Made by a program: the position numbers and the translations under genes
Part shown: positions 1-64,000 of the stretch, in pieces
How positions within the stretch are numbered: the stretch's first letter is position 1
How the letters are laid out: each line of letters begins with the position of its first letter
Source: an uncultured Flavobacteriales bacterium
GTDB taxonomy: Bacteria > Bacteroidota > Bacteroidia > AKYH767-A > 2013-40CM-41-45
Direction of reading: 5' to 3'
DNA length: 64,000 nt
Assembly (NCBI GenBank): GCA_964356415.1
Contig: CAYHHK010000001.1
Coordinates: 38,057-102,056 of the forward strand
The notes under the pieces: model-generated
What the model was told of the DNA's origin: nothing
Seen by the model: only the letters and a program-made list of their open reading frames with translations
The model's database searches: none

Positions 1-277
1 TCTGCAAGCCGGCATATTGCTTTCCGATTCCGTCAGGTGCACCGGGCAGATCCAGTGCTATAATTGGAATATCGAAAGGCAGCAACCTCGAGGCAAACTG
101 CATTACCTTACCGGCACCAACAATTCCGCTGGCACCTGAGATTACCATTGCTCCGCGTTCGCCTGGTTTTCCAAAAATTTTGGTAACCAGTGTTTCTGTA
201 TCAACGGGGAGTTTCCCGTTCTTAAATATTTCAAGCACTGTTCCCAAGCCAAGTGTTTCCAGTGTTGATTGTCTCAT
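1..277 (-). CDS. partial N-terminal fragment of an NAD(P)-binding Rossmann (SDR/NmrA-like) protein; the gene continues beyond the window start
   Basis: Reverse-strand ATG at 277 gives MRQSTLETLGLGTVLEIFKNGKLPVDTETLVTKIFGKPGERGAMVISGASGIVGAGK..., a glycine-rich dinucleotide-binding loop. The frame stays open to position 1. Confidence 0.4.
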   Translation of the reverse strand, partial: MRQSTLETLGLGTVLEIFKNGKLPVDTETLVTKIFGKPGERGAMVISGASGIVGAGKVMQFASRLLPFDIPIIALDLPGAPDGIGKQYAGLQ

Positions 278-298
278 TGAATTCATATCGTGTATTTA

Positions 299-1498
299 TT
301 ATTGTACATGAAAAATTGCTGCAATTCCCACATCACCGGCCGCGCATCCGAAAATAAGCACATACCCTCCTCCAAGTTCTACTGCCTCTTCCAGTGCCTC
401 CATTAACACTCTTGTTAAAGTTGGACCCTGCGGATGCCCGAATACAAGCGGGCTTCCGGTATTGTTCATTTTATGCCAGTCGTAATTGAGAACTTTTGTA
501 AAAATTGCATCATTCACTGCGAATGGATTGTGGTTTTTCACAACTTTCATATCATGCATCCTAAGTCCTGTTTTCTGAAGCAATTTTTGAACAGCTAATG
601 CCGGAGCTTCTGGCATCAATGATGGGTTGGTTCGCACTTCAGTTTTTGCCACAAATGAAATTTCCACTTCCGGTTTTTTACTGAGTTGTTTTGCTTTTTC
701 TCTCGTGGTTACCAGAAGTGTCGCCATTCCATCGGCAGCATGTGTTTGTGTCCCGCTTGTAACGCATGAATCAAGTTCCCTCATGGCACGCAAGCTCTCA
801 ATGGAAATTTTTTTCACACCTGAATCTTCATCGATCCATCCGGCAGATTTGCCCTGAACATTCAGAATCTCAATGGGAACAGCAACCCGGTCAGTAAATC
901 CGGAATCTTTGGCATTAAAATATTGCTCATACCTGAAACAGGTTAGTTCATCCACTTCTTTCTTTTCAATCTTATACTTTCTTGCAGCCAGTCCTGCAGC
1001 ACTCAACATGGCTTGTCCGGTGGAAGGATCGAAACCGAAGTTGTCCCATACATCGGCAATCACTTCGGTACGTTTGTAACTTCTCCTTTCCGGGAAAACG
1101 CCCACAGGTGAATCACTCGTTCGGTCAAATGTGAGTACACCAACAGTATCGCTAGCTCCACTCTGAACCTGAGCACCTGCAAGGATCACTGCCTGCAAGC
1201 CGGTAGCACACGCCTGCTCAACTTGAAATCCCGGTAATCTTTTTCCCATACAGCTTGCTACAACGGTTGCAGTCCAGAATTTAAAATGCCATGGTACCGT
1301 GGAGCCGATTACCATATAATCAAGGTGGCTTACCGGGACATTTCTTTTGTTCATAATGAGCGCCATGGCTTCGCCGGCGAACTGCCCGATATTGACTTCA
1401 GCCAGTGGGGAAGCCTGCCATGCCGGGAAATAGCTGCATCCCCAAGTACCATAGGGAATATATGCATCAGGGAACATTTTATGGATTTTATTTTTCAT
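299..1498 (-). CDS. thiolase-like protein (SCP-x/nonspecific-lipid-transfer type acetyl-CoA acetyltransferase family)
   Basis: 399 aa with a QACATGLQAV active-site Cys region and the C-terminal GHPQGPTL...GCAAGDVGIAAI thiolase motifs. ATG confirmed at 1498. Confidence 0.7.
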   Translation of the reverse strand: MKNKIHKMFPDAYIPYGTWGCSYFPAWQASPLAEVNIGQFAGEAMALIMNKRNVPVSHLDYMVIGSTVPWHFKFWTATVVASCMGKRLPGFQVEQACATGLQAVILAGAQVQSGASDTVGVLTFDRTSDSPVGVFPERRSYKRTEVIADVWDNFGFDPSTGQAMLSAAGLAARKYKIEKKEVDELTCFRYEQYFNAKDSGFTDRVAVPIEILNVQGKSAGWIDEDSGVKKISIESLRAMRELDSCVTSGTQTHAADGMATLLVTTREKAKQLSKKPEVEISFVAKTEVRTNPSLMPEAPALAVQKLLQKTGLRMHDMKVVKNHNPFAVNDAIFTKVLNYDWHKMNNTGSPLVFGHPQGPTLTRVLMEALEEAVELGGGYVLIFGCAAGDVGIAAIFHVQ

Positions 1499-1513
1499 GC
1501 TTGGTAAAAAGAT

Positions 1514-2644
1514 TTATAGACCGATTTCTTTTGCAATATTTATTTTCAAAATTTCTGATGTTCCTCCGCCAATGAGTGTGAACCGGGAATCGCGCAGGTA
1601 TCTTTCAATATTATATTCTGTCGCATATCCATAGGATGCCAATACCCGTGAGGCCTCATCGCAAATATTCACCGCACATTCTGATGCATATAGTTTTGCG
1701 ATCATCGCTTCTTTTTGCCGGGGAAGATTTTTATCACTCAAGGTAGCTGCATAGAATACATACTGTTTAGCAGTTTCAAGTTGTACAGCCATCGATGCAA
1801 ACTTCATTTGAATTGCCTGAAATTTGCCAATTGGTTTACCGAATTGCGTTCGATTATTGGCATATATTAGTGCATCTTCATAAGCTGCAACAGCAACGCC
1901 AATGGCAAGAGATGCAGTCATAATTCTAATTTCAGCGAGAATTTCTTTGAGACACTTAGTTCCCCCGCCAATCTCACCCAGCAAATATTTTTTTGGAAGT
2001 TCTACATCAATGAATCCTACTTCTGCTGTAAGTGAAGCACGCACTCCCATTTTTTCGATGCTTTTACCAACCACCACGCCTTTCAGATTTGATGGGACAA
2101 AGAATATGGAAAGTTGTTCGCTGTTGTTTGTTTTTGCAAGCACTGTGAAGAAATCCGCAACAGGCGCAGAAGTCACCCATGTTTTTTGTCCGTTTAAAAT
2201 GAATCCTTCATTGCTAATTTTTGCTATTGTTTTTATGGACATTAAATCACTTCCGGCATTCGGCTCGGTCATACAGATGCCGCCGATTTTATTGCCTTTC
2301 AATGCTTCAATGAAATAGTTCTCTGTTATTTCCTTATCTCCGAACCGGTATATGAAGTATGTCCCCATCAGCGATTGCATGGTACACGCCACTGCCAGAG
2401 AAAGAGAACCTCTTGCAAGTTCTATCACAGCCAGCGAGTAAGAAAGTATATCCAATCCACTTCCGCCGGCTTCTGTTGGATATCGCATTCCAAAAAAACC
2501 CATCTCACCGACTTTTTTGAAAAGGGCTTTTGGAAACTGTTTTTCTTCGTCCAGTTTTGCGGCTTCAGGTTTAACCTTCTTATCCGAAAACTCCCGGAAA
2601 GTTTGCTGAATCTGCTTTTGTATTTCGTTTAATTCAAAATCCAT
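1514..2644 (-). CDS. acyl-CoA dehydrogenase (possibly glutaryl-CoA dehydrogenase-type)
   Basis: 376 aa with ACAD fold motifs (GGSGLDILSYSLAVIELAR, C-terminal ...ERYLRDSR...IGGGTSEI). ATG at 2644. Confidence 0.85.
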   Translation of the reverse strand: MDFELNEIQKQIQQTFREFSDKKVKPEAAKLDEEKQFPKALFKKVGEMGFFGMRYPTEAGGSGLDILSYSLAVIELARGSLSLAVACTMQSLMGTYFIYRFGDKEITENYFIEALKGNKIGGICMTEPNAGSDLMSIKTIAKISNEGFILNGQKTWVTSAPVADFFTVLAKTNNSEQLSIFFVPSNLKGVVVGKSIEKMGVRASLTAEVGFIDVELPKKYLLGEIGGGTKCLKEILAEIRIMTASLAIGVAVAAYEDALIYANNRTQFGKPIGKFQAIQMKFASMAVQLETAKQYVFYAATLSDKNLPRQKEAMIAKLYASECAVNICDEASRVLASYGYATEYNIERYLRDSRFTLIGGGTSEILKINIAKEIGL

Positions 2645-2704
2645 TTACTTTTCAGAGGCATTTTTAATATTCAATCTTTATATTATGTATTGTATAATTC
2701 AATA

Positions 2705-3103
2705 CTAAGGAATAATTGCAATTGCTTCAATTTCAATAACTGCGGGGTGATCCAATAAATCACTCACGAAAATCATACTCATGCATGGAAAGTTTTTTCC
2801 TATGATTTTTTTCCAGATTATACCCAATTCCTTTCTTGATTCTAAATATTGATTTCTGTCTGTGCAGAAACAGGTCATTTTACAAATATCTTCTGGTTTT
2901 CCGCCCGCCTTTTCCACGACAGTTAAAATGTTTTTCAATGCCTGTTCGAATTGTGGAATTAATTTTTCACTTGTGAATATTTCATTTTCATTCCATCCAA
3001 CCTGACCGGCCATAAATAGAATTCTGCCATTTGCGGCTAGAATTCCGTTGGAATATCCTCTTGGCTGAGGCCAACCATCAGGCAGGATAATTTCATGCTT
3101 CAT
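2705..3103 (-). CDS. ridA: RidA/YjgF family reactive enamine-imine deaminase
   Basis: 132 aa with the characteristic RidA/YjgF/chorismate-mutase-like fold sequence. ATG at 3103. Confidence 0.75.
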   Translation of the reverse strand: MKHEIILPDGWPQPRGYSNGILAANGRILFMAGQVGWNENEIFTSEKLIPQFEQALKNILTVVEKAGGKPEDICKMTCFCTDRNQYLESRKELGIIWKKIIGKNFPCMSMIFVSDLLDHPAVIEIEAIAIIP

Positions 3104-3106
3104 TTC

Positions 3107-4780
3107 TCAGATATTTACATTGTATATTTTCTGTGCCGCTCCCTTACTTACCAATTCATTCTTTACATCCCTTATCACTTTTTTTCTCACCCGTTTTTTC
3201 GGACTTCCATATCCGCCGCCGCCGCCTGCAATCTGCCGATAAACAGTTCCATCAGGTATGCCATAAATTATATCCTTACTCAAGGGGACAATTTTTTTTC
3301 CGTTTTTGTATTTCAGCTCGATTTTATTCAGCACACTTCCCTTACCCCCGAAGAGCCCATAGTTCTGTTCCACATCACCATCTCCAAAGACAACCATTGT
3401 TGTATCACTCCCACGCAATAAAATTTTTGTTTCGGTTCCAAGGCCTCCCCTCCATTCTCCTGCTCCTCCGGAGTCGCATAAATATTCGTGATGCAGAATC
3501 AAATGAGGAGTTTGCTGTTCGTACATTTCATAATCCTGGTCCAGTACGCCGCCTGAAGCGTCAATCATTCCAATATGGTCATAGCCATCGTCTCCTTTTA
3601 GGGCGCCGCTTCCGCCTTTCATCCCAAAGAAACAGATGTCAACATATTTTTTTCCTGAGGTGCTATGAATTCCGGTAAAGAGAGAACACAGGAGATGGTT
3701 CCATCCTGCAGTGATTCTGTCAGGGATAGCCGGGCCCAATGCTTTAAAAATTGAGTCAGCTATTTGAGGGCAAAGATGATTTCCAAAAGTGGTTGCCGCC
3801 GGGTAGGAAGCATTCAAGATGGTTCCCTCAGGTACTATGTATTTCAATGGCTTCAGCATTCCTTCGTTATGGGGAATGTGTGGATTTACCATTTGTAGCA
3901 GGGTGAGCGTGATAGAAGAGCAAGTGGAAGTGTATGTTCCATTTACGAAACCTTTGGTTTGAGGAGACGATTTTGAAAAATCAAAAATGATTTCTTCATT
4001 TTTAACTGTAATATTTGCGCGTATAGGAAATTTGCTCCCCTTGTGTTTTCCATCGAAATAGACCATGCTTTTTCCTGCGTAGCTTCCATTTGGAATATTC
4101 CTGATTTCAGCACGCATCATTTTCTCTGTAGAGTCAAACAATGCCTGTTTGTGCATTTCAAATTTTTCTAACCCGTATTTTATGACAAGTGCCTGTAGCC
4201 GCCGTTCACCGAGTGTACAGGCACCAATCTGTGCTTTAATATCTTCCTGTACCATCTGCAGGCGGATGTTGGCGAAAATCAGATTCCAAACATCTTTGCG
4301 GAGGATACCTTTTTCAAACAGTTTGACTGCCGGTATGCGTAAAGCCTCCTGCCATACTTCTGTTGCATTCGGGTTATAACCGCCTTGTACTGCACCACCG
4401 ATATCAGCCTGATGACCTTTTGCTGCAGCCCATCCCACGAGGGTATTTTTAATAAATATCGGCTTGAAAATAGCCACATCATTATTCTGGTTACCCATGG
4501 AAAAAACATCGTTGTGAATAATTACATCACCCTCGTGAATGTCATTCCCGTACTGATCGAGTATTACTTTGCATACCGGTCCGAGTGAGAAAGAAAGGAT
4601 TGGAAGGTTTTCAGTTTGTTCCAGCATTTGTCCCTGAGCATCATACAGCCCGGTTACAAAGTCCTTTGCCTCACATAAAATGGGTGAGCGGGTTGTTTTA
4701 GTAAGCGAAATGCTCATCTCGTCCGTGATTGATTTGAAGGCACGCTGGAAAATAGAGACAAGTATTTTATCAATTTGCAT
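3107..4780 (-). CDS. hyuB: hydantoinase B / oxoprolinase family protein (HyuB-like)
   Basis: ~557 aa hydantoinase_B family protein. The ORF track's first codon at 4789 is TTG, and the first ATG is at 4780 (MQIDKIL...). Confidence 0.85.
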   Translation of the reverse strand: MQIDKILVSIFQRAFKSITDEMSISLTKTTRSPILCEAKDFVTGLYDAQGQMLEQTENLPILSFSLGPVCKVILDQYGNDIHEGDVIIHNDVFSMGNQNNDVAIFKPIFIKNTLVGWAAAKGHQADIGGAVQGGYNPNATEVWQEALRIPAVKLFEKGILRKDVWNLIFANIRLQMVQEDIKAQIGACTLGERRLQALVIKYGLEKFEMHKQALFDSTEKMMRAEIRNIPNGSYAGKSMVYFDGKHKGSKFPIRANITVKNEEIIFDFSKSSPQTKGFVNGTYTSTCSSITLTLLQMVNPHIPHNEGMLKPLKYIVPEGTILNASYPAATTFGNHLCPQIADSIFKALGPAIPDRITAGWNHLLCSLFTGIHSTSGKKYVDICFFGMKGGSGALKGDDGYDHIGMIDASGGVLDQDYEMYEQQTPHLILHHEYLCDSGGAGEWRGGLGTETKILLRGSDTTMVVFGDGDVEQNYGLFGGKGSVLNKIELKYKNGKKIVPLSKDIIYGIPDGTVYRQIAGGGGGYGSPKKRVRKKVIRDVKNELVSKGAAQKIYNVNI

Positions 4781-6902
4781 TTGTTTCAATATTTATTTTT
4801 CTAAATGGAAATCCATCTTGAAATTTTTCCCTTTCATAGACTATGAAAGAGCCAAAATCATCAACCACGCAATCATAGTTTGCACTTACAAAGATTGAAG
4901 TAGTTATTTTCTCAATTACACACGGGCCTTTCAAATGGCAACCATAAATGGGTTTATCCCCATCATACACAAGGATGTTTTGCAGTGTATCTAATTCAGG
5001 AATATATACTTCTCTATACCCTTTAATTGCAGATTCAATCGGTATAGATTTTGTATTTACAGAGAGAAATTCAGGTTTTTTTGTTTTGCCAATAACCCGC
5101 AAGCGAAGGTTGATCAGTTCCATTTCAGTTTTCTCTTCTCTGAGTGAGTAGCCAAATTGTCTGTTGTGTTCAGTGTGAAAAAGTTCAAAAATTTTAACAA
5201 GATTATAATTCAATACATCGTTCCAGGTGCATTCCAGCTGAACCTCGTGATACTGGCCAACATAACGCATGTCCAATGTGGGATGAAAAGAAATCCGTTC
5301 GTGCGGAATCCCTTCCTCTATATGCAGTGAATTGATTCCCTCTTCTTTCATTTCATTGAACAGGGAGAGAAATATTTTACGGTTTAGGTTCCCAAATAGG
5401 GAGTAGCAGGACCTGATATAATCATGTTTTAAATCCCCTAAAAGCATTCCTGCAGCACAGAAGATGGAAGAAACATTCGGAACGAGGAACATGGGTATTT
5501 CCAGTTCTTTACATATTTCAGCTGCGTGGATGGGACCTGCACCGCCGGCCACTATGAACAGGAATTCTCTTGGGTCATAACCCCGTTCAACAGAAATTTC
5601 ACGAACTCCCTGAGCCATGTTGCTGTTGATGATGCGATACATTCCAGCTGCGGTTTCCAGCATTGATAATTCAGTTTTTTTGGCAAGTTTCTCGCTGATT
5701 GCTTTCTCTGCTTTTGATTTATTCAGTTTCAATTCACCACCTGCAAAAAAATCCGGATTCAGATATCCAAGGACCAGGTCGGCATCAGTGCAGGCAGGCA
5801 GGTCTCCTCCGCGATCATAACAAACCGGGCCTGGCATTGCTCCGGCACTTTGCGGGCCCATCTGCAACAATCCTCCTTCGTTCATCCAGCCGATGCTTCC
5901 GCCTCCTGCGCCAATGGTAATAATGTCAAGTGAAGGCAGTGCAATACGGTAGCGGTTTATACTTCCATCGGTACTGGTAATACACTGATTATTGATCACG
6001 ATCGATGCATCAAAACTAGTTCCTCCCATGTCAACGGTGATGCAATTTTGGTGTCCCATCAATTGTGAATAAAACGCGCCTGCTGTAGGGGCAGCAGCGG
6101 GTCCTGATAACACTGTAACTGCCGGATTTTTTTTCACTTGTTCTGGAGCAACCACTCCTCCATTCGACTGCATAATGAGTAGTTTCCCTGAAAATTTTGT
6201 TTCTTTTAGTTTGTAGGTGAGATTGTCGAGGTATTTGGCAACAATCGGCCCTACAAATGCACTCACCACAGTTGTACTCACTCTTTCATAAAAGCGAATG
6301 GAAGGCAAGACTTCAAATGATGCCGTAATAAAAACACCGTGAAGTTTGTCTCTGAGAAACTTGACAGCCTGCATTTCATGTGACGGATTTTTGAAAGAAT
6401 TAATAAAGCAAATCGCAATGGATTCCACTTGTTCATCTTTGATTTTCTTAACAATGAGCAACAACTCTTTTTCCGAAATTTTTTTTAGTACTACTCCATT
6501 TGAGTCGATGCGTTCATCAACAGTAAATCTCAAATATCGTTCAACCAGCGGAGTGACATTTTTAAAGTGGTTGTTGTATTGTTCTTCCCGAATTCCTCTA
6601 CGCATTTCAAGGGCATCGCGAAACCCCTTGGTGGTTATTAGAGCGGTCTTCGCGCCTTTTAATGTTAGCAATGCATTGGTAGCAACAGTAGTTCCATGAA
6701 CAATAGTGTCAATTGAAGAAAGGAATTTTTCAAATTCCGTATAGCGCATTTGTGCTATTTCACGTAATCCGTTGATAAAGCCAATTGAGGGATCATGGGG
6801 AGTTGATAAGGTTTTATGTACAGTTGTACCGCCACTATCAGAAATAGCTATGAGGTCGGTAAATGTTCCACCGATGTCTATTCCTATATTCAGTTTTTCC
6901 AT
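4770..6902 (-). CDS. hyuA: hydantoinase A / oxoprolinase family protein (HyuA-like, ATP-binding)
   Basis: N-terminal MEKLNIGIDIGGTFTDL ASKHA-fold ATPase motif. ATG confirmed at 6902, and the longer ORF-track extension is unlikely. Confidence 0.85.
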   Translation of the reverse strand: MEKLNIGIDIGGTFTDLIAISDSGGTTVHKTLSTPHDPSIGFINGLREIAQMRYTEFEKFLSSIDTIVHGTTVATNALLTLKGAKTALITTKGFRDALEMRRGIREEQYNNHFKNVTPLVERYLRFTVDERIDSNGVVLKKISEKELLLIVKKIKDEQVESIAICFINSFKNPSHEMQAVKFLRDKLHGVFITASFEVLPSIRFYERVSTTVVSAFVGPIVAKYLDNLTYKLKETKFSGKLLIMQSNGGVVAPEQVKKNPAVTVLSGPAAAPTAGAFYSQLMGHQNCITVDMGGTSFDASIVINNQCITSTDGSINRYRIALPSLDIITIGAGGGSIGWMNEGGLLQMGPQSAGAMPGPVCYDRGGDLPACTDADLVLGYLNPDFFAGGELKLNKSKAEKAISEKLAKKTELSMLETAAGMYRIINSNMAQGVREISVERGYDPREFLFIVAGGAGPIHAAEICKELEIPMFLVPNVSSIFCAAGMLLGDLKHDYIRSCYSLFGNLNRKIFLSLFNEMKEEGINSLHIEEGIPHERISFHPTLDMRYVGQYHEVQLECTWNDVLNYNLVKIFELFHTEHNRQFGYSLREEKTEMELINLRLRVIGKTKKPEFLSVNTKSIPIESAIKGYREVYIPELDTLQNILVYDGDKPIYGCHLKGPCVIEKITTSIFVSANYDCVVDDFGSFIVYEREKFQDGFPFRKINIETNAN

Positions 6903-7049
6903 TTTAGGTCCTCTCGTTAATACAAATCTTTTTCCCGGTGGAATAATGTAATGCAAAAAGTTTTATAATGATGAGTGATGTTTTATTCATTCGTAGTTGC
7001 CCCTATCTATGTTCATATTTACTCAATGCGCTTTCTTGATAGTGAAATA

Positions 7050-7090
7050 TTCCCCACTTCTGACTTTAAACTTTTGTCAGAAGTGGGGAA
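7050..7090 (-). terminator. probable intrinsic (possibly bidirectional) terminator hairpin downstream of trpB2
   Basis: Perfect 15-bp inverted repeat ttccccacttctgac / gtcagaagtggggaa (7050-7064 and 7076-7090) with an 11-nt loop tttaaactttt. It lies 7 nt downstream of the trpB2 stop and is flanked by A/T-rich sequence. Confidence 0.6.
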
Positions 7091-7096
7091 TAATGA

Positions 7097-8464
7097 TTAC
7101 GGAATGACGGGCGTATTGAGTTCTCTCAGGTTTGTATAAAGTTGTTCATCAGTAAGTTCATGATCAACAAGCTTCCCTGTAAAATAATCCTGGTAAGCGC
7201 TCATGTCAAAATATCCATGGCCGCACAGGTTGAAGAGAATTGTTTTTGACTTCCCTTCAAGCTTTGCCTGATTTGCCTCCCTGATAGCTGCTGCGATACC
7301 ATGCGTTGCTTCAGGTGCGGGAAGTATCCCTTCGGTACGTGCAAACTTTATTCCTGCATCAAAGCATTCGAGCTGCTGCAGTGATTGTGCCTCTATCAAT
7401 TTATCATGTAATAATTTGCTCACAATTGCACCAGCTCCATGATAGCGCAAACCACCGGCGTGAATAGGAGCAGGAACAAAATTATGTCCAAGTGTGTACA
7501 TAGGAATTAACGGAGTCATTCCAATGGTATCGCCAAAATCATAGCGGTATTGGCCTTTGGTAAGCTTCGGACAAGAAGCCGGCTCTGCTGCAATGCAACG
7601 AACTTTTTTTCCGTTAACGAAATTGTGACGAAGAAATGGAAAAGCGATACCTGCGAAATTTGATCCGCCGCCAAATGGTGCAATTACTACGTCCGGGAAA
7701 TCACCTGCTATTTCAAATTGTTTTTCTGCTTCCAGCCCGATGATGGTTTGATGCATAAGCACATGATTTAAAACACTGCCGAGTGCATATTTTGTTGTTT
7801 CACTTTTAGCAGCCACTTCAACTGCTTCAGAGATAGCAATGCCTAAACTACCCGGTGAGTTCGGATCCATAGCAAGTATTTTTCTACCTGATTCTGTTGT
7901 ATTGCTTGGAGAAGAAATTACAGTAGCATTCCAGGTGTTCATTAAAAGTTTGCGATATGGTTTTTGATCATAACTGATTTTTACCATGTAAACTTCACAT
8001 TGTATGCCGAACAGATTGCATGCAAAACTAAGTGCACTGCCCCATTGGCCAGCGCCGGTTTCGGTGCTTATTTTTTTTACACCTTCCTTTTTGTTATAAT
8101 ACGCCTGTGGCACGGCCGTATTGGGCTTGTGTGAGCCTGCCGGGCTGTTGCCTTCATATTTGTAATAAATTTTTGCAGGTGTATCAAGTAATTTTTCCAA
8201 CCCGTAAGCGCGGTAAAGTGGTGATGGCCGCCAGATTTTATAGATTTCACGAACTTCGTCAGGGATATCAATCCATCGTTCCTGAGATACCTCCTGTTTG
8301 ATAAGTTCCATTGGAAACAAGGGAGCCAGGTCTTGCGGTCCAATGGGTTGCAATGTTCCGGGGTGAAGCGGAGGCGGACATGGATTCGGCATATCTGCCT
8401 GGATGTTGTACCATTGTTTCGGAATTTCTTTTTCCGTCAGGTAGATTTTTTTGATTTTTTCCAT
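7097..8464 (-). CDS. tryptophan synthase beta-chain-like PLP enzyme, TrpB2 (long/stand-alone) type
   Basis: 455 aa with the PLP lysine context (...SHKPNTA...), a long N-terminal extension typical of TrpB2, and a GGGSNFAG glycine loop. ATG at 8464. No trpA is adjacent. Confidence 0.8.
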
Positions 8465-8522
8465 TTTTTTGTTTTTTTTGGTTTGATGAATAAATAAATT
8501 TAAATCAACTTGTTTATGATGC

Positions 8523-9473
8523 TCATTTGTGGGTATCAGATTTTAGTAGCTTTTCAAAACTTCTTTTCATAAAAACACCAATCATTTCTTTGCGGTATGT
8601 GCGCGAATAAATATCGTTATCAATAATTCGCGGCATTTTTATCGCCCTAAGAATTAATTTATCTTTTTCTTCCAAGTTTCCTGATATTACAACAGGCTTT
8701 GGATCAACTCCACCGATTACAATATTTATTTTTCCGGATGCACTGATGGATACAGCGGTTGTTAATGAGGTGAAATCAATACTTTCTCTCAGACGCAATT
8801 TCATAAACACACATTTGTTTTCTTCGATTTGCGGGAGGAGAATACTTTTAATGATGGAGGTTGCAGAAAGATTTCTTGGCGTTAACCCGTCACCGGTATA
8901 AATATCTTCCAACTTTATTTTCTCTTCACCTTTTTCACTTTCAATGAGGAGTTCGGCATTGTAAGCAATCAGTACAGGAGCAGTGTCAGAAACAAATCTG
9001 GAAAAGCACTTTTTTTTTCCGCCCGTTGCGATGCAGATATCACCGTCACATTTCAAACAATAACCAACAGCTTGGCGCCACCATTCACTCTGATTGTAAA
9101 AACTGCACCTGTTCTCGCATAATATATTTCCACCGATGGTGGCTGTTTTTCTCAGCATTGGTGAAGCGGCAGCATGAGCCGCTTCACCTAACGAAGAAAA
9201 ATTAGCTGTGATAAATGAATTATTCTCTATCTCATTAAGTGTAACCAGGGAACCAATTCTGAAGTAATTGTCCTTTGATGTCGTGGTTTTTAATTCATTA
9301 ATTTCTGAAATATCAAGGATGCATACTGCGGTATCATTCCCTTGGAATTTATTTACCAGTATATCAGTGCCACCTGCAAGAAACCTGAAATTATTTGGGT
9401 ATTCTTTTGCAATACTAATTGCCTCAACGACTGATTTGGGCTTAAAATAAAGTGTTTCAGTTGTTACATCCAT
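8523..9473 (-). CDS. FAD-binding subunit of a xanthine-dehydrogenase-family molybdoenzyme (CoxM/XdhB/HcrB-like) with a Cys-rich insertion
   Basis: 316 aa. It has the FAD-binding FLAGGTDIL motif plus the unusual insert [44 protein letters not shown] (Cys at 119, 123, 139, 142, 147 and 156). Confidence 0.85.
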
Positions 9474-9505
9474 GCTGTATTAAATTTCATTGAATATCCA
9501 TTTTA

Positions 9506-12298
9506 TCATTTTTCATTCCTTTCATATTGACCTTTAAGCTGTGTAAGTATATCCTCCGGCAGGATAGGCAATTTGGTAATCCGAACGCCAACGGCATCAT
9601 AAACTGCATTTGCAATTGCAGGTATTACAGGATGTAAGGCACCTTCACCGCATTCTTTTGCACCAAATGGTCCTTCGGGGTCATTTGTTTCTATAATATT
9701 GGTAACGATATCAGGTGTATCGAGTGAAGTCGGAATTTTATAGTCGAGAAAATTGTTATTTACGATGAGGCCTTTGTAATATTTCATTTGTTCACTCATT
9801 GCCTGTCCAATTCCCATGTGCCACGAACCCTCCAGTTGCCCTTCAACCGCAAGGGGATTAATTGCCTTGCCACAATCATGTGCGCCCCATACTTTAAGTA
9901 TTTTAACATGGCCGGTTTCCGTATCCACTTTCACTTCTGCTACGCAGGCACCAAAGGAGTAGGAGGGACTCAAACCTGCTCCGGCTCCTTTGAAATCACC
10001 ACCCAGTTTTGGAGAGATATATTTTCCGCTGATAGTGACTGCTCCTCGTTTTGAAGTGAGTATATCAATTGCTTCCAGCCAGCTTAAATTAAGTTTTTTA
10101 TCGTTGCTAAAAATCCTTTCATTGGCCAGATTTAATTCACTAACAGCAATGCCATTTTGCAATGAAACAGATTCAAGGATTTCTTTTCTCAGATTTTCTG
10201 CAGCATTTTTTGCAGCATTTCCTGCCATGAATGTGACCCTGCTTGAGTAGCTTCCCAAATCAACCGGAGTTAAAAGTGTATCACCGGCCAGAACAAATAT
10301 TTTATCCATGGAAAGACTCAAAACTTCTGATACAATCATTGCAAGCATTGTATCGCTTCCTTGGCCGATATCACTTGCACCGCTGGTGATCAATACCCTT
10401 CCATCAAAATCAACTTTCAAGTGAACTGTTGATTGGGGTAATTCATTCCAGATGATTGGCAATGCACTTCCGCTGATAAAAAAACCACATGCTACACCAA
10501 GACCGTGGCCATGCTCTAGTTTGCCATGACGATTTTTCCAGTCACTTTGTTCGGCAACTTTCATCAGAGATTCGCGACTGCCATTTGAAGTTATTCTGTA
10601 TTCGCCAACTGTAAGTGTGTGGGGAGTTAAAAAATTTTTGATTCTTATTTCTACCGGATCAATTTTCAGTTTATGTGCGACATCATCAATAAGACTTTCT
10701 GTCGCAAACCGGGAATTCACAGCACCATGTCCGCGCATGGCACCGCATTGCGGCTTGTTGGTATAAACACGAAAAGTTTTAAATCCGAAATTGTCCAATT
10801 TGTAAGGTGCCTGCAGCAACACTCCGTTATAATAAGAAGTAACGACACCAAAACTTCCATATGCACCTCCATCAATGGCGATGTCAGCGTCCAAAACATT
10901 AAATGTTCCGTCATTTTTTACGCCTAATTGCAACGTCATTCGTGACGGGTGACGACCGTGATTACTAATGAACACTTCTTCGCGTGTGAATCGGATCTTA
11001 ACCGGTTTTCCGGTTTTGCGGGCAAGATGGGAAATGATCATTTCATGTGGAAAAGGATCACTCTTCCCGCCGAACCCGCCACCAACATAGGGTTTGATAA
11101 CGCGCACCCTGCTCAGTGGAACTTCCATCACTTTCGCCAGGGCCCTGTGAAGGTAATGTGGAACCTGGGTAGCGGTTATGATAGTCAATCCGTTCTCATC
11201 CCAGTAGGCAGTGGCTGCATGGGGTTCAGTGAATGCATGCGTCACCCCTTCAAATTCGAATGACATTTTTGAAACAATGTCTGATTCTTCCAGCCCTTTT
11301 TGCTGATCACCAAAACGCAACTCAGCTTTCTTGTGGACGTTGTTATTGAACTTTACGTGCCCATGTATTTTTTCATGGACTCCGACATCATTAAGCGATT
11401 CATCAATGGAGAGGAATTCTTTGATTGGTTTATAGGTTACCTTAATGCATTTCAGGGCTTCTATGGCAATGTCTTCGGTATCGGCTGCAACAGCAGCAAC
11501 TACTTCACCGATGTACCGTACTTTGTCAATTGCCATTGCGGTTTCATCATTCGAAATCGGAAGTACGCCGAATTTTACGGGTAGTTCTTTCCCTGTAATT
11601 ATTGCGCGTACACCGGGTATTTTTTCAGCCTCACTTGTATTAATGCTCTCTATTTTTGCATGAGGCAGGATACTGCGGAGAAATTTTGCATGCAGTGAAT
11701 TATTAATTCTAATGTCATCAGCATACGCTGCTGAACCACTTACTTTTTTGTTGGCTTCGATATAAGGCCTCCCGACACCGACTGTTTTGAATGTTGAATT
11801 ACTGATGCTGGCGGTTTCGGTTTTTGGATTTTGTCTATCATTAGCATATTCAGAAACCGCTTCGATGATTTTTTTGTATCCTGTGCATCGGCAAACATTT
11901 CCCGATAGCGACTCCTTTATTTCATCGATTGAAGGATTCGGGTTTTTATTTACAAAGTCAAGGGCCGTAATAACCATCCCGGGTGTGCAGAAACCACATT
12001 GAACTGCACCCTTCTCCACAAACTTATCCTGAAGTTTATGCAATGTGGCATGGGTTGAAATACCTTCAATGGTGGTTATGCTTGCTCCTTCAAAGCGCAA
12101 AGCCGGTGTAATGCAGCTTAATACGGGCTTATTATTTACCAATACAGTACAGGCACCGCAACTTCCCTGTTCGCAGCCGATTTTTGTACCTGTCAAGCCA
12201 GCTTTTTCACGAATGACCGTTGAAAGCATTTCATGAGCATTAACAACAAGATCGAAATGCTTTCCATTGATAATATAAGAAACAAGCTTATTGTTCAT
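9506..12298 (-). CDS. fused [2Fe-2S] ferredoxin-type small subunit and molybdopterin-binding large subunit of a xanthine dehydrogenase/aldehyde oxidase-family molybdenum hydroxylase
   Basis: 930 aa. The N-terminus carries CEQGSCGAC...C and CGFCTPGM...CRCTGY, the two [2Fe-2S] motifs, followed by the Mo-binding aldehyde-oxidase/XDH domains. The ATG at 12298 overlaps the ferredoxin stop (ATGA). Confidence 0.9.
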   Translation of the reverse strand: MNNKLVSYIINGKHFDLVVNAHEMLSTVIREKAGLTGTKIGCEQGSCGACTVLVNNKPVLSCITPALRFEGASITTIEGISTHATLHKLQDKFVEKGAVQCGFCTPGMVITALDFVNKNPNPSIDEIKESLSGNVCRCTGYKKIIEAVSEYANDRQNPKTETASISNSTFKTVGVGRPYIEANKKVSGSAAYADDIRINNSLHAKFLRSILPHAKIESINTSEAEKIPGVRAIITGKELPVKFGVLPISNDETAMAIDKVRYIGEVVAAVAADTEDIAIEALKCIKVTYKPIKEFLSIDESLNDVGVHEKIHGHVKFNNNVHKKAELRFGDQQKGLEESDIVSKMSFEFEGVTHAFTEPHAATAYWDENGLTIITATQVPHYLHRALAKVMEVPLSRVRVIKPYVGGGFGGKSDPFPHEMIISHLARKTGKPVKIRFTREEVFISNHGRHPSRMTLQLGVKNDGTFNVLDADIAIDGGAYGSFGVVTSYYNGVLLQAPYKLDNFGFKTFRVYTNKPQCGAMRGHGAVNSRFATESLIDDVAHKLKIDPVEIRIKNFLTPHTLTVGEYRITSNGSRESLMKVAEQSDWKNRHGKLEHGHGLGVACGFFISGSALPIIWNELPQSTVHLKVDFDGRVLITSGASDIGQGSDTMLAMIVSEVLSLSMDKIFVLAGDTLLTPVDLGSYSSRVTFMAGNAAKNAAENLRKEILESVSLQNGIAVSELNLANERIFSNDKKLNLSWLEAIDILTSKRGAVTISGKYISPKLGGDFKGAGAGLSPSYSFGACVAEVKVDTETGHVKILKVWGAHDCGKAINPLAVEGQLEGSWHMGIGQAMSEQMKYYKGLIVNNNFLDYKIPTSLDTPDIVTNIIETNDPEGPFGAKECGEGALHPVIPAIANAVYDAVGVRITKLPILPEDILTQLKGQYERNEK

Positions 12299-12528
12299 CT
12301 TGAGGTTCTTTCAACTTTAATAATTTTTGCAGGACAAATTATTGCTGCTTTTAAATTCAATTTGTATTCATCTTCATCGACATCCATTCTATATACTCCC
12401 CCTTTTTCTTTGCTCCCGATTAAGTTGCATTTTCCGTCTTTTCTTGATATTCGCCACCTGCTTTTGTTTGCTTCTGCGCATGCATTGCAGCCAATACACT
12501 TGCTGCGATGAAAGTATATCCTAACCAT
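12295..12528 (-). CDS. small [4Fe-4S] (single-cluster-type) ferredoxin
   Basis: 77 aa with CIGCNAC ... CP motifs. Its start overlaps the U32 stop by 1 nt (TAATG) and its stop overlaps the downstream start (ATGA). Confidence 0.75.
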   Translation of the reverse strand: MVRIYFHRSKCIGCNACAEANKSRWRISRKDGKCNLIGSKEKGGVYRMDVDEDEYKLNLKAAIICPAKIIKVERTSR

Positions 12529-13769
12529 TATGCATCAATGATTTTATACAATTTATCTGAAGGACGAATTTTGGCTTTTACCGGAAATGTAACAACATCA
12601 CCCTTTGAACATCTTTGGATGCTGTTGTCATTAACCCGAAATTCGTGCACATTTTCATTTATGACTCCTGTAGTAGGGCCACTGATTAGTATTTCATCTC
12701 CCACGTCAAGTGTTTGAGATTCAATTTTAAATTCTCCGATTCCGATTTTGTCAAAATACTTCACGACTTTTCCAATGTATATTTTTTTTTGGGTTGCCTT
12801 TGAGCCGTATTCATTATTCCATTCGCCAATTTTCTTTCCAAGATAATATCCGTCCCAGAAACCACGATTGAATACTGTAGATAATTTTATTTTCCATTGA
12901 TCTGCCTTCTCTTTTGAATAGGATTTTTCGTAAAATGAATCAATGGCTTCACGATAACATTTGGTAGTGGTGTAAACATAGTCTTCGCTCCTTCCTCTGC
13001 CTTCAATTTTTAAAACACAAACACCTGTATCAAGTATTTTGTCTATGAAATCAATGGTGCATAGGTCTTTAGCTGACATAATATATTCATTGTCAATTTC
13101 CAGTTCGGTTCCGGATTCTTTATCTATTACAACATAATTGCGTCTGCAATTCTGTATGCAGGCCCCGCGATTGGCAGACGAAAAATTGGTATGGAGACTC
13201 AGGTAACATTTGCCTGAAACGGCCATACACAATGCGCCATGTGCGAAAATTTCTATACGCACAGGTTTTCCGGAGGGCCCAACAATATTTTTCCGTTTGA
13301 TTTCACGCACAATGGATTTCACCTGATCAAGCGTGAGCTCCCGTGCCAGTACCATCACATCTGCAAACTGAGCGTAGAATTCTACAGTCTCAATATTTGT
13401 GATGTTGGCTTGTGTTGAAACATGAACGGGCATACCTGATTTTTTTGCAAAACTCATTGCGGCATGATCTGATGCAATAATCGCATTTATACCACAAGAT
13501 TTAGCCTTGTCAATTATGGTACGCATCAATACTAAATCGTGGTCGTACAGAATTGTGTTAAGTGTGATATATGTTTTGATTTTATTTTCCTTCGCGATTG
13601 AAGAAATATTTTCTAAATCTTCTAAAGTAAAATTGATGCTTGAACGCGCGCGCATATTCAGTTGCTCAACACCAAAATAAATAGCATTGCAGCCTGCTTG
13701 AATTGCGGCCATGAAGGATTCCCACGAACCGCAAGGAGACAAAAGTTCTATTTTGTGGTTCTTAACCAT
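12528..13769 (-). CDS. peptidase U32 family protein (TrhP/RlhA/UbiU-like, probable O2-independent Fe-S hydroxylase family)
   Basis: 413 aa with a conserved U32 core (MVKNHKIELLSPCGSWE...AGCNAIYFG...) and a C-terminal beta-barrel domain. ATG at 13769. Confidence 0.8.
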   Translation of the reverse strand: MVKNHKIELLSPCGSWESFMAAIQAGCNAIYFGVEQLNMRARSSINFTLEDLENISSIAKENKIKTYITLNTILYDHDLVLMRTIIDKAKSCGINAIIASDHAAMSFAKKSGMPVHVSTQANITNIETVEFYAQFADVMVLARELTLDQVKSIVREIKRKNIVGPSGKPVRIEIFAHGALCMAVSGKCYLSLHTNFSSANRGACIQNCRRNYVVIDKESGTELEIDNEYIMSAKDLCTIDFIDKILDTGVCVLKIEGRGRSEDYVYTTTKCYREAIDSFYEKSYSKEKADQWKIKLSTVFNRGFWDGYYLGKKIGEWNNEYGSKATQKKIYIGKVVKYFDKIGIGEFKIESQTLDVGDEILISGPTTGVINENVHEFRVNDNSIQRCSKGDVVTFPVKAKIRPSDKLYKIIDA

Positions 13770-13881
13770 TGTTCAGTGAGTTGACATCAATTTGAAATTC
13801 GAAAATATTATATGGAGGTATGACCTCCTATATCATTTTCAATAAATATTTTCAAAGATGATGAAACTACACAACTCAAAA

Positions 13882-13897
13882 TATGACTTAGGTCATA
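13882..13897. promoter_or_regulatory. candidate operator palindrome TATGAC-N4-GTCATA in the promoter region of the U32-fdx-Mo-enzyme operon
   Basis: Perfect 6-bp inverted arms with a 4-bp spacer inside a 343-bp AT-rich intergenic region. A related half-site (tatgacc) sits in the nearby GGAGGT-cat-ACCTCC hairpin at 13815-13829. Confidence 0.25.
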
Positions 13898-14112
13898 AAT
13901 AGGCGTATGGAATCCCACTATTTTAGATTACAATACCGAGGATGTGAGTTTTAAAGAAAATATTGTTTGGATGAGGGTGTTATATCAGTCATTGTTTTTT
14001 GAAAAGCTCAATGTTGAAATTTATTGTCCTTAAATGGCTTTCAACCACAAGATAATTTTAAAAAACAATCTTAATAACATTCGACAATCAGCGATTTAGC
14101 TGTTGTATTTAT

Positions 14113-15024
14113 TTAATCATGAGGAATATGTAGCATTACCTTAAAAATATGAAGTAGGTAAGGGAACAAGGCGTCCATACTTTCTGAAGCACCACGGGTA
14201 GAGCCCGGCAGCGCGAGAATGAGTGTATTTCCCTTCAGTCCTGCAATACTTCTGGAGAGCATGGCGTACGGCATTTGTTCCTGTCCGTAATTTCTGACGG
14301 CTTCAGCAATGCCCGGAATTTCTCTGTCGAGGAGTGGCCGGATGGCTTCCGGGGTAACATCACGAGGCGACAGCCCGGTTCCTCCTGTTAAGATTATCAG
14401 GTCAATTTGGTTTTTGCAAAACATCAAAACATTCTCCTGGATAATTTTGATTTCATCAGGGATGATAATGTATTCGCCAACCGGTATTTGTAATTTCTCT
14501 AGTTTTCCAATGATGGCTTTGCCTGCAGCGTCCTGTTTCTTTCCTGCTGAAACGCTGTCAGAACAAACAATCACTGCTGCTTTGATGTTGCTGTTTAGTT
14601 TATCCATGTATTGCGATTTGCCGCCTTTCTTCTTAATAAGTTTAAGATTTGTAATTTCTATTTCCTTATCAATCGGTTTGAGCATATCATATATAGTGAG
14701 TGCTACAACGGATGCTCCATGCATGGCTTCCACTTCAACTCCTGTCCGGTAAATGGAGTGTACTTCTGTTTCAATGATAATATTCAGGCCATCTATATGA
14801 TGACTTACTGAGGCAAATTCAATCGGCAATGGATGACAATCCGGAATCATATCACTTGTTCTTTTTATTCCGAATAAACCAGCAACCCGGCTTGCTTCCA
14901 GCACATCTCCTTTCGGAACAGTCTTGTTCCTTATTGCGTCAATGGTTTCCTGCCTGCTGACTTTTACGGTCGCCTGAGCTATTGCAAGGCGGTGTGTTTT
15001 TATTTTGTTTGTGATGTCAACCAT
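14113..15024 (-). CDS. moaC: bifunctional MoaC (cyclic pyranopterin monophosphate synthase) :: MogA/MoaB (molybdopterin adenylyltransferase) fusion
   Basis: The N-terminal ~150 aa form a MoaC fold and the C-terminal part is MogA-like with GGTG. The ORF-track first codon at 15054 is TTG, and the first ATG is at 15024 (MVDITNK...). Confidence 0.85.
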   Translation of the reverse strand: MVDITNKIKTHRLAIAQATVKVSRQETIDAIRNKTVPKGDVLEASRVAGLFGIKRTSDMIPDCHPLPIEFASVSHHIDGLNIIIETEVHSIYRTGVEVEAMHGASVVALTIYDMLKPIDKEIEITNLKLIKKKGGKSQYMDKLNSNIKAAVIVCSDSVSAGKKQDAAGKAIIGKLEKLQIPVGEYIIIPDEIKIIQENVLMFCKNQIDLIILTGGTGLSPRDVTPEAIRPLLDREIPGIAEAVRNYGQEQMPYAMLSRSIAGLKGNTLILALPGSTRGASESMDALFPYLLHIFKVMLHIPHD

Positions 15025-15149
15025 ATTATATTTTATTTTTATTTCCTTTTGCAATGTGACAATATTAGTCTTCTATTTTAATCGAAAGAATTCCTCGACT
15101 AGTCTTGCCTTAGGCGAGAACAGGCGGGGTGAATGATTTTTTTTCCAAT

Positions 15150-15593
15150 CTAGTGGTTCATTTTCCATGCATAGTTTTCATCATTGAATATTTCTTTACC
15201 CCATACAGGAACTTCTTTTTTAATTCTCTCAACAATTGCTGCACAGGCATCAATGGCATCTTTTCTATGCGCTGAAGAAGTAAATACAAAAAGACTGATC
15301 TCTCCGGCTTTCACTTTACCAAGACTGTGATAGATGTGAAGGCAGGTAAGAGAATATTTGATGATTTCTGATTCCCGTATTTCATGAAATTTCTCCATAG
15401 CCATTTCGTCATATGTTGAATAGTCAATTGCAACTACTTCTTTCCCATTGATCAAATCATTACGGACCTGGCCCAGGAAAATACTGTGTGCGCCGATTGT
15501 TTTTTTGGTGCTGTGTTTTGCAATGGAATCAGCAATGAAGGAAGGTTGTATTGATCCCTCAATAAATACTTTTTTAATTTTCTTTTCGTTCAT
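15150..15593 (-). CDS. moaE: molybdopterin synthase catalytic subunit MoaE
   Basis: ~147 aa MoaE. The ATG at 15593 lies immediately after the moeB stop (15595). The longer track ORF begins with GTG and would overlap moeB by 46 nt. Confidence 0.8.
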   Translation of the reverse strand: MNEKKIKKVFIEGSIQPSFIADSIAKHSTKKTIGAHSIFLGQVRNDLINGKEVVAIDYSTYDEMAMEKFHEIRESEIIKYSLTCLHIYHSLGKVKAGEISLFVFTSSAHRKDAIDACAAIVERIKKEVPVWGKEIFNDENYAWKMNH

Positions 15594-15594
15594 C

Positions 15595-16713
15595 TTAAAT
15601 TGAAATATTTTGATGATATTTTTTCCAGGCTTTGATTCCACCGGACAGGCTGTACACTGTGCAACCGGGGAAATTAGCTCTCAGCAGATTTGCAGCTTTC
15701 AGACTTCGAAGTCCGGTTTGACAAAATATTACAAGCTTGTTTTTATTTGCCATTGACTGCAGATTATTTTTAAAAATGCTCATTGGAATTCTCATATTTG
15801 TAAATTCATTAACTTCAGGGAATTCATCCATTTCACGTACATCAATAATTGTAATTATTTCATTTTTTAAAAGAGTATCAAAGTCCTCTAATGATATCTC
15901 TTCAATATTTTCTCCGGCTTTGCAGCCATATGAGTAGTTAAAATTTAAGAAATCGGCTTCGGTTTCAGGAAATGTTCCGGTTGACCTTTCTAAAGGTGAA
16001 ACGGCGACTTCATAAAATGAATTGTGCAGTGCATTATAGGTAAGGATCTTATTGCACAAAGGGCTTCCAAGTCCGGTAATAATTTTAATTGCCTCCGTAG
16101 CCTGCAGAATTCCAATTATACCCGGTAAGACACCGATAACTCCGGCTTCATTGCATGAAATTGCTGATGCATCATCAGGCGGAGTCGGAAATAAATCCCT
16201 GTAATTTGTTTTACGGTTGGATTTCTCTTCTGCAAGATTAAAGACAGCAACCTGTCCTTCAAAACGAAAAACAGCACCATATATCATTGGTTTGTCCAAC
16301 AGCACACATGCATCATTGATAAGGTACCGTGTGGAAAAATTGTCGGACCCGTCAATTACCAAATCATATCCGGAAATTATTCTAAGCGCATTTGAATTCT
16401 GAATTGAGAAGTTGAAGGGCTGAATGCTACAATCAGGATTTAATTTGTTGAGTCTTGATGCGGCTATATCAGCTTTTGATTTTCCAACATCTTCAGTTGT
16501 ATAAAGGATTTGTCTTTGTAAGTTGGAAATTTCAACGGTATCAAAATCTGCTATTCCAATGTTTCCGATGCCTGCTGCGGTAAGATATTGAAGCGCAGGA
16601 CAGCCTAAACCGCCCGCACCCACAACAAGAACCCTTGCATCCAACAATTTCTGCTGTGAAGCAATGCCAAATTCCTTCAATATGATTTGTTTTATGTATC
16701 TCTCAGTATTCAT
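15595..16713 (-). CDS. moeB: molybdopterin-synthase adenylyltransferase/sulfurtransferase MoeB (ThiF family) with a C-terminal rhodanese domain
   Basis: VLVVGAGGLGCPALQYL E1-like nucleotide-binding motif. The C-terminal rhodanese active-site loop is CQTGLRS. Confidence 0.9.
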   Translation of the reverse strand: MNTERYIKQIILKEFGIASQQKLLDARVLVVGAGGLGCPALQYLTAAGIGNIGIADFDTVEISNLQRQILYTTEDVGKSKADIAASRLNKLNPDCSIQPFNFSIQNSNALRIISGYDLVIDGSDNFSTRYLINDACVLLDKPMIYGAVFRFEGQVAVFNLAEEKSNRKTNYRDLFPTPPDDASAISCNEAGVIGVLPGIIGILQATEAIKIITGLGSPLCNKILTYNALHNSFYEVAVSPLERSTGTFPETEADFLNFNYSYGCKAGENIEEISLEDFDTLLKNEIITIIDVREMDEFPEVNEFTNMRIPMSIFKNNLQSMANKNKLVIFCQTGLRSLKAANLLRANFPGCTVYSLSGGIKAWKKYHQNISI

Positions 16714-16751
16714 TTAATGAATGCTTTCTTACTTTTAAAGTCAGAAAACTT

Positions 16752-16985
16752 TTATCCGCCTGAAAAGGGTGGAAGCAAGGCAACGGTATCACCATTATTC
16801 AACAACGTATTTTTCTGAACCAGGGTCTTATTAACCGCCATGGAATAGTCTATTGCTGCAATTCCATGATAAATTTCAGCCAGTTTTATTTGTAGTTCAT
16901 CCGTGTTGTTTATTCCTGAAAATATTATCTCAGGTTGGCCAACTATATCACCAATTTGTCCGAAAGCAAGTAGTCTGATTTCCAT
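16752..16985 (-). CDS. moaD: molybdopterin synthase sulfur-carrier subunit MoaD
   Basis: 77 aa ubiquitin-like protein ending in the ...FSGG di-glycine terminus. Confidence 0.85.
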   Translation of the reverse strand: MEIRLLAFGQIGDIVGQPEIIFSGINNTDELQIKLAEIYHGIAAIDYSMAVNKTLVQKNTLLNNGDTVALLPPFSGG

Positions 16986-16987
16986 TC

Positions 16988-17569
16988 TTATTTATTTTGG
17001 GTTGCATTTTCAAAGTCTTTCATGGTATTGATGTTTGAGAAGAAATAATTCTCAAATGATTTAATGTCGTTTACATTTATCTTAGTTAGCTTGAAATTTG
17101 AAATCATGTTGTGAAGTTTAATTTCGCCGCTCAGAATTAAGCTTTCCCATTTTGCAAGACACTCTTTTGAATAAACTCCAAACAGCGGCTCAATGGTTTT
17201 TTCATGTTCCGGCAATGTTATTTGGCTTTGCCCTGATGATTCTATAATATACCTGACTCCATTTGTAGTGATGAATGGCATGTCGCAGCTCACTATAAAG
17301 TTATGGTTTTTATCTGTATGGCTCAGTGCAGAGTGAATTCCTCCTGCAGGACCAATGCTCAATTTCAAATCTCCAATAACCTCCAAACCAAATTGCTGAT
17401 AGGAGGCATTGCCGGAAACAATTACCAGGTTCGCTACTGCCGGTTGAATTTGTTCAATCATTTGTTGAACAACGGCTTTCCCGTTTAATAGCATCAAACC
17501 TTTATCCATTCCCATGCGTGAGCTTTTGCCGCCTGCAAGAATATATCCGTTTACTTCAGATTTCTTCAT
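16988..17569 (-). CDS. mobA: molybdenum cofactor guanylyltransferase MobA
   Basis: LAGGKSSRMG nucleotidyltransferase motif. The track ORF's first codon is TTG at 17584, and the first ATG is at 17569. Confidence 0.85.
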   Translation of the reverse strand: MKKSEVNGYILAGGKSSRMGMDKGLMLLNGKAVVQQMIEQIQPAVANLVIVSGNASYQQFGLEVIGDLKLSIGPAGGIHSALSHTDKNHNFIVSCDMPFITTNGVRYIIESSGQSQITLPEHEKTIEPLFGVYSKECLAKWESLILSGEIKLHNMISNFKLTKINVNDIKSFENYFFSNINTMKDFENATQNK

Positions 17570-17580
17570 ACCGGATCTTT

Positions 17581-18312
17581 TCAAGTAGTAAATAGTTTTA
17601 CAGATGCAATCACCAGTACAGCGGCAAGCATTCTTTTAAGTAATTTATTTTCAATTATTTTCGCGCCAAAGTACGATCCTGCGACCCCTCCAACCAATGC
17701 AATCGCTATCATAGCACCCATTTGATTGTTAAAATGAAAGTCCTTCGTAAAGCACCCGGCAAGCCCCGCGATCGAATTCACGAAAATAAAAAGTGCGGAA
17801 ACTGCAGCTGATTGTTTCATGTTAGCCCAATGCAACAGTAAAATCACCGGGCTTAGAATAATGCCGCCGCCAATTCCGATCATGCCTGAAAAAAAACCTA
17901 TTACTGCTCCAATGACTAATGCTACATATACATTTATTGATTTTATAGGTTGTTCAGTGCTGACCTTCAATCCGGCGAGTTTTATTACAGGGAAAATTAA
18001 TAATAATGCCAAAATCTTCTTGTATATTCCTGCATCAACAGTGAACAGACCGCCAAAAAATGCCGCTGGAATAGAGGCAATGGCAAAGGGAATAAACAGG
18101 CTCCATTTAAAAAAACCACTTCGGTAATATTGAGAGAATGCTATCAGGGAAACAAAAATATTCAGCAGCAGCGCCGTTATACGCATGGTGTCCGTTGGAA
18201 AGGAAAAAAACGCCATCAATGCCAGGTAACCGCTGGCTCCACCATGCCCGACGGATGAATAAAGAAATGCTACGGCAAGAAGAAGAAAATAGAACAAATA
18301 CGATGAATGCAT
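17581..18312 (-). CDS. TSUP (TauE/SafE) family anion transporter embedded in the Moco operon
   Basis: 243 aa with 7-8 TM helices and the repeated GxGGG motifs of the TauE/SafE family. It is tightly packed between the modE-like gene and mobA. Confidence 0.8.
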   Translation of the reverse strand: MHSSYLFYFLLLAVAFLYSSVGHGGASGYLALMAFFSFPTDTMRITALLLNIFVSLIAFSQYYRSGFFKWSLFIPFAIASIPAAFFGGLFTVDAGIYKKILALLLIFPVIKLAGLKVSTEQPIKSINVYVALVIGAVIGFFSGMIGIGGGIILSPVILLLHWANMKQSAAVSALFIFVNSIAGLAGCFTKDFHFNNQMGAMIAIALVGGVAGSYFGAKIIENKLLKRMLAAVLVIASVKLFTT

Positions 18313-18318
18313 CAGTGT

Positions 18319-18651
18319 TTATATTGTTTTGTTGAGCTCATTCTTAAATTTTTCGAATTCTTTAAAAAGAATTTCATACATAGTAATTAATTTTTGTCCT
18401 TCTGTTGTTAGCCTTGTTCCGCCACCATTTACTCCACCGGCTGTTTTTTTAAAAAGTGGTTTCGCATAACATTTGCTCATGTTATTTGCCATTTCCCATG
18501 CATGACGGTACGACATTTTCATTTTCTTAGCCGCGGATTTTATTGATCCTGTTGACTGAATAGCTTCCAGAAGTTTTTTCCTCCCGGGCCCGATCAGCTG
18601 GCCTCGTTCATTCTCTACCCAAAGCGTTCCTTTAAGTTTTAATGATGACAT
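18319..18651 (-). CDS. ModE N-terminal-domain-like winged-helix regulator (molybdenum-pterin-binding regulator family, no TOBE domains)
   Basis: 110 aa. LLEAIQSTGSIKSAAKKMKMSYRHAWEM matches the ModE/LysR-type HTH. Confidence 0.65.
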   Translation of the reverse strand: MSSLKLKGTLWVENERGQLIGPGRKKLLEAIQSTGSIKSAAKKMKMSYRHAWEMANNMSKCYAKPLFKKTAGGVNGGGTRLTTEGQKLITMYEILFKEFEKFKNELNKTI

Positions 18652-18657
18652 GGCAAA

Positions 18658-19833
18658 TTAAATGATCATACTTAATTTAACAAGGTCGCCTTTTTCAAAA
18701 AAATCTTTTTCTTCGCTTAATTCAATGATGCAATCTGCCATGGCAAAGGAATTAAGCAGGTAACTTTCCTGGCTGTCCAAAATGCTTACGCCGGCCGGGT
18801 TTGTTTTTCCTTTAAGGAAAAAAGTAAGGCCGGTTTTTTTTCTGAATTCTCCTGTCAATGGCAGTTTTAACTTTCTGAAATATTCCTTCCTGGTAAAGCT
18901 GCTTATAGCGGGAATCACATATTCATAAAAGCAGGAGAGTACAGCCGCCGGATTTCCGGGCAATGCAAAAATCAGTGTTTGGTTGTATTTGCCGAAATAG
19001 AAAGGCTTTCCCGGCTTCTGCTTCACTTTGTGAAATATTTTTGTTACTCCGCATGCGGCCAGGGCGCCTGCTACAAAATCATAATCTCCGACTGATATCC
19101 CGCCTGTAACGATAATGATATCATTTGAAAGCTGATCCTGAATGGCATTTTTGATTTTACTTTCATCATCATCAACAATTGTTAGCGAAGCAGGAGAAAT
19201 ATTCAGCTGACTCAACGCGGCAACAAGTCCGTATGAATTTGACTCATATATTTTTCCATCCCCCATTGGAGTTCCGGGTTGCAACAATTCTTTTCCGGTA
19301 ACAATAATGCTGACTGATGGTTTTGAATACACATTCACTTTTTCAATTCCGGCCCCGGCAAGAAATGAAATTGCGGCGGGCGTTAACAGCGTATTCGGGT
19401 GCAGGATAATTTCATCTTTTTTCGTCTGGGACGCCTTAGGGCGAACATTGCTTCCGTGAAGAATTTCTGCATCACTGATTGAAATGCTGTTTTCCAAGGC
19501 AATTACCTTTTCCTGCATCACAACCGTGTCGGCACTATCGGGCAATGCAGCACCGGTAAAAATTCTTACCGCTTCCATTGGGTTCAGCCGCGTCCCAAAA
19601 ATATTTCCTGCCTGTATTTCACCCTTGAGCATTAAATTACTTTTTTTGTCCCAACCGGCATATGAAAATGCATAGCCATCCATTGCAGATTGATTGAAAG
19701 GTGGTGTGTCAATGAGGGAATAAGCCGGTTCCGCCAATACATAACCCTGTGCCTCTCTCAAAAAAAGATGTTCAACTTTAGTTGATGTGCAGTTTTCTTT
19801 GATGAGTGATTTTGCTTCAGTTACTTTAATCAT
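18658..19833 (-). CDS. moeA: molybdopterin molybdotransferase MoeA
   Basis: 391 aa with the MoeA fold and the SAMDGYAF motif. ATG at 19833. Confidence 0.9.
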   Translation of the reverse strand: MIKVTEAKSLIKENCTSTKVEHLFLREAQGYVLAEPAYSLIDTPPFNQSAMDGYAFSYAGWDKKSNLMLKGEIQAGNIFGTRLNPMEAVRIFTGAALPDSADTVVMQEKVIALENSISISDAEILHGSNVRPKASQTKKDEIILHPNTLLTPAAISFLAGAGIEKVNVYSKPSVSIIVTGKELLQPGTPMGDGKIYESNSYGLVAALSQLNISPASLTIVDDDESKIKNAIQDQLSNDIIIVTGGISVGDYDFVAGALAACGVTKIFHKVKQKPGKPFYFGKYNQTLIFALPGNPAAVLSCFYEYVIPAISSFTRKEYFRKLKLPLTGEFRKKTGLTFFLKGKTNPAGVSILDSQESYLLNSFAMADCIIELSEEKDFFEKGDLVKLSMII

Positions 19834-19916
19834 TTCCGATATGCCGTTTAAGGAATAACGATATTTATAAAAATACTACGTACTACTTTTTCCGGACAAC
19901 ACATTGTATTTTATAG

Positions 19917-19930
19917 TTGACATTTTTCAA
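19917..19930. promoter_or_regulatory. candidate CRP/FNR-family binding site TTGAC-N4-TTCAA upstream of moeA
   Basis: TTGACATTTTTCAA matches 9 of 10 positions of the TTGAT-N4-ATCAA FNR consensus. It lies ~85-95 bp upstream of the moeA start in the 159-bp moaA-moeA intergenic region. Confidence 0.3.
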
Positions 19931-19992
19931 CGTTTTTTATGAATGTATTTGATGTAATATTTTCCAATAATGAATTACGTGATACTTTACTA

Positions 19993-20976
19993 TTATCCTC
20001 CGATATTAATCATGCTCCGGTTCTTAATTGAGATTGCTTCAGAATTTTTTAACGATGATGTAAATTGTCCTCCCAATGCTTTTTCTTTGTCAGCTATACA
20101 TTGTTTAATCAATGGCAAGATATCTTCATTTCTCCTTAGCGCTCCAAGTATGTCAACTTCGCTTTTTGAGAAAAGGCAATTCTTCATTTTGCCGTCAGTT
20201 GTAAGCCGCATTCTGTTACATCCGCTACAGAATGGTTCACTCATGGTGCTGATAATTGCAAAGGTCCCTTTGTGACCCGGTATAAAATATTTTTTTGCGG
20301 TATCGTTTATTTTATTTGGTAATTTAATGAAGTTGTATTTAGAAGAAATTAATTCAAGAATTTCGCGGTGTGAAATGACTTTTTCTTTGTTCCATTGGTT
20401 GCCTTCAAATGGCATGAACTCGATGAACCTTACGTGTACGGGCTCATTTTGTGTCCATTCAACGAAGTCGGTGATCTCGTTGTCGTTCACACCTTTCATA
20501 ACAACCACATTTACTTTCAGGTGAAAATTATTTTCCAGCAGAACTTTAATATTTTTCCTGACCCTGTCGAATTCATTACGCTGTGTGATGGTGAAATTCT
20601 TATCCCGGTTTAGGGAATCAAGACTCACATTCACGGATTTTATTCCTGCAAAATTAAATGTTTCAATAAACTCGTCAACAAAAACGCCATTGGTTGTAAT
20701 TGAAAGTTCAATCGGATATTTTGAAAGACGCTGAATGATATCCCTTGCGTCTTTCCTGACCAGTGGTTCTCCCCCTGTAAGTCGGATTTTCTGTACACCT
20801 TCCTTTACAAATACAGAAGTGATGAAATCAATTTCATCTGCTGTCATTTGTGTTGCTCCTGAAAAATAGCCTCTCGGTAAATCTAGCGGACAACAATATG
20901 TACAGCGCAAATTGCACTTGTCGGTAAGTGAAATCCGAAGGTAATCATGAATACGGTTGAATTTATCCTTTAACAT
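19993..20976 (-). CDS. moaA: GTP 3',8-cyclase MoaA (radical SAM)
   Basis: CNLRCTYCCP radical-SAM motif and C-terminal second-cluster Cys residues. ATG at 20976. Confidence 0.92.
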   Translation of the reverse strand: MLKDKFNRIHDYLRISLTDKCNLRCTYCCPLDLPRGYFSGATQMTADEIDFITSVFVKEGVQKIRLTGGEPLVRKDARDIIQRLSKYPIELSITTNGVFVDEFIETFNFAGIKSVNVSLDSLNRDKNFTITQRNEFDRVRKNIKVLLENNFHLKVNVVVMKGVNDNEITDFVEWTQNEPVHVRFIEFMPFEGNQWNKEKVISHREILELISSKYNFIKLPNKINDTAKKYFIPGHKGTFAIISTMSEPFCSGCNRMRLTTDGKMKNCLFSKSEVDILGALRRNEDILPLIKQCIADKEKALGGQFTSSLKNSEAISIKNRSMINIGG

Positions 20977-21026
20977 CCGGTGTCAAAGTTTATGTAATAT
21001 AGTCAATTATCAAAGCTTTTGGAAAT

Positions 21027-22313
21027 TTAGTTTTTAAGTAATTGCGGTTTAAAGGTTAGCATCAGGTACATCCAATTATTGGTTTCCCCTTCACTTCCTC
21101 CTTTGATTGCTTTCATAGTTTCTGTTGCTATCATTTGGGAATACCCGTATTGAATTGAAACACCTTTTGCCGGGTTATAACCTAAGGTCAGATCTAACTC
21201 CGTTCCTAATGTTGCATTCATGGCTTCATATTTTCCCTGTTCAGTCAGTATTTTTATGTTTAGAATATCTGAGTTTGAACTAAACTGATGCAAATCCAAG
21301 CCAAGCCACCATTTTTCAACTTTGTACTTTATTTTGAAATAGAAATCATTCAAGCCGACGGTGTTGATATGATTTCCAACATAAAAGTAGTCCATGTATC
21401 CATTGAATTTATGCGCTGTACCATATAGCGGATTAAATGAATGATTAACATCAGTATAAGTTTTGGAGGTATCGGTTTGACTTTGGCCGGAAAGTATTTC
21501 TCCGCCAATACCAATGGTGAGCTTAGAATGAAAGGTAAATGAAATGTCCGCACCTGCAAAATATGCGGCAATATCCTTTTTGGTAGCACCATCAGTACCC
21601 ATTTGATAATACCCGCGCAGTGAAGCGAAGATTTTTTCCTTCTTGTATTCTAAATGTGGCCCCAACGTCTGGCTGAAACGCGTACTGGTGGCTGAGACTG
21701 GCGATTGAACTCCATTGTTGACAACAAGTAAGCTGATGCCAACTGAATTGATTTTTTTATTCAGCCAGAGATAGTGCATTTCCTTGTAATTGTTTGCGAC
21801 AGTATAGGCAGTTCCAATGGTTGTTTCTGCATTTTGATTATAGGCAATTCCCACATTAGCTGAAAAGGTACTGTCAGCGTATTTAAGCAATAGTAGGTCA
21901 TGACTGCGTCCCTGCTGCGTCCAGCTTACACCACCCAATATCCGTTCATCGTCATAAACGAGTTCCTGTCTTCCGAATTTTGCTGAAAATCCTTTTGTGA
22001 AAAAATATTCCCCCCATGCTTCGTGAATTGACGAGAGGCCATCGGTCTTATTTAACTGTGACTGACTTCCCCATATTCGCACATCCTGTAGTGAGATTCC
22101 GACTTTGTATTTTTCTGCATTGTAATTAAAATTCAGACGCGTCCGTTGCTCAGTGAAAACAGTTCCTGCTTGTCCGGTGTCTATTAGGGATTTATAACCG
22201 TGACGGAATTCAGTGCGTGGGCGAATCTCTCCTCCCAGTGTCATCTGAGCCAAAACTGAATCAACAGGTGAGCATAAAATAATAAATAAAAAACAGGGCC
22301 ATATGTTTTTCAT
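21027..22313 (-). CDS. outer-membrane beta-barrel porin (alginate-export/anion-porin-like)
   Basis: 428 aa with a signal peptide, alternating amphipathic beta-strand pattern and a C-terminal aromatic residue typical of OM barrels. Confidence 0.5.
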   Translation of the reverse strand: MKNIWPCFLFIILCSPVDSVLAQMTLGGEIRPRTEFRHGYKSLIDTGQAGTVFTEQRTRLNFNYNAEKYKVGISLQDVRIWGSQSQLNKTDGLSSIHEAWGEYFFTKGFSAKFGRQELVYDDERILGGVSWTQQGRSHDLLLLKYADSTFSANVGIAYNQNAETTIGTAYTVANNYKEMHYLWLNKKINSVGISLLVVNNGVQSPVSATSTRFSQTLGPHLEYKKEKIFASLRGYYQMGTDGATKKDIAAYFAGADISFTFHSKLTIGIGGEILSGQSQTDTSKTYTDVNHSFNPLYGTAHKFNGYMDYFYVGNHINTVGLNDFYFKIKYKVEKWWLGLDLHQFSSNSDILNIKILTEQGKYEAMNATLGTELDLTLGYNPAKGVSIQYGYSQMIATETMKAIKGGSEGETNNWMYLMLTFKPQLLKN

Positions 22314-22334
22314 AGTTATGGTTTTAAAATTGAA

Positions 22335-23012
22335 TTAGGATAATGTAATTGAAAAATATTTTTTCATTTGATTTTCCATTTCAGTAAATTCAACATCAGT
22401 AAGATGTTTCTGGGCGAGTGCAAATACTACATTATCTTCCCTGAAAATATGAAGGCGGATTAGCTCGACCAGAGATTTTCCTTGTTCTACTGCGGTATCA
22501 ATAAGTACAGCGCGAGAGGGGATATCAGTCAGTCTGGAGGCCATTCCCATCAAGCTAAACGAAAGAGTTGTTAGCTGCATTATTTTTATATGGTCATTTT
22601 CGAGCATGTCTACTGCAGTTTCAGGAATTGGCGCAGTGCTTTTCTCACCTTTGTCTAACAACCGATCGTGCAGGATAGGAAATAAAATTCGCTCTTCTTT
22701 CAGATTGTGCATCACGATTGTCTCATCCAGAAACTGAAAGAAGTTGCCTAATCTTATATTTCGTTCTTTGGTAATTCCTTCTTTCCTTACTTCAATAAGT
22801 GCCGCTTCAAATTTCTCCAATTCTTCTAAAATAATTTTATGCTCATCAGTAAGGTGACGGAGAAATAATGAAAGTTGCTCATAAGGCACCGGCTGTATGC
22901 TTGGTGGTTTATACGCATCAGGTGGATCCATCGGAGAAAATTCCTGTTGCCCGTTAGTATCCTTTTCCACATTTCTTTTTATGTAATCGGTTTCGGTAAA
23001 AATATTATTCAT
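22335..23012 (-). CDS. hemerythrin HHE cation-binding domain protein
   Basis: Repeated H..E / HHE-like motifs (DEHKII..ELE, MHNLKEERILFP, ENDHIKI, HIFREDNVVF). The track start at 23045 is TTG, and the first ATG is at 23012. Confidence 0.6.
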   Translation of the reverse strand: MNNIFTETDYIKRNVEKDTNGQQEFSPMDPPDAYKPPSIQPVPYEQLSLFLRHLTDEHKIILEELEKFEAALIEVRKEGITKERNIRLGNFFQFLDETIVMHNLKEERILFPILHDRLLDKGEKSTAPIPETAVDMLENDHIKIMQLTTLSFSLMGMASRLTDIPSRAVLIDTAVEQGKSLVELIRLHIFREDNVVFALAQKHLTDVEFTEMENQMKKYFSITLS

Positions 23013-23330
23013 GATAATTTTAATTTGGTTTTGTGTAAAAATCAATCCTTTGATTGAATCCCGCTATGACATTAGTCACCTTTAGAAACGTTATTTTGGG
23101 ATAAACCCGAATTCCCGGTTTGACTTATCGCTTCAACATAAAGCATTGCATATCAACGGAATATAGAAAGACCATAGCCAATGGTATTTGATGATTTCCC
23201 CTGGATTGAGGTAAAAGATGAGGCATTGTCAATTCGAACGAAAAATCGAAAGACAGGCGGCAGAGATTCCGGAGTAAATTGTGATTTAAATGCTGTTAAA
23301 AAGAAACATCTTAGAATTTCGAAAAGATGG

Positions 23331-25307
23331 TTAATGAAGAGGTTGTACGACAAGCCGTCCTGTTATCAAATCCGTTTCAGATCGTAATTCATAGATATAG
23401 GCTCCGGGGCTGATTATTGCATCAACCGAAATAATATTTCTGCCATTGATAATTTTATGCCTGGATGATAGAACTTGTTCGCCGGGAATATTTCTGATGG
23501 TTATTTCGATGTCTGAATTCCGGTTGGCATATATTTCGAAATAAAATTGCCCGTCTGTAGGGTTTGGAAAAACTGTTGCTGGTAGAAATTTCAGATTCAT
23601 TGATATCGAAAGAAGTGACGGTGCCAGGTAAACCGGTTTTATAGATTCAATGCTATCACCAAAGTTGTTTTTCACCAGCAGGCGAAGCAAATAATTGCCC
23701 GGTGTTAATCCGTTTGTATTCCATATTCCAATGCTTGCATTACGAACTTCATTCAGTGAATCCAGGACAATAGGTGTCCATTGGGCTGTGCCAACTTTTT
23801 GATAAAACAAACTGTAGGTTCCAAAATCCATCCAGCTTCCTGCCGGACCATTGTCGATCCAGACTGAACCGGTAACGACAACGCTCGAATCAACGATACC
23901 TGTATCAGGCAGTGCAATGTTTTGCATCCATGCGATGGCCTGATCGTAAGCAACCGGATCCAGTACCAGTTTATTCTGAGCACAAATCATTACACTGCTT
24001 CCAATTGCAGAAGGTGCAGCAAATGGTAGCCAACTATATGCCAATAGAAAAATCCCATTCCTTTCGCTCCGCGTTGTAGAATAAACAGTAGCGCCGGTAG
24101 ATACAATAAAACTTGTATCTGTGGCCCAAAAATAGCCACCACTTCCATCCAGGAGAAAGTCATTGGCATTACATGTGGAGTGTTGTTGTGTTCCGACTTC
24201 GCCCAACTCGCAGTTGGATATTGCAATCATTGATGAATCAAAAACATATAAACTCCATGTTTGGACAGAAGTATTGATGAGGTGTAAATTCCTGTCAGGC
24301 AAGGGTGCGATGAAATTCGAATAATAAGAATTATCAAACAAGCCTGTAACGTTTACCGTATCGCCATATTGAAACCATGCGCCGATTGTACGCATTACGG
24401 AATTTGAAATGGTTACATCAGAGCCATTGACAGGCATCATTCCCCACCAAACTGTATGGCAGGAGTCAGCGAAAACTGTATAGCCGATTCCTGAGATACC
24501 GGGTGTATTATTGTTTAATGAATAATTAGTTACAGTGTCACCATCTGGAAAATCGAAATTGATAATAGCGCTGTCAGGGAAGTGGTGCCATAGTAATAGC
24601 GTATCGCAATTAGTAAAATTTGTGGTACAGGATGATGTTAGGATGTATTCTCCTGTCAGGTTGCAATTATTAATTGACAAAGTAGGTGCACCAAATAAGC
24701 CGCAGGTAGTAAAATCATTTTGATGAATATTGTCGAATATAACAATTGAGGAATCGGCGAGTAGCAAGTTGTGCGAATAGCCACTGTAATTAAAGCTCGA
24801 GTTTGAAATTAAGGCATAACCATTTTGAAGAACAAAAAATGAGCGTTGATAAAAATATTCCTGAGGGAAAAAGAAGGAGGTGGAGTCTGCCAGTAATTGT
24901 CCATTCCCAAATACATAGATATCCCCGGTATCAATGACTGTTGCATTGTCAAATATTAAAACCCCGTCATTCAATACCCATATTGGTCCTGTATGTGTCC
25001 AAAGACCTGTAATGATGACCGTATCGCTAGGAACATCTCCAACAACTAAAGTATCATTATTAAGGACAGCATCTTGAGAATGGAGTTTTAACCCTTGAGT
25101 CTGATATTGAAGTACATGATTCAACATCTGATAAGGGCTGCTCAGCACTTGAGGCACTGAATTATTTATGGGAAGAGTTTTTACGAAAGGAATTTGTTTA
25201 GTTGAATTATTTAGCGCGGCATTTATTTTCTGTTGAGGAAAAATAGTCTGTGCTGATGATATCATTATAGTAAAAACTACAAATGAGAGAAGAATTAGGT
25301 TTTTCAT
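23331..25307 (-). CDS. secreted T9SS cargo protein with a C-terminal Por sorting domain (function unknown, beta-rich)
   Basis: ATG at 25307 gives the signal peptide MKNLILLSFVVFTIMISSAQT. The C-terminus VFPNPTDGQFYFEI...GAYIYEL...GRLVV is a type-A T9SS CTD. Confidence 0.75.
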   Translation of the reverse strand: MKNLILLSFVVFTIMISSAQTIFPQQKINAALNNSTKQIPFVKTLPINNSVPQVLSSPYQMLNHVLQYQTQGLKLHSQDAVLNNDTLVVGDVPSDTVIITGLWTHTGPIWVLNDGVLIFDNATVIDTGDIYVFGNGQLLADSTSFFFPQEYFYQRSFFVLQNGYALISNSSFNYSGYSHNLLLADSSIVIFDNIHQNDFTTCGLFGAPTLSINNCNLTGEYILTSSCTTNFTNCDTLLLWHHFPDSAIINFDFPDGDTVTNYSLNNNTPGISGIGYTVFADSCHTVWWGMMPVNGSDVTISNSVMRTIGAWFQYGDTVNVTGLFDNSYYSNFIAPLPDRNLHLINTSVQTWSLYVFDSSMIAISNCELGEVGTQQHSTCNANDFLLDGSGGYFWATDTSFIVSTGATVYSTTRSERNGIFLLAYSWLPFAAPSAIGSSVMICAQNKLVLDPVAYDQAIAWMQNIALPDTGIVDSSVVVTGSVWIDNGPAGSWMDFGTYSLFYQKVGTAQWTPIVLDSLNEVRNASIGIWNTNGLTPGNYLLRLLVKNNFGDSIESIKPVYLAPSLLSISMNLKFLPATVFPNPTDGQFYFEIYANRNSDIEITIRNIPGEQVLSSRHKIINGRNIISVDAIISPGAYIYELRSETDLITGRLVVQPLH

Positions 25308-25450
25308 GGGTCGAGGAATAAAGTTACAGAATGAACTAATCAATATTACCGGTGTAATAATAGTTTTCAACCCGCAATTAAGAAATAGGTCTAGTGCTTT
25401 TCAGTAAGCGCGATCTGGCACTTAATAAGTACAAATCTATTGATTGATAC

Positions 25451-26797
25451 TCAACTAGGTCTCTCGCACCCTTTGCATTGATAAAATTTCCAATTAATCC
25501 ATGTTGCAATAATTGCGAAAGCAATCAAGCCATAAAAAAAATTTGTGGCATTGCCGGTTGCTCCAATCACCGCACCTATTATTATTGAGAAAATAAACGG
25601 GCCGTATGCAGCAACAGCAGCAGTCCATCCGATAACTCCTGCTGCCTGCCTTGGGTTGTGCTGGAAGATAATAGGATACTGACGAAAAGTTGCAGCGTTT
25701 CCGATTCCGGTGAAGAAGAATAATCCGAGCATCACTGCAACAAACATTGGAAATTGTTCCATGCTTGTTGGAGCAACCAATCCCATCGTGATCAGCATTG
25801 TGCAACCTATTATCAATCCTATTCCTGTTATGGTTGTAAGTATAGCACCACCAGTTTTATCAGATATAAAACCAAACAGCACACGGCTGGCAGAGCCAAT
25901 AAGTGGTCCGTAAAAAGCATATTTCAATGGGTCGGGTGCGCCTTCAAAATTTCCGTAAAGTGTTTTCATCAGCATTGGAAATGCAGCTGATAAGCCGGCA
26001 AAGGAACCGAATGTCATCACATATGTAATTGTACAGAACCAGGTATGTTTCTCTTTAAAAATATCCAACTGTTCTTTAAAGGATGCCTTGAGCGGAACAC
26101 TCCGTAAAAACCACCAGCATAAAATTGTCATGATGATGATAAGCGGAACATACCACAGTGCAGCATTCTGTAAATAAATTTGTGATGTGCCAAGGACGTC
26201 TTTTGTTTTAGGATCTACTTTTGTAAAAGTTTCAGAAGCACCACAGATGGCTATCCCAAGCAAAGCCGGAGTCATGAATTGGGCGAGACTTACCCCGAAA
26301 TTTCCAATGCCTGCCTGTATGCCAAGCGCAGTTCCTTTTAACCGTTTTGGAAAAAATAAATTTGTGCTTGGCATATAAGATGAAAAATCTCCTCCGCCAA
26401 ATCCACAGGTGAAAGCAAGAACCATAAAAACCCAGAACGGAGTTTCAGGATCCATCACTGCCAAACCAATACCGATACATGGAATTAATTTTATCAGTGT
26501 TGCAAATGTGATTACATGTCGTGTTCCATAAACCGGCAAAAGAAAAGTGTGAATGATGCGCAATGTTCCCCCTGCCAAGCCGGGCATTGCAGCAAGCCAG
26601 AACAACTGATTCGTCGTAAACTTAAAACCGATCCCCGGAAGTTTCACCACAATTGCACTCATCATAAACCAGGTTGCGAAAGACAATGTAAGGCTTATGG
26701 TTGTTACCGTAAGGGTACGCCATGCGGTTTTTCTGCCTTCCGATTCCCAAAAATAATTATCTTCAGGTTCCCATTTTTTCAGCCATGTTGTTTTCAT
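25451..26797 (-). CDS. narK: MFS nitrate/nitrite transporter NarK
   Basis: 12-TM MFS protein with NarK/NNP-family glycine-rich signature segments. ATG at 26797 (MKTTWLKKW...) starts 16 nt after the narK2 stop. Confidence 0.85.
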   Translation of the reverse strand: MKTTWLKKWEPEDNYFWESEGRKTAWRTLTVTTISLTLSFATWFMMSAIVVKLPGIGFKFTTNQLFWLAAMPGLAGGTLRIIHTFLLPVYGTRHVITFATLIKLIPCIGIGLAVMDPETPFWVFMVLAFTCGFGGGDFSSYMPSTNLFFPKRLKGTALGIQAGIGNFGVSLAQFMTPALLGIAICGASETFTKVDPKTKDVLGTSQIYLQNAALWYVPLIIIMTILCWWFLRSVPLKASFKEQLDIFKEKHTWFCTITYVMTFGSFAGLSAAFPMLMKTLYGNFEGAPDPLKYAFYGPLIGSASRVLFGFISDKTGGAILTTITGIGLIIGCTMLITMGLVAPTSMEQFPMFVAVMLGLFFFTGIGNAATFRQYPIIFQHNPRQAAGVIGWTAAVAAYGPFIFSIIIGAVIGATGNATNFFYGLIAFAIIATWINWKFYQCKGCERPS

Positions 26798-26813
26798 AAT
26801 TTTTGTTTGAATT

Positions 26814-28313
26814 TTAATGCACGTCGGTTGCCTCAATTTTGCCTTTTGTATGCGGGGCTGCTTCATCCCTCATGTGTGTAATAATATGGTGCATCCACCA
26901 CAAGCATAATATGGAAATTCCCCAGAGGAAAACCCACATGCTTGTCCACAATCCTGTTCCTTTAAGCATATAGCCAAAGATGATTGGAGAGAAAAATCCA
27001 CCCAATCCTCCGAGCACACCTACCATTCCTCCAACAGCTCCAACGTCATTGGGGAAGTAATTTGGAATGTGTTTGTAAACTGCAGCTTTTCCTATTCCCC
27101 AAACAATGCCAACTAAAAAAATAAGTATGGTTGCAATCCAGATGTTCGCCTGAAAATAGATATGTGTTGTTCCCTTTGCAATTAGCTGTTTCTTTTTTAC
27201 GATGTCGCCTGATACTACTGTGGCTACCTGCCAGTTTTTTTTCATGGGGAATAATGAAAACTCATCCTCTGAATGATAACGTTCTGGCTTCATGATGAGC
27301 GGGTAATTCATTCCATCAATACTTATCAGGCTGTCGGTAACTAGTGTAACCTTACCGGCTCTTTTGGCAAGAACACCTTCTCCCGGAGATTCAATTTCCA
27401 TTTGGGGTACAATAAGCAGGAAACACATAATGCAAGACGCAATGAAGATCCAATACATCACTTTTCTGGCTCCAAGTTTATCCGACATCCATCCGCCCAA
27501 GGCGCGAATTAACCCTGACGGCATGCTGAAGAGTGAGGCAAGCAATCCGGCAGTGACCAATGAAACAGAGTACATGTTGAGATAATATGGTACGAGCCAT
27601 TGCGAGAGCGCAACAAAACAACCAAACACGAGATAATAATATAATCCGAAACGCCACACACGTACTTGTTTCAGCGGTGCCAGCATCTTAATAAAACTTT
27701 TCCCCCTTGCGGTTTCCGAAATTTTATTTTTTGTGAAAAGCAGAAAAATAATTCCCATTATGATGAGTGCGACAGAATAAATTTGCGGGAGTTGCCTCCA
27801 GCCTTCAAGATTTGTTCCGTTGCCTGTAAGATTTTTTAATAGTGTTGGGGCAATAAGCGTTGTAATTCCGGCACCGAAATTTCCCATGCCGAATATACCG
27901 AGTGCGCGCCCCTGCCATTCTTTGGGGTACCACAGTGATGTGTATGCAATGCCAATTGAAAATCCAACCCCTGCAATTCCAAACCCGAAACTACACAAAG
28001 CGAACGCGGCAAAGCTGTTGGCGTAACTCACAAAGTACATGGGTATTGCGCAGAGAAAAAGTAATCCACCCATCATCCATTTGCCCCCATATTTATCCGT
28101 CCATATTCCTCCATGCAAACGGAAGATAGAACCACTCAAAACAGGAATGGCAAGCAGCCAGCCGATTTCTACCGGACTCCATTTGAAAATCTGATTGTCG
28201 ACAAGAAATGCAACGAGCACTCCATTGAACATCCACACTGCAAAGCAAACAGTGAACGCTAGCGTGTTTAGAAATAAAATACGGTGTGAAGTAGATGTTG
28301 CTTTTTGTTCCAT
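26814..28313 (-). CDS. narK: MFS nitrate/nitrite transporter NarK-type (second copy) with an ~85-aa hydrophilic insertion between TM9 and TM10
   Basis: 499 aa with an NNP-family topology. The insertion ...PQMEIESPGEGVLAKRAGKVTLVTDSLISIDGMNYPLIMKPERYHSEDEFSLFPMKKNWQVATVVSGDIVKKKQLIAKGTTHIYFQAN... is visible in the sequence. Confidence 0.8.
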   Translation of the reverse strand: MEQKATSTSHRILFLNTLAFTVCFAVWMFNGVLVAFLVDNQIFKWSPVEIGWLLAIPVLSGSIFRLHGGIWTDKYGGKWMMGGLLFLCAIPMYFVSYANSFAAFALCSFGFGIAGVGFSIGIAYTSLWYPKEWQGRALGIFGMGNFGAGITTLIAPTLLKNLTGNGTNLEGWRQLPQIYSVALIIMGIIFLLFTKNKISETARGKSFIKMLAPLKQVRVWRFGLYYYLVFGCFVALSQWLVPYYLNMYSVSLVTAGLLASLFSMPSGLIRALGGWMSDKLGARKVMYWIFIASCIMCFLLIVPQMEIESPGEGVLAKRAGKVTLVTDSLISIDGMNYPLIMKPERYHSEDEFSLFPMKKNWQVATVVSGDIVKKKQLIAKGTTHIYFQANIWIATILIFLVGIVWGIGKAAVYKHIPNYFPNDVGAVGGMVGVLGGLGGFFSPIIFGYMLKGTGLWTSMWVFLWGISILCLWWMHHIITHMRDEAAPHTKGKIEATDVH

Positions 28314-28319
28314 GATGAT

Positions 28320-28904
28320 TTATTTTCCATTAGCAATACGATCAAGAGTTTTATAAGATGATTTATAGTTCATCCAGATATAAACGGCCCAAACAATACC
28401 AAGTATTTGAATACCTGAATAGGCAAGGGCATTTGAAATATTTTCAAAAGAGTAGGTGCCGTTTATGACATTATAGTAAATAAAGAAAAAGGGAATACAG
28501 ATTGTTGCCGACAAAATACGAACCCAAGCCGTAAAGAATCTCCCGATACTTATAAGGAATAATGCGGGCAATAATGGCAAAATAATGGTCGCCATTTTAT
28601 CTTCATTGATGGCATTGAAGGCACTGGAAGCAAAAGAAACACCGTAGGCAATTCCTAAAAGAACGAAACCCGAAGGTACGATGTGTAATCCTTTTGTGCC
28701 GATGTATCTGCTTGCCAGAATGCTTGCCATTATTGCAGATGCATCGCCTATCTGCCAGCAAGACATTTGCCAAAAGCTTTCGGGCGGAAAAAAAGAACCT
28801 GTTAAACCCATTGCCAGGTTCAAAGCAAAACCGATGCTCATTAAAATTAACAGCAAGCACATTTCAGGATGGCTTTTCACTGCCGGATTATTTTTTTCTT
28901 TCAT
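28320..28904 (-). CDS. hypothetical integral membrane protein (5-6 TM)
   Basis: 194 aa, hydrophobic, with no recognisable motif. It is tightly packed downstream of narK2. Confidence 0.5.
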   Translation of the reverse strand: MKEKNNPAVKSHPEMCLLLILMSIGFALNLAMGLTGSFFPPESFWQMSCWQIGDASAIMASILASRYIGTKGLHIVPSGFVLLGIAYGVSFASSAFNAINEDKMATIILPLLPALFLISIGRFFTAWVRILSATICIPFFFIYYNVINGTYSFENISNALAYSGIQILGIVWAVYIWMNYKSSYKTLDRIANGK

Positions 28905-28986
28905 TCAGAAACATTTAAAGCAGCACTATCTTAATTGCAAACTGATACCTTATATCTTTCAGCACATTCTTACTTTATATTTTCCA

Positions 28987-30723
28987 TTATTTATTATCGA
29001 TTTTCAATACCTTAAGTAATCTCCGGCTGTTTTTATGGTTAAATACGATGAAATACATCCCATTGTCAAGTCCGGGTATTTCAATTTTATGCTTTCCGGC
29101 TGTATTGAATTCGAGCGCACCGGTAAAAATTAGTTTTCCGGTTACATCGGAGAGTTCGCAGCTTATTTTTCCGGCCATCGGAGCAGAAACAGCGAATTCA
29201 AGAAAGTGATTGAAAGGATTGGTAAGTATGGAAATAGTATTCAGCAGACTGTTCATTTCGTTCACACCCACATTCAATATAAAGACGTCTGATAAATACG
29301 TGCAGCCCAAATCATCGGTAAGCTCAACGGTATAGGAGCCATTTAATAAAGGCACATAGGTGCTTGCTGTTGCTCCGGAAATGGCAGTGTCATTCAGAAA
29401 CCACTGATAAGTTCCCGTTCCGGTGGTTTGCAGCAGCGATGCATTGCCCGTTATGTGCGGAACATTTGATTGGGTGATGTAACGTTTCATATTGTTATCA
29501 ATATCGCCTCCGCCAAAAAGCAATCTGTTATTTGGCAATTCAATTGCATCACCCACATAGTCGGAGCCGCCGGGATAAAGATCAATGCTAAGATATCCGT
29601 TGGTTGCAAATGCCGAATCAATGGCTCCGCTTGCCAGCAGTTGGGCAACGCTACCCACAACATTATTTGTTTTACCCATTACCATTATCTTTCCGCTGCT
29701 TAATACTTTTATTCCCCTGCATTCCATTGCTGTAAAAGTCAGGTTTACATGTCCGTTAATTCCGAAAGTAGTATCCAAAATTCCCGATGAAGTGAAGCGG
29801 ATAACTTCAATTCCTTCTGTATCCGGTTCGCGCGTGCAAGCCATTACAATTTTCTCATCGGATTGCATATCCATATATGCATCAGCATAAATATACTTGA
29901 GATTTACCGTATCGGTAAAAACACCTGCAACCGCAAACGTTGTGTCTAAGACGCCGGTCGAGTCAAAGCATACAGCCACAAAATGGGCATTGCTTCCTGC
30001 ATCAAGATAGCGCCCGGCAACAATAATATTTCCGTTCTGAAGCAGCCGCGCCCTTGCAGGGCAGTAAGAAGTATTGATAGCATAGCGCGTTTTTCCATCG
30101 GTGTCGAAGGTGGTGTCTAACGAACCATCACTCATAAAACGCATAGCTCCCATCCCGTGTACACCTCCATTTGCGTTGGCTGAACTCGTTCCCCCGCAGA
30201 GAATTCTGCCGTTCGCCATCGGGATAACGGTGTAAAAAGTTCCGGATGACACCAGGTCAAAGCGCAGCGCATGGGTTCCCGCGTTTGCAAAATTTGTATC
30301 CACGCTTCCGTCAGGATTGTAGCGTGCCACAAACGGTATCTGCTGCGAACCGGCATTACCCGGTGCCTGAATTCCTGCGCACAGGAATTTTCCATCAGCC
30401 TGGAGCGCATAATTACGTCCCATATTGCGCTGGTCAAAACGGTGACCTACAATGCCATTCATTCCGAATGCTGAGTCAATAAGCCCACATTGGTCGAAGC
30501 GTATCATGATGTTATGATAATAATAACTCGAATCGCTGTCGTATCCTCCGGCTACGATTTTTCCATCGGACTGCCGAAGAAAATTGGAGAAATCTTCTGA
30601 ACCGCCTGCATTTACTATCAGCGATGAATTGTGGCCGAACAACGAATCGGGAATCCAGGTTTGTGCAATGGTATTGCTAAACAGACATATTGATGCAATT
30701 AGTATAAGGCACAATGTTTTCAT
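28987..30723 (-). CDS. secreted repeat (delta-60/beta-propeller-like) protein with a T9SS C-terminal sorting domain
   Basis: Signal peptide MKTLCLILIASICLFSNTIAQ, repeated G-x-I/V-xxxG / DxxFG units, and a C-terminal CTD (...GMYFIVF...KVLKI). Confidence 0.7.
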   Translation of the reverse strand: MKTLCLILIASICLFSNTIAQTWIPDSLFGHNSSLIVNAGGSEDFSNFLRQSDGKIVAGGYDSDSSYYYHNIMIRFDQCGLIDSAFGMNGIVGHRFDQRNMGRNYALQADGKFLCAGIQAPGNAGSQQIPFVARYNPDGSVDTNFANAGTHALRFDLVSSGTFYTVIPMANGRILCGGTSSANANGGVHGMGAMRFMSDGSLDTTFDTDGKTRYAINTSYCPARARLLQNGNIIVAGRYLDAGSNAHFVAVCFDSTGVLDTTFAVAGVFTDTVNLKYIYADAYMDMQSDEKIVMACTREPDTEGIEVIRFTSSGILDTTFGINGHVNLTFTAMECRGIKVLSSGKIMVMGKTNNVVGSVAQLLASGAIDSAFATNGYLSIDLYPGGSDYVGDAIELPNNRLLFGGGDIDNNMKRYITQSNVPHITGNASLLQTTGTGTYQWFLNDTAISGATASTYVPLLNGSYTVELTDDLGCTYLSDVFILNVGVNEMNSLLNTISILTNPFNHFLEFAVSAPMAGKISCELSDVTGKLIFTGALEFNTAGKHKIEIPGLDNGMYFIVFNHKNSRRLLKVLKIDNK

Positions 30724-30732
30724 AATGTTAAA

Positions 30733-31689
30733 TTATTTATCCTTTTTCACCATCTCATCTAAGTAGTCGAGCATTAATCTTGAAAGACGGGAAATAAAAA
30801 TTTCATATCCACCATAATTCTTGCTCACAAATTCTTCTTTTTTCCCCAATACAATAAATGGTGTGTTGGTGTAATAGGACTGCCCGTCATAAAGCAGTCC
30901 CGTGCAATATGCCCTGCCCGGATAAATGCCACCTTCAACTTTTGGAACCGGATTTTGTCCGTAGAGATTAAGATGAAGCTCCGTAAAATCGTATCCTTTT
31001 TTTCCTACCACTTGTGATTTATTTGTAACCAGCAAAACTGCATCCACACCCAATCCTTTGGTAAGTTCTCCCATGCTTTGCATAAATTTATACTCCATTG
31101 GAAGTTCTGCAGGAATAAATCGAAATCCACCTGCAACTGCCGATAAGTTTTCCGACTTATTCAATATGCCTTTGAATATCCCTGAAACCTCAGGTTCAAA
31201 ATCGTTGTAGAATTTTTGTTTCTCGGGGGTATCTAAAAACTGGTCGGGCAACAATAGCTGAACACCCCTGTCGGAAAATGTTTTTACCAAGGAGTCTTTA
31301 CACTGAACAAAAAAATCAGTTGCCACTTTGCTAGCACCATCCTTTGTGAGATTTTTTGTGTAAGTAGTTGCATGTTCCACTTCGTAAAGACCAACACCGC
31401 TCGAACCAACAGCATATTCCTGAGTGGTATATCGTTTTACTTCGGTGAATGGTTTGTCGTAAACATAAAAAGTTACGAGCGCAATCCGCTTGGGAATTTG
31501 TCCGTTGAACGCCGGCCAATACGGGCCTGTTTGCCCTTTCTTGTCTCCCTTTGGAGGATGATTTTGAACGGCTGCTTTGCCAAATGACTTGTCGCTTGAT
31601 TTGGCAATTTCATCAAATGCACCTTGAGCATTTACCTTAATCACAAAGGCAAATGATATTGAAAATAACAATAAAAACCTGTGCAGCAT
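30733..31689 (-). CDS. hypothetical secreted/periplasmic protein
   Basis: 318 aa with signal peptide MLHRFLLLFSISFAFVIKVNAQ and no recognisable domain. Confidence 0.5.
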   Translation of the reverse strand: MLHRFLLLFSISFAFVIKVNAQGAFDEIAKSSDKSFGKAAVQNHPPKGDKKGQTGPYWPAFNGQIPKRIALVTFYVYDKPFTEVKRYTTQEYAVGSSGVGLYEVEHATTYTKNLTKDGASKVATDFFVQCKDSLVKTFSDRGVQLLLPDQFLDTPEKQKFYNDFEPEVSGIFKGILNKSENLSAVAGGFRFIPAELPMEYKFMQSMGELTKGLGVDAVLLVTNKSQVVGKKGYDFTELHLNLYGQNPVPKVEGGIYPGRAYCTGLLYDGQSYYTNTPFIVLGKKEEFVSKNYGGYEIFISRLSRLMLDYLDEMVKKDK

Positions 31690-31787
31690 TTTGAAGTATT
31701 TTTTAATTCTTATCGTTTAATTCTTATCGATTGATTTTATTTTCATGCTGTTACACAATGAATGATATTGACCTTTCGTTTTAGCAT

Positions 31788-32420
31788 CTACAAGTCATAT
31801 CGAAATATCGGATCAATGTCGTCAGCTGAGTTTAGTCTGTAGTCAAGGTCTTTGATCAGGCCGGTGGTGCAGTCAAAAACCCAGGAATGAATCTGAAGGG
31901 AGCTGTTTTTCCATGCCCGCTGCACAATCCGCGTTTTCGCAAGGTTGTTAGTCTGTTCTATTACGTTCAACTCGACCAGTCGATTTTCCCTTTTTTTAAT
32001 ATCCTTTATTTTCTCAAGCAATTTTCGATGTTTCGCATATACCTCTTTAATGCTTCTGAGCCAGTTATTCACAAAACCAAAATCTTTATTTTGCATGGCT
32101 GCATTTACTCCGCCACAAGCATAATGGCCACAAACAATCACATGCTTTATATGCAGGATATCCACTGCGAAATATAGTACACTGAGCAAATTCATATCCG
32201 TTTGTATTACCACGTTGGCAATGTTACGATGAACAAAAATTTCTCCCGGACGGGTTTTTGTAACTTCATTCGCTGGCACCCGGCTATCAGAACAACCAAT
32301 CCAAAGGTATTCCGGTGATTGTCCTTTTGAGAGTTTGTTGAAGAAGTCAGCATCCTCTTTTCGCTTTAGGGCAGACCACTCACGATTGTTTCTTAATAGT
32401 TTTTGTGAACTGTCATTCAT
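31788..32420 (-). CDS. beta-class carbonic anhydrase
   Basis: Zinc-ligand motifs CSDSR and HxxCGG (HYACGG) at the expected spacing. Confidence 0.85.
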   Translation of the reverse strand: MNDSSQKLLRNNREWSALKRKEDADFFNKLSKGQSPEYLWIGCSDSRVPANEVTKTRPGEIFVHRNIANVVIQTDMNLLSVLYFAVDILHIKHVIVCGHYACGGVNAAMQNKDFGFVNNWLRSIKEVYAKHRKLLEKIKDIKKRENRLVELNVIEQTNNLAKTRIVQRAWKNSSLQIHSWVFDCTTGLIKDLDYRLNSADDIDPIFRYDL

Positions 32421-32445
32421 CTATTGTAATATTGAAGTTGCCTGC

Positions 32446-32895
32446 TCATGGGGCAGGTCTTTTAAAATCAATCCTGCCTTTATCCGGATGTTGTTTTGAA
32501 TAGCGCACAAAATATTTTCCTCCGGGAACAACAATACTATCCTTTGAGATGGGATGAAAAGTATTGCAATTGCTATAGCTGACACCGTCTGCTTCATATT
32601 GAAATTCAACGCCTTCACCTCGAGCAAATGCATCGCAATAGCCTGATGTAATTCCGGTGGTGTATTGAGGATTTTTCAGCAGTGATGCTTCCTCACGGTA
32701 TTCATTGAAAACAAGAATTAATGCAGAAGAAAGGAGCAGGAGAAGGGAAGAGTTGATTGCGAGCCTTATTTTTGACTCACTGCGGAAAATTCTGAATGCA
32801 TTGTAAATAATTCCTGCGCTTAAGACAACGAGAAGAATTGTTTTTACGATTTGACTTGTGAGCAATTCTTCATCGGTAACAATCTTCAGCAACAT
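32446..32895 (-). CDS. hypothetical membrane-anchored protein tightly coupled to narI
   Basis: 149 aa with two N-terminal TM helices and a soluble C-terminal domain. Its start is 3 nt after the narI stop. Confidence 0.5.
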   Translation of the reverse strand: MLLKIVTDEELLTSQIVKTILLVVLSAGIIYNAFRIFRSESKIRLAINSSLLLLLSSALILVFNEYREEASLLKNPQYTTGITSGYCDAFARGEGVEFQYEADGVSYSNCNTFHPISKDSIVVPGGKYFVRYSKQHPDKGRIDFKRPAP

Positions 32896-32898
32896 GGA

Positions 32899-33627
32899 TT
32901 AGTTATTTTTTGGACGATGTAAAGACCATGGAGTGCGGGGACTGCGTACTTTTCTTCTGTCCCAATACCAACGAACCTGCTGAAATGGACGCCAGATGTA
33001 ATTGAATGGCGGTACCAGAAAGTGAACCATTCGGGAGAAAGGAATGAGACCAATAATTGCAAATGCGCCAATGATGTGCAGTTTTACTGTCCATGGTAAT
33101 GGCACAATGGCTGCAATTTCAGGCTGAAGGGTAAAAATGGAGTAGAGGTAAGGAGTAAGCAGTGATGAAAACCATGATGAACCCCAGCGGAAATTATACG
33201 CAATCCACAAGCCAATCACGGTTTGAAAAATCAACAGCAGGTACACTACCAAGTCCATCCTGTTGGTAACGAATTTCAAGCGGGGAGTGGTATAGCGTCT
33301 GATTAAAAGGTTGACCAAACCAGTCAGCATGCTGATTCCGAAAATGAATGCCGTAATTTCCAGAATCATTAAACGGATTGGCTGACTGTTCCAGGCAAGC
33401 ACTCCATGCGGAAACATGAATGCAATAAGATGGCCGCAGAATAGCACAATCACTCCCCAGTGGAAAGGTACTGAACCGTAAAATAGTTTTCTTCCTTCAA
33501 GAAACTGTGAAGAGAGTGATGAGAACTGAAATCCTTTGTAAGTGTAGCGGTAGATTGAACCAACTAAAAAAACAGCGAGCGCCATGTATGGCAGCGCAAT
33601 AAGGAAGAAGTTGTCAAGTGCATTCAT
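32899..33627 (-). CDS. narI: respiratory nitrate reductase gamma subunit NarI (di-heme cytochrome b)
   Basis: 242 aa with 5 TM helices and conserved heme-ligand His residues (HWGVIVLFCGH; HIIGAF..HFLVPPF). Confidence 0.9.
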   Translation of the reverse strand: MNALDNFFLIALPYMALAVFLVGSIYRYTYKGFQFSSLSSQFLEGRKLFYGSVPFHWGVIVLFCGHLIAFMFPHGVLAWNSQPIRLMILEITAFIFGISMLTGLVNLLIRRYTTPRLKFVTNRMDLVVYLLLIFQTVIGLWIAYNFRWGSSWFSSLLTPYLYSIFTLQPEIAAIVPLPWTVKLHIIGAFAIIGLIPFSRMVHFLVPPFNYIWRPFQQVRWYWDRRKVRSPRTPWSLHRPKNN

Positions 33628-33652
33628 AGCTCAATTTTTATTTTGGTTTAAT

Positions 33653-34450
33653 TTATTTTTCCTTTTCAATGATTAATTCTATTTCAATATTTTGTTTAAA
33701 ATCTTTATCGGAAGTTATTCCGGAAGGTGCCTGATCAGTCTGGCAAGAGCATGGATCTTGAGAATCCTCGCAGCCGGTTACATGAACGTTGTCAGTAACA
33801 ACTGTATCGTAACCAAAGTCCTCTTTCATTACAATTAGTAAGGCCTGCAGCAAGGTGAAATATACAGCCCTGTATTGTTGTGAGAATTCCAATAGCACTT
33901 TATGATGCTTTTTGTAGATCTCATCTTTCTTTTTAATCTTTTCCTCTGCGAACTCACTTGTCATCTTAATAATGGCCGACATTACCAAACGGGTGGCAAT
34001 TTCATTGCGCATTGCTTCATCTTTCATTTTCGGAAGGAGCCGGAGCACATTGGGTAAATGATCCGATAATTCAGTGTGGCAAATATTTCCTGCTTCACGG
34101 TGCTCGCGGTTGAGATTTACAAGTAGTTGTCCGCGCTTGTAATCTTCTCCAAAAAGAATAAAGCCAATGTCAAGGGTAGTGATAGCCTGCACATCAAATG
34201 AACGAAGATAAAGCTCCTGCATATCAGTCAATGTTGCCGCATCAAGGAACTCCATAAATAAGTTCATGGCATCCGATGCCTTGGGCGAGTGAACTGATAG
34301 ATATTGATGAATTGCCTTGATTTTTTCTTTGTGAGAGTCTGCTTCAGGATAAATAAAAAGATCAGCAAGCAATTCATAATTGCTAATGGCAACAGGATGG
34401 GGTTCTGTATGCGTTGATTTATTATCCTCTTTGTCCAATACTGATTCCAT
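33653..34450 (-). CDS. narJ: nitrate reductase Moco-assembly chaperone NarJ (TorD family)
   Basis: 265 aa acidic helical TorD/NarJ-like protein in the narH-narI interval. Confidence 0.7.
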   Translation of the reverse strand: MESVLDKEDNKSTHTEPHPVAISNYELLADLFIYPEADSHKEKIKAIHQYLSVHSPKASDAMNLFMEFLDAATLTDMQELYLRSFDVQAITTLDIGFILFGEDYKRGQLLVNLNREHREAGNICHTELSDHLPNVLRLLPKMKDEAMRNEIATRLVMSAIIKMTSEFAEEKIKKKDEIYKKHHKVLLEFSQQYRAVYFTLLQALLIVMKEDFGYDTVVTDNVHVTGCEDSQDPCSCQTDQAPSGITSDKDFKQNIEIELIIEKEK

Positions 34451-34461
34451 ATTTATTATTT

Positions 34462-35184
34462 TTAATTGTTCATTGCCAATTCCATCTCAATTGCTTTCGG
34501 AAACAGGATATTGTTTTCCAGGTGTATATGCTGGTGTAAATCATTTTCAAACTCCTGCAATTTTGCATACGAATATCTGAAGCTATTACATGCATCTTCA
34601 GGAACAGTATAGTTGTTGGTTATTTTTCTTATTTCATTCATTAGAAGCCCAACCATCTCATGCTCATCTTCCATCATGCTTACCGGATTGGCCACTGTGC
34701 CGAATGGCGATTGTATTACCTGACCTGTTTTTTTTGATTCAGCTAGTTTTTTAATGTACGGAAAAAGAACCTGCTCCTCTTTCATCATGTGTTGATTTAA
34801 TTCATCCATTACCTTCACAAACAGACTTGCAGCTTCAATAACTTCAGGATGCTGATGTCCATGAACTCGGGCAACTTTTTGTGTGTATTCAAAAATTGGA
34901 GCCATTGCCTGCACCACATATTTGTGATGAGTCTGGATTATGTAATCTGCTAAAAAATTTAAATCCCATGTATTAAAATCTTGTGACGGAAGTTTGGTGG
35001 AAATTTCTGCCTGATGTAATTCTTTCTCTAATTGTTCCTGGCTGATTCCTTTTTCACGGCAGACTTTGGACAACGATTTCTTTCCTCCGCAACAGAAATC
35101 AATTCCATACTTTTTAAATACTTCTACTTTACGGTAATCCTTGGCTGCTATTTCTCCTACCGAAATTTCTTTTATCATGTTCAT
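34462..35184 (-). CDS. ytfE: iron-sulfur cluster repair di-iron protein RIC (YtfE/ScdA family)
   Basis: N-terminal ScdA_N motif (YGIDFCCGG) followed by a hemerythrin-like di-iron domain with H..E/HxxxE motifs. Confidence 0.85.
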   Translation of the reverse strand: MNMIKEISVGEIAAKDYRKVEVFKKYGIDFCCGGKKSLSKVCREKGISQEQLEKELHQAEISTKLPSQDFNTWDLNFLADYIIQTHHKYVVQAMAPIFEYTQKVARVHGHQHPEVIEAASLFVKVMDELNQHMMKEEQVLFPYIKKLAESKKTGQVIQSPFGTVANPVSMMEDEHEMVGLLMNEIRKITNNYTVPEDACNSFRYSYAKLQEFENDLHQHIHLENNILFPKAIEMELAMNN

Positions 35185-35204
35185 TATTTCAATTTTTAAA
35201 ATGA

Positions 35205-36755
35205 TTATATACCTCTTCTTACTTTACTTTTAATTCCAAATCCGATTTCACCTTTGGCATCACCTGTGAAGTCCATCATTTCAATGGCTTGCTCGCGGTG
35301 CGCGGGCGGGATTACAAAACGGTCTTCAAACTTAGCCAGTGCAGTAAGATAGAATATGCCATCGGCCATTTCAGCAGTAATGCCAGCTTCCCGCAATGCT
35401 TCATCAGCTTTCTCATCGCTTACATCTCCGACAGTTACTCTTCTTCTGTGAATGCGGACAGCCATCAGTTTTTTCCATTTGTCTTTGATTTTTTCTTCAT
35501 CGCCTGCGCTTAATAAGTTTGCGAGGTATTTCAATGGAAAGCGAACCTGGTCGAGTGTTCCCCATAAATCCTTTGTACTTGTATCATAGAGCCAGTTATC
35601 GTCCCAGTATTTTGCGATCGGGTTCATCTTTCCGGCTTGTGCAGAGTTGTCAACTTGTTTAACTGTAGCCATCACAGGTAACAGAGGTGGTACATAAAAA
35701 AGCATTGGCAGCGTACGGAATTCGGCATGTAGTGGTAGTGCAAGTTTCCATTGTTTGACGTACTTGTATACCGGTGAGAATTGAGCCGCATGAATTGTTG
35801 AATCTGCAACGCCATTCATTTTTGCGGCGCGAATAACTTTTTCATCAAACGGATCAAGAATAATATCAAGATGGCGGTCAATCAGATTTTTCTCATCATC
35901 ATTAATTGCAGATTCAATTTTTGATGCATCATAGAGGAGTACACCAAGGTAGCGGATACGACCAACGCACGAGTGCATGCATGCCGGTGCCAGCCCTGCT
36001 TCAAGGCGCGGAAAGCAAAGGATACATTTCTCGGATTTTCCTGTATGCCAATTGTAATAAGATTTTTTATAAGGGCATGCAGTCACACACATTCTCCATG
36101 CACGGCAAACTTCCTGATTGATAAGCACAACACCATCTTCACCGCGTTTATAGAGCGCACCTGATGGACAAGAAGCAACACAGGCCGGATTCAGGCAATG
36201 ATTGCAGATTCTTGGTAAATAGAAGAATGCCATTCTTTCCAGCTGAAACATTACCTCCTGTTCAGCAGCAGAAAGATTTTTTAGATTTGGGTCGTTGCGG
36301 CCAAAATCCGGTGTTCCGCTCAAGTCATCATCCCAGTTTGGTCCCATTTTAATATCAATAGGTTCCCCGGTGATAAGAGATACAGGCCGTGCCGTCGGCT
36401 GATCATTGCCTTCAGGCGCTTCAATAAGATCAAGATACTTGTAAGTAAACGGCTCGTAATAGTCGTCAATTACCGGCATACTCGGATTGTAAAAGATATT
36501 TGTAAGTCCTCGTCTCTTGCCGGCTCCTTTTAGGGATACTTTCCCATTCTCCTTTTGCCATCCGCCCCTATAAATGCTTTGGTCTTCCCATTTTGTAGGG
36601 TAGCCGGTACCGGGCTTTGTTTCGACATTGTTCCACCACATATATTCTGCGCCTTTCCTGTCAGTCCAGATATTCTTACATGCTACTGAGCAAGTGTGAC
36701 AGCCAATACATTTATCGAGGTGAAATACCATTGATATTTGTGAACGAACATCCAT
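35205..36755 (-). CDS. narH: respiratory nitrate reductase beta subunit NarH
   Basis: 516 aa with four Cys clusters (CIGCHTCSVAC; CNHCLNPACVASC; CRAWRMCVTACPY; CILCFPR...) that are diagnostic of NarH. Confidence 0.95.
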   Translation of the reverse strand: MDVRSQISMVFHLDKCIGCHTCSVACKNIWTDRKGAEYMWWNNVETKPGTGYPTKWEDQSIYRGGWQKENGKVSLKGAGKRRGLTNIFYNPSMPVIDDYYEPFTYKYLDLIEAPEGNDQPTARPVSLITGEPIDIKMGPNWDDDLSGTPDFGRNDPNLKNLSAAEQEVMFQLERMAFFYLPRICNHCLNPACVASCPSGALYKRGEDGVVLINQEVCRAWRMCVTACPYKKSYYNWHTGKSEKCILCFPRLEAGLAPACMHSCVGRIRYLGVLLYDASKIESAINDDEKNLIDRHLDIILDPFDEKVIRAAKMNGVADSTIHAAQFSPVYKYVKQWKLALPLHAEFRTLPMLFYVPPLLPVMATVKQVDNSAQAGKMNPIAKYWDDNWLYDTSTKDLWGTLDQVRFPLKYLANLLSAGDEEKIKDKWKKLMAVRIHRRRVTVGDVSDEKADEALREAGITAEMADGIFYLTALAKFEDRFVIPPAHREQAIEMMDFTGDAKGEIGFGIKSKVRRGI

Positions 36756-36794
36756 ATCGTATTGATTTAGTTTAGTTTTTAGTTTGAACGATTT

Positions 36795-39700
36795 CTACCA
36801 AACAAGTTTTTCCATTTTCTTGACAATTACGTGGGTATCACGCTGTGGTGCAATTGGTCCCCAATAATTGAAATGGTAGGAGAACTGACCATAGCCGCCA
36901 CTCAGGTAATTTGGTTTTAGATGTGTACGGGTTACACTGTTATGACCACCACCGCGACGGTTTCCTCTTAACTGAGATTTTGGAATTCCAACCGTTCTCT
37001 CCGGCACGTGATAAACGATGCAACTTCCGGGTGCAATCCTTGAACTTACACATGCACGTGTAACATACACACCGTGGTCATTGTGAACTTCTACCCAGTC
37101 ATTATCCTTAATGCCAAGAATTTCGGCATCTTTCTCACTAAGCCAGCAAGGTTCGCAGCCGCGTGATAGTGTCAACATACGAATATTTTCCATATAGGTA
37201 GAGTGGATGTGCCATTTACCGTGCGGAGTCAGGTAATTAAGTGCAAGGGCTTTTCCGTTCTTCCAGGTTTCACGTAAATCGCCATAAACTTCAGGCCGCG
37301 GTGCCGGTTTGTATGTTGGCAGATGCTCGCCATGAGCAATATATAATTCATGGTCAAGGTAAAAATGCTGCCTGCCGGTAAGTGTTCTCCATGGAACCAA
37401 TCTTTCCACATTGTAAGTATATGCTGAATATGCTCTGCCATCATTCATGAGCCCTGACCACAGAGGAGAAGTGTTATACCTGCGTGGCTGAGCTGCCAAA
37501 TCCTGATATCGAAGTTTCACATCTTTGCTTCCTTCACCGAGGTCGGCAAGCTGAAGACCTGTTTTCTTCTCCATGTTTTTATACGCCTGAACATTCAGTT
37601 TTCCATTAGTAAGTGTGGAAAGGTGCAGCACTGCATTTGCGGCCCATTCATCTTCCTGAATAGAAGGAAGTGTTTTACCATTGTATTTTCTCTGATGGAA
37701 ATGATTGGAAGAACACATTTCATCATATTCCTCCTTGCAGAAGTAGTGATTGCCATGAGCACCTAACCCTTTTTCACGTATGCCTTCTCCGAGTGTAATG
37801 AACTTCTCGTAGATTTGGGTATAATCCCTTTCAATAACTGTGAATTTTGGCATTGTTTTTCCAGGAATCGCTTCACATTCACCTTTATACCAGTCCTTAA
37901 TTGAAGGCTGCGAAATTTCGTCTGCTGAGTCATGAGAGAGTGGAGTCATAACGACATCTTTATGCACTCCCGGAAAATACTTTTTAGCCATTTCGCTTGT
38001 GGCTTTTGCAAGGTGCTTAAAAATATCCCAATCTGTTTTTGATTCCCAAACCGGAGCAACTGCCTGACCAAGCGGATGAATAAAGGAATGCATATCCGTG
38101 CTGTTCAGATCAGTTTTTTCATACCATGATGCAGCCGGAAGCACGATATCTGAATAAAGCGCCGATGAGTCCATGCGGAAATTTAAATCCACAACCAAAT
38201 CCATTTTCCCTTCAGGTGCAATTTCATGCCACACAACTTCCTCTGTATGCTCATCAGAATCCTTTCCTATTGAATTGTGGTGGGTGCCTAGATAATGCTT
38301 GAATGCATACTCATGTCCTTTCATACTTCCTGTAATGGCATTACCACGCCATATATACCAAACGCGCGGGAAATTTTCTTCGGCATCAGGGTCATTGATT
38401 GCAAATTTTAATTTTCGTGACTTGAGGTCATCAACAATTCGCTTGATTACATCGGCGTCGGTTTGGGCACCGTCTGCTTCAGCCTCTTTTACAACATCAA
38501 GCGGGTTTTTGTTGAACTGTGGGTAATATGGCATCCATCCATTTCTGACAGAGGTGAAAATACTGTCTGCCGTATGTTTACGGGTAAGTTCATTATCAGG
38601 AACAGCATTGTAATGTGAATGGCGGCCATCATAACGATATTGGCAGGTATTGATATAATGCCAGAGCGGAGCCTGCTGCAGTCTGGCTTGCGGAACCCAA
38701 TCCTTTGCAAAGGTGATTCCACCCCAGGAATCAACCGGTGCAAGTTTTTCTTGTCCAACGTAGTGATTGAGACCCCCGCCATTTTTTCCAAAGCAACCTG
38801 TTAGTGCAATGGTCATGGCTGCTGAACGATAAATTAAATTTGCATGGTACCAGTGGTTGATACCGGCACCAACAATCACCATGCATTTGCCTTTGGTTGT
38901 CTCGGCCGTGTTTCCCCATTCATGAGCAAACTGGATAACTGTTTTTGAATCAATCCCTGTAAAAACTTCCTGCCAGGCAGGAGTATAGGAAGAGTCTTTG
39001 TCTGTATAATCTTTTGGATAATTTCCAACTAGTCCACGGTCAACTCCATATTGACCCATTAACAAATCATAAATGGTTGCTACAGGAACTTTTCCATTTA
39101 CAGTATCAAGGTATTTTACCGGAACACCTCGCAAAAACTTATTATCCAAACCATATTCGATAAATTCTGTCTGCAAAACACCATCATTCTTTTTCAGGTT
39201 GGTGAGAACAGGGTCGTAATTCTTTTCAGTCTCCCCACATTCATATTTCATATTCCATTTTCCACCTGCTTTGTCCCAACGGTATCCCATGGTACCTTTT
39301 GGCACAATGAGTTCTCCTGTTTTTTCATCGATATTCAGGAATTTCCAGTCCCCATTTTCAATATCTTTCCATTTTGAAATTTCATTGGCTCGAACCAATC
39401 TTCCGGGCTTGAAATGATCTCCGTCTTTTTCAAGATGTACGAGGAACGGACTATCAGTATACTGTTTTGTATATTCAATGAAATATGGAACCTGTTTTTC
39501 GTGATGGAACTCTTTTAAAATGATGTGTGTGACTGCCATCCAGAAAGCATTGTCAGTGCCGGGATGTACTGGCACCCACTGGTCAGCATATTTACAAACC
39601 TGGCTGAAGTCAGGAGAGAACACAACTGCTTTTGTTCCATTATGGCGCGACTCTGCAAAGAAGTGACAATCGGGTGTGCGGGTCATATTGAGGCACGCAC

Positions 39701-40412
39701 CCATGTCTGCAATCAGTTTTGAATTATACCAATCGGCGCTCTCACATACATCAGTTTGTTCTCCCCACATTTCAGGGAAATGGGTTGGTAAATCGCAATA
39801 CCAATCATAGAAACTTAGATTAAATCCACCGAATAATTGCAGGAATCGGGCACCGGCTGCATAACTCAGCATTGACATTGCGGGGATAGGGGAGAATCCG
39901 GCAACGCGATCCGGTCCATGTTTTTTTGCAGTATAAATATTTGCTGCTGCCATTATTTCCAGTACTTCATCCCACGAAGTCCTTCTGAAGCCGCCTTTGC
40001 CTCTCGATTTTTGATAGCGCTTGCGTTTCTCTTTATTGTTCTGAAGATTTTCCCAAGCCTTCACCGGGTCGCCGCCGGTTTTTTCTTTTTCCTCTCTGAA
40101 TAAATCCAGAAGCGTACCGCGAATGAGCGGATATTTAATGCGTAGTGGGCTGTACAAATACCAGGAATATGAAATTCCGCGTTGACACCCACGGGGTTCA
40201 TAAGGTGGGAGAGATTCCTCCAGTAAAGGATAATCAAGTTGTTGTGTCTCCCAAACAACGATTCCATCCTTCACATGAATTTGCCAAGAGCAACCACCAG
40301 TGCAGTTTACACCGTGTGTACTCCTGACAATGCGGTCGTGCTGGAAACGGTTGCGATAAAACTCCTCCCACTGGCGTGTTTTTGGCGAAATAATGTCTTC
40401 AATCCAACTCAT
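36795..40412 (-). CDS. narG: respiratory nitrate reductase alpha subunit NarG (cytoplasm-facing, no Tat signal)
   Basis: 1205 aa with the FS0 ligand motif [18 protein letters not shown] (H-x3-C-x3-C). The N-terminus [11 protein letters not shown] has no RR motif. Confidence 0.95.
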
Positions 40413-40433
40413 ATATTAGATGTTTTTAAGGGT

Positions 40434-41300
40434 TTAGTACATTGATTTAGTTTGTCTTTCATAGATGGCATGATTCACAGTTCGCTGTTTTCTTTTTATC
40501 CAGAAGAATGAGAACAAAGTCAGAAGCACGGCAACTCCACCGATTCCGCCCATCAGCATTTTATTTCCAACAGTACTTGTTGCTTGTGTTGCTGCAACTT
40601 CATCAGCATGCTTCAAAAAAGCGGTAACATCTGCAATCTCTGTTTCTGTCAGAGGCCTTGCTTCATATGATTGCCGCATCTGAGGAAATGGCAATCCTGC
40701 GATCACTCCTTTCACACCATCAACAGTTAGTCTTGAAACCGACTGGCTGAGGTCTTTTGCCAGCGCACCACCACTCATGAAGCCTTCCAGATTAACATTA
40801 TGACATGCATTGCAGGTAGGACCGTTATTGGCAAAGCGAATTTTTCCGACAAATAAATCTTGTCCGCGTTGCACATTGCCTGTAGCGGAAGTCATTGTTT
40901 TTAAACTATCAGTGGCAGACTGTGTAACAGACGCTATGGAAGAAGCAGCCGGACTGTTGGTTTTGATATACCTAATTACCTCCCTGATCTGGGCGTCACT
41001 CAAAGCCGGCTGATCCGGCATAGGTACCTGATTGTAGGCTTTGAAAAGTGAATCGGCATATTTATCTCCGCTCTTTATTACTGATTGGGAGGATTTCACA
41101 AACTTAATTATCCAATCCTCTGACTGGCGCAGGTCAATATTTGCCAGATCAGGTCCAACGAGGCGTCCACTGCCAATACTATGACAGGCTGCACAAGTTT
41201 GCTTAAAAGTTGATTCACCTCCATTTTGAGAAGAAGCGGTAAATGTTGCAGTGCAGCATATTAATAAAAATGAAATAGATTTGAGCGTGTGTAATTTCAT
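40434..41300 (-). CDS. di-heme c-type cytochrome, periplasmic, with a C-terminal TM anchor (NarC-like)
   Basis: Signal peptide, two CxxCH motifs (CAACH and CNACH) and a C-terminal hydrophobic helix GGIGGVAVLLTLFSFFWI. It sits 21 bp upstream of narG. Confidence 0.85.
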   Translation of the reverse strand: MKLHTLKSISFLLICCTATFTASSQNGGESTFKQTCAACHSIGSGRLVGPDLANIDLRQSEDWIIKFVKSSQSVIKSGDKYADSLFKAYNQVPMPDQPALSDAQIREVIRYIKTNSPAASSIASVTQSATDSLKTMTSATGNVQRGQDLFVGKIRFANNGPTCNACHNVNLEGFMSGGALAKDLSQSVSRLTVDGVKGVIAGLPFPQMRQSYEARPLTETEIADVTAFLKHADEVAATQATSTVGNKMLMGGIGGVAVLLTLFSFFWIKRKQRTVNHAIYERQTKSMY

Positions 41301-41361
41301 TTGATTACTATTTTGTAATTAATGGTTGAGGATAATTATTCTAGGCCGAACTAATTGATTT

Positions 41362-41934
41362 TTATTTTTTATAAAATGCTCTTTCATTTTCATACATATC
41401 CCCAATTTCATCAGCCCACCTTGCAATCCTTCTGGAAATTGCATAAACAGCAATCAACAATATGGCGGCAATACTGAAAAAGAAATAATCGAATACAGAA
41501 AACTTAAAAGCAACTTTCTTGATTGCCGGCGCATCCGCGGCTGCTGCAGGCGTTGTTACTGAAGCGGATGCTGTCTTGCCTTCAGTATCAATATAACTGA
41601 GAATTGACTTGATCTCATCATCTTTAAGGAATGCGAAATCAGTCATTACTATTTTATTGTAGTCATTAAATAATGCAATGGCGTCTTTGTCACCTGATTT
41701 TACCATGGATTGTGATGACTTAATCCAATTTATCAGCCATTTTTCGTCACGCCTTTGCTGAATGCCAGCTAAGTCAGGTCCAACCAGCTTACCGCTGCCA
41801 ATGCTATGGCAGGCTGCACAGTTGCTTTTATACAGCTGCTTGCCTGATGAAGCATCCGGTATTTGGGCAAATGATTCAGATGAGTAAACGGTAAGAAATA
41901 GTAATACTGTGACAATGAAGGATATCTTATGCAT
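41362..41934 (-). CDS. mono-heme c-type cytochrome, periplasmic, with a C-terminal TM anchor (paralog of the first domain of the downstream di-heme protein)
   Basis: Signal peptide, a CAACH motif and a C-terminal TM helix. The N-terminal ~90 aa are highly similar to 40434..41300 (GKQLYKSNCAACHSIGSGKLVGPDLAGI...WIKSSQSMVKSGDK). Confidence 0.85.
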   Translation of the reverse strand: MHKISFIVTVLLFLTVYSSESFAQIPDASSGKQLYKSNCAACHSIGSGKLVGPDLAGIQQRRDEKWLINWIKSSQSMVKSGDKDAIALFNDYNKIVMTDFAFLKDDEIKSILSYIDTEGKTASASVTTPAAAADAPAIKKVAFKFSVFDYFFFSIAAILLIAVYAISRRIARWADEIGDMYENERAFYKK

Positions 41935-42135
41935 CCAGGTTGTTTTTTATTACGGGTAATAATACATTAGACTTTTCGGAAAATAATATGACAAAAGTCA
42001 ATTCATTTTCAGGTTTGTGTCAGAATAATTATTACGAAATAATATTTTTTAGTACCCAAACACCCATTCAGTGATATTTTTTTCAATCAGGCAGATTATC
42101 CGTATTTTTAGAAATTATATCAATTACAAAAAAAT

Positions 42136-43587
42136 ATGCGGATTTTACTCACCGGAGCGAATGGCTATATCGGAATGCGTCTTTTACCGGTTTTGGTTGA
42201 AGCAGGACATGATGTTACCTGTATCGTAAGAGACAGTAGCCGCTTTAGGCATAATCCTGATGTGCACAGGAAAATTTCTATTATTGATTTTGATTTTTTG
42301 AGCAATGGAAAATTGAATGAATATTTTTCAGGTATGCAATTTGACGTTGCATACTACCTTATCCATTCTCTCAAGGACACTTTCGTTGCGCTTGAGGAAC
42401 ATGAAAAAAAATCTGCGTTATGTTTTGTTGAAGTAGCCCGCATCACCGGAGTAAAGCAAATCATTTACCTTGGAGGTATCAGCAATGCAAGTGCCCTTTC
42501 GACTCACCTCAATGCGCGAAAAATTGTTAAGGATATTTTACAGAACTCCGGCATTGCGTATACAATTTATGAGGCAGGAATAATCGTTGGATCAGGCAGT
42601 GCTTCGTTTGAAATCATTCGTGATCTGGTAGAAAAAATGCCGGTAATGATAGCTCCAAGATTAATCAATTCTAAATGTCAGCCGATTGCAATCCGAAACG
42701 TTATTCGGTATCTTCTTGATTCAGTCATGAATGATAGATTATTTAATAAAACTTTTGAAATAGGAGGACCTGATGTATTAACCTATAAAGAAATGATGCT
42801 GCAATTTGCAGAAGTTCGTGGTTACAGGCGCTATATTTTTACCATCCCTTTTCTTACGCCCCGGATTTCCTCCTACTGGTTATTCATTGCAACTTCAACT
42901 AATTTTACCATTGCCCGGCAGCTGATGGAGAGTTTGAAAAATGATGTCGTTTGTAAGGATAATTCTATTCGGGAAATTATATCACAGGAATTGATACCAT
43001 ACCGGGAAGCTATTCAAATGGCATTTCAGATGATAAACCAAAATATGGTTTTGTCTTCATGGAAAGATGCTTCATCCAGTACATTGCATCATCTTGAGAT
43101 AAATAATTATGTGCAGGTTCCTGTTAATGGTTGTTTCAGGGATCGTAAGTGGAAGGAGATTCCGGAAGATAGTGTTGAAGAAGTTGCAGACCGATTTTTT
43201 GGAATTGGCGGTATTCATGGATGGTATTACGCCGATATTTTATGGAGGATGCGCGGCATCATTGATAGAATGTTCGGAGGTGTAGGCTTAAGAAGAGGCA
43301 GAAGAAATGAAAACGACTTGCAGCCCGGAGATGCGCTTGATTTCTGGCGGGTAATCCTTGCTGACCGTAAGAATCGCCGCCTGCTTTTATTCGCAGAAAT
43401 GAAAATACCGGGTGAGGCCTGGTTGGAATTTTCAATTGTAAAATTTCATGACCATTATATTTTGAAGCAAACAGCAACCTTCCGGCCGCATGGTATTGCA
43501 GGTCGGAACTACTGGTATGCAATGCTGCCGTTTCATTTTTTTATCTTTAGGAATATGCTTAAGAAAATTGCAAAAAGATCAAACTAA
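42136..43587 (+). CDS. NAD(P)-binding (NmrA/SDR-type) domain protein with a C-terminal DUF2867-like domain
   Basis: It is the only confidently plus-strand gene. The N-terminus is MRILLTGANGYIGMRL, a Rossmann motif. 483 aa. Confidence 0.7.
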   Translation: MRILLTGANGYIGMRLLPVLVEAGHDVTCIVRDSSRFRHNPDVHRKISIIDFDFLSNGKLNEYFSGMQFDVAYYLIHSLKDTFVALEEHEKKSALCFVEVARITGVKQIIYLGGISNASALSTHLNARKIVKDILQNSGIAYTIYEAGIIVGSGSASFEIIRDLVEKMPVMIAPRLINSKCQPIAIRNVIRYLLDSVMNDRLFNKTFEIGGPDVLTYKEMMLQFAEVRGYRRYIFTIPFLTPRISSYWLFIATSTNFTIARQLMESLKNDVVCKDNSIREIISQELIPYREAIQMAFQMINQNMVLSSWKDASSSTLHHLEINNYVQVPVNGCFRDRKWKEIPEDSVEEVADRFFGIGGIHGWYYADILWRMRGIIDRMFGGVGLRRGRRNENDLQPGDALDFWRVILADRKNRRLLLFAEMKIPGEAWLEFSIVKFHDHYILKQTATFRPHGIAGRNYWYAMLPFHFFIFRNMLKKIAKRSN

Positions 43588-44321
43588 ATTCCGGCTCCGA
43601 TACTTTTCCCGCCGTCAACATAAATTGTCTGCCCTGTAATAAACTGATTTTGCACCGAGACAAGAAAGGAAACCAGGTTTGCAATATCTTCAGGCTTACC
43701 CATTGTTTTGGTCGGTTGTGCCTCTATCAGTTTACCAAGAACAGCAGGATTCAATTTTTGTGTCAGGGGTGTATCAATCAATCCCGGTGCAATTGCATTG
43801 ACCAGCACATTGTGTCTTCCGAGTTCCAAAGCAAGTACTCTTGTAAGGGCAACAATCCCGGCTTTTGATGCTGAGTAGTTTGATTGGCCGGCATTTCCCA
43901 GCCATGCACGTGAAGAAATATTTACGATTCGCCCGCTCTTTTGTTCTTTCATGATCCGTGAGGCTTCACGGCACATCAACCAAGTTCCTTTCAGGTTTAC
44001 GTTCAGTACCGAATCAAAATCTTCCATGCTCATGTTCCAGATCATTTTATCTCTGATAATTCCCGCATTGTTAATGAGTACGTCAAGTCTTTTATACTCT
44101 ATCATTATTTTTTCAAAGAGAGATTTCACAATTAGTTCTTTGGTGATATCGGCTTTTGCAAAACTGAGTTTGCTTTTACCGAATTTTGTAAGCAATTTTT
44201 TTCCGTTTGCGGCATCCATATCTACAGCAATTACAAAGTAATCTTCGTCAATCAGTTTTTTCGTAATTGCCTTGCCAATTCCATTGGCCGCTCCGGTGAC
44301 GATGGCTATTTTAGGCTCCAT
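43584..44321 (-). CDS. SDR family oxidoreductase (FabG-like 3-oxoacyl reductase family)
   Basis: TGAANGIGKA cofactor motif, NNAG and catalytic YxxxK (YSASKAG). Confidence 0.85.
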   Translation of the reverse strand: MEPKIAIVTGAANGIGKAITKKLIDEDYFVIAVDMDAANGKKLLTKFGKSKLSFAKADITKELIVKSLFEKIMIEYKRLDVLINNAGIIRDKMIWNMSMEDFDSVLNVNLKGTWLMCREASRIMKEQKSGRIVNISSRAWLGNAGQSNYSASKAGIVALTRVLALELGRHNVLVNAIAPGLIDTPLTQKLNPAVLGKLIEAQPTKTMGKPEDIANLVSFLVSVQNQFITGQTIYVDGGKSIGAGI

Positions 44322-45162
44322 GTAATAGTGGTAGAGTTAAGCATGTTTCCATTTTTATATCCGCTTCATGTGTGTGATTGCTATCTGATCCTGCTTGACC
44401 CGGGTATTTGTCATTTGAACGCGCGACAATTTTCGCAACAATGCCCAAAGCAATTTCGGCCGGTGAATGCTGCCCGATGTCATATCCCATTGGCATGTCA
44501 ACTTCATTTAGTTGGCCCTGCGTTGTGATATTTTGTTGAAGAAATAATTTTCGTGTGACTAAAACTTTTCTCAAGCTTCCAATCATTCCAAGATATGCAT
44601 GCGGCTGATTTATGCTCAGGGCGAGGATTTCCCTGTCGTAGTCATGGGAATGGGTACAGATAACAATGTATGTATTGCTATCAAATGTAATTTTTGAAAA
44701 TGCCTGTTGATGGGGCAGATTGAATTTTGTCACCTCAGAGAGCTGGATTTTCCTGATATATTCCTTCCTTTCATCAACAATAACTATTTCGAAGTCTAAT
44801 TTATCTGCGAAATAGGAAATGTTGCTTCCTATGTGTCCTGCACCGAAAATAATTAGCTGCTTCCTCGGCTTCATGGGTTCAATAAATATTTTCATGCTTC
44901 CGCCGCAACACATCTTCTCTTTAAGAAGTGCATATTCTTCTAGCTTTGGACGGCCCGATTGATATGTTGCAATTGCAATTTCAATCACTTTCTTTTCGAT
45001 ATTTCCTCCTCCGATGGTTCCTGCGCATCTGCCATTTTCCCAAACAAGCATTTTGGCACCTGCCTTCAAAGGTGTGCTGCCACTGGTTTCAACAACTGTG
45101 CAGAGGGTTATGTGCTCTCTTTGTGCCGATGCATTATTGAGTATTTCAGTGAATCGGATCAT
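44311..45162 (-). CDS. xdhC: XdhC/CoxI family molybdoenzyme maturation factor
   Basis: 283 aa with an XdhC N-terminal domain and a Rossmann-like C-terminal domain (LIIFGAGHIG). Confidence 0.8.
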   Translation of the reverse strand: MIRFTEILNNASAQREHITLCTVVETSGSTPLKAGAKMLVWENGRCAGTIGGGNIEKKVIEIAIATYQSGRPKLEEYALLKEKMCCGGSMKIFIEPMKPRKQLIIFGAGHIGSNISYFADKLDFEIVIVDERKEYIRKIQLSEVTKFNLPHQQAFSKITFDSNTYIVICTHSHDYDREILALSINQPHAYLGMIGSLRKVLVTRKLFLQQNITTQGQLNEVDMPMGYDIGQHSPAEIALGIVAKIVARSNDKYPGQAGSDSNHTHEADIKMETCLTLPLLHGA

Positions 45163-45769
45163 GGGTAAAATATTTCCTGTATTCCTCTTTTGTATTGATG
45201 TTTGCGTGTATGTTGCTGTCGTTTGTTTTCAACTGCTCAAAAGGATATTTCTCTAGGATAGCCCTTAGATTGGTTTCCGGCTGTGTTGCTTTTTTGATGT
45301 CCTGTAAAATTTCAGCTGACACCAATACAGGGTGCCCATGTTTGTTATTGTTTTCCGGAACTACATATTTCCCTACCAAAAGTCTCTTCATCATTTGTTC
45401 AAGGAGTGCAGTGGTTGTAAAAGGATTGTCAATGTTCTGAATAAAGGCACTGTTTTTTGTATTGATTGCATTTACTCCAAGTTTTACACTAAAAAATCTG
45501 CCGTCTTCAGGATGTTCATTGATTATAGTGGTAATATTCGTTTTATTCTTAAGCGGTTTGATCAATTCTTTTGCCTTCTTCGCGGTTTCAGTATTTAAGA
45601 CGATCACAATGTCCGGAATATTTGCATCAATATAAACCATTGTCAGTCTTTCAAGAAACGAAATGGATGAATTAAATTTCAGGAAACATTTTGGACTACC
45701 GAAGCGTTCCGATTTGCCTGCTGAGAGTATGATTGCAGAAACAAAGCCGCTGCCGGGTTGTTTATTCAT
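45146..45769 (-). CDS. mocA: MobA-like NTP transferase, MocA-type molybdenum cofactor cytidylyltransferase candidate
   Basis: AIILSAGKSERFGSPK nucleotidyltransferase motif. Adjacency to xdhC suggests MCD-cofactor synthesis for the XDH-family enzyme. Confidence 0.65.
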   Translation of the reverse strand: MNKQPGSGFVSAIILSAGKSERFGSPKCFLKFNSSISFLERLTMVYIDANIPDIVIVLNTETAKKAKELIKPLKNKTNITTIINEHPEDGRFFSVKLGVNAINTKNSAFIQNIDNPFTTTALLEQMMKRLLVGKYVVPENNNKHGHPVLVSAEILQDIKKATQPETNLRAILEKYPFEQLKTNDSNIHANINTKEEYRKYFTHDPIH

Positions 45770-47772
45770 GTTCCTTTATATTCAACATTTCTGCCAAGAG
45801 AACTAAGCCCAATCAAGGCATCTTTGGAAATAAAGATGTTTTTTAAATCATCCAATTCTGAAATATTAAGATCACAACCATTAATCAGTTTTTCAGAAAC
45901 ATATAGGGCAAGAGGAGCATTCCCTTTGACCTTATTGATAATTCTTTCTGCATCTTCTTTGTCGAGATGATCAAGGCTGTATTCCAGGTGGAGCAGGTGG
46001 TCAAGTGAATTGGCCTCGAAAAATGTTTTTATAGCAAGACATCGCTCTTCAATATTCTTAACGCCCAACGGTATGGAATCAATGGCCATCTCTCCCGATA
46101 AAATTTTAGGAATATCTTCTTTCTGAATGATGCTGTCGATAAGACCGATTTCAGAAGCATGGGTTGCAGTTACTTTTTTTCCTGTATATATCAGATACTT
46201 CGCGAGCCCTTTGCCGACTCTTCTTGCTGTGCGTTTGGCACCACCCAGTCCTGGATAGATTCCGATGCCTGTTTCCGGAAATGCCAGTTTGGCGCCCTGA
46301 ACGGAGAGTATGAGATCGGCACACAATGCAAGTTCTAATCCACCGCCAAGCGCCATTCCATTTAATATTACCACAACTTTCTTTTTTGATTTGTCAATTT
46401 TTTCAAAAAGTTGCTGCCCGAAACTTGTGAAGTCAACAATTCTGTCAACTGAATGATTCTTTATGTTGTTTACGAAGAAATTGATATCTGCTCCTGCTAC
46501 AAAAGCTTTTCCTGTACCTGTGATAAAAATGGTTTTGACGGAGGAATAATTTTCTGCCTGCGAGAATTTCTCATTCAATTGATTTATTACTTCTTCATTC
46601 AAGGCATTCAGTTCTTCAGGTCGGTTTATTGTTATGATGGCTATGTCATCTTTATTTTCCAGAAGGACATAATCCATATGCCAGGAAGAAGAGGATACGA
46701 TGGGGATAGCTTCATTGTAGTGTCTTGCATAATTATTCACCAGACGCTTTACTTCTTCTTCTCCGGTTCTTTTCATTAAATCTACGGGACCATATTTCCA
46801 ACGAAGGCCGATTTTGGCACCCTTGTTTAAATCTACTGCAGAGCATACTCCGTCGTTAAGAATCTGAGTGCAGATAAAAAATACACAACCAAGCAGCCGT
46901 TCATTGATTACTTTGTTTGAGACTGGATTCAGTTCTGCTGAATTTAGCTCCGCAATTTTCCAGTTTTCTTTTTTTGCTGCAAGCTGTTCGAGCATGGGTG
47001 CAATTTTGTAGGATGGTCCAAAAAACTCAAGTGTTCGCTGGGCATGCATTGCAATGGAAACTCCGGTAGCATTCATCAATGCGAAAGGCCCCATTCCGAT
47101 TTTGAAAATTTTCATGCAGGCAGAATCAATACTTTCAATTGTTCCAATGTTTTCAGACAATAGCTTTACGGATTCATTCAGCCATGGAACAAAAAAACGA
47201 TTCACCGCAAATCCATAAACGTCTTTGCAGATAATTGCATCCTTACCCGATAGCATACAGAATGTTTTTGCATTCTCTATTGTTGTTGCTGAAGTTTGGG
47301 TTCCGGGAATAATTTCAACGAGGCGGTTTTTTGCTGCGTGATAAAAATAATGCAGGCCGATAAACCGTTCAGGATGTTTCACTGTGGCAGAAAGTTCAGA
47401 TACCGAAAACGAAGAAGTGTTTGTTGCAATGATCGTTTCTTCAGGTACAATTTCTGAAAGCGCTTTAAACAGATCGCTTTTTGCCTTGAAATCTTCGAAT
47501 ATAGCTTCAATGATAATATTGCAGATTTTTAATTCCTGCAGGTCAGCTGTTCCTTTAAGATTGGATAAGGAGTTAATAACTTCCTCCTCTTTAAAAATAT
47601 TTTTTGCCACCCCTTCGTTCAGCATCGTTTTGATACCGCCCAGGCCTTTCTCTACAAACTTCATTTCCTTGTCGGCAAGAATAACTGTAAAGCCTTCCTG
47701 AACAAATTTTTGAGCCAGGGCAGAGCCCATTGTTCCTGCCCCAATTACGCCGACAGTTTTGATATTTTTCAT
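45766..47772 (-). CDS. bifunctional 3-hydroxyacyl-CoA dehydrogenase (N-terminal) / enoyl-CoA hydratase (C-terminal)
   Basis: 668 aa. The N-terminus carries VGVIGAGTMGSALAQ (HADH NAD site) and the C-terminus has a crotonase fold. Its stop overlaps the mocA start (ATGA). Confidence 0.85.
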   Translation of the reverse strand: MKNIKTVGVIGAGTMGSALAQKFVQEGFTVILADKEMKFVEKGLGGIKTMLNEGVAKNIFKEEEVINSLSNLKGTADLQELKICNIIIEAIFEDFKAKSDLFKALSEIVPEETIIATNTSSFSVSELSATVKHPERFIGLHYFYHAAKNRLVEIIPGTQTSATTIENAKTFCMLSGKDAIICKDVYGFAVNRFFVPWLNESVKLLSENIGTIESIDSACMKIFKIGMGPFALMNATGVSIAMHAQRTLEFFGPSYKIAPMLEQLAAKKENWKIAELNSAELNPVSNKVINERLLGCVFFICTQILNDGVCSAVDLNKGAKIGLRWKYGPVDLMKRTGEEEVKRLVNNYARHYNEAIPIVSSSSWHMDYVLLENKDDIAIITINRPEELNALNEEVINQLNEKFSQAENYSSVKTIFITGTGKAFVAGADINFFVNNIKNHSVDRIVDFTSFGQQLFEKIDKSKKKVVVILNGMALGGGLELALCADLILSVQGAKLAFPETGIGIYPGLGGAKRTARRVGKGLAKYLIYTGKKVTATHASEIGLIDSIIQKEDIPKILSGEMAIDSIPLGVKNIEERCLAIKTFFEANSLDHLLHLEYSLDHLDKEDAERIINKVKGNAPLALYVSEKLINGCDLNISELDDLKNIFISKDALIGLSSLGRNVEYKGT

Positions 47773-48557
47773 TTTGAAAGTGCTTTATTATTTTCCCAGA
47801 CGGGTTTTCTTTTCTCTAAAAATGAATTGATGCCTTCATTCGCGTCATGGGTTTCCATCAGTTGCCTTACATACATGCTTTCAAGTTGCTGAAGAAAATT
47901 GGTTAAGACATGATTGAATTTAGCCCGTGATGCTCTTACTGCAAAGCGGAGTGAGGTGGCGCTTTTTGGAATAATTTGATCTGCAATCCATTTTTCAATA
48001 CCTGTATCCATTGTGGCCTTGTCATCAAACAGTTCATTCACCAATCCTATTTGTCTGGCTTCTTCTGCATGAAAGGTCCTTCCGGTAAGAAGTATTTCTT
48101 CTGCCCTTGCCAAGCCGATTTTTTCAGGAAGGATAACTGAAGCAGGAGGGGGGAAGACCCCAAGTACAATTTCGGGCTGCCCGAATCTGGCTGTTTTGTC
48201 GGCAAAAATAAAATTGCACATAATCGCAAGTTCCATTCCGCCACCAAGACATTGTCCTGAAACTTTTGCCAGAGTTGGGATGGACAGATCTCTTAGCGTA
48301 TAAAACAATGCATGAAAATTCTGAAGCATGGTTGAAGCAAATTCTTTTTTATGTTCTTCTACACTTGCCCCAAAGGAAAAATGCTTCCCTGCGCCTTCAA
48401 GAATAATCAGCTTAACCTGGGAATTAGCACGAAATGTATTTAATACAGACTGCAATTCTTCAATCATCACGTGGTCAAGTACATTTCCTTTGCCGTCATC
48501 AAGAATCACATTGATAACAGTATCATTATGGCTGTAAATAATTTTAACTTTTTCCAT
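47769..48557 (-). CDS. enoyl-CoA hydratase/isomerase (crotonase) family; dienoyl-CoA hydratase (Dch)-like candidate
   Basis: 262 aa with crotonase oxyanion-hole segments (LEGAGKHFSFGAS; CLGGGMELA). Function inferred from size and context with had/oah-like genes. Confidence 0.8.
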   Translation of the reverse strand: MEKVKIIYSHNDTVINVILDDGKGNVLDHVMIEELQSVLNTFRANSQVKLIILEGAGKHFSFGASVEEHKKEFASTMLQNFHALFYTLRDLSIPTLAKVSGQCLGGGMELAIMCNFIFADKTARFGQPEIVLGVFPPPASVILPEKIGLARAEEILLTGRTFHAEEARQIGLVNELFDDKATMDTGIEKWIADQIIPKSATSLRFAVRASRAKFNHVLTNFLQQLESMYVRQLMETHDANEGINSFLEKRKPVWENNKALSK

Positions 48558-48559
48558 TG

Positions 48560-49660
48560 TCAGGTATTAACTTTTTGGTATTGTGGCGAGATCGTTCTGT
48601 GCATTTCATCATTCCATTCATTTCCCTGCGCCAGGAGTTGACGCAGTTTGATGAAATCTACTTCACGGTCCTCTTTTGGTCCGTCATTAAAGGCTTTGAA
48701 TCCAGCCTTCGCTTCTGTCATCATATTTAGTGCAAGCCACTCGCGGCTGCCTTCCTTGTTTTTATCCCAGTGTTCGAGTTTGAATTTGCGAACTTCACTG
48801 ATGGTTTTTGTCATGCAGTTGGGGAATGTGTAAAGTAGTTTGGTGATCAGGTTATTTACCGCCTTGTCCAGCATCGATAAATCTGTTTCGGCAGTTGCTA
48901 AAATCTCTTTTGCTTTTTTCAATTCATCGCCTGATTTGGAAGTTCCGAAAATGACACGTCCGAATTCATTAGTGATTTTATCTGTTACCACCATTGGATT
49001 TGGAGTAAACTGACCATTCACTTTTAGCACAGGAACTATTTCTGTAATAACCCCAAAATAATATGCCTGATGTGCGGTCCACGGTTCACAAAGCGTGAGA
49101 GACATCATTGCCCGCTCAACGCCTACAAAAAGCGGAAGGAAATCAGTGGCGCCTCCAATGGGTGCACTCCCGTGTTTTGGACCTGCCTGGCCGAATCTTG
49201 CCATGTCACTGGCTATGCTGAAGTCGCAGGCCATTCCTATTTCCTGGCCACCGCCAATACGCATTCCGTTAACACGATTGATTACAGGTTTTTCGCATTT
49301 CAATATTGCACTTACCATGTCATTGAACAACCGCATATATTGTGAGTACTCCTGCGGGTTTCCGGCATAATACTCGGCATACTCTTTTGTGTTTCCGCCT
49401 GTACAAAATGCTTTGTCACCAACTGCAGTAAAAACAACTGCAACTACACTCCTGTCGTTTGATGCTTCTCCAAATGCCAGAATGATTTCTTTTACTGCCG
49501 AAGTCGTGTATGAATTATATTGTTTTGGATTATTAAGATAAATCCAGGCATTGTATAACCCATCTATGGGATTGCCATTTTTGTCAAGGCAGTTCTTTTT
49601 CTCAAAAATGATTTCTTTATATACTGCTGTGACGATGTTGTGATTTTTTAGGTTGCTCAT
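48560..49660 (-). CDS. crotonase-superfamily protein with a C-terminal extension; 6-oxocyclohex-1-ene-1-carbonyl-CoA hydrolase (Oah/BamA)-like candidate
   Basis: ~366 aa from the ATG at 49660 (MSNLKNH...). Crotonase core (AFCTGGNTKEY; GMRIGGGQEIGMACDF) plus a ~100 aa C-terminal extension. The longer track ORF would overlap the upstream T9SS gene. Confidence 0.7.
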   Translation of the reverse strand: MSNLKNHNIVTAVYKEIIFEKKNCLDKNGNPIDGLYNAWIYLNNPKQYNSYTTSAVKEIILAFGEASNDRSVVAVVFTAVGDKAFCTGGNTKEYAEYYAGNPQEYSQYMRLFNDMVSAILKCEKPVINRVNGMRIGGGQEIGMACDFSIASDMARFGQAGPKHGSAPIGGATDFLPLFVGVERAMMSLTLCEPWTAHQAYYFGVITEIVPVLKVNGQFTPNPMVVTDKITNEFGRVIFGTSKSGDELKKAKEILATAETDLSMLDKAVNNLITKLLYTFPNCMTKTISEVRKFKLEHWDKNKEGSREWLALNMMTEAKAGFKAFNDGPKEDREVDFIKLRQLLAQGNEWNDEMHRTISPQYQKVNT

Positions 49661-49664
49661 TGTT

Positions 49665-50852
49665 CTAGTTTGTAATTTGTAATTTAAATAAATATTGTTT
49701 TTGGCCTCTCGTTGCTGAAAGTAAATACAACCCCGGTGATAATTCAGAAACATCAATTTGCTTGGAATTCTTTGCTGTCACAACAGGGATTCCTCCAAAT
49801 GAATAAATTTTAATATCTGAGATGCAGTTGTCGGGAGAGTTGATAAATACACAGTTTGTGGATGGGTTCGGATAAATACTTAATTGTTCATTCTGATTTT
49901 CATTTATTGCATCAAGTATGCACCAGGTGATTCCGGAAGATATTGTTCCAAAATTGAAGTCAATGAATGGTGTGGATATTGGCGGGGTTGAGTCGCAAAA
50001 ATCAAAATCTCCCTTCATCCAGCCCCAATTGACCGAGCTGTCGGACACTTGAAAGCTTCCTGTTGCTGTTCCTTTAACGGTATCTGCATTATACCAGCTG
50101 TCGTTCACAATTATTCTTCCGTTGTTATCAAGCGTTGCATTGTGTTGAACTGAATCAGCATTCAGCAGGCTTTTATATAGGATGAAATACCCTGAAGAAA
50201 GGTTCTTAAATATTTCAGTATTCCAGGAACTGTGCAAACAAGTAATGCTATCTGAATTGGTAAAGGTTCCAAGATTTGTAAGATCGGTAAATGTGAGGGT
50301 ATTATTATTTGTGTATTCCCCGGTATTTGTAAATTGATTGTATGTGCAAATCCCATTATTTGTAAAAGTTCCGCCGGTAGTGATACTGTCAATATCCAGG
50401 AAACTGCCGTCGTTGATTATAGCGCCTGTGCTGTATAGACTGTCAATGTTTTGAATGGTTCCTGTATTGGTGAAGTTCACATAGCTCATCAGCGAACGGG
50501 CTGTAAGTGTCCCACTATTCGAAAATGAGCCTGCCTGTACAAACAAGTAGCGTATATCAAGTGTACCATGATTTGTCAGTGTTCCTCCATTTACCAGTAT
50601 GTCCCGTGAAGAATTGTTTTCTATTAGTGATCCTCCTGCATTAATGGTGATTCCTCCGGAAGGGAGATACCAGCCGGTGTCAAGTGCGACAGCGTGGTTG
50701 ATGGTAACTGTAAAGCCGGGCAATGGTATGCAGGTACAACTCCATGTCAACGGGTTCATCCAATTTCCATTTTGAACAGAAGTTGCATTCTGCGAAACAC
50801 CGGAAAAACAAATGGAGAATAAAGCCAGAAGGGTGCTAAGAAATTTGCGCAT
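49665..50852 (-). CDS. secreted beta-helix-like repeat protein with a T9SS C-terminal sorting domain, embedded in the catabolic operon
   Basis: Signal peptide MRKFLSTLLALFSICFSGVSQ, many FTNxGT-type repeats, and C-terminal SIYPNPSTNCVFIN...GLYLLS...LFKLQI. Confidence 0.75.
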   Translation of the reverse strand: MRKFLSTLLALFSICFSGVSQNATSVQNGNWMNPLTWSCTCIPLPGFTVTINHAVALDTGWYLPSGGITINAGGSLIENNSSRDILVNGGTLTNHGTLDIRYLFVQAGSFSNSGTLTARSLMSYVNFTNTGTIQNIDSLYSTGAIINDGSFLDIDSITTGGTFTNNGICTYNQFTNTGEYTNNNTLTFTDLTNLGTFTNSDSITCLHSSWNTEIFKNLSSGYFILYKSLLNADSVQHNATLDNNGRIIVNDSWYNADTVKGTATGSFQVSDSSVNWGWMKGDFDFCDSTPPISTPFIDFNFGTISSGITWCILDAINENQNEQLSIYPNPSTNCVFINSPDNCISDIKIYSFGGIPVVTAKNSKQIDVSELSPGLYLLSATRGQKQYLFKLQITN

Positions 50853-50858
50853 GAAGGT

Positions 50859-51968
50859 TTATTTGAAATCGGGAATAAGAACTGATCGTTTTGAATATTT
50901 ATGCTCAAGAGTATTTCTAAATACTTCATTTATTTTCGACATAGGAAAAGTTTGCACAAACTGTGATATGTTCAGTTTGCCATTGGATATCAGGTCTAAA
51001 ACCTCGGGATATAGTTCTGCCCTGCATCCCCATGTGCCGATGAGTTTGGCGTCATATGCCATCAGGTTGCTTAGCCGGACTTCTGTTTTATCCATTGTGA
51101 AGCCAACAATTGAAAGCGTTGAAGCGTACGTGATAAGGTTAAAAGCCAGATCCTGACCTGCTTTTGTTCCGCTGAATTCAAATATTTTCCATCTGAATTT
51201 TGGCGCATTGATTTCCTTAGCAAGCGCTTTTACTTTTTCTTTGATTGTTTTCTGATCAAGGCTTTTGATATTCAAAACCGCATCTATGCCATTTTCTTTT
51301 GCAGTGGTCAGCTTCGCATCATTGATATCCAGCGCAATTACTTTAGCTCCGAATATTTTTGCGATCAGTGCTCCATAAACTCCTACGCCTCCAACACCGA
51401 TAACAATGGCAAGATCACCCGGTTCCAGTTCTGATTTTTTAATGACCTGATAAGGTGTTGAAATTGCATCAGCAATAACCGCGAGATGTTCGAGTGGATA
51501 TTTATTCAAAACACTTTTTGGAACTTCACATAGAAATTTAGAGGGTACTATTATATGTGAGGAAAATCCTCCCTGGAAATCGTTTCCGGGCATTAATTGA
51601 TTTCTGCAAATATTGCTTCTCCCATTTTTACAGAACTCGCAATCACCACAAGGCAACACGGCAGGAATGATTACTGCTTTATCAAGCCATTTATTATCAC
51701 CGGTAATTACTGTCCCGCTGATCTCATGACCTAACGTCAGAGGAAGTGCATGCTTCGTCTGTACTCCTGCATGCCAAAAGCTGATGTCTGTATGACACAC
51801 ACCGCATCCTGCAATTTTCACAATGACCTCTCCGTCTTTTAATACCGGTAGTGGGTTTTCAATAAGTTGAAATTCCTTGTTGAGTTCAACCATTTGCCAT
51901 TGATGCATTTTTTCGGTTGAAGTAACTTTTGCAGAAGCAAGCTTGATTTTATCAAATGTTTCAGGCAT
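50859..51968 (-). CDS. zinc-dependent medium-chain alcohol dehydrogenase family; 6-hydroxycyclohex-1-ene-1-carbonyl-CoA dehydrogenase (Had/BamQ)-like candidate
   Basis: 369 aa with a catalytic Zn motif (GCGVCHTD), a structural Zn Cys4 (CGDCEFCKNGRSNIC) and a GxGxxG Rossmann motif (IGVGGVGVYG). Confidence 0.8.
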   Translation of the reverse strand: MPETFDKIKLASAKVTSTEKMHQWQMVELNKEFQLIENPLPVLKDGEVIVKIAGCGVCHTDISFWHAGVQTKHALPLTLGHEISGTVITGDNKWLDKAVIIPAVLPCGDCEFCKNGRSNICRNQLMPGNDFQGGFSSHIIVPSKFLCEVPKSVLNKYPLEHLAVIADAISTPYQVIKKSELEPGDLAIVIGVGGVGVYGALIAKIFGAKVIALDINDAKLTTAKENGIDAVLNIKSLDQKTIKEKVKALAKEINAPKFRWKIFEFSGTKAGQDLAFNLITYASTLSIVGFTMDKTEVRLSNLMAYDAKLIGTWGCRAELYPEVLDLISNGKLNISQFVQTFPMSKINEVFRNTLEHKYSKRSVLIPDFK

Positions 51969-51970
51969 AA

Positions 51971-53233
51971 CTATAGGTTTTTGTTTTCAAAAAGGATAGC
52001 TGTTCCCTGTCCGCCGCCAATGCATGCAGATGCGATCCCATATTTTACTTTTCTGCGTATCATTTCTTTAGAGATGGTGAGAGACAACCGCAATCCTGTG
52101 GCGGCAAGCGGATGCCCTATTGCAATGGCTCCTCCGTTTACATTCAGTTTGGTTCTGTCAATTCCCAGTTCCTTTTCGCAACCGATTACCTGCGCCGAGA
52201 ATGCTTCGTTAATTTCAAGCAGACCAATATCGGAGATATTCAATCCAGTCATTTCAAGCAAAAGTCTGATTGCCGGAACCGGGCCCAATCCCATGTATTT
52301 CGGATCGATGCCACAACTTGCGCCTCCGATTATTTTTGATATTGGTTTTAAATTCTTTTGTGAAACAGTTTGCAAATTTGCAATAACTGCAGCGGCTGCG
52401 CCATCAACAATTCCACTGCAATTTCCTGCCGTAAGAACTCCCACTTTGTCAAACACTGTAGGCAGTTTACCCAGCGCATCCAGCGTTGTGGCACGGATAT
52501 GTTCATCAATTGAAAAGGAGCTTGTTCCTTTTGGGAGAAAAGCTTTTCTTGATTTAAGGCCTTCAATATTAAACGTGGCGGACTGCAACGATGCGATTTC
52601 CTCAGAGAAGATTTTATTTGTTGTGGCATCAATTGCTCTTTGAAAAGAGGTCATTGCATATTCATCGCAGTCATTTCTTGAGATATCATATTTCTTTGCA
52701 ACATTTTCGGCTGTATATCCCATCGGATATCCGGCGGCAGTATCGTCCAGAGCTTCCCAAAGCATATCCTTAAATACAGGCCTGCCTAAGGGATATCCCA
52801 TTCTGTTTCCAAAACTCACAGTAGGGGAGAGTGACATATTTTCTGTGCCAACACAGAGAACTGTGTCTGCTTTTCCCAGAGTGATTTGTTCTGCACCTGT
52901 AATAATTGTTTCAAAGCCTGATCCGCAAATCCTTTGCACCATTAATGCCGGAACTTCAGCCGGGATTCCGCTAAAGAGAGATATGTGGCGTGGAAGAAAA
53001 TAGGAGTCTGTTGAACTTTGTCCGATATTGGCTGCAATCACCTGATCAATTTCATTAGGTTTCACTCCTGATTTTTGCAGCGTGGATATTGCGGCAAAAA
53101 TCCCTAAATCGGTAGGAGAGATTTGGGAAAGCGAACCACAGTATTTTCCAAAAGGTGTCCTTGTTCCGTCGACGAGATAAATGTCGTCGAATATTATTCC
53201 TATTCCTTTATTTATATGATGGTAGGCTTTCAC
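51971..53233 (-). CDS. acetyl-CoA C-acyltransferase (degradative thiolase)
   Basis: RTPFGKY, catalytic Cys (VQRICGSGFE), NVNGGAIAIGHPLAATG and C-terminal CIGGGQG. Apparent GTG start at 53233 overlaps the upstream stop (GTGA). Confidence 0.85.
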   Translation of the reverse strand: MKAYHHINKGIGIIFDDIYLVDGTRTPFGKYCGSLSQISPTDLGIFAAISTLQKSGVKPNEIDQVIAANIGQSSTDSYFLPRHISLFSGIPAEVPALMVQRICGSGFETIITGAEQITLGKADTVLCVGTENMSLSPTVSFGNRMGYPLGRPVFKDMLWEALDDTAAGYPMGYTAENVAKKYDISRNDCDEYAMTSFQRAIDATTNKIFSEEIASLQSATFNIEGLKSRKAFLPKGTSSFSIDEHIRATTLDALGKLPTVFDKVGVLTAGNCSGIVDGAAAAVIANLQTVSQKNLKPISKIIGGASCGIDPKYMGLGPVPAIRLLLEMTGLNISDIGLLEINEAFSAQVIGCEKELGIDRTKLNVNGGAIAIGHPLAATGLRLSLTISKEMIRRKVKYGIASACIGGGQGTAILFENKNL

Positions 53234-55131
53234 TGAATTTCAGTTTTATTTGAAACGGAAGTTTCCGTTTTTAGAAAATGCTGTTTGGCAATGAGCGCTG
53301 CTCCCAATGATGCCATGAATTGTGGATTTTCAACCGATTCAACTTCTTGCTTAAGTTTTAATCCAAGAATATCTCTCAGGTATGGATGGTAGGCGATCAC
53401 TCCTCCAATGAGATAAATGGGGATTCCGGACATGATGCGCAGTTTGGCAACCCGGTTAACAATGGAGAGATAGACGCCTTTTGAAATATCTTCAACACTC
53501 ATGCCTTCTATGAGCCATTTCATGATTTCTGTCTTGGCGAATACGGTACAAAAACTGTTCAGCTCAGTTTTATTGTTGCTGCGGGCAGCAAGAAGGCTCA
53601 TTTCACTGATGTTGAGGTCGGCCCGTTCTGCAATTTCAGTAATGAATGACCCTGTTCCTGCAGCACATTTGTCATTGAGAAAGAAATTCTCTACCTCACT
53701 GTTGATGCCGCAATGGATCACCTTGATGTCTTCTCCTCCTATGTCTATAATGTTCTTTGCACCGGGATAAGAAAAGGAGACCCCTTCTGCCGCACAATTA
53801 ATTTCTGTTTTTACAATATCTGCGTCAGGAAAATTTTTGCGTCCATAACCGGTGGCGCAGCTGGCCTTAATATTAAACTCACTACGGATTGCACTCATTA
53901 CATGCCGCACTCCAATCTTATCGCGGTTGAGTGTTTTAAGTGCTAATTTGAATGCCACTTTCGAATTGCTGTCGAGGACGATAAATTTTGTGTAAGATGA
54001 GCCGAGGTCAACACCCAAAAAATATTCTCCTGAACCTGATTTCTCTCCTTTAATGACTAATCCATTCCTAGCTTTTTGGCCACCGGCACCGCTAAATGAC
54101 TTGCCGATCAATGATGGATCAAGTGATTTCATAAATGCACTGTTGCTGCGAGAGGTCATTGCCTTTACCATATTTGTAACAGCAAGATTGATGGGAGTGC
54201 GGATATAGTGCTTGCGGCCGTACTCAACTATTTTTCCATTCATGAAATCAATTTCAGTTTGCCTGTTGTTTATCAGGTCAACTGCAAGTGAAGGGAAATG
54301 GTCCCCTGCTTTTTTAAGGTAACGCAAACATTTGCGAATGAATTCATCTTCAAATATTATTTTTTCCGCTTTTGCTACTTCCAGTGCCTCTTCAATTACC
54401 AGTTCGATAAGTTCTACGGTATCGGGTATCTCCATTGCTTCCTTTATGGTGAGCTTACCGATTCCGCACAGTGCTGACAAGGAGGAATTCAGGATTGTTT
54501 TTTCCCAGATCTGTTTCAGTAATTCAAAGGATGAGATGAATTTGGTATTCAGATTGACTTTGTTCAGCAAGTCACTTATTTGCTGAGCAGCGCCGGCTTT
54601 TGAATCATCGAGGGAAGCGATGTAATTGGGCGGATTAAAAAATGTGACTTTTACAATATTCGGGGCATTCAGGTTGCCGGCAAAGTTGATCACAAGGCGT
54701 AATGTTTTACTTTCACCAATTCCTGAGGCAAGAATCTGCTCGACATCAATGCCGTTTTGTGCACTTACAAAAATGGTTTTATCAAAATTAAGATTCATCA
54801 CCTGTTCGACGAATGCTGATGTTTGATATCCTTTTATACTCGCTATAATGATGTCAGGGTTGAAATTTCGTAATTCGGTGAGGCTGCTGTAGATGTTATC
54901 AACGAAAATATGTTTCTGTATTGCTCCGTCCAGTTTTATTCCTTCTTTCCTGATTAAATTAATTTTAATTTTATCAAAATCGCATACCGCCACATTACAT
55001 CCGGCTTCTTTCAGATGAGCAGAAAGAATGAGCCCGACAGGTCCCAGGCCTACCACAGCTACTTTTTGTTCTGCCTTTTCATTTCCTGAAGGATCTGGAG
55101 TTTGTGATCTGATATTATTTTCTTCACTCAT
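53230..55131 (-). CDS. fusion protein: N-terminal 2-dehydropantoate-2-reductase (ApbA/PanE)-like NAD(P)H oxidoreductase domain :: C-terminal BadF/BadG/BcrA/BcrD (HgdC-type) ATPase/activase domain
   Basis: 633 aa. The N-terminus carries VAVVGLGPVGLILSAHL plus KPR-like motifs (~aa 20-330). The C-terminus has YFLGVDLGSSYTKFIVLD and CAAGTGSFITEIAE, the acetate/sugar-kinase-fold activase signatures. Confidence 0.75.
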   Translation of the reverse strand: MSEENNIRSQTPDPSGNEKAEQKVAVVGLGPVGLILSAHLKEAGCNVAVCDFDKIKINLIRKEGIKLDGAIQKHIFVDNIYSSLTELRNFNPDIIIASIKGYQTSAFVEQVMNLNFDKTIFVSAQNGIDVEQILASGIGESKTLRLVINFAGNLNAPNIVKVTFFNPPNYIASLDDSKAGAAQQISDLLNKVNLNTKFISSFELLKQIWEKTILNSSLSALCGIGKLTIKEAMEIPDTVELIELVIEEALEVAKAEKIIFEDEFIRKCLRYLKKAGDHFPSLAVDLINNRQTEIDFMNGKIVEYGRKHYIRTPINLAVTNMVKAMTSRSNSAFMKSLDPSLIGKSFSGAGGQKARNGLVIKGEKSGSGEYFLGVDLGSSYTKFIVLDSNSKVAFKLALKTLNRDKIGVRHVMSAIRSEFNIKASCATGYGRKNFPDADIVKTEINCAAEGVSFSYPGAKNIIDIGGEDIKVIHCGINSEVENFFLNDKCAAGTGSFITEIAERADLNISEMSLLAARSNNKTELNSFCTVFAKTEIMKWLIEGMSVEDISKGVYLSIVNRVAKLRIMSGIPIYLIGGVIAYHPYLRDILGLKLKQEVESVENPQFMASLGAALIAKQHFLKTETSVSNKTEIQ

Positions 55132-55148
55132 TTTATTTTCTTCAAAGG

Positions 55149-56399
55149 CTATTTAACATTGATCTGTGCTCGCTGCGCTTGTGGATTTCGATGCGAAGCG
55201 TGTTGAATTTGTTCAATAAAGGCTTCAATCTTTGTAATGCTTTGTCCTTCCGAGAAAAATCTCAGGTCACACAAGTCACCTTCAATTACAAGATACGGAA
55301 TCCCTGTTTCGTCTTTTAACCTTTTTGGCAAGCCGAACTTCGCATTTGAATTGTTGAAGCAGGTTTTTGAATCATGAAATATGATGCCATCACAAGAGAA
55401 TTCCTTCAGCCATTTTGCCAACATTTTCATTTTAGCTTTTTCACTCCTGTTGATGAAAATATTTGTATAGGCAAGCGCCGATGATTTAAATGGATCTTTT
55501 TCATCAAACTCATCAAATATCCAGCTGTTGCAATACGTAGATGCAACTACACCGGTGTTGTTCTGAATGAATAAATCAGAAAGCATTCTGTTCTTTCCCC
55601 AGATGGGCATACCATCCCAGAAGATGCGTGATTGTTCTTTTTCAACAACTCCGGTTTTCTTCAAAATATTTTCCTGTAGCTCTTTTAAAAGTGTCTGGTA
55701 ATATTGTTTTGCTGTTTCTGTACCCCGCAACACCACAATGGGCCCCATATGTATGGTTGCATCAAAAAAACTGAGTGGTGCAGGTGATGCTTTAGACGTC
55801 CTTAAAACCTGTTGCCAAAGGAGGGTGGCCTCTTTGCTGAGCAATAAGGTTTCCCTGAAGGAATCAATGTCAAATTGTTTCCCACTGGCTTTTTCACATG
55901 CAGGAATAATATTTTTATGCTGCTGAACACCTGTGGTAATTATTTCCTCTGAAACATCATCCACGTATCTTGGCGGGGTTATACCTGTAATAGGGCAGTT
56001 AAATTCTTTGGCATAAAAGTTAAACCAATCCTGAACTTCCCTGCATTGATTGGTATTGTAAACTATCAGGTCGGGTTTAGGAACGCCTTTCATTCCATAG
56101 TGAGATTGTAAAGGCGTTTTGCCGCTGAGGTAAGAACCGATGTCACTCGTCGTGTATGAGCATATGTGGTTTGAGAAGCCAAGTTTACCCGCTTCAGGAA
56201 TGAAATCGGTAGCGGTACGTGTGGCACCAAGGAGTGCACCGTGATTTTCAGGAAAATATACATTGAACCCAAAAGATCTTAGCAGTTCGGCTGGCCCAAC
56301 GCTTGTACACCATGCGATTTTTCGTTCACCGGTTTCCAATGATCGAAAATATTCGCTCATCACTGCTTTTAATAACTGTGTTGATTTGATTTCGTACAT
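55149..56399 (-). CDS. 2-hydroxyacyl-CoA dehydratase / benzoyl-CoA reductase B/C family subunit (HgdB/BcrC-like), stand-alone
   Basis: HGD-D family features (conserved Cys and C-terminal ...CDLRFF...). The track start at 56471 is TTG. ATGs lie at 56441 and 56399; the latter abuts the ligase stop (TGAtATG) without overlap. Confidence 0.7.
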   Translation of the reverse strand: MYEIKSTQLLKAVMSEYFRSLETGERKIAWCTSVGPAELLRSFGFNVYFPENHGALLGATRTATDFIPEAGKLGFSNHICSYTTSDIGSYLSGKTPLQSHYGMKGVPKPDLIVYNTNQCREVQDWFNFYAKEFNCPITGITPPRYVDDVSEEIITTGVQQHKNIIPACEKASGKQFDIDSFRETLLLSKEATLLWQQVLRTSKASPAPLSFFDATIHMGPIVVLRGTETAKQYYQTLLKELQENILKKTGVVEKEQSRIFWDGMPIWGKNRMLSDLFIQNNTGVVASTYCNSWIFDEFDEKDPFKSSALAYTNIFINRSEKAKMKMLAKWLKEFSCDGIIFHDSKTCFNNSNAKFGLPKRLKDETGIPYLVIEGDLCDLRFFSEGQSITKIEAFIEQIQHASHRNPQAQRAQINVK

Positions 56400-56400
56400 A

Positions 56401-58149
56401 TCAGGTTGCAAATATTCTTCCAACAGTATTTTGAAGTTCATCCAGACGGATGATATAAATTTCTTCTTCAACAGGGTTTTCGTCTCCGTATAAATTTTCC
56501 AGATGCGCTTTGTATGCGCTCACCACATTTCGCGGAGCTACTTTCATGGATGGAGTCAATGTTCCTTTCTCCAGAGAAAGCTCATCATCGATAATCATAG
56601 CAGCTCTTATTTGTGCAAACTTTTGTCCGATGCCACAATTTGCATCATGTAAGCAACCGTGTAAGCATTTGCTGAGTTCATTCAGGTCGCGGGGACAGAA
56701 GCAACCTTCCTCAGGAGAAATGTTGTAGTCAGGATGATTTAAAAGTTTTTTATTTGGGAATAATATGGCAACAGGATAGTCTTGTCCGCTGCCTACTACC
56801 ATGGCGAATGAGATGTAGTGGCATTTCATCTCGATGAGTTTTTCAAGGTCTGACGGAACAACTTTTTCTCCGTTTGACAATTTAAAGATGCGGTCTTTGC
56901 GGGTGATAAGTTTCAGACCATTTTCTGTAATTTCTCCAATATCACCGGTGCAAAACCAGCCATCATCAGTAAATATTCCTGAATTCGCTTCGTCATTTTT
57001 ATAATACCCTTTCATTACGTTGGGACCTTTCACCTGAATTTCTCCGTCATCTGCGAGTCTGATGCTTACTCCGGGCAAAGGACTTCCTACAATACCATGA
57101 TGGCGTTTCTTATTTGGATTTGTGAGCGTACAGCATGGGGAAGTCTCAGTGAGACCCCATCCTTCTATGACTGGTACATGTCTTTTTTCAAATTCGTCGG
57201 AGAGATTTTTAGGAAGCGAAGCCGCTGCAGTGAAAATGAATTTCAATTGGGGATGAAAAAAGAGTTCTTCTGCTTCCTGATCATTTCTTGTAAGATCAAT
57301 AAGTGACTGGTAAACTTTTGGAACGCTGAAAAAGACTGTTGGCTGAATAATTTTCCAGTTTTCCATGAGCACTTTAGGATCTTTTCCATAGCCGGATTCA
57401 AGAGAGATGGTAGCGCCATTGTAAAGTGCCGTGAATAATTCAAAAATACCTCCGAAACTGTGATGCCACGGGAGATAGGAAAGGAAGCGATCAGTGGATG
57501 TTATTTTCAAGACCTTGGATAGCCCTGCTTGTTGTGATAAAATATTTTCATGTGTAAGTTGAACACATTTGGGAATACCCATCGTTCCTGATGTATACAT
57601 GTTCAGACAAATTTCATCAGGTGAAGCATTAGGATCAATTGAAAAACTTGTATCAGAATTAGTTTTTAGCAACTCATCAAAATGGTGCTGATTGTCAAAA
57701 TATTTTTTTTCAATGTTGTCAAAAACAAAAAGATGCCTGACATGAATGTTATTACTGAGTCTGCCTAATTGCAGTTCTCCGGCTACGCTAAGGAATTTTG
57801 CATCAGAATGATTGATGAGTAGTTCTGCCGTTTCCTGATGAAAATAGGCGAAGATGGGAACACTGATTCCACCTGAAACCATCACAGCAAGTTCAAGTTC
57901 AAGCATTTCAAGGCGATTCGGAGAATAAATTACCATCTTATCCCCGGCGATAAAGCCGAATCGCTTGAGGTTAAAAGCAATCTTTAAAATGTCATTGTAG
58001 AAATTGTGCCAGGTGATGCCTTCGAAAATTCCGTTTCTCTTCTCTTGAAAAACAATATTATCCCGAAACGCCCTTACATTGTGATGCAATAACATAGAAA
58101 TGTTAGGAATCATTTTATCCGGCTTAAATTCAGATTCAAGAGTTTTCAT
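56401..58149 (-). CDS. AMP-forming acyl-CoA synthetase/ligase
   Basis: 582 aa with the AMP-binding motif YTSGTMGIPKCV and C-terminal ligase motifs. ATG at 58149. Confidence 0.85.
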   Translation of the reverse strand: MKTLESEFKPDKMIPNISMLLHHNVRAFRDNIVFQEKRNGIFEGITWHNFYNDILKIAFNLKRFGFIAGDKMVIYSPNRLEMLELELAVMVSGGISVPIFAYFHQETAELLINHSDAKFLSVAGELQLGRLSNNIHVRHLFVFDNIEKKYFDNQHHFDELLKTNSDTSFSIDPNASPDEICLNMYTSGTMGIPKCVQLTHENILSQQAGLSKVLKITSTDRFLSYLPWHHSFGGIFELFTALYNGATISLESGYGKDPKVLMENWKIIQPTVFFSVPKVYQSLIDLTRNDQEAEELFFHPQLKFIFTAAASLPKNLSDEFEKRHVPVIEGWGLTETSPCCTLTNPNKKRHHGIVGSPLPGVSIRLADDGEIQVKGPNVMKGYYKNDEANSGIFTDDGWFCTGDIGEITENGLKLITRKDRIFKLSNGEKVVPSDLEKLIEMKCHYISFAMVVGSGQDYPVAILFPNKKLLNHPDYNISPEEGCFCPRDLNELSKCLHGCLHDANCGIGQKFAQIRAAMIIDDELSLEKGTLTPSMKVAPRNVVSAYKAHLENLYGDENPVEEEIYIIRLDELQNTVGRIFAT

Positions 58150-58160
58150 TTTGATTATTA

Positions 58161-59021
58161 TTAAACAGCCAGTGCCTGTTTTTCCAATAACTTTTTATGG
58201 CGATAGCCTCCCCACAAGGCTGCTCCAAGGGCGCCGGCATAAATGGCATCGGGATGCGTTTTTATTTCAAATTTTTTTCCTGTTTCTATTAATTGCTCTT
58301 CAATTGCCTGAATCATTCCTGTGTTTAGTGCCATGCCACCTGTAAGAAAAATAGGGGATGCTGCCTTTAATGAACTCATAAGTTTGATAATTCGGGAGGC
58401 GATGGAAAGATGAATTCCTTTGATGATGTCCGGTGTAGAAATCCCCCTTGATACCATGTTGATTACATCCGTTTCTGCCAATACAGCACATATCCCTGAG
58501 GAAATTTCGGGTTGGTTTGCCTTCATTGACACCTCTCCCACTTCCTCAATGGACAATCCTAAATAGCGCGAAATATTTTCAAGAAACTGGCCTGAACCGG
58601 AAGCGCATTGTCCTGTCATTTTGTAATCTTCCACACGCGCATTCTCACTGATGCGGATTGCCCGCACGTATAAAGCACCAAGATCAACAACGGTTCTTGC
58701 TTCAGGAAAAAAATAATTGGCTCCTCTCGCATGGGTAGTCATTCCATAAAAGTGGCCCCGCTTTTTTTTAACTAAATCGCCTTCTCCTGTGGAGGCAAGG
58801 TATGCAATGTCTTCATATTGAAGATTGTGTTTTGTAAGCATTGCCTGCACCATCTCATCAGCGACTTGTGTAGGGTTGCGTTTCCTTATTTTTTCTGTGT
58901 GCTTGTCATTGATGATGGGATGGTCAGAATAGTCCATTAGTACTAACTTTATGAAGTTGCTTCCGACGTCTATTCCCATTGTGAAATAGGATTTTGACAT
59001 ATTTGAATTATTTTTTATCAT
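58161..59021 (-). CDS. BadF/BadG/BcrA/BcrD-family ATPase, short form (BcrD/BadG-like subunit)
   Basis: 286 aa with the MGIDVGSNFIKLVL ATPase phosphate-1 motif and CASGSGQFLE. It is the last gene of the four-gene reductase cluster. Confidence 0.8.
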   Translation of the reverse strand: MIKNNSNMSKSYFTMGIDVGSNFIKLVLMDYSDHPIINDKHTEKIRKRNPTQVADEMVQAMLTKHNLQYEDIAYLASTGEGDLVKKKRGHFYGMTTHARGANYFFPEARTVVDLGALYVRAIRISENARVEDYKMTGQCASGSGQFLENISRYLGLSIEEVGEVSMKANQPEISSGICAVLAETDVINMVSRGISTPDIIKGIHLSIASRIIKLMSSLKAASPIFLTGGMALNTGMIQAIEEQLIETGKKFEIKTHPDAIYAGALGAALWGGYRHKKLLEKQALAV

Positions 59022-59106
59022 TATTGTTCGCTTATCTTCTGTTAGAAAATCATTAGGTGGCTTTTTTGGGAAAGTACAATATTGTGATTAAATTAATATA
59101 TGATAT

Positions 59107-59910
59107 TTATGATGATTGCTGTGTGCTGAAGACGAACTTCTTATTTTTAATTTTATTTTCTTTTGTTTCAATTTTCTCAAGTGGGGCATTTATAATGGAG
59201 TAAACACGGTTTTTTAATTCGTCAACACGGTCTTTGGTATAACCCTTTGTATCAATGGGTGCATGGATAATAATCTCTGACATTCCGGGGCCTGATTTCC
59301 CGGTTAATATTCCTTTGCGCTGAATTCTTTTCCAATTGGTTAAAAAAGTAATTGGTAAAATGGGAACTTGCTTCTGAATTGCCAGAGCAAATGCACCGGC
59401 TTTGAATTCACCCATGAGAGGAGCATTTTTCGATACTGTTCCCTCAGGAAAAATTGCCAAAGGATTTCCATTGGCTAATTCTCTTGACATTCTTTTTAGT
59501 GCTTTTATTGATCCACTGGCGTTTTGCCTGTCAACAAGTATATTCATACCTGAGGTGTAAAATATTTTAAACAGTGGCCATTTTTCAATTTCTTTCTTTC
59601 CGGTAAAAACAAAATACCTGTTAAAAGTAGTGTATAGGCAGGGAATGTCAATGAAAGAGGAATGGTTGGGACAAATAATATATCCTCCCTTTTTTGGTAT
59701 GTTATTTCGGCCTTTTACGTATGGAATAATGCCTCCGAGCAGTAAAAGAATCCATCCGAATATGCGCATTAATTTAAATGCATAAGGGTAGCGATCAGGA
59801 CTGTGCAGGAAGTACGAGAATGCAGGATATAAGATAATTAAAGTTACGGTGAACAGTAAAAAATAGTAAATCCTGTATGCTACTTTGAAGGGAAGCAGAA
59901 TGTACCCCAT
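59107..59910 (-). CDS. lysophospholipid (PlsC-type) acyl-CoA-dependent acyltransferase family membrane protein
   Basis: 267 aa with two N-terminal TM helices, an HxxxxD motif (NHSSFID) and FPEGT. Its start lies 3 nt after the stop of the BcrA-like gene. Confidence 0.75.
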   Translation of the reverse strand: MGYILLPFKVAYRIYYFLLFTVTLIILYPAFSYFLHSPDRYPYAFKLMRIFGWILLLLGGIIPYVKGRNNIPKKGGYIICPNHSSFIDIPCLYTTFNRYFVFTGKKEIEKWPLFKIFYTSGMNILVDRQNASGSIKALKRMSRELANGNPLAIFPEGTVSKNAPLMGEFKAGAFALAIQKQVPILPITFLTNWKRIQRKGILTGKSGPGMSEIIIHAPIDTKGYTKDRVDELKNRVYSIINAPLEKIETKENKIKNKKFVFSTQQSS

Positions 59911-59913
59911 TGG

Positions 59914-61323
59914 TTAGTTCTTTGCGGAAACCGGCAATTCCATGTCAACATTTCTTCTTGCAAACATGGCACCCCCAAGCGCTCCCATAAATATTGAATC
60001 GGTATGAATGTTTATTTTGATGTTATCGCCATAGTTTTCTTTTACCAGTTGCGTGAGATATTTAATTACTGCCTGGTTGCGTGCAACACCTCCTGTGAAA
60101 GTGAATTCATTGTAAACGCCTCCTGAACGCGCGATGAGAGACATGGCCCGCATAATTATGGCTTTGTGCAAGCCGCCAAGAATGTCAGCTCGCTTTTCAC
60201 CAAGATTGGTCAGTTCGCGCAATTCAGCTCCAGCAAATACTGTACATGTGGAGCAAATAGTTACTTCTTTCTCTGCCTCTAATGCCAGGGGACCTAATTC
60301 ATTTAATGAAATGCTCATTTCATCAGCAATATAACCGAGGTAGCGTCCACATCCGGCTGCACATCGATCATTCATTTGAAAACTGGTTACAAGACCGTAT
60401 TTATCCACTTGTATCGCTTTGGTGTCTTGTCCGCCGATGTCAAGTACTGTTCTTGTATCAGGAAAAACAGCATGGGCTCCAAATGCATGACATAAAATCT
60501 CTGAGCGAATGCATTCTTGCGGAAACGGAAGCAAGGCGCGACCATATCCTGTCCCTGTCATATTTTCTATTTCAAATTCAATATCTGCAATTTCGTCAAT
60601 GTGTTCACGTAGAGATTCGGATACGTGGTCAAAATTTCCTTTAAGTAAATTCAGTTCAGCATCAAAATTCACACTTGTATTTTCCGCGGATGTGTCAGGA
60701 AGGTTTTTGTATTTTTCTTTAAGCTCATCCATTGCTTTGTGCACAAGCTCTTTGAAGTCAAATTGAACTCGTTGGTTTTCTGATGGACTTATGCTCTTGT
60801 CCCAGACTGTCATCAATGGCTCAAAAAGTGAAATGTCGAGTTTGTTTACTTCCTCGTTGTAACGTTCAGAAACGGTATCGCGAAAGAATTGATTTTTTGC
60901 TCCAAGGTTATTATACAAATATTCATGTTTGATTTTTGGCTTAAAGGCCCTGCGTATATTCCTCAGGTGATTCAATATTTCTTCCCTCTTTTTTTCATCA
61001 GTAAAGAAGACATGACAGGTTTTTACAAGTTCATCTCCAAGTTTATCTAAACGAATTCTGAATTGCTCGTACTGAAATACACTTTCAAGGTCAGTAATAT
61101 ATTTGTTGTATTCAGGCTTTGCTTTTAGTTCTGCTTCCAGTTTTTTCTTGAGTACAGAAAATCGTGCATTGTAAATTGCTTCATCCTTCGCAATGTCAGC
61201 TGCCACTGAATAGTTTGCACGGGTATTTGTGATACCACGGCCTATGATTTCATCTTGTTCATTAATGATGACTGCTTTTGATGTTGTTGAGCCAAGGTCA
61301 ACGCCGAGATAATACTTGTTCAT
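59914..61323 (-). CDS. BadF/BadG/BcrA/BcrD-family ATPase, long form with an internal insertion (BcrA/BadF-like subunit)
   Basis: 469 aa. The N-terminal YYLGVDLGSTTSKAVII and C-terminal CAAGCGRYLGYIADE are separated by a ~200-aa helical insert, as in the larger ATP-binding BCR subunit. Confidence 0.8.
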   Translation of the reverse strand: MNKYYLGVDLGSTTSKAVIINEQDEIIGRGITNTRANYSVAADIAKDEAIYNARFSVLKKKLEAELKAKPEYNKYITDLESVFQYEQFRIRLDKLGDELVKTCHVFFTDEKKREEILNHLRNIRRAFKPKIKHEYLYNNLGAKNQFFRDTVSERYNEEVNKLDISLFEPLMTVWDKSISPSENQRVQFDFKELVHKAMDELKEKYKNLPDTSAENTSVNFDAELNLLKGNFDHVSESLREHIDEIADIEFEIENMTGTGYGRALLPFPQECIRSEILCHAFGAHAVFPDTRTVLDIGGQDTKAIQVDKYGLVTSFQMNDRCAAGCGRYLGYIADEMSISLNELGPLALEAEKEVTICSTCTVFAGAELRELTNLGEKRADILGGLHKAIIMRAMSLIARSGGVYNEFTFTGGVARNQAVIKYLTQLVKENYGDNIKINIHTDSIFMGALGGAMFARRNVDMELPVSAKN

Positions 61324-61347
61324 TTATTGTTTCCTTTTTAAAAGTGT

Positions 61348-62649
61348 TTAAGCCGAAACTACTCCCTGTGACATAATTATTTTTCGTTGCTCCAGCATCT
61401 GAAAATATGATTCAAGCCGGTTCTTAATATTTGCATATGAAAAATAGCGGGGATCAACCAAATCACTTTCGATGAAACCAACAGGAACACCACATCTTTG
61501 TTCGATTTCCCGCATCATTAATAATTGTCCTGCTGAAAATGAATTGCAGCTTTTGATTGAGTTGATTAAAAATCCGTCCGCTTTATACTCTTTAATATAG
61601 TGTTCAATTAAATCTACCCGTTGTGGCAAATTCAGGTTGGTGTAGCAGCCCATACAATATTTTGCAAGGCTCTCAAGGGGATTTTCAGGATCATGACGGA
61701 AACCTCGGTCATAAACACCACCGACTTTTGTATAAGTCGATGCGACAATCACAGCACCCATGTCATAAAATATTTTCCAAAACTCACGGAAGTTTGTCCA
61801 GTTTGGGGGACCTTCAACTACAAGTCGATATTTTTCTTCTTTTAATTCTCCTTCCGGGTTAATCGGAAGTAATCCCTTTTTAAGACGGTCATCCACTTCG
61901 TTGTATAATTCCTGATAGTATTCAAGTGCAATATCAGTTCCCCTGAACGCTGTGTTTAGAGGGCCCATATAGTACACGCCGGCGAAATATGAATCTATTG
62001 GCGAGGGTTTGTTTTTTGCGGATTCAAGAACCTTTACCCACAAATCTTCTGACTTGGCTGAGTTCTCAAGCATTTTTGAAAGGCGGTCGTAATCCAGTTT
62101 CTTTCCAGCAACTTTTTCCATCTTCGGAATCACTTCTTCTTTCAGCTGCTTCACCATATAGGTGACTTGATCGTCTGTTATTTTTCCATCTTCCTGATAT
62201 GGCGTATGCAGCATTGCAATCTCAACTCCGGGATATAATTTTTCGAGATTTTCAAACCACTTCATGAATGTGAAGCAACCAGTGTAGCTTAATAATAATA
62301 AGTCTGGCTCAGGAAGTTTTTCACCGGTAGGGCCAATATTGCCGTTGAGCATCATGCCAATGTCACACTTAACATAGGTGCATACGTCTTCGCTGAATCC
62401 GATTTTTTCAGCATCTTTAATGTATGAACCGGATTTTTTTCTCATGCCGGACTGAAGTGCATTTATTTCAGGGTAAACAGGCAGCATATCCAGTGCGAGA
62501 ATCAGTTCTGTTATGTTTCCCGGCACAAATGTGTACACGACCTTTTTACCATTCTCTTTTGCAGTACTAAGTTCAGTAAAAAGATTGCCAAGCATCTCTT
62601 TCTGAATGACCATGCTTTTTTCCTTTATTGCTTCCTTTGGATTGCTCAT
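61348..62649 (-). CDS. benzoyl-CoA reductase B / 2-hydroxyacyl-CoA dehydratase alpha-type subunit (BcrB/BadE/HgdA-like)
   Basis: 433 aa with HGD-D family features (GKKVVYTFVPGNITELILALDMLPVYPE) and conserved Cys. Confidence 0.8.
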   Translation of the reverse strand: MSNPKEAIKEKSMVIQKEMLGNLFTELSTAKENGKKVVYTFVPGNITELILALDMLPVYPEINALQSGMRKKSGSYIKDAEKIGFSEDVCTYVKCDIGMMLNGNIGPTGEKLPEPDLLLLSYTGCFTFMKWFENLEKLYPGVEIAMLHTPYQEDGKITDDQVTYMVKQLKEEVIPKMEKVAGKKLDYDRLSKMLENSAKSEDLWVKVLESAKNKPSPIDSYFAGVYYMGPLNTAFRGTDIALEYYQELYNEVDDRLKKGLLPINPEGELKEEKYRLVVEGPPNWTNFREFWKIFYDMGAVIVASTYTKVGGVYDRGFRHDPENPLESLAKYCMGCYTNLNLPQRVDLIEHYIKEYKADGFLINSIKSCNSFSAGQLLMMREIEQRCGVPVGFIESDLVDPRYFSYANIKNRLESYFQMLEQRKIIMSQGVVSA

Positions 62650-62704
62650 TTTGTAGTTTTTTCTGTGACTTAATATTTGTGAGATATCATCTTGATATTA
62701 TTAT

Positions 62705-63868
62705 TTATGCCCATAATTTTATTGAATCCGAAAACGTACCGGCCTGTTCTTTTATTACCTTGAATTGTCCCGTGTTTTCATGAAACTGGAAGTTGATATG
62801 ATTAAGACCTGCTTTATCACATGCCTTTTGTAGTTCCGGGCGATCAAGCAATGCCGGGTCACAAAAACTTGCTGCACAGAAAATGACTCCGTCTGCTTTT
62901 CTACTTATTGCTAAATCAACCAGGCGTTTCCCTTTGGGATTGCCAACGTCATATATTGCAGACGAGAAAACACTTTTTTGAAGAAAGGCATTGACTATTT
63001 CATTGACCGGATTTTCGGTAGTCGAATCAATATCACCCTGAATCCACCTTGATCCGAGCATAAAATCATCATCAATGATGTAGCATCCTGACATTTCAAT
63101 GGATTTAATTAATCCGATTGGTGGTTGTTCACAGAATGAACCTGAAATGATTACTCTTATATTATCCATTGGCTCACCTGATTCATGACGAATCAGGTTA
63201 AGCACTTCTTCAAGAACTTCATTGTGTCTTTCAACCGGAATTACCATTCCTGCACGAACGATATGGTAAACGTCAACAGCAGATAAACGCCATGGATATT
63301 CCTGGCGGATATCATAGATTGCTTCAATCAGTTTCCGGTTTCTGTTGTAGAGAGAAATGGAATGATTGAGTTTTTCGGGAGTAACTTTCACTCCATTTAG
63401 TTGGAACATATCATCCATTACTGTTTCAATCAGCTCGCGATAAAAAACCCCGCCGATGAGTGCATCAAAATTCTGCGGGTAATCAAAGTAGCGTGTAAAT
63501 TTCCCCTTCTTCACAATTTTAAACATTCCGGAAAGATTTCGTACGCAATCGCAGATTGCAGGAAAAAGAAAGCCATCAAAGTCATCAAGATTATGATCGA
63601 GCGCCATTTCTATGATGCCGCGGGGCAAATGACATATGTAGGATTGGTAATAGGCATCTCCTTTAATGATTTGTTTGCGGTCTCCAACTCCCATAATTCC
63701 TACCGGTAATGCATTTGCTGCATGAATGATTTCGCGCGGAACATAAATAGGAAGGTAACCAACAAGCAAGCGGTTAGGAGATTCCTTCTTCCATTCCTTT
63801 GCTGATGAAAAATTCAGGTCGAAAGCCAGTTCGCGACACATTTTCGTTATTTCTTCAATTGACCCCAT
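62705..63868 (-). CDS. benzoyl-CoA reductase C / 2-hydroxyacyl-CoA dehydratase beta-type subunit (BcrC/BadD/HgdB-like)
   Basis: 387 aa with HGD-D family features and conserved Cys (AICDCVRNL; GVIFCAASFCDP). It is the first gene of the cluster. Confidence 0.8.
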   Translation of the reverse strand: MGSIEEITKMCRELAFDLNFSSAKEWKKESPNRLLVGYLPIYVPREIIHAANALPVGIMGVGDRKQIIKGDAYYQSYICHLPRGIIEMALDHNLDDFDGFLFPAICDCVRNLSGMFKIVKKGKFTRYFDYPQNFDALIGGVFYRELIETVMDDMFQLNGVKVTPEKLNHSISLYNRNRKLIEAIYDIRQEYPWRLSAVDVYHIVRAGMVIPVERHNEVLEEVLNLIRHESGEPMDNIRVIISGSFCEQPPIGLIKSIEMSGCYIIDDDFMLGSRWIQGDIDSTTENPVNEIVNAFLQKSVFSSAIYDVGNPKGKRLVDLAISRKADGVIFCAASFCDPALLDRPELQKACDKAGLNHINFQFHENTGQFKVIKEQAGTFSDSIKLWA

Positions 63869-64000
63869 ATGGCATTATATTTTTACGAAGAAAGTTATTA
63901 ATCATAAGATTGAATATGATGCCGGTCAAATAAAAAAATACGAAAAAATACTTTCTGTGATATTCTGAATTTATGGAGCAATCTTGAATTAAATTGAAGT

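Follow-up and report, generated by a model that had tools for sequence, protein, structure and literature searches.

The closest described counterpart of the locus considered here is the benzoyl-CoA cluster of Thauera aromatica, which comprises bcrCBAD, fdx, dch, had and oah. The same organism provides HcrABC (PDB 1RM6/1SB3), the 4-hydroxybenzoyl-CoA reductase of the xanthine-oxidase family, and a cytochrome-c-associated arrangement of nitrate reductase genes, narCGHJI, is known from Thermus thermophilus. A smaller part of the locus can be compared to the 2-hydroxyacyl-CoA dehydratase systems of Clostridioides difficile (HadBC/HadI, LdhA, HadA) and Clostridium sporogenes (FldBC/FldI). We analyzed a DNA stretch of 64 kb, hereafter the window, that contains relatives of all these systems. 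We think that it is probably a chromosomal stretch of an uncultured member of the Bacteroidota in which about five separately conserved modules lie head-to-tail in a lineage-specific manner, and that it is neither a conserved unit, nor a single operon, nor a mobile island. The modules would be (1) bcrCBAD with an acid-CoA ligase, an HGD-D subunit, a PanE-activase fusion, a thiolase and the Dch/Had/Oah and beta-oxidation lower pathway, (2) the MocA-XdhC-SDR accessory genes, (3) cyt c-narGHJI-narK, (4) a Moco biosynthesis operon ending in U32-ferredoxin, and (5) the Hcr-like reductase and TrpB2, followed by a hydantoinase/acyl-CoA set.

Gene content and strand layout

Listing of the open reading frames with Pfam and NCBIfam annotation gave 54 complete genes, 53 on the minus strand and one on the plus strand (Table 1), and alignment to contig L002 added a partial gene at 1-286, which brings the minus-strand total to 54. 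A first-pass annotation had counted 58 consecutive minus-strand genes with one plus-strand exception at 42136..43587; the exception is real, the count is not. Its functional calls (aryl-CoA reduction, lower pathway, an HBCR-like enzyme, full Moco pathway, narGHJI and narK) agree with the annotation by curated HMM thresholds. The plus-strand gene separates a run of 17 minus-strand genes (63868 to 43584) from one of at least 37 (41934 to 1); together with a 201-nt divergent region, it falls precisely where the bcr and nar parts meet. Coding density is 96%. Overlaps of 1-4 nt occur at seven junctions, six of them co-directional and the seventh a convergent stop-on-stop overlap at 43584-43587; 21 further junctions have gaps of 0-30 nt, and five gaps exceed 100 nt. 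Independent assemblies confirm three of the joins, with junctions recovered at 99.8-100% DNA identity and four or more samples represented, and the Moco genes have a collinear copy (L039; 99.8% DNA identity).

Promoter and terminator scans of the window returned signals at shuffle level. In the 140-nt gap behind TrpB2 (6957-7096; RNAfold energy of the gap -34 kcal/mol) lies a hairpin with a 17-bp stem, which is likely to be a transcript end, and this strong hairpin and the internal gaps of 140-343 nt argue for several transcripts. The ModE-N-like HTH protein is the sole regulator-like gene in the 64 kb.

Table 1. Features of the window in descending coordinates, with HMM scores against model cut-offs where available
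Feature	Position	Strand	Basis or remark
bcrC	62705-63868	-	HGD-D-type subunit, Thauera-type class I benzoyl-CoA reductase; TIGR02263 455.8 (cut-off 421)
bcrB	61348-62649	-	HGD-D-type subunit of the same reductase; TIGR02260 692.3 (486.6)
bcrA	59914-61323	-	TIGR02259 439, below cut-off 578; best full-length match
PlsC-type acyltransferase insert	59107-59910	-	PF01553, TIGR00530
bcrD	58161-59021	-	TIGR02261 317 (312.9)
AMP-forming acyl-CoA ligase	56401-58149	-	Pfam and NCBIfam
Single HGD-D subunit (HGD-D3)	55149-56471	-	Pfam and NCBIfam; closest structure 3o3m_A
PanE/ApbA reductase-activase ATPase fusion	53230-55131	-	activase domain closest to 4eht
Thiolase	51971-53233	-	Pfam and NCBIfam
Had	50859-51968	-	TIGR03201 453.5 (338.7)
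T9SS-CTD cargo insert	49665-50852	-	Por_Secre_tail 42.1 (27)
Oah	48560-49756	-	TIGR03200 588.3 (464.5)
Dch	47769-48557	-	TIGR03189 227.7, below 292.5; best match nonetheless
3-Hydroxyacyl-CoA dehydrogenase/enoyl-CoA hydratase fusion (HCDH-ECH)	45766-47772	-	beta-oxidation, lower pathway
MocA-like cytidylyltransferase	45146-45769	-	Pfam
XdhC maturation factor	44311-45162	-	Pfam
SDR	43584-44321	-	Pfam
NAD(P)-binding/DUF2867 protein, 483 aa	42136-43587	+	PF11066, PF13460; only plus-strand gene
c-Type cytochrome	41362-41934	-	nar module
c-Type cytochrome	40434-41300	-	nar module
narG	36795-40412	-	TIGR01580 1435.8 (1084)
narH	35205-36755	-	TIGR01660 644.7 (524)
RIC/YtfE insert	34462-35184	-	TIGR03652 251.6 (204.7)
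narJ	33653-34450	-	51.8, below 59.4
narI	32899-33627	-	TIGR00351 120.2 (105.6)
Conserved 149-aa ORF	32446-32895	-	nar module
beta-Carbonic anhydrase	31788-32420	-	Pfam
Unknown 318-aa protein (unk318)	within 21027..32420	-	nar-associated/inserted
DUF5122 propeller	28987-30723	-	Pfam
Unknown 194-aa protein (unk194)	within 21027..32420	-	nar-associated/inserted
NarK-family MFS transporters (two)	26814-28313, 25451-26866	-	TIGR00886 187 and 294, both below 311.7
T9SS-CTD cargo protein	23331-25370	-	Pfam
Hemerythrin	22335-23045	-	Pfam
Alginate_exp-type porin	21027-22313	-	Pfam
moaA, moeA, TauE permease, mobA, moaD, moeB, moaE, moaC-moaB/mogA fusion	14113..20976	-	Pfam
ModE-N-like HTH	18319-18651	-	ModE_repress domain TIGR00637 87.4, below 98.5
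U32-family protein	12528-13769	-	part of 8523..13769
Small ferredoxin	12295-12528	-	part of 8523..13769
gamma-alpha fusion, 4-hydroxybenzoyl-CoA-reductase-like	9506-12298	-	alpha: TIGR03194 827.7, below 994.6; best match
beta (FAD) subunit, Hcr-like	8523-9473	-	aligns to 1rm6_B through Cys-rich insertion
TrpB-like (TrpB2) PLP enzyme	7097-8464	-	NF009057 736.6 (366)
Hydantoinase/oxoprolinase A and B (caprolactamase-like), RidA, acyl-CoA dehydrogenase, thiolase-like protein	1..6956	-	Pfam and NCBIfam
ECH-like gene, 5' part, runs off window	within 1..6956	-	Pfam and NCBIfam

Modules in related genomes

None of the relatives examined shares the 64-kb layout. Where BcrB is 88% identical, MocA-SDR-HcrCA-HcrB is divergent from bcrC, and in a relative with 93% identical BcrB mixed-strand housekeeping genes lie upstream and an ADP-forming synthetase takes the place of the ligase. 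Relatives from Niastella and Ferruginibacter possess a compact cytc-narGHJI-NarK-SLAC1-hemerythrin-moaA-DUF2867-moeA cluster with opposite-strand genes on either side, and in a Saprospiraceae relative (NarG 89% identical) moeA...moaE-U32-Fd is divergent from nar. The order cyt c-narGHJI-149-aa ORF recurs without RIC in L030-35 and L044-46. As U32-Fd follows moaE in L044, it can be assigned to the Moco operon. The comparison with relatives thus recovers the same modules in other orientations, divergent or separate, and the earlier description of one co-oriented block or island, taken as a conserved or functional entity, is not supported.

Several genes of the window interrupt these modules. PlsC, T9SS-395 and RIC are absent at the corresponding positions in the relatives examined, PlsC between bcrA and bcrD in all of them, and neither L024 nor L028 has any gene between Had and Oah. 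Of the genes in 21027..32420, the nar clusters of relatives keep the beta-carbonic anhydrase (at the matching position between the 149-aa ORF and NarK in the Saprospiraceae relative L044), NarK and hemerythrin, and not the others: in the relatives examined, nothing corresponding to unk318, DUF5122 or unk194 lies between the 149-aa ORF and NarK, and their tabulated nar-Moco regions lack the second NarK, T9SS-679 and the porin. The lineage-specific remodelling that had been suspected from the interspersed T9SS cargo genes is borne out by these insertions. The lone plus-strand gene, with its inverted position seen in three independent assemblies, is 65-68% identical to a co-directional gene that lies between moaA and moeA (L030, L033) or after moaA (L044); as an orthologue of this moaA-adjacent gene it appears to have changed both place and strand in comparison with those genomes.

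MocA, XdhC and SDR are, as far as sequence can tell, accessory genes of the Hcr-like molybdo-enzyme. In L024 MocA-SDR-HcrCA-HcrB is contiguous, with SDR 66% and MocA 34% identical to the proteins of the window. The stretch 51971..58149 is a conserved, uncharacterized sub-module of the Bacteroidota bcr operon, and its gene order is repeated in L024-L029. Homologues of the PanE-activase fusion are widespread across the Fibrobacterota-Chlorobiota-Bacteroidota (FCB) group. All Bacteroidota bcr operons examined embed an uncharacterized acid-CoA synthetase, a single HGD-D and the PanE-activase fusion. At the low-coordinate end, L002 continues the ECH-like gene beyond the window, followed by a two-subunit B12 acyl-CoA mutase.

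Origin of the shared orientation

Adjacent genes switch strand in 2 of 53 pairs in the window and in 19 of 44 in the non-homologous flanks of relatives (binomial P = 8e-11), and co-orientation at the gene level is thus beyond chance. Because each module, taken singly, already runs in one direction in relatives, however, the relevant figure is the chance of about 0.06 that all of about five modules agree in strand; the module level is the one that matters, and there the agreement is not statistically compelling. The co-oriented run also passes both ends of the window, where it has no edges.

Selection could nevertheless have favored the shared orientation, as in a super-operon or a tightly co-regulated regulon. 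A small number of promoters induced under anaerobic conditions would then, by transcriptional read-through, link the oxidation of aromatics to nitrate respiration and to the supply of cofactor. The dense packing with its overlaps and short gaps would suit such a unit, as would the complementary functions of the modules, with MobA and MocA/XdhC fitting the two molybdo-enzymes, the single ModE-N-like candidate regulator, and the adjacency of HCDH-ECH to MocA, which recurs in L019, an unrelated metagenome contig. We nonetheless consider this unlikely, as relatives function with the same modules divergent or apart, the longer gaps, the hairpin behind TrpB2 and the interruption at the bcr/nar join divide the run, and module orientation could agree by chance. 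Strong strand bias of the whole genome, for example co-orientation with replication, would make any 64-kb window of the replichore look similar. The continuation of the run beyond both ends and a cumulative GC skew that is monotonic across the window point in this direction, but an opposite-strand gene of 604 aa follows 2 kb past the window end, strand bias in Bacteroidota is in general only moderate, and the related flanks switch strand often. The bulk GC skew, moreover, tracks the coding strand, and the skews at 4-fold sites and in intergenic regions would, if they indicate any direction, make the plus strand leading and the genes head-on. With about 15 kb of flank retrieved, we regard this reading as quite improbable.

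Very unlikely indeed is a horizontally acquired genomic island, comprising the whole block or its bcr/nar parts, with boundaries outside the window. One relative does carry an IS3-family transposase about 400 nt upstream of hemerythrin-bcrC; in two contigs (L028/L029) the downstream 14.6 kb are 100% identical and the upstream sequences unrelated, although a repeated IS element could have led the assembly to join unrelated sequences here. Furthermore, one 90%-identity NarG cluster bears the labels Saprospiraceae, Daejeonella, Pedobacter and Chitinophagaceae, and NarG/NarH/NarI are 83-89% identical to those of the Saprospiraceae relative, against 32-60% for the Moco proteins. On the other hand, neither the 54 proteins of the window nor the retrievable flank of about 15 kb (10 kb upstream, 4.5 kb downstream) contain transposase or integrase families, and no tRNA or bounding repeat was found in either. 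The window has no Rfam match and no repeats above 40 nt, the longest being low-identity, A/T-rich chance matches. GC3 is 0.37 +/- 0.03 across all genes, and the RSCU of each module correlates with that of the pooled window at 0.81-0.95 (T9SS cargo genes 0.875), compared with 0.06-0.69 for the orthologues of relatives; for the nar genes, GC3 is 0.39 in the window and 0.63 in an 89%-identical relative. Codon usage of the modules cannot be told apart from that of the flanks or of the T9SS cargo genes, which makes a recent acquisition unlikely, and all best protein matches are to Bacteroidota MAGs (Saprospiraceae, Chitinophagaceae). The initial view of a region that lacks mobile-element boundaries and is not an obviously recent acquisition therefore stands, also for the flanks.

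Under the preferred reading of separately conserved modules, rearrangement and insertion within the lineage would have produced the shared orientation. Aromatic acids would be converted to CoA esters, the Hcr-like enzyme would dehydroxylate 4-hydroxybenzoyl-CoA, ATP-dependent BcrCBAD would dearomatize benzoyl-CoA, and Dch, Had and Oah would open the ring for beta-oxidation. Electrons would pass to nitrate via membrane-bound NarGHI, with nitrate imported by NarK and NO damage repaired by RIC, and the Moco genes may serve both molybdo-enzymes: NarG would receive Mo-bisMGD made with MobA, and the Hcr-like enzyme the cytosine dinucleotide form, which depends on MocA and XdhC.

Comparison with described systems

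With the Thauera cluster the window shares the subunit set and the order bcrC-B-A-D. BcrC, BcrB, BcrD, Had and Oah pass the equivalog models, whereas BcrA and Dch remain below the cut-offs; MbdO (9g87) is the best solved relative of BcrC/BcrB, which have more than 120 clusters at 81-94% identity with Bacteroidota MAG labels. The nar genes suggest the same type of host, a nitrate-respiring facultative anaerobe, although from Bacteroidota instead of Betaproteobacteria. In contrast to Thauera, no ferredoxin gene adjoins bcrD (the window's only one is at 12295-12528), and a benzoate-CoA ligase orthologue is not recognizable, the AMP-forming ligase not being orthologous to known benzoate-CoA ligases. 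Instead, the operon embeds this ligase, the single HGD-D subunit, the PanE-activase fusion and the thiolase and, in the lineage of the window, also the PlsC-type acyltransferase and a T9SS cargo gene.

The Hcr-like enzyme likewise belongs to the xanthine-oxidase family, and 1rm6_A is by far the best structural relative of its alpha part (597 bits; next structure 351). Its FAD subunit has the diagnostic Cys-rich insertion, absent from nicotinate dehydrogenase, that binds the additional [4Fe-4S] cluster by which HBCR is recognized. The window also has the accessory genes for MocA and XdhC, and in relatives the enzyme adjoins the bcr genes. Unlike in HcrABC, gamma ([2Fe-2S]) and alpha (Mo) are fused to one protein of 930 aa, and each of the three parts falls short of its NCBIfam equivalog cut-off (828/995, 200/405, 167/258); 4-hydroxybenzoyl-CoA is a putative substrate.

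For the dehydratases, the comparison is limited to the HGD-D/PanE-activase sub-module. HGD-D3 is nearest to HadB and has three conserved Cys, and the activase domain is nearest to HadI and retains the two Cys motifs that bridge the [4Fe-4S] cluster. Some members of the PanE family are D-2-hydroxyacid dehydrogenases, and 3wfi, presumably a D-mandelate dehydrogenase, is among the matches of the PanE part. The sub-module differs from the Had and Fld systems in having a lone dehydratase-type subunit where those have an alpha/beta pair, an activase fused to a reductase, a CoA ligase (ADP-forming synthetase in L027) in place of the CoA transferase, and a location inside a benzoyl-CoA reductase operon.

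NarG, NarH and NarI exceed the equivalog cut-offs, and as in the narCGHJI type the genes are immediately preceded by those for c-type cytochromes and followed by NarK transporters, a layout shared with Chitinophagaceae and Saprospiraceae MAGs. Compared to Thermus, the window has two separate cytochrome c genes, RIC/YtfE between narH and narJ, and Moco genes attached to the nar module, and the conserved Bacteroidota version includes the beta-carbonic anhydrase, hemerythrin and the DUF2867 protein.

Strand layout and gene order in relatives

The window holds 54 complete genes, counted as open reading frames (ORFs) backed by a family match or a conserved position, and 53 of them lie on the minus strand. 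The single plus-strand gene separates two minus-strand runs, and a further gene is present only with its 5' part (see table). Coding density is 96%. Overlaps of 1-4 nt occur at seven gene junctions, one of them the convergent stop-on-stop overlap of the plus-strand gene with the SDR gene, and the intergenic gaps include 21 of 0-30 nt and five of 140-343 nt. The first-pass annotation had described 58 minus-strand genes in one co-oriented block, with one plus-strand exception and short overlaps; the ORF listing confirms the co-oriented pattern, the exception and the overlaps, whereas the figure of 58 is about four too high by the ORF and family listing.

Coordinates of the features discussed (window positions unless a locus is named; L004, contig overlapping a window flank; L024 to L029, bcr loci of relatives; L030 and L033, nar-Moco loci of Niastella/Ferruginibacter; L039, independent assembly of the same population, Moco region; L044, nar-Moco locus of Saprospiraceae)
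Feature	Locus	Position	Strand	Remark
Partial gene, 5' part	window	1-286	-	alignment to independent contig
Minus-strand run, at least 37 genes	window	41934-1	-	
Minus-strand run, 17 genes	window	63868-43584	-	
Sole plus-strand gene	window	42136-43587	+	NAD-binding/DUF2867, 483 aa
Hairpin	window	6957-7096		17-bp stem, after TrpB2 gene
TrpB-like gene	window	7097-8464		after Hcr-like genes
Hcr-like beta (FAD) subunit	window	8523-9473	-	
Hcr-like fused gamma-alpha subunit	window	9506-12298	-	
Small ferredoxin	window	12295-12528		only one in the window
U32-family protein and small ferredoxin	window	12295-13769		close the Moco operon
Moco pathway genes	window	14113-20976		
ModE-N-like protein	window	18319-18651		inside Moco operon
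Beta-carbonic anhydrase	window	31788-32420		inside nar operon
RIC/YtfE iron-sulfur repair gene	window	34462-35184		between narH and narJ
MocA and XdhC	window	44311-45769		apart from Moco operon
Protein used for relative search	window	45766-47772		
HGD-D/PanE-activase sub-module	window	53230-58149	-	
Extra HGD-D	window	55149-56471		
PlsC-type 1-acylglycerol-3-phosphate acyltransferase gene	window	59107-59910		between bcrA and bcrD; only about 10 nt there in all relatives
HGD-D/PanE-activase sub-module	L024, L027, L028, L029	about 13600-18500		
IS3-family transposase and bcr stretch	L028, L029	6675-21302		
DUF2867 orthologue	L030	21701-23170		
DUF2867 orthologue	L033	21786-23234		
DUF2867 orthologue	L044	22505-23618		locus ends within gene
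U32-family protein and small ferredoxin	L044	3376-4868		close the Moco operon
Tryptophanase/tyrosine-phenol-lyase-family gene	L004	8406-9782		218 nt upstream of bcrC, just outside window
Two tryptophanase/tyrosine-phenol-lyase-family copies	L030 (Niastella sp.)	1-2500		about 8 kb upstream of nar
Split moaA	L039	1249-2222		219-aa and 72-aa ORFs
Reproduced join	independent assemblies			upstream of bcrC
Reproduced join	independent assemblies			cyt c/plus-strand DUF2867 gene/SDR
Reproduced join	independent assemblies			MoaCB/U32/Hcr

Adjacent genes switch strand in 2 of 53 pairs in the window versus 19 of 44 pairs in the non-homologous flanks of the relatives (P = 8e-11); counted per gene, co-orientation exceeds chance. 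Because each module is co-directional by itself in relatives, chance can also be reckoned per module, and the probability that all of about five independent modules share one strand is then about 0.06. Juxtaposition of a few large operons gives rise to long co-oriented runs.

In two relatives with 88% identical BcrB (GCA_016714145.1 and GCA_016721635.1), the genes run bcrC-B-A-D, ligase, HGD-D, PanE/activase, thiolase, Had and Oah; the bcrA-bcrD interval lacks PlsC, the Had-Oah interval lacks a cargo gene, and a divergent MocA-SDR-HcrCA-HcrB operon adjoins bcrC. SDR and HcrCA, adjacent in these two genomes, are separated in the window by a 28-kb nar-Moco stretch. In the relative with the most similar BcrB (93% identical), housekeeping genes on both strands lie upstream, the ligase is replaced by an ADP-forming acyl-CoA synthetase, and a 2-oxoacid:ferredoxin oxidoreductase comes after the thiolase. 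In Niastella and Ferruginibacter MAGs, the genes for cytochrome c, NarGHJI, a 150-aa ORF, NarK, SLAC1, hemerythrin, MoaA, DUF2867 and MoeA form a compact co-directional cluster with opposite-strand genes on its flanks, and in a Saprospiraceae MAG (NarG 89% identical) the nar operon and a moeA-mobA-moaD-moeB-moaE-U32-Fd operon diverge from each other. These layouts show the window as a mosaic of modules that are found elsewhere in other orders and orientations; between the modules there are lineage-specific insertions, namely PlsC, two T9SS cargo genes, RIC, a DUF5122 propeller, two proteins of unknown function, a second NarK and a porin. The comparison within the lineage, proposed at first pass as a check, does not uphold the idea of one co-oriented block or island, as module order and orientation differ in the relatives, where the modules are divergent or rearranged. 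The modules are functionally complementary, and this may favour their physical proximity; because the relatives are arranged otherwise, their gene orders show that proximity in a single orientation is not required. As the run is not conserved, we think that the strand organisation matters little by itself.

Assembly, mobility, transcription and replication

An origin of this layout by assembly chimerism can be rejected: the three module joins that were checked recur in independent assemblies of several samples, with nucleotide identities of 99.8-100%, and therefore the layout is not an assembly artefact. The flanks also give it no natural ends. Beyond the window end, the first gene is co-directional and of the tryptophanase/tyrosine-phenol-lyase family, the next is an opposite-strand gene of 604 aa that has no family match, and three co-directional T9SS/PKD cargo genes come after it; beyond the window start, the co-oriented run goes on with an ECH-like gene and then a two-subunit B12-dependent acyl-CoA mutase. 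As the run continues into the flanks, the window ends mark no boundary, and an "island" is here without defined limits. The marks of a mobile island, i.e., an integrase or transposase gene, a tRNA or flanking repeats, and deviating composition, were likewise not found. There are no transposase, integrase or recombinase families among the 54 window proteins or the genes of the retrieved flanks, no tRNA or tmRNA in either the window or a set of nine loci that includes the flanks (flank covered up to 10 kb), and no credible long direct or inverted repeats within the window. Compared within the window, the composition is uniform, with flat GC (0.37-0.44), a per-gene GC3 of 0.37 (SD 0.03) and an RSCU correlation with the pooled window of 0.81-0.95 for every module and 0.875 for the T9SS cargo genes. 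The orthologues of the relatives correlate with the pooled window at only 0.06-0.69, and the nar genes have a GC3 of 0.39 in the window versus 0.63 in the Saprospiraceae relative despite 89% amino-acid identity. From this uniform codon usage and GC3 it follows that all modules are adapted to this host, and their recent acquisition is unlikely. Both first-pass statements on mobility, that transposase, integrase, tRNA and repeat boundaries are absent and that no obviously recent mobile acquisition is at hand, thus agree with the screening of window proteins and flanks and with flat GC, GC3 and RSCU; the suggested search for integrase and tRNA found neither in the retrieved flanks. An older exchange within the phylum is plausible, because an IS lies beside bcr in one relative and one NarG cluster is labelled with several families.

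A single operon or super-operon is not borne out, as the run contains an opposite-strand gene, the five longer gaps and a strong hairpin after the TrpB2 gene. The gaps, which reach 343 nt, and this hairpin indicate that the window is probably covered by several transcripts. Scans for sigma-70 promoter and intrinsic-terminator consensus gave counts equal to shuffled controls, one site was found for the Bacteroidota -7 motif TAnnTTTG, and an Rfam scan of the window, e.g., for a Moco riboswitch, had no match. With respect to replication, bulk GC skew follows the coding strand, and in relatives the coding strand has a negative 4-fold-site skew whichever way the genes are oriented, a same-sign result that reflects codon bias; locally, this test comprises only two opposite-strand genes. 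The plus strand of the intergenic DNA (2343 nt) has a GC skew of +0.114 +/- 0.039 and an AT skew of -0.10, both confounded by A-rich, G-poor leaders and by codon bias, and hints that the 53 genes may lie on the lagging strand, head-on to replication.

Some further observations touch on mobility and regulation. In the relatives' loci L028 and L029, an IS3-family transposase gene (HTH_Tnp_1 + rve) lies just upstream (about 400 nt) of hemerythrin-bcrC, and the two loci match at 100% identity over a 14.6-kb stretch that starts 65 nt before the IS ORF; ahead of that point they are unrelated. The bcr cluster may have been mobile, or the contigs may have been joined in assembly through a repeated IS element. 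One 90%-identity NarG cluster is labelled with Saprospiraceae, Daejeonella, Pedobacter and Chitinophagaceae MAGs. Between the window and the Saprospiraceae locus L044, NarG, NarH and NarI are 83-89% identical, whereas the neighbouring Moco proteins reach only 32-60%; either extreme constraint on NarGHI or an exchange of nar within the phylum could account for this. The 64 kb contain a single regulator-like gene; it encodes the ModE-N-like protein of 110 aa, which consists of a DNA-binding domain of the ModE N-terminal type alone (87 bits, slightly short of the cut-off).

Predicted catabolic and respiratory enzymes

Family calls were made with curated NCBIfam models with equivalog cut-offs and with Pfam domains alongside, and they bear out the first-pass functional reading of aryl-CoA reduction, lower pathway, HBCR-like enzyme, Moco biosynthesis and nar. 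The HGD-D-type subunits BcrC (455.8 vs 421.15) and BcrB (692.3 vs 486.55) pass the equivalog cut-offs, as does BcrD (317 vs 312.85); BcrA stays below (439.3 vs 578) and is the best match with a full-length alignment (3-432 of 432). These matches place the reductase in the Thauera type rather than the Bzd type, and its genes follow the canonical bcrC-B-A-D order. In contrast to Thauera-type systems, in which a dedicated ferredoxin is the donor for the ATP-dependent two-electron reduction of benzoyl-CoA to the cyclic dienoyl-CoA, no ferredoxin gene is adjacent to bcrD. The possibility that the HGD-D and BcrAD genes encode only 2-hydroxyacyl-CoA dehydratases was rejected, as the Bcr equivalog scores are far above the Had scores. 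For the lower pathway, Had (453.5 vs 338.65) and Oah (588.3 vs 464.45) lie above their cut-offs, and Dch lies below (227.7 vs 292.5), though it is the top match. More than 120 clusters with the labels Bacteroidota, Bacteroidia, Flavobacteriales or Ferruginibacter match BcrB at 81-94% identity, and the closest named homologues are Bacteroidota MAGs. The 45766-47772 protein has no close relative in species-representative genomes or metagenome contigs (best 28% and 62% identity, short contigs), and tblastn of the loci from this protein scan gave nothing relevant; an exact-protein match of the ACAD gene was found on one 1.8-kb contig only.

The Hcr-like enzyme belongs to the xanthine-oxidase family. 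Its alpha (827.7 vs 994.55), beta (200.1 vs 404.55) and gamma (166.7 vs 257.8) parts are all below the NCBIfam HcrABC equivalog cut-offs, each with HcrABC as its best family, and PDB 1rm6_A scores 597 bits versus 351 for the next structure. The FAD subunit of HBCR carries a Cys-rich insertion that binds an extra [4Fe-4S] cluster and is absent from other xanthine-oxidase-family enzymes. Residues about 118-160 of the FAD subunit encoded here align without gaps to this insertion in 1rm6_B with all Cys conserved, whereas the alignment to nicotinate dehydrogenase 3hrd_C, which lacks the insertion, breaks between residues 118 and 162. With best family and insertion on one side and scores below the cut-offs on the other, we therefore call the enzyme "HBCR-like", and an equivalog status is not justified. 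The TrpB-like gene behind it scores 737 against a cut-off of 366; together with the tryptophanase/tyrosine-phenol-lyase-family genes, a link to aromatic amino-acid catabolism is possible.

Among the nitrate reductase subunits, NarG (1435.8 vs 1084), NarH (644.7 vs 524) and NarI (120.2 vs 105.6) exceed the equivalog cut-offs; NarJ is slightly below (51.8 vs 59.35) and is conserved in position in the synteny of the relatives. NarG shares 89% identity with Saprospiraceae MAGs and 81-82% with Niastella and Ferruginibacter. RIC/YtfE (252 vs cut-off 205) was not found at its position in relatives; the beta-carbonic anhydrase is present also in L044. By Pfam, the Moco pathway is complete, with MoaA, a MoaC-MoaB (MogA/MoaB) fusion, MoaD, MoaE, MoeB, MoeA and MobA, and no ModABC molybdate transporter is encoded within the window. 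In L039, a frameshift splits moaA, owing either to an assembly error or to strain-level pseudogenisation. Two window genes have a T9SS C-terminal sorting domain above the Pfam threshold. The U32 family includes the O2-independent hydroxylases UbiU/V and TrhP; that the U32-ferredoxin pair is part of the Hcr module was rejected, since it follows moaE in a relative without a nearby Hcr gene. The DUF2867 gene, whose orthologues have 65-68% identity, follows moaA in all three relatives and lies in the moaA-moeA interval in L030 and L033. It is a conserved member of the Bacteroidota nar-Moco cluster, and in the window it is displaced to the nar/bcr join and inverted, its stop overlapping the convergent SDR stop by 4 nt.

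In the proposed pathway, aromatic acids would be converted to CoA esters by a 582-aa ligase, which is not an orthologue of known benzoate-CoA ligases. 4-Hydroxybenzoyl-CoA would be reductively dehydroxylated by the Hcr-like enzyme, benzoyl-CoA dearomatised by BcrCBAD at ATP cost, the ring opened by Dch, Had and Oah, and beta-oxidation finished by a fused dehydrogenase/hydratase, thiolases and an acyl-CoA dehydrogenase. Electrons would pass to nitrate via NarGHI and its two c-type cytochromes, the NarK proteins would exchange nitrate and nitrite, RIC and the hemerythrins would deal with NO stress, and the Moco genes would provide both cofactor variants. Judged from its genes, the window is a putative catabolic and respiratory supercluster of known enzyme families in an understudied host phylum. 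We consider this gene content, a complete, codon-adapted Thauera-type benzoyl-CoA, HBCR-like and Nar/Moco set in Bacteroidota, more useful than the strand pattern. Within the literature searched, no paper was found on anaerobic benzoyl-CoA metabolism in Bacteroidota, and the pathway is scarcely described there, yet the many close BcrB protein clusters are in public MAGs. If the genes are active, such organisms would have to count among the anaerobic aromatic consumers in wastewater and sediments.

The embedded HGD-D/PanE-activase sub-module

Between bcrD and the thiolase gene, all five Bacteroidota bcr operon versions examined carry an acid-CoA synthetase, an extra HGD-D and a PanE/ApbA-activase fusion. 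At E <= 1e-20, 907 homologues of the fusion are found; the best 120 come from Bacteroidota, Ignavibacteria and Calditrichaeota MAGs, and each of them is a full-length fusion with "2-dehydropantoate 2-reductase" as its sole annotation. Among MAGs of the Fibrobacterota-Chlorobiota-Bacteroidota (FCB) group the fusion is widespread, and at least seven of these 120 lie on contigs of the same length as BcrB matches, implying one shared contig in each case. A plausible role of the sub-module is a route from aryl-lactate to aryl-acrylyl-CoA and into the benzoyl-CoA pathway.

A joint reading, which we regard as improbable when taken as a whole, would see an overlooked guild of aromatic degraders that live anaerobically by nitrate respiration in Bacteroidota, Saprospiraceae- and Chitinophagaceae-like populations among them. 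Their bcr operons would carry a conserved ATP-driven radical-enzyme module, consisting of the single HGD-D, a fusion of PanE reductase and "archerase" ATPase, and the acid-CoA synthetase, that could convert Phe/Tyr-derived aryl-2-oxo or aryl-2-hydroxy acids to aryl-acrylyl-CoA. From there, beta-oxidation would lead to benzoyl-CoA, or to 4-hydroxybenzoyl-CoA, on which the Hcr-like enzyme is proposed to act. An amino-acid origin of the substrates would fit because a tryptophanase/tyrosine-phenol-lyase-family gene lies directly upstream of bcrC. Saprospiraceae- and Chitinophagaceae-like populations are common in sludge and sediment metagenomes. If the genes are active, the embedded module would represent a new enzyme system that merits characterisation.

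Compared with heterodimeric alpha/beta 2-hydroxyacyl-CoA dehydratases, there is only one extra HGD-D gene, both here and in all relatives; its product is closest to the alpha subunit of 2-hydroxyisocaproyl-CoA dehydratase (HadB-like) and has three conserved Cys. The activase domain of the fusion resembles HadI, HgdC and MbdQ, with which its NDKCAAGTG and CTVFA motifs align, and both [4Fe-4S]-bridging Cys are kept.

Follow-up and report, generated by a model that had tools for sequence, protein, structure and literature searches.

[quoted passage not shown] HcrCAB is a cytoplasmic enzyme of the XO family with two [2Fe-2S] clusters, FAD and Mo-MCD, and it is encoded in a nitrate reducer together with the benzoyl-CoA reductase (BCR) BcrCBAD and with Dch, Had and Oah. 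To our knowledge, 4-HBCR activity has been biochemically characterised only in a few Proteobacteria. The donor of the enzyme is reduced ferredoxin and its beta subunit carries an extra 4Fe-4S loop (PMC12771579, PMC11760930).

Two further XO heterotrimers, PaoABC of E. coli (PDB 5G5G) and the aldehyde oxidase of Methylobacillus (5Y6Q), have a four-cysteine insert with a [4Fe-4S] cluster at the same site of the fold of the FAD subunit. The loop of PaoB differs from that of the protein described below in length and cysteine spacing, and its second cysteine is not homologous to Cys147 of the latter. PaoABC is a Tat-exported, periplasmic aldehyde oxidoreductase which works oxidatively in spite of the [4Fe-4S] cluster in its FAD subunit (PMC13404670). 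Conversely, the urolithin C 9-dehydroxylase Ucd/Ucdh of Enterocloster is reductive without a [4Fe-4S] loop (PMC11760930, PMC12771579); its donor is NADH, its substrate is a free polyphenol and not a CoA thioester, and it is not connected with the degradation of benzoyl-CoA. In MOP of Desulfovibrio gigas (PDB 1SIJ/1VLB), an aldehyde oxidoreductase, a single polypeptide joins the 2x[2Fe-2S] and Mo domains, but MOP lacks both an FAD subunit and a [4Fe-4S] cluster.

We analysed a stretch of 64,000 nucleotides from an uncultured Flavobacteriales bacterium (GCA_964356415.1, contig CAYHHK010000001.1, positions 38,057 to 102,056), here called the window. The features discussed are collected in the following table.

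Table. Features of the window that are discussed in the text, with positions counted from its first nucleotide
Feature	Position	Strand	Remarks
HcrB-like FAD (beta) subunit with Cys-rich insert	8523..9473	-	316 aa; PF00941, E 2.4e-36
Roughly 40-residue insert in FAD subunit (aa 119-161)	8991..9119	-	predicted [4Fe-4S] ligands Cys123/139/147/156
Fused gamma-alpha subunit	9506..12298	-	930 aa; Pfam Fer2, Fer2_2, Ald_Xan_dh_C, MoCoBD_1, MoCoBD_2
2x[2Fe-2S] N-terminal domain of gamma-alpha (aa 1-155)	11834-12298		Cys42/47/50/62 and Cys101/104/136/138
Mo-MCD domain of gamma-alpha (aa ~171-921)	9536-11788		
Single-cluster [4Fe-4S] ferredoxin	12295..12528	-	77 aa, CxxCxxC...CP; Fer4_15, 31.7 bits (above cut-off 22.4)
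U32-family protein	12528..13769	-	413 aa; PF01136; abuts ferredoxin gene
SDR	43584-44321	-	FabG/BbsD-like; best PDB match BbsD
XdhC Moco chaperone	44311-45162	-	
MocA-like cytidylyltransferase	45146-45769	-	
Lower benzoyl-CoA pathway block	45766..53233	-	includes a 3HCDH/ECH fusion and, between Oah and Had, an unrelated T9SS protein
Dch	47769-48557	-	TIGR03189, 228 (below cut-off 292.5), yet best match
Oah	48560-49756	-	TIGR03200, 588 (above cut-off 464)
Had	50859-51968	-	TIGR03201, 453 (above cut-off 339)
Thiolase	51971-53233	-	
Acyl-CoA ligase	56401-58149	-	resembles long-chain acyl-CoA ligases
BcrD	58161-59021	-	317 (cut-off 313); acyltransferase gene between BcrD and BcrA
BcrA	59914-61323	-	439 (cut-off 578 missed)
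BcrB	61348-62649	-	692 (cut-off 487)
BcrC	62705-63868	-	456 (cut-off 421)

The cysteine-rich insert of the FAD subunit

The translated open reading frame of the FAD subunit has cysteines at positions 51, 119, 123, 139, 142, 147, 156 and 221 and thus all six (119 to 156) which the initial annotation had assigned to an insert. Residues 119-156 correspond exactly to 9006..9119 in the window. The claim that this segment is absent from ordinary CoxM/XdhB-type proteins is borne out by comparison with an insert-free set, the FAD subunits of nicotinate dehydrogenase, CoxM/CutM, quinoline oxidoreductase and 6-hydroxypseudooxynicotine dehydrogenase (3hrd_C, 1ffv_C, 1n5w_C, 7dqx_B, 1t3q_C). All these alignments break at about residue 118 and restart at about 160, and the ordinary FAD subunits therefore lack the roughly 40-residue insert. 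In proteins of the ordinary type FAD_binding_5 is contiguous with no insert after the GGN motif, and this is not what the FAD subunit shows.

Searched against the PDB, the FAD subunit finds Thauera HcrB (1rm6_B) as its top match, both as a single sequence with phmmer (E 3.7e-35) and as a profile (E 6e-52). HcrB has an insert of the same size with four cysteines, and the core of the loop is nearly identical (C...GYCLK). In the pairwise alignment C123, C139, C147 and C156 fall one-to-one on C122, C138, C146 and C155 of HcrB with the same 16/8/9 spacing; the HcrB residue numbers given in the initial annotation are those of the 1RM6_B sequence. The identity to HcrB amounts to about 55% in the loop and to 27% over the whole FAD subunit, and the low overall value counts against a 4-HBCR. 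The loop match far exceeds chance.

The four cysteines are invariant in all 120 close homologues, in all 140 full-length representatives of the 50%-identity clusters and at all 83 genomic loci; the exact 16/8/9 spacing is kept in 104 of the 140 representatives. A full-text literature search for the names of ligand or active-site residues of HcrB returned nothing relevant. That the four cysteines are the actual ligands is judged from their invariance, from the title of the structure paper and from secondary citations, and Cys123/139/147/156 are predicted ligands of a [4Fe-4S] cluster. The other two cysteines, which flank predicted ligands, behave differently. C119 and C142 are both kept in 120 of 120 close homologues and at 80 of the 83 loci, and the equivalent residues of HcrB are Gln118 and Tyr141, with Cys117 of HcrB being one position off. 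Both residues are a peculiarity of the Bacteroidota clade.

We also modelled the FAD subunit with AlphaFold2 on an alignment of 41 sequences in order to examine the geometry of the loop. Overall the predicted fold has high confidence (pTM 0.80) and Foldseek again places 1rm6_B as its top match. Residues 120-160, however, have a pLDDT of about 40, below 50, and the model is therefore uninformative on the cluster.

The HcrB-type loop family comprises 300 clusters at 50% identity (E <= 1e-30), and the same design with its predicted [4Fe-4S] loop occurs in at least 596 genomes at species level. Of these, the closest 80 come from uncultured Bacteroidota, apart from a few Ignavibacteria, Chlorobiota and Calditrichota. 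A neighbour-joining tree of the beta representatives was too noisy to position the clade and was not taken as evidence; the smallest clade that includes both the query and Thauera HcrB comprises 56 of the 140 sequences. The insert is real, but the annotation pipelines of JGI and NCBI have already given close relatives the name 4-hydroxybenzoyl-CoA reductase subunit beta.

The fused partner subunit and the family scores

All parts of an XO-family enzyme, Mo-pterin, FAD and 2x[2Fe-2S], are present, with gamma and alpha fused in contrast to HcrCAB; the fusion occurs at 78 of the 83 related loci. The eight cysteines of the N-terminal domain form two canonical [2Fe-2S] motifs. When aligned with HcrA and HcrC as proposed in the initial annotation, the fused protein indeed proves most similar to these two: residues 7-152 match 1rm6_C (E 1.3e-42), and the Mo domain matches 1rm6_A with 597 bits and 42% identity. 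With the 2Fe-2S domain removed no PDB sequence other than 1rm6_A reaches E 1e-80. MOP, which shares the fused arrangement, matches residues 9-706 with a total score of 351 bits. The motifs near the Mo (TQVP, GGGFG-x-(K/R)-(S/T), CGAMRGHG, GSYSSRVTFM and GPFGAKE) are common to HcrA and the fused protein. A twin-arginine (Tat) motif was sought in the gamma-alpha sequence and is absent, so that the enzyme, unlike PaoABC and like HcrCAB, should be cytoplasmic.

The equivalog models of NCBIfam give a more reserved picture. The best match of the FAD subunit is TIGR03195 (beta) with 200 bits, the cut-off being 404.55; the gamma-alpha protein scores 828 bits with TIGR03194 (alpha; cut-off 994.55) and the gamma domain 167 with TIGR03193 (cut-off 257.8). 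All three parts are thus below their cut-offs, though 4-HBCR is still the best-scoring family for alpha and beta; the gamma domain has its best match in another family. For alpha the next family scores 568, a margin of 260 bits, which in another loop-bearing clade is only 99 bits. As a calibration of the equivalog cut-off, the score of Thauera HcrB is 551, and two representative clusters reach 467 and 434. The initial annotation had called the enzyme a 4-HBCR-like aryl dehydroxylase. The wording HBCR-like is justified; the step to 4-HBCR itself is one that we infer, with every part scoring below its cut-off.

Gene context in the window and among relatives

The genes that had been described as bcr-like turn out to be more than that. 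The genes at 56401..63868 include those of a complete class I, Thauera-type benzoyl-CoA reductase BcrCBAD, and the window holds Dch, Had and Oah in addition. Nar genes are also found in the window and the host can respire nitrate. A typical benzoate or 4-hydroxybenzoate-CoA ligase was not found in the window, which counts against assigning the enzyme as 4-HBCR. XdhC and the MocA-like protein both score below their own equivalog cut-offs; their presence is consistent with an MCD enzyme.

At 62 of the related Bacteroidota loci the flank extends 9 kb or more upstream, and at 40 of these 62 the two Mo-enzyme genes lie no further than 10 kb from BCR or Dch/Had/Oah genes. The remaining 22 have no pathway gene within 10 kb, and this again counts against 4-HBCR. 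In related Bacteroidota MAGs the gamma-alpha and beta genes directly adjoin bcrCBAD or had-oah-dch. Two gene orders illustrate this: bcrDABC <> MocA-SDR-gamma/alpha-beta (locus L005) and thiolase-had-oah-dch-3HCDH/ECH-MocA-XdhC-SDR-gamma/alpha-beta (locus L006). In the relatives the gamma-alpha gene is directly preceded by SDR, XdhC and MocA-like genes; SDR is found directly upstream at 58 of 83 loci, XdhC at 44 of 83, and unbiased clustering of the neighbours recovers the MocA-like family at 45 loci. Directly downstream, a gene for a hemerythrin-domain protein is present at 45 of 79 loci. These operon partners set the Bacteroidota clade apart from HcrCAB; the conserved SDR and hemerythrin neighbours are not known to have a counterpart in 4-HBCR systems, which likewise speaks against the 4-HBCR assignment. 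At several loci genes for OFOR, PFOR or a 2[4Fe-4S] ferredoxin adjoin the Mo-enzyme genes, in keeping with a supply of ferredoxin, and a beta-eliminating lyase (tyrosine phenol-lyase/tryptophanase family) is nearby at 7 loci.

In the window itself, the stop of the 77-aa ferredoxin gene overlaps the gamma-alpha start by 4 bp and this is the sole ferredoxin-like open reading frame of the window. Its product may donate electrons to the enzyme or act as a partner of the adjacent U32 protein, for which the best NCBIfam matches, TrhP and UbiU, stay below their cut-offs. Ferredoxin and U32 occur together at 6 of the 83 related loci and the ferredoxin never without U32. The U32 protein is an accessory present in a minority of the relatives. 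A role of the ferredoxin as dedicated donor is doubtful, as it may serve the U32 protein instead. Two other neighbours were rejected as functional partners: the downstream TrpB-like PLP enzyme, seen at none of the 83 related loci, and the HyuA/HyuB-RidA-ACAD block, with HyuAB at one of the 83.

Proposed function and alternatives

We consider it probable that the enzyme in the window is the Bacteroidota counterpart of 4-hydroxybenzoyl-CoA reductase. The initial annotation had taken the cluster as the mark of an enzyme which runs in reverse. This is not diagnostic, since PaoABC is oxidative with the cluster and Ucdh reductive without it; a [4Fe-4S] cluster is neither necessary (Ucdh) nor sufficient (PaoB) for reductive chemistry. 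In the HcrB-type loop family only 4-HBCR has been characterised and the loop alone therefore leaves the substrate unfixed. Thus, support for a 4-HBCR-like enzyme comes mainly from gene context and not from the loop itself, and the strongest argument is the adjacency to the pathway genes in the relatives. In contrast to HcrCAB, all hosts are uncultured Bacteroidota MAGs and not Proteobacteria, and the activity in Bacteroidota is predicted. A literature search turned up no study describing a Bacteroidota 4-HBCR or class I BCR, and one for papers that link furoyl-CoA dehydrogenase to 4-HBCR found none.

It is possible, though rather doubtful, that the same architecture and a ferredoxin-driven reduction serve another aryl-CoA substrate, which is defunctionalised before the benzoyl-CoA reductase acts. 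Protocatechuyl-CoA, 4-hydroxy-3-methyl- or methoxy-benzoyl-CoA and, by reductive deamination, 4-aminobenzoyl-CoA would be candidates. The scores below the equivalog cut-offs would fit such a substrate, as would the distinct clade with its fused gamma-alpha protein and extra cysteines and the beta-eliminating lyase near the genes at 7 loci; the frequent FabG/BbsD-like SDR hints at an additional CoA-ester step foreign to known hcr operons. On the other hand alpha is clearly closest to HcrA and shares the motifs surrounding the Mo, 4-hydroxybenzoyl-CoA is the only established substrate of the family, and no sequence feature points positively to a different one.

More speculative, and in our view unlikely, is an adapted variant in which the pairs C119-x3-C123 and C139-x2-C142 together with the hemerythrin protein would act as a redox or O2 switch, or in protection or repair of the exposed [4Fe-4S] cluster. 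In this way Bacteroidota of freshwater and soil that are facultatively aerobic and respire nitrate could run an O2-sensitive aryl-CoA dehydroxylase driven by ferredoxin, whose substrates may be lignin-derived and different from 4-hydroxybenzoyl-CoA. If true, abundant uncultured Bacteroidota would be unrecognised anaerobic degraders of phenolic acids.

We regard it as improbable that the enzyme is an oxidative hydroxylase or aldehyde oxidoreductase similar to PaoABC, with the [4Fe-4S] cluster as the exit of electrons to ferredoxin or a respiratory acceptor and not as their entry. PaoB and the medium subunit of the Methylobacillus aldehyde oxidase do match through the loop region with about 97 bits, PaoABC demonstrates that such a cluster can serve an oxidation, and nitrate respiration would supply an electron sink. 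However, loop sequence and cysteine spacing are of the HcrB type and not of the PaoB type: the profile of the FAD subunit scores 97 bits with PaoB against 180 with HcrB, and the fused protein 288 with the PaoC model (cut-off 1180) against 828 with that of HcrA; the PaoA model gives 128 (cut-off 322). The lack of a Tat signal and the tight linkage to bcr and dch/had/oah in most relatives also disfavour an oxidative role. Finally, structural disulfides or a Zn site in place of a cubane, the insert being a docking or structural element only, would suit the low confidence of the modelled loop and the presence of more cysteines than a cubane needs, but this is very improbable, as exactly the four HcrB-equivalent cysteines are invariant throughout the family while the other two vary, and as disulfides are not expected in a cytoplasmic enzyme.

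Sequence features, homology and gene linkage are observed here; for the 4-HBCR counterpart we infer binding of the cluster and the following direction of electron flow, donor and substrate. By analogy to the Thauera enzyme, a low-potential reduced ferredoxin would deliver electrons to the surface [4Fe-4S] cluster at Cys123/139/147/156. In some relatives the neighbouring 2-oxoacid:ferredoxin oxidoreductases could regenerate this ferredoxin, and in the window the 77-aa ferredoxin may be the donor. From the [4Fe-4S] cluster the electrons would pass to FAD, then through both [2Fe-2S] clusters in the N-terminal part of the fusion and finally to the Mo-molybdopterin cytosine dinucleotide. At the Mo centre a para-hydroxylated aryl-CoA, most likely 4-hydroxybenzoyl-CoA, would be reductively dehydroxylated to benzoyl-CoA. 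The ATP-dependent BcrCBAD and Dch/Had/Oah could then dearomatise and open the ring in the nitrate-respiring host.

In summary, a known anaerobic enzyme, one which dehydroxylates phenolic acids before ring breakdown, appears to be widespread in Bacteroidota in the version described here. The genes of this version are tied to those of a class I benzoyl-CoA reductase, in the window also to nitrate respiration. The gamma-alpha fusion makes it a compact two-gene expression target for the question of how an XO-family enzyme is driven reductively, which is topical since the discovery of the urolithin dehydroxylases. If the enzyme is active, a large group of Bacteroidota, abundant in the environment, which is usually seen as polysaccharide degraders could mineralise phenolic acids under anoxic conditions, namely lignin monomers and the products of tyrosine and p-cresol.

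The cysteine-rich loop of the FAD subunit

The translated FAD subunit has cysteines at positions 51, 119, 123, 139, 142, 147, 156 and 221. [quoted passage not shown] Among all PDB sequences the top match is indeed HcrB (1RM6_B; E = 3.7e-35 for the sequence alone, 6e-52 when a family profile is used), and both alignments place C123, C139, C147 and C156 on C122, C138, C146 and C155. Between these cysteines the two proteins closely resemble each other (25 residues compared). The FAD subunits of nicotinate dehydrogenase, CO dehydrogenases, quinoline oxidoreductase and 6-hydroxypseudooxynicotine dehydrogenase match up to about residue 118 and then from about residue 160. Since the alignments break and restart at these points, the insert is truly lacking in these ordinary members, as had been supposed.

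The four loop cysteines are invariant in 120 close homologues, in 83 genomic loci and in 140 full-length sequences, each representing one 50%-identity cluster of a family with about 300 such clusters (E <= 1e-30); 104 of these 140 show the 16/8/9 spacing. The cysteine pattern is confirmed as real and beyond chance. We predict that the four residues ligate a [4Fe-4S] cluster. The AF2 model of the subunit does not resolve the loop, so this assignment leans on alignment and invariance. Two additional cysteines, C119 and C142, occur in all 120 close homologues and in 80 of the 83 loci, whereas HcrB has Gln and Tyr at these places and both are replaced outside the Bacteroidota clade.

Features of the window; genes of interest lie on the minus strand
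Feature	Position	Strand	Remarks
HyuA/HyuB (caprolactamase-like), RidA, acyl-CoA dehydrogenase, divergent thiolase	299-6956	-	downstream of beta
TrpB-like PLP enzyme	7097-8464	-	58 bp downstream of beta; NF009057, 737 bits, well over cut-off
FAD (beta) subunit, 316 aa	8523..9473	-	FAD_binding_5 domain
Cys-rich loop	9006..9119	-	codons of residues 119-156
Gamma-alpha fusion, 930 aa	9506..12298	-	32 bases upstream of beta
Single-cluster ferredoxin, 77 aa	12295-12528	-	CxxCxxC...CP; Fer4_15 above threshold; 4-bp overlap, upstream of gamma-alpha
U32-family gene	12528-13769	-	abuts ferredoxin gene; best matches TrhP and UbiU, both under cut-off
MoaCB, MoaE, MoeB, MobA, MoeA, MoaA (Moco biosynthesis)	within 13770-43583		between U32 and SDR genes
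Two MFS transporters, NarGHI + ScdA-like gene, two cytochromes c, carbonic anhydrase	within 13770-43583
Hemerythrin-domain gene	22335-23045
ScdA-like hemerythrin-domain gene	34462-35184
SDR, XdhC, MocA-like cytidylyltransferase	43584-45769	-	beyond nitrate-respiration genes
3HCDH/ECH fusion, Dch, Oah, Had, thiolase	45766-53233	-	beyond MocA-like gene
T9SS-sorted protein	49665-50852	-	splits oah-had
HGD-D protein (440 aa) and 633-aa fusion	53230-56471	-	second BCR/2-hydroxyacyl-CoA-dehydratase-like pair
Acyl-CoA ligase, BcrD, BcrA, BcrB, BcrC	56401-63868	-
PlsC-type acyltransferase	59107-59910	-	splits bcrA-bcrD

The fused subunit and the place of the clade

The gamma-alpha protein joins an N-terminal 2x[2Fe-2S] domain, with the canonical eight cysteines at 42/47/50/62 and 101/104/136/138, to a molybdopterin domain recognized by domain search. 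This fusion is present in all 83 loci (78 intact, 5 cut by contig ends). The Mo domain aligns with HcrA (1RM6_A) over 746 residues at 42% identity (597 bits), and once the Fe-S domain is taken off no PDB sequence besides 1RM6_A is found at E 1e-80. Near the Mo site both share the motifs TQVP, GGGFG-x-K/R-S/T, CGAMRGHG, GSYSSRVTFM and GPFGAKE. Inspection of the gamma-alpha sequence found no twin-arginine signal; the enzyme is therefore predicted to be cytoplasmic.

The NCBIfam top matches are 4-HBCR alpha for the alpha part (828 bits, runner-up XdhA with 568) and 4-HBCR beta for the FAD subunit (200 bits), with all three parts under the curated equivalog cut-offs (994.55, 404.55 and 257.8 for alpha, beta and gamma). 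On the beta model Thauera HcrB scores 551, some unnamed clusters 434-467 and the Bacteroidota clade 200-212, so that the clade forms a separate and divergent branch within the HcrB-like family. Its alpha part is nearer to HcrA than that of another loop-bearing clade (635 versus 536 bits). More than 1,000 homologues of the FAD subunit were counted; the top 120 (57-70% identical to it) belong to Bacteroidota MAGs and to metagenomes.

Gene neighbourhood and distribution

The bcr-like genes of the initial annotation are present as BcrD/A/B/C, together with Dch, Oah and Had; BcrB, BcrC, BcrD, Oah and Had score above their NCBIfam equivalog cut-offs. Type IX secretion sorting domains in the window indicate a Bacteroidota organism. 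The acyltransferase and the T9SS-sorted protein are odd passengers in catabolic operons. The 633-aa fusion combines a ketopantoate-reductase-like (ApbA/PanE) domain with a BcrAD/activase ATPase and recurs in 9 of the 83 loci.

Scanning one genome per GTDB species, we found a relative in at least 596 genomes. The closest 80 are MAGs of Chitinophagales, Flavobacteriales, Saprospiraceae, Vicingaceae and similar groups, with a few Ignavibacteria, Chlorobiota and Calditrichaceae. The core operon kept among the 83 loci is MocA-XdhC-SDR-gamma/alpha-beta-hemerythrin, flanked recurrently either by divergent bcrCBAD or by upstream thiolase-had-oah-dch-3HCDH/ECH. BCR or Dch/Had/Oah genes lie within 10 kb in 40 of the 62 loci with at least 9 kb of upstream sequence. 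In some loci a 2-oxoacid:ferredoxin oxidoreductase, PFOR or 2[4Fe-4S] ferredoxin adjoins.

L007 and L010, whose gamma-alpha is 86% identical, are the closest relatives and read MocA-XdhC-SDR-U32-Fd-gamma/alpha-beta. In the window, SDR and U32 stand apart, with about 30 kb of genes for Moco synthesis and nitrate respiration between them. It appears that this block was inserted into the aromatic-catabolic operon; the Pfam matches for the block include no transposase or integrase domain. The U32 and ferredoxin genes are translationally coupled, inseparable in relatives, and adjoin the Mo enzyme in 6 of the 83 loci. TrhP and UbiU are O2-independent hydroxylases, and such a module flanking a dehydroxylase is curious.

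In 45 of the 79 loci with downstream sequence (for example L005:10944-11486 and L056:4702-5235), beta is followed in the same orientation by the gene of a hemerythrin-domain protein (PF01814, about 177 aa), which may protect or repair the O2-sensitive cluster. The window has its hemerythrin-domain genes elsewhere, none next to beta, and carries the TrpB-like gene at this position. The latter is probably unrelated to the enzyme, since it occurs in none of the 83 loci. HyuAB is found in one, L021, the only locus where the Hyu/RidA/ACAD/thiolase block follows beta (78-85% identity); the window's own downstream neighbours are thus not kept. Seven relatives have a beta-eliminating lyase of the tyrosine phenol-lyase/tryptophanase family nearby.

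Proposed reaction and its substrate

The best-supported reading, which we consider probable, is a ferredoxin-dependent reductive aryl-CoA dehydroxylase working like 4-HBCR. The loop-bound [4Fe-4S] cluster would be the entry point for electrons, which would travel by way of FAD and both [2Fe-2S] clusters to Mo-MCD; the class I reductase encoded in the window would then take over the benzoyl-CoA formed. Sequence match, domain composition, conservation and gene linkage are direct observations; binding of the cluster, direction of electron flow, donor and substrate are inferred.

The initial annotation took the extra cluster as what lets the enzyme run reductively. The HcrB-type loop stands, but a cluster as such is not diagnostic of direction: E. 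coli PaoABC has a [4Fe-4S] cluster in its FAD subunit and yet oxidises aldehydes (PMC13404670), while a reductive urolithin dehydroxylase works without the loop and with NADH as donor (PMC11760930, PMC12771579). The reductive assignment becomes credible through three features in combination: a loop of HcrB rather than PaoB type, a Mo subunit resembling HcrA, and the surrounding pathway genes.

The substrate is the main residual uncertainty. The equivalog cut-offs are missed, SDR and hemerythrin are conserved partners, and hardly any member of the large family that bears the loop has been characterised. To our knowledge, neither partner occurs in known hcr operons. In one sampled member of another loop-bearing clade (beta P0141) the locus L089:850-9942 reads CoA ligase (PaaK-like)-beta-gamma-alpha-TetR-TRAP transporter, which suggests that the HcrB-type loop family generally works on CoA esters of aromatic acids.

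This kind of enzyme is already known and pipelines name relatives accordingly; in JGI or NCBI several of the best 120 homologues carry the name '4-hydroxybenzoyl-CoA reductase subunit beta'. What is new is a divergent clade that is very widespread yet restricted to uncultured bacteria, together with its gamma-alpha fusion, its two extra near-invariant cysteines flanking ligand cysteines, and its hemerythrin partner. The implication is that many Bacteroidota would possess a complete anaerobic route for phenolic acids.

Follow-up and report, generated by a model that had tools for sequence, protein, structure and literature searches.

A fused [2Fe-2S]-molybdenum subunit with a separate FAD subunit in uncultured Bacteroidota, probably a 4-HBCR-type reductive dehydroxylase

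One gene of an uncultured Flavobacteriales bacterium encodes both the [2Fe-2S] small subunit (S) and the molybdenum large subunit (L) of a xanthine oxidase-type enzyme, and a separate FAD subunit (M) is encoded next to it. Is this S::L fusion real, how unusual is the layout, and which reaction would such an enzyme carry out? We addressed these questions in a window of 64,000 nucleotides (GenBank assembly GCA_964356415.1, contig CAYHHK010000001.1, positions 38,057 to 102,056) and in related genomes, protein clusters, and solved structures.

The fused gene lies at 9506..12298 on the minus strand. It is an uninterrupted single reading frame of 930 aa plus a stop codon, and ORF, Pfam, NCBIfam, and PDB analyses divide its product into an HcrC-like [2Fe-2S] domain, a linker, and an HcrA-like Mo cofactor-binding part. 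Five Pfam domains match above their cutoffs: Fer2 (aa 10 to 62), Fer2_2 (aa 76 to 148), Ald_Xan_dh_C (aa 187 to 291), MoCoBD_1 (aa 318 to 556), and MoCoBD_2 (aa 581 to 862). The first two form the [2Fe-2S] modules of residues 1 to 152 (11843..12298, minus strand). Their cluster ligands are Cys42/47/50/62 and Cys101/104/136/138, and all eight cysteines are invariant in the 81 sequences of the orthologue alignment. The fusion point is a hydrophilic interdomain linker of 18 residues (153 to 170; 11789..11842, minus strand), which is the gap between the HcrC-like match ending at 152 and the HcrA-like match starting at 171 in the PDB search. Residues 171 to 930 (9509..11788, minus strand) align to HcrA and comprise the hammerhead and two Moco-binding domains. 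Near the C terminus, PFGAKECGEG aligns with PFGAKEASEG of HcrA, and the motif PFGAKE..EG is conserved. In the xanthine oxidase family, the Glu of this C-terminal GAKE..E active-site motif is catalytic. An AlphaFold2 model of the fused chain has a mean pLDDT of only 66 and an rmsd to MOP of 25 Å; the top Foldseek match of this low-confidence model is 1rm6_A.

The next gene downstream (8523..9473, minus strand) encodes the 316-aa FAD subunit, with a FAD_binding_5 match of 125 bits in Pfam. Thus, two [2Fe-2S] motifs, a hammerhead, two Moco-binding domains, and an FAD module, the features of the xanthine oxidase/molybdenum hydroxylase family, are all present. The top NCBIfam match of the FAD subunit is HcrB (TIGR03195), and its top PDB match is also HcrB (1rm6_B). 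In the alignment to 1rm6_B, a Cys-rich insertion with Cys123/139/147/156 matches the [4Fe-4S] loop of HcrB residue for residue. Such an extra loop of about 40 residues is typical of the HcrB-type FAD subunit. These four cysteines are invariant in 76 of 76 orthologues. The preliminary description had called this subunit HcrB-like, and the cysteine loop strengthens that assignment. The loop is a predicted HcrB-type [4Fe-4S] site; in Thauera aromatica 4-hydroxybenzoyl-CoA reductase (4-HBCR), the loop of the beta subunit binds a [4Fe-4S] cluster (PMC11760930). However, PaoB-type oxidative enzymes (5g5g_B) also match the FAD subunit in the PDB search, and therefore the Cys loop alone is no proof of a reductive direction. 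The 64-kb window has no further gene for a small, large, or FAD subunit.

Two adjacent genes could have been merged by a frameshift, a missed stop codon, or a misassembly. In the nearest unfused relatives the S and L genes abut, and a one-base error could in principle mimic a fusion. However, an independent ENA assembly gave the same 930-aa product, letter for letter, with the same neighbours. We matched 306 related genomes and fetched at least 80 species-level genomes; the fused form was present in 80 of the 80 related loci, all from uncultured Bacteroidota. More than 120 protein clusters (90% identity), at 74 to 86% identity, are all of about 925 to 970 aa and have the same domains. The stretch equivalent to residues 150 to 178 is hypervariable in sequence and varies from 21 to 35 residues in length among orthologues, yet the frame is kept. 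We therefore regard an artefactual origin as effectively refuted, and the natural fusion that had been proposed stands.

How unusual is the layout? Among the 150 nearest cluster representatives (50% identity), 7 are fused and 133 are stand-alone large subunits. We looked up the neighbourhoods of six other fused representatives, and each has a separate FAD subunit gene next to the fusion. In a rough neighbor-joining (NJ) tree without support values, the fused forms lie scattered among unfused relatives of the S-L-M type. This scatter suggests several independent S::L fusions. The hybrid layout was initially thought to be unusual, perhaps the mark of a distinct subfamily. It is indeed a minority form, but it is not unprecedented, given the six other fused representatives with an FAD gene and Escherichia coli XdhD-YgfM. 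The single subfamily is not borne out, the fused clusters being interleaved with unfused ones. That the architecture is common in a well-characterised family, which would have refuted the proposal, holds only in part: it recurs, and one case has been characterised, but it is not common. Combining an S::L fusion with a separate FAD subunit is uncommon, and it amounts to a modest variation in the architecture of a known enzyme. A literature search for a described fused HBCR or a Bacteroidota HBCR found nothing relevant, although this does not prove absence.

The closest solved relatives of the three parts are HcrC, HcrA, and HcrB of T. aromatica 4-HBCR (HcrCAB; PDB 1RM6/1SB3). The top PDB match of the fused protein is 1rm6_A (E = 7e-178), and its [2Fe-2S] part aligns to residues 6 to 151 of the 161 residues of HcrC (1rm6_C). 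Over 745 aligned residues with 12 gap positions, the Mo part is colinear with HcrA and shares 42% identity with it. When the Mo part was searched by itself, HcrA scored 597 bits, and no other solved chain reached E <= 1e-80. In NCBIfam, the best models are HcrA for the alpha part (TIGR03194; 827.7 bits, residues 178 to 919; equivalog cutoff, 994.55) and HcrB for the beta part (200.1 bits; cutoff, 404.55). The gamma part scored 166.7 bits against HcrC (TIGR03193; cutoff, 257.8), slightly less than against glyceraldDH_gamma (171.2) and XdhC_XDHase (170.6). All three Hcr scores are under the equivalog cutoffs. Therefore, neither orthology nor substrate identity with HcrCAB is established by these matches.

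We then considered the gene neighbourhood. The window encodes a Thauera-type class I benzoyl-CoA reductase at 58161..63868 (minus strand), in the order bcrC, bcrB, bcrA, acyltransferase, bcrD. BcrC (455.8 bits; cutoff, 421), BcrB (692; cutoff, 487), and BcrD (317; cutoff, 313) scored above their NCBIfam cutoffs, and BcrA scored below (439; cutoff, 578). Genes of the lower benzoyl-CoA pathway lie at 45766..53233 (minus strand) and were assigned by NCBIfam and by tblastn to the locus clusters: an HADH/ECH fusion, Dch-like, Oah, Had, and a thiolase. Oah (588 bits; cutoff, 464) and Had (453; cutoff, 339) are above cutoff, and Dch (228; cutoff, 292) is below. Within this block, the ORF at 49665-50852 carries a Por_Secre_tail (secretion C-terminal sorting) domain and is no pathway enzyme. 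NarGH nitrate reductase is encoded beside the benzoyl-CoA pathway genes here. A recognisable 4-hydroxybenzoate-CoA ligase was not found; for the AMP-binding protein at 56401-58149, NCBIfam gives no match beyond generic acyl-CoA ligase models.

Three further genes of the window have counterparts near the fusion in related genomes. They encode a short-chain dehydrogenase (SDR; adh_short; 43587..44321, minus strand), an XdhC/CoxI-type Moco-insertion chaperone (XdhC_CoxI, XdhC_C; 44311..45162, minus strand), and a MocA/MobA-like nucleotidyltransferase (NTP_transf_3; 45146..45769, minus strand), which probably functions in molybdopterin cytosine dinucleotide synthesis. The chaperone gene is about 32 kb from the fusion in the window. 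In most related genomes it is directly upstream of the fusion (37 loci; median offset, -766 nt), and the MocA/MobA-like gene is just upstream of xdhC (38 loci). The SDR gene is immediately upstream of the fused gene in 55 of 80 related loci (median offset, -34 nt), and in 76 of 80 the fusion is directly followed by the FAD gene. The canonical neighbourhood of the related loci is bcrCBA< mocA> xdhC> SDR> fusion> FAD>. Genes for bcr or dch/had/oah were within 10 kb of the fusion in 34 of the 46 related loci with enough flank. In Geobacter metallireducens, XdhC-like and MobA-like genes also lie beside the 4-HBCR genes (PMC2700814). Hemerythrin-like and pyruvate:ferredoxin oxidoreductase (PFOR)-like genes are frequent neighbours of the fusion, the latter following the FAD gene immediately in 14 loci.

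In our window, about 31 kb separate the fused/FAD gene pair from the pathway genes, and the pair adjoins unrelated-looking genes (U32, TrpB-like, and hydantoinase-like). We rejected the downstream TrpB-like, hydantoinase-like, acyl-CoA dehydrogenase, and thiolase genes as conserved context, as they are common to only two or three of the 80 loci. A 77-aa single-cluster ferredoxin (Fer4_15, Fer4_13) is encoded at 12295..12528 (minus strand), and the ends of its ORF overlap the U32 stop codon and the start codon of the fusion gene. We considered it as a dedicated electron donor and downgraded it to a possible one, because it is genomically tied to U32: it follows U32 in all seven loci that have the ferredoxin, and in two of these loci (L001 and L002) U32 and the ferredoxin lie apart from the fusion gene.

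The presence of bcrCBAD and dch/had/oah in the window, and within 10 kb in most related loci, makes a 4-HBCR-type enzyme that feeds benzoyl-CoA reductase the most likely assignment. The two genes thus probably encode a two-polypeptide reductive dehydroxylase with fused gamma and alpha subunits. Gamma, with two [2Fe-2S] clusters, and alpha, with the Mo cofactor, would be joined end to end by the short flexible linker, and beta, with FAD and the extra [4Fe-4S] loop, would remain a separate polypeptide. As to its origin, adjacent hcrC-like and hcrA-like genes most likely became one when the stop or overlap between them was lost, since S-L-M is the gene order of the closest unfused relatives. If the mechanism is like that of Thauera 4-HBCR, reduced ferredoxin would deliver low-potential electrons to the [4Fe-4S]/FAD of beta. 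The two [2Fe-2S] clusters in the fused N-terminal domain would relay them to the Mo cofactor, presumably of the MCD type. There, 4-hydroxybenzoyl-CoA, or an aryl-CoA closely similar to it, would lose its para-hydroxyl group. BcrCBAD, the ATP-dependent enzyme whose genes are in this window, would then dearomatise the product, benzoyl-CoA.

Could the protein be a generic MOP-like aldehyde oxidoreductase or xanthine dehydrogenase instead? The S::L layout is as in MOP, and in NCBIfam the full-length protein scored 500 bits against the MOP model (NF045668) and 568 bits against the XdhA model. Some database names point that way: "molybdopterin-dependent oxidoreductase" and, in one source for a close homologue, "aldehyde oxidase." However, both scores are far under the cutoffs (1100 and 780, respectively) and under the HcrA score. 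MOP has no FAD subunit, in contrast to the FAD gene that adjoins the fusion in nearly all loci here. We found no purine-catabolism genes near the fusion, where the context is the benzoyl-CoA pathway. We consider either assignment highly improbable.

Alternatively, the enzyme may resemble 4-HBCR but be no HcrCAB orthologue. It would then dehydroxylate another hydroxylated aryl- or heteroaryl-(CoA) compound, or run oxidatively as a hydroxylase. The Hcr scores under all three equivalog cutoffs, the modest identity to HcrA, and the tightly linked SDR gene fit this scenario. In addition, XO-family dehydroxylases are known to act on uric acid (XdhD-YgfM; PMC12507026) and on urolithin C (UcdCFO; PMC11760930). 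However, HcrA is by far the closest characterised relative, and Thauera HcrA falls inside the same larger clade in the rough NJ tree. The synteny is specifically with benzoyl-CoA reductase and dch/had/oah, as predicted for an enzyme that produces benzoyl-CoA. We therefore think a different substrate or direction unlikely, and we favour the 4-HBCR-type reductive dehydroxylase.

For enzymology the point is a small one: a 4-HBCR-type enzyme can have its gamma and alpha subunits linked end to end in one chain, and this joining has occurred repeatedly. The fusion may have changed the quaternary assembly or the electron-input partner. A reductive dehydroxylase that is sensitive to oxygen may be convenient to express heterologously in this two-gene version. 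Annotators should not take a Fer2 + Mo fusion for an FAD-less MOP-type aldehyde oxidoreductase without checking the neighbouring FAD gene and its Cys loop. The ecological context outweighs the fusion itself in importance. We tentatively suggest that the fused (gamma-alpha) + beta enzyme could mark a large guild that has gone unrecognised among the uncultured Bacteroidota of freshwater and groundwater and that has a complete Thauera-type ATP-dependent benzoyl-CoA pathway for anaerobic phenolic degradation. If so, guild members would degrade phenolic, lignin-derived compounds anaerobically, and 4-HBCR would characteristically occur as the fusion in this lineage. If many uncultured Bacteroidota do combine a full class I benzoyl-CoA pathway with a 4-HBCR-like enzyme, anaerobic aromatic degradation would reach into a phylum that is seldom associated with it.

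Among known systems, the same domain layout is found in E. coli K-12, where the annotation of xdhD is a fused Mo/Fe-S subunit, the FAD subunit is encoded by the adjacent ygfM, and MocA and XdhC-family genes are nearby. XdhD and YgfM co-purify and reduce uric acid with NADH (PMC12507026); their electron donor is thus NADH and their substrate a purine. However, XdhD is only 29% identical to our fused protein, and its N-terminal domain lacks all eight [2Fe-2S] cysteines, which the fused protein keeps. XdhD is therefore only partly valid as an exact precedent. YgfM lacks the [4Fe-4S] loop, and ygfM precedes xdhD, whereas the FAD gene here is downstream. NCBIfam has paired models for the XdhD/YgfM layout (TIGR03313/TIGR03312), and our proteins miss both cutoffs (411.2 versus 1101.9 and 54.5 versus 241.5, respectively). 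Our proteins have the layout in common with XdhD/YgfM but do not belong to that family. The MOP-type aldehyde oxidoreductase of Desulfovibrio gigas (1VLB/1SIJ), a single-chain S::L fusion of about 907 aa, is the top full-length match among solved structures, with a Foldseek sequence identity of 28%; unlike it, the fusion adjoins an FAD gene (76/80 loci).

The unfused HcrA-like metagenome systems P0122, P0123, and P0125 are closer than Thauera HcrA, with Mo subunits 47 to 55% identical to ours. Their gene order is S-L-M, their S and L genes abut or overlap, and their small subunit is a separate protein of 163 to 175 aa. P0123 sits among BcrAD, HGD-D, and AMP-ligase genes. T. aromatica HcrCAB has gamma and alpha as separate chains (1RM6) and is composed of three polypeptides in an (alpha-beta-gamma)2 assembly; here there is one 930-aa chain in a two-polypeptide set known from its genes. 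Its host is a betaproteobacterium, and that of the fused enzyme is an uncultured member of the Bacteroidota. The tight link to an SDR gene in most genomes also sets the fused enzyme apart, as we know of no SDR counterpart in the Thauera hcr operon. Common to both are the two [2Fe-2S] motifs, the four-Cys [4Fe-4S] loop of beta, the gene order S-L-M, and the association with class I benzoyl-CoA reductase and dch/had/oah genes.

The gene at positions 9506..12298 on the minus strand was called as one open frame of 930 codons. Its product carries Pfam matches well above the gathering score to Fer2 (residues 10 to 62), Fer2_2 (residues 76 to 148), an a/b-hammerhead domain (residues 187 to 291), and two molybdopterin-cofactor-binding domains (residues 318 to 556 and 581 to 862). 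The FAD subunit (316 aa, Pfam FAD_binding_5) is encoded separately, 32 nt downstream (8523..9473, minus strand). Therefore, the preliminary description of a [2Fe-2S] small subunit (S) fused to the Mo large subunit (L), with its own FAD subunit (M) gene, is borne out by the sequence. The 64-kb window has no second small, large, or FAD subunit gene.

The fusion is genuine. A second assembly, the 51-kb ENA metagenome contig ERZ4201063, encodes an identical 930-aa product with likewise identical neighbors. Among the 5.8 billion proteins searched, we found more than 120 clusters with 74 to 86% identity to the fusion protein, all 909 to 974 aa long and with the identical domain set; their named members are mostly Bacteroidota MAGs. 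We also scanned one genome per species, which gave 306 matching stretches. The best 80 of these were analyzed, and all 80 encode the fused form. They belong to uncultured Bacteroidota from lakes, groundwater, and comparable habitats. The eight [2Fe-2S] cysteines (42, 47, 50, and 62, and 101, 104, 136, and 138) are invariant across 81 aligned orthologues. The interdomain stretch is hypervariable in sequence and 21 to 35 residues long, as would be expected of a maintained flexible linker.

All three parts match the 4-hydroxybenzoyl-CoA reductase (4-HBCR) of Thauera aromatica. In a PDB search, the Mo part (residues 171 to 921) matched HcrA (1rm6_A) with an E value of 7e-178, and no other solved chain reached 1e-80 with the Mo part alone as the query. 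The two are 42% identical across 745 aligned residues, and the alignment has just 12 gap positions. Residues 7 to 152 of the iron-sulfur part match residues 6 to 151 of the 161-residue HcrC. The 18-residue linker (153 to 170) stands where HcrC has its final 10 residues and HcrA its initial 8, and the fusion is therefore a plain end-to-end one. The FAD subunit was said to be HcrB-like, and this holds: HcrB is its top PDB match, and the HcrB-specific cysteine insertion is kept, with 35-letter segments that align. The four cysteines of this loop are invariant in 76 of 76 orthologues. The loop in the β subunit of the T. aromatica enzyme binds a [4Fe-4S] cluster, as stated in a passage of PMC11760930 citing Unciuleac et al. 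2004. However, all three parts score below the NCBIfam equivalog cutoffs (HcrA, 827.7 versus 994.55; HcrB, 200.1 versus 404.55; HcrC, 166.7 versus 257.8). Because of this, we describe the enzyme as 4-HBCR-like rather than as an established orthologue. It is most probably the functional counterpart of 4-HBCR in these Bacteroidota.

To gauge how unusual the layout is, we classified the best 150 matches among 1.84 billion representatives of 50%-identity clusters. Only the Mo part served as the query, so that the ranking would not favor fusions. Stand-alone large subunits of 700 to 830 aa made up 133 of the 150, and fragments another 8. Seven (P0121, P0124, P0129, P0130, P0142, P0157, and P0226; 62 to 35% identity) are S::L fusions in which the cysteine motifs are intact. 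Two more (P0145 and P0265; 1117 and 1140 aa) are L::M fusions, in which a FAD_binding_5 domain containing an HcrB-like Cys-rich loop comes after the Mo subunit. Therefore, subunit fusions in this clade go both ways. A separate FAD gene is adjacent in all six S::L representatives examined, upstream in one and downstream in five (two of the five cut by a contig end), and the HcrB Cys loop is present in four of these six FAD subunits. The closest unfused relatives among the best 150 (P0122, P0123, and P0125; 47 to 55% identity) have a small-subunit gene (163 to 175 aa) directly before the large-subunit gene and a FAD gene directly after it or one gene on; P0123 also has BcrAD, HGD-D, and AMP-ligase genes as neighbors. 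In a rough neighbor-joining tree with no support values, the window's protein clusters with the fused P0121 and next with the unfused P0122 and P0123. The remaining fusions are scattered, and Thauera HcrA lies within the same larger clade. Thus, the S::L layout with a separate FAD subunit is a recurrent minority form (about 5%), and on this sequence comparison the fusion probably originated several times.

In related genomes, the conserved order is bcrC-bcrB-bcrA (divergent), mocA-like, xdhC-like, SDR, fusion gene, and FAD gene. Upstream flank of 9 kb or more was available for 46 loci, and in 34 of them benzoyl-CoA reductase or dch/had/oah genes lie within 10 kb. Immediately following the FAD gene is a hemerythrin-like gene (180 aa) in 21 loci and a pyruvate:ferredoxin-oxidoreductase (PFOR)-like gene (about 1175 aa) in 14 (e.g., L004, L006, L009, L017, and L026); neither is found just after the FAD gene in the window. 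The former may serve oxygen sensing or protection, and the latter ferredoxin reduction. The window's own flanking genes are not conserved, being common to only 2 to 8 of the 80 loci. Downstream of the FAD gene (299-8464, minus strand), a TrpB-like PLP enzyme scores above the cutoff of NF009057; the other genes there encode caprolactamase/hydantoinase-like A and B subunits, an acyl-CoA dehydrogenase, and a thiolase-like protein. Among related loci, just two (L003 and L017) share the hydantoinase/ACAD block. Upstream are a full Moco-biosynthesis gene set and, at 12295-13769 (minus strand), two further genes, one for a U32-family protein (TrhP/UbiU-like, with scores below cutoffs) and the other for a single-cluster ferredoxin of 77 aa. 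The U32 stop and ferredoxin start overlap (TAATG), as do the ferredoxin stop and fusion-gene start (ATGA), and the U32 and ferredoxin genes are predicted to be translationally coupled. In each of the seven related loci that carry it, the ferredoxin gene comes after U32, so the ferredoxin looks like the partner of U32.

The genes of the conserved neighborhood occur further along the window, in an island at 43587-63868 (minus strand); a rearrangement has evidently split the reductase genes from their usual position. The island holds SDR, XdhC-like, and MocA-like genes; an HADH/ECH fusion, Dch-like, Oah, Had, and thiolase genes; BcrD, BcrA, BcrB, and BcrC; and an acyl-CoA ligase. BcrB, BcrC, BcrD, Had, and Oah exceed their NCBIfam equivalog cutoffs. 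Judged by its genes, the island represents a complete Thauera-type anaerobic benzoyl-CoA pathway in what is evidently an uncultured member of the Bacteroidota, a phylum nowhere mentioned in PMC10803450, which surveys genomes for this pathway. This pathway context is more noteworthy than the fusion itself. The stretch between the reductase genes and the island (25451-41934, minus strand) encodes the respiratory nitrate reductase proteins NarG (1205 aa) and NarH (516 aa), along with a pair of MFS transporters and a pair of c-type cytochromes; this gene content suggests nitrate-linked aromatic degradation.

Also inside the island, 53230-58149 (minus strand) encodes a ketopantoate-reductase-like::BcrAD-type ATPase fusion (633 aa), a single HGD-D dehydratase-like subunit (440 aa), and an AMP-binding ligase (582 aa). 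These genes resemble a second radical module of the 2-hydroxyacyl-CoA dehydratase-like kind, which, speculatively, might connect aryl-2-oxo or 2-hydroxy acids with aryl-CoA intermediates. The window has two MobA-like NTP-transferase genes, both on the minus strand. The one at 16988-17584, in the general Moco-biosynthesis cluster, possibly makes MGD for NarG, and the one at 45146-45769, adjoining the xdhC-like gene, possibly makes MCD for the XO-family enzyme.

Beyond the observed domain content, ligand conservation, and synteny, we infer the substrate, direction, and electron donor of the 4-HBCR-like enzyme from the analogous Thauera 4-HBCR. Electrons donated by reduced ferredoxin would arrive at the [4Fe-4S] cluster and FAD of the separate subunit, continue to the pair of [2Fe-2S] clusters in the N-terminal domain of the fusion, and end at the Mo cofactor. 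The linked MocA-like gene makes the cytosine dinucleotide form of this cofactor probable. The Mo site would strip the para-hydroxyl from 4-hydroxybenzoyl-CoA, and the resulting benzoyl-CoA would be reduced by BcrCBAD. The 77-aa ferredoxin is a weak candidate for the donor, because its genomic association is with U32 rather than the reductase.

The presence of a FAD subunit excludes a MOP-type enzyme. The annotation of Escherichia coli K-12 describes xdhD as a fused Mo/Fe-S subunit; ygfM, the gene just upstream, encodes the FAD subunit. XdhD and YgfM copurify and convert uric acid to 2,8-dioxopurine with NADH (PMC12507026), and they are a characterized precedent both for the domain layout and for reductive dehydroxylation. 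The layout had been described as an unusual hybrid; it is indeed in the minority among the best 150 representatives, but it is recurrent and not unprecedented. The fusion is a simple rearrangement with a characterized architectural precedent. However, XdhD-YgfM is not an exact equivalent, because XdhD (9317-12187 of its locus, L081) has none of the eight [2Fe-2S] ligand cysteines when aligned to the window's protein and YgfM lacks the Cys loop that the window's FAD subunit has. Pfam gives only a weak Fer2_2 match to the XdhD N-terminal domain. Membership in the XdhD family was rejected, with 29% identity and scores below cutoffs. A limited literature search found no description of a fused HBCR. 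Compared with Thauera 4-HBCR, the window's enzyme consists of two polypeptides instead of three, falls outside the curated equivalog thresholds, and belongs to a host of a different phylum.
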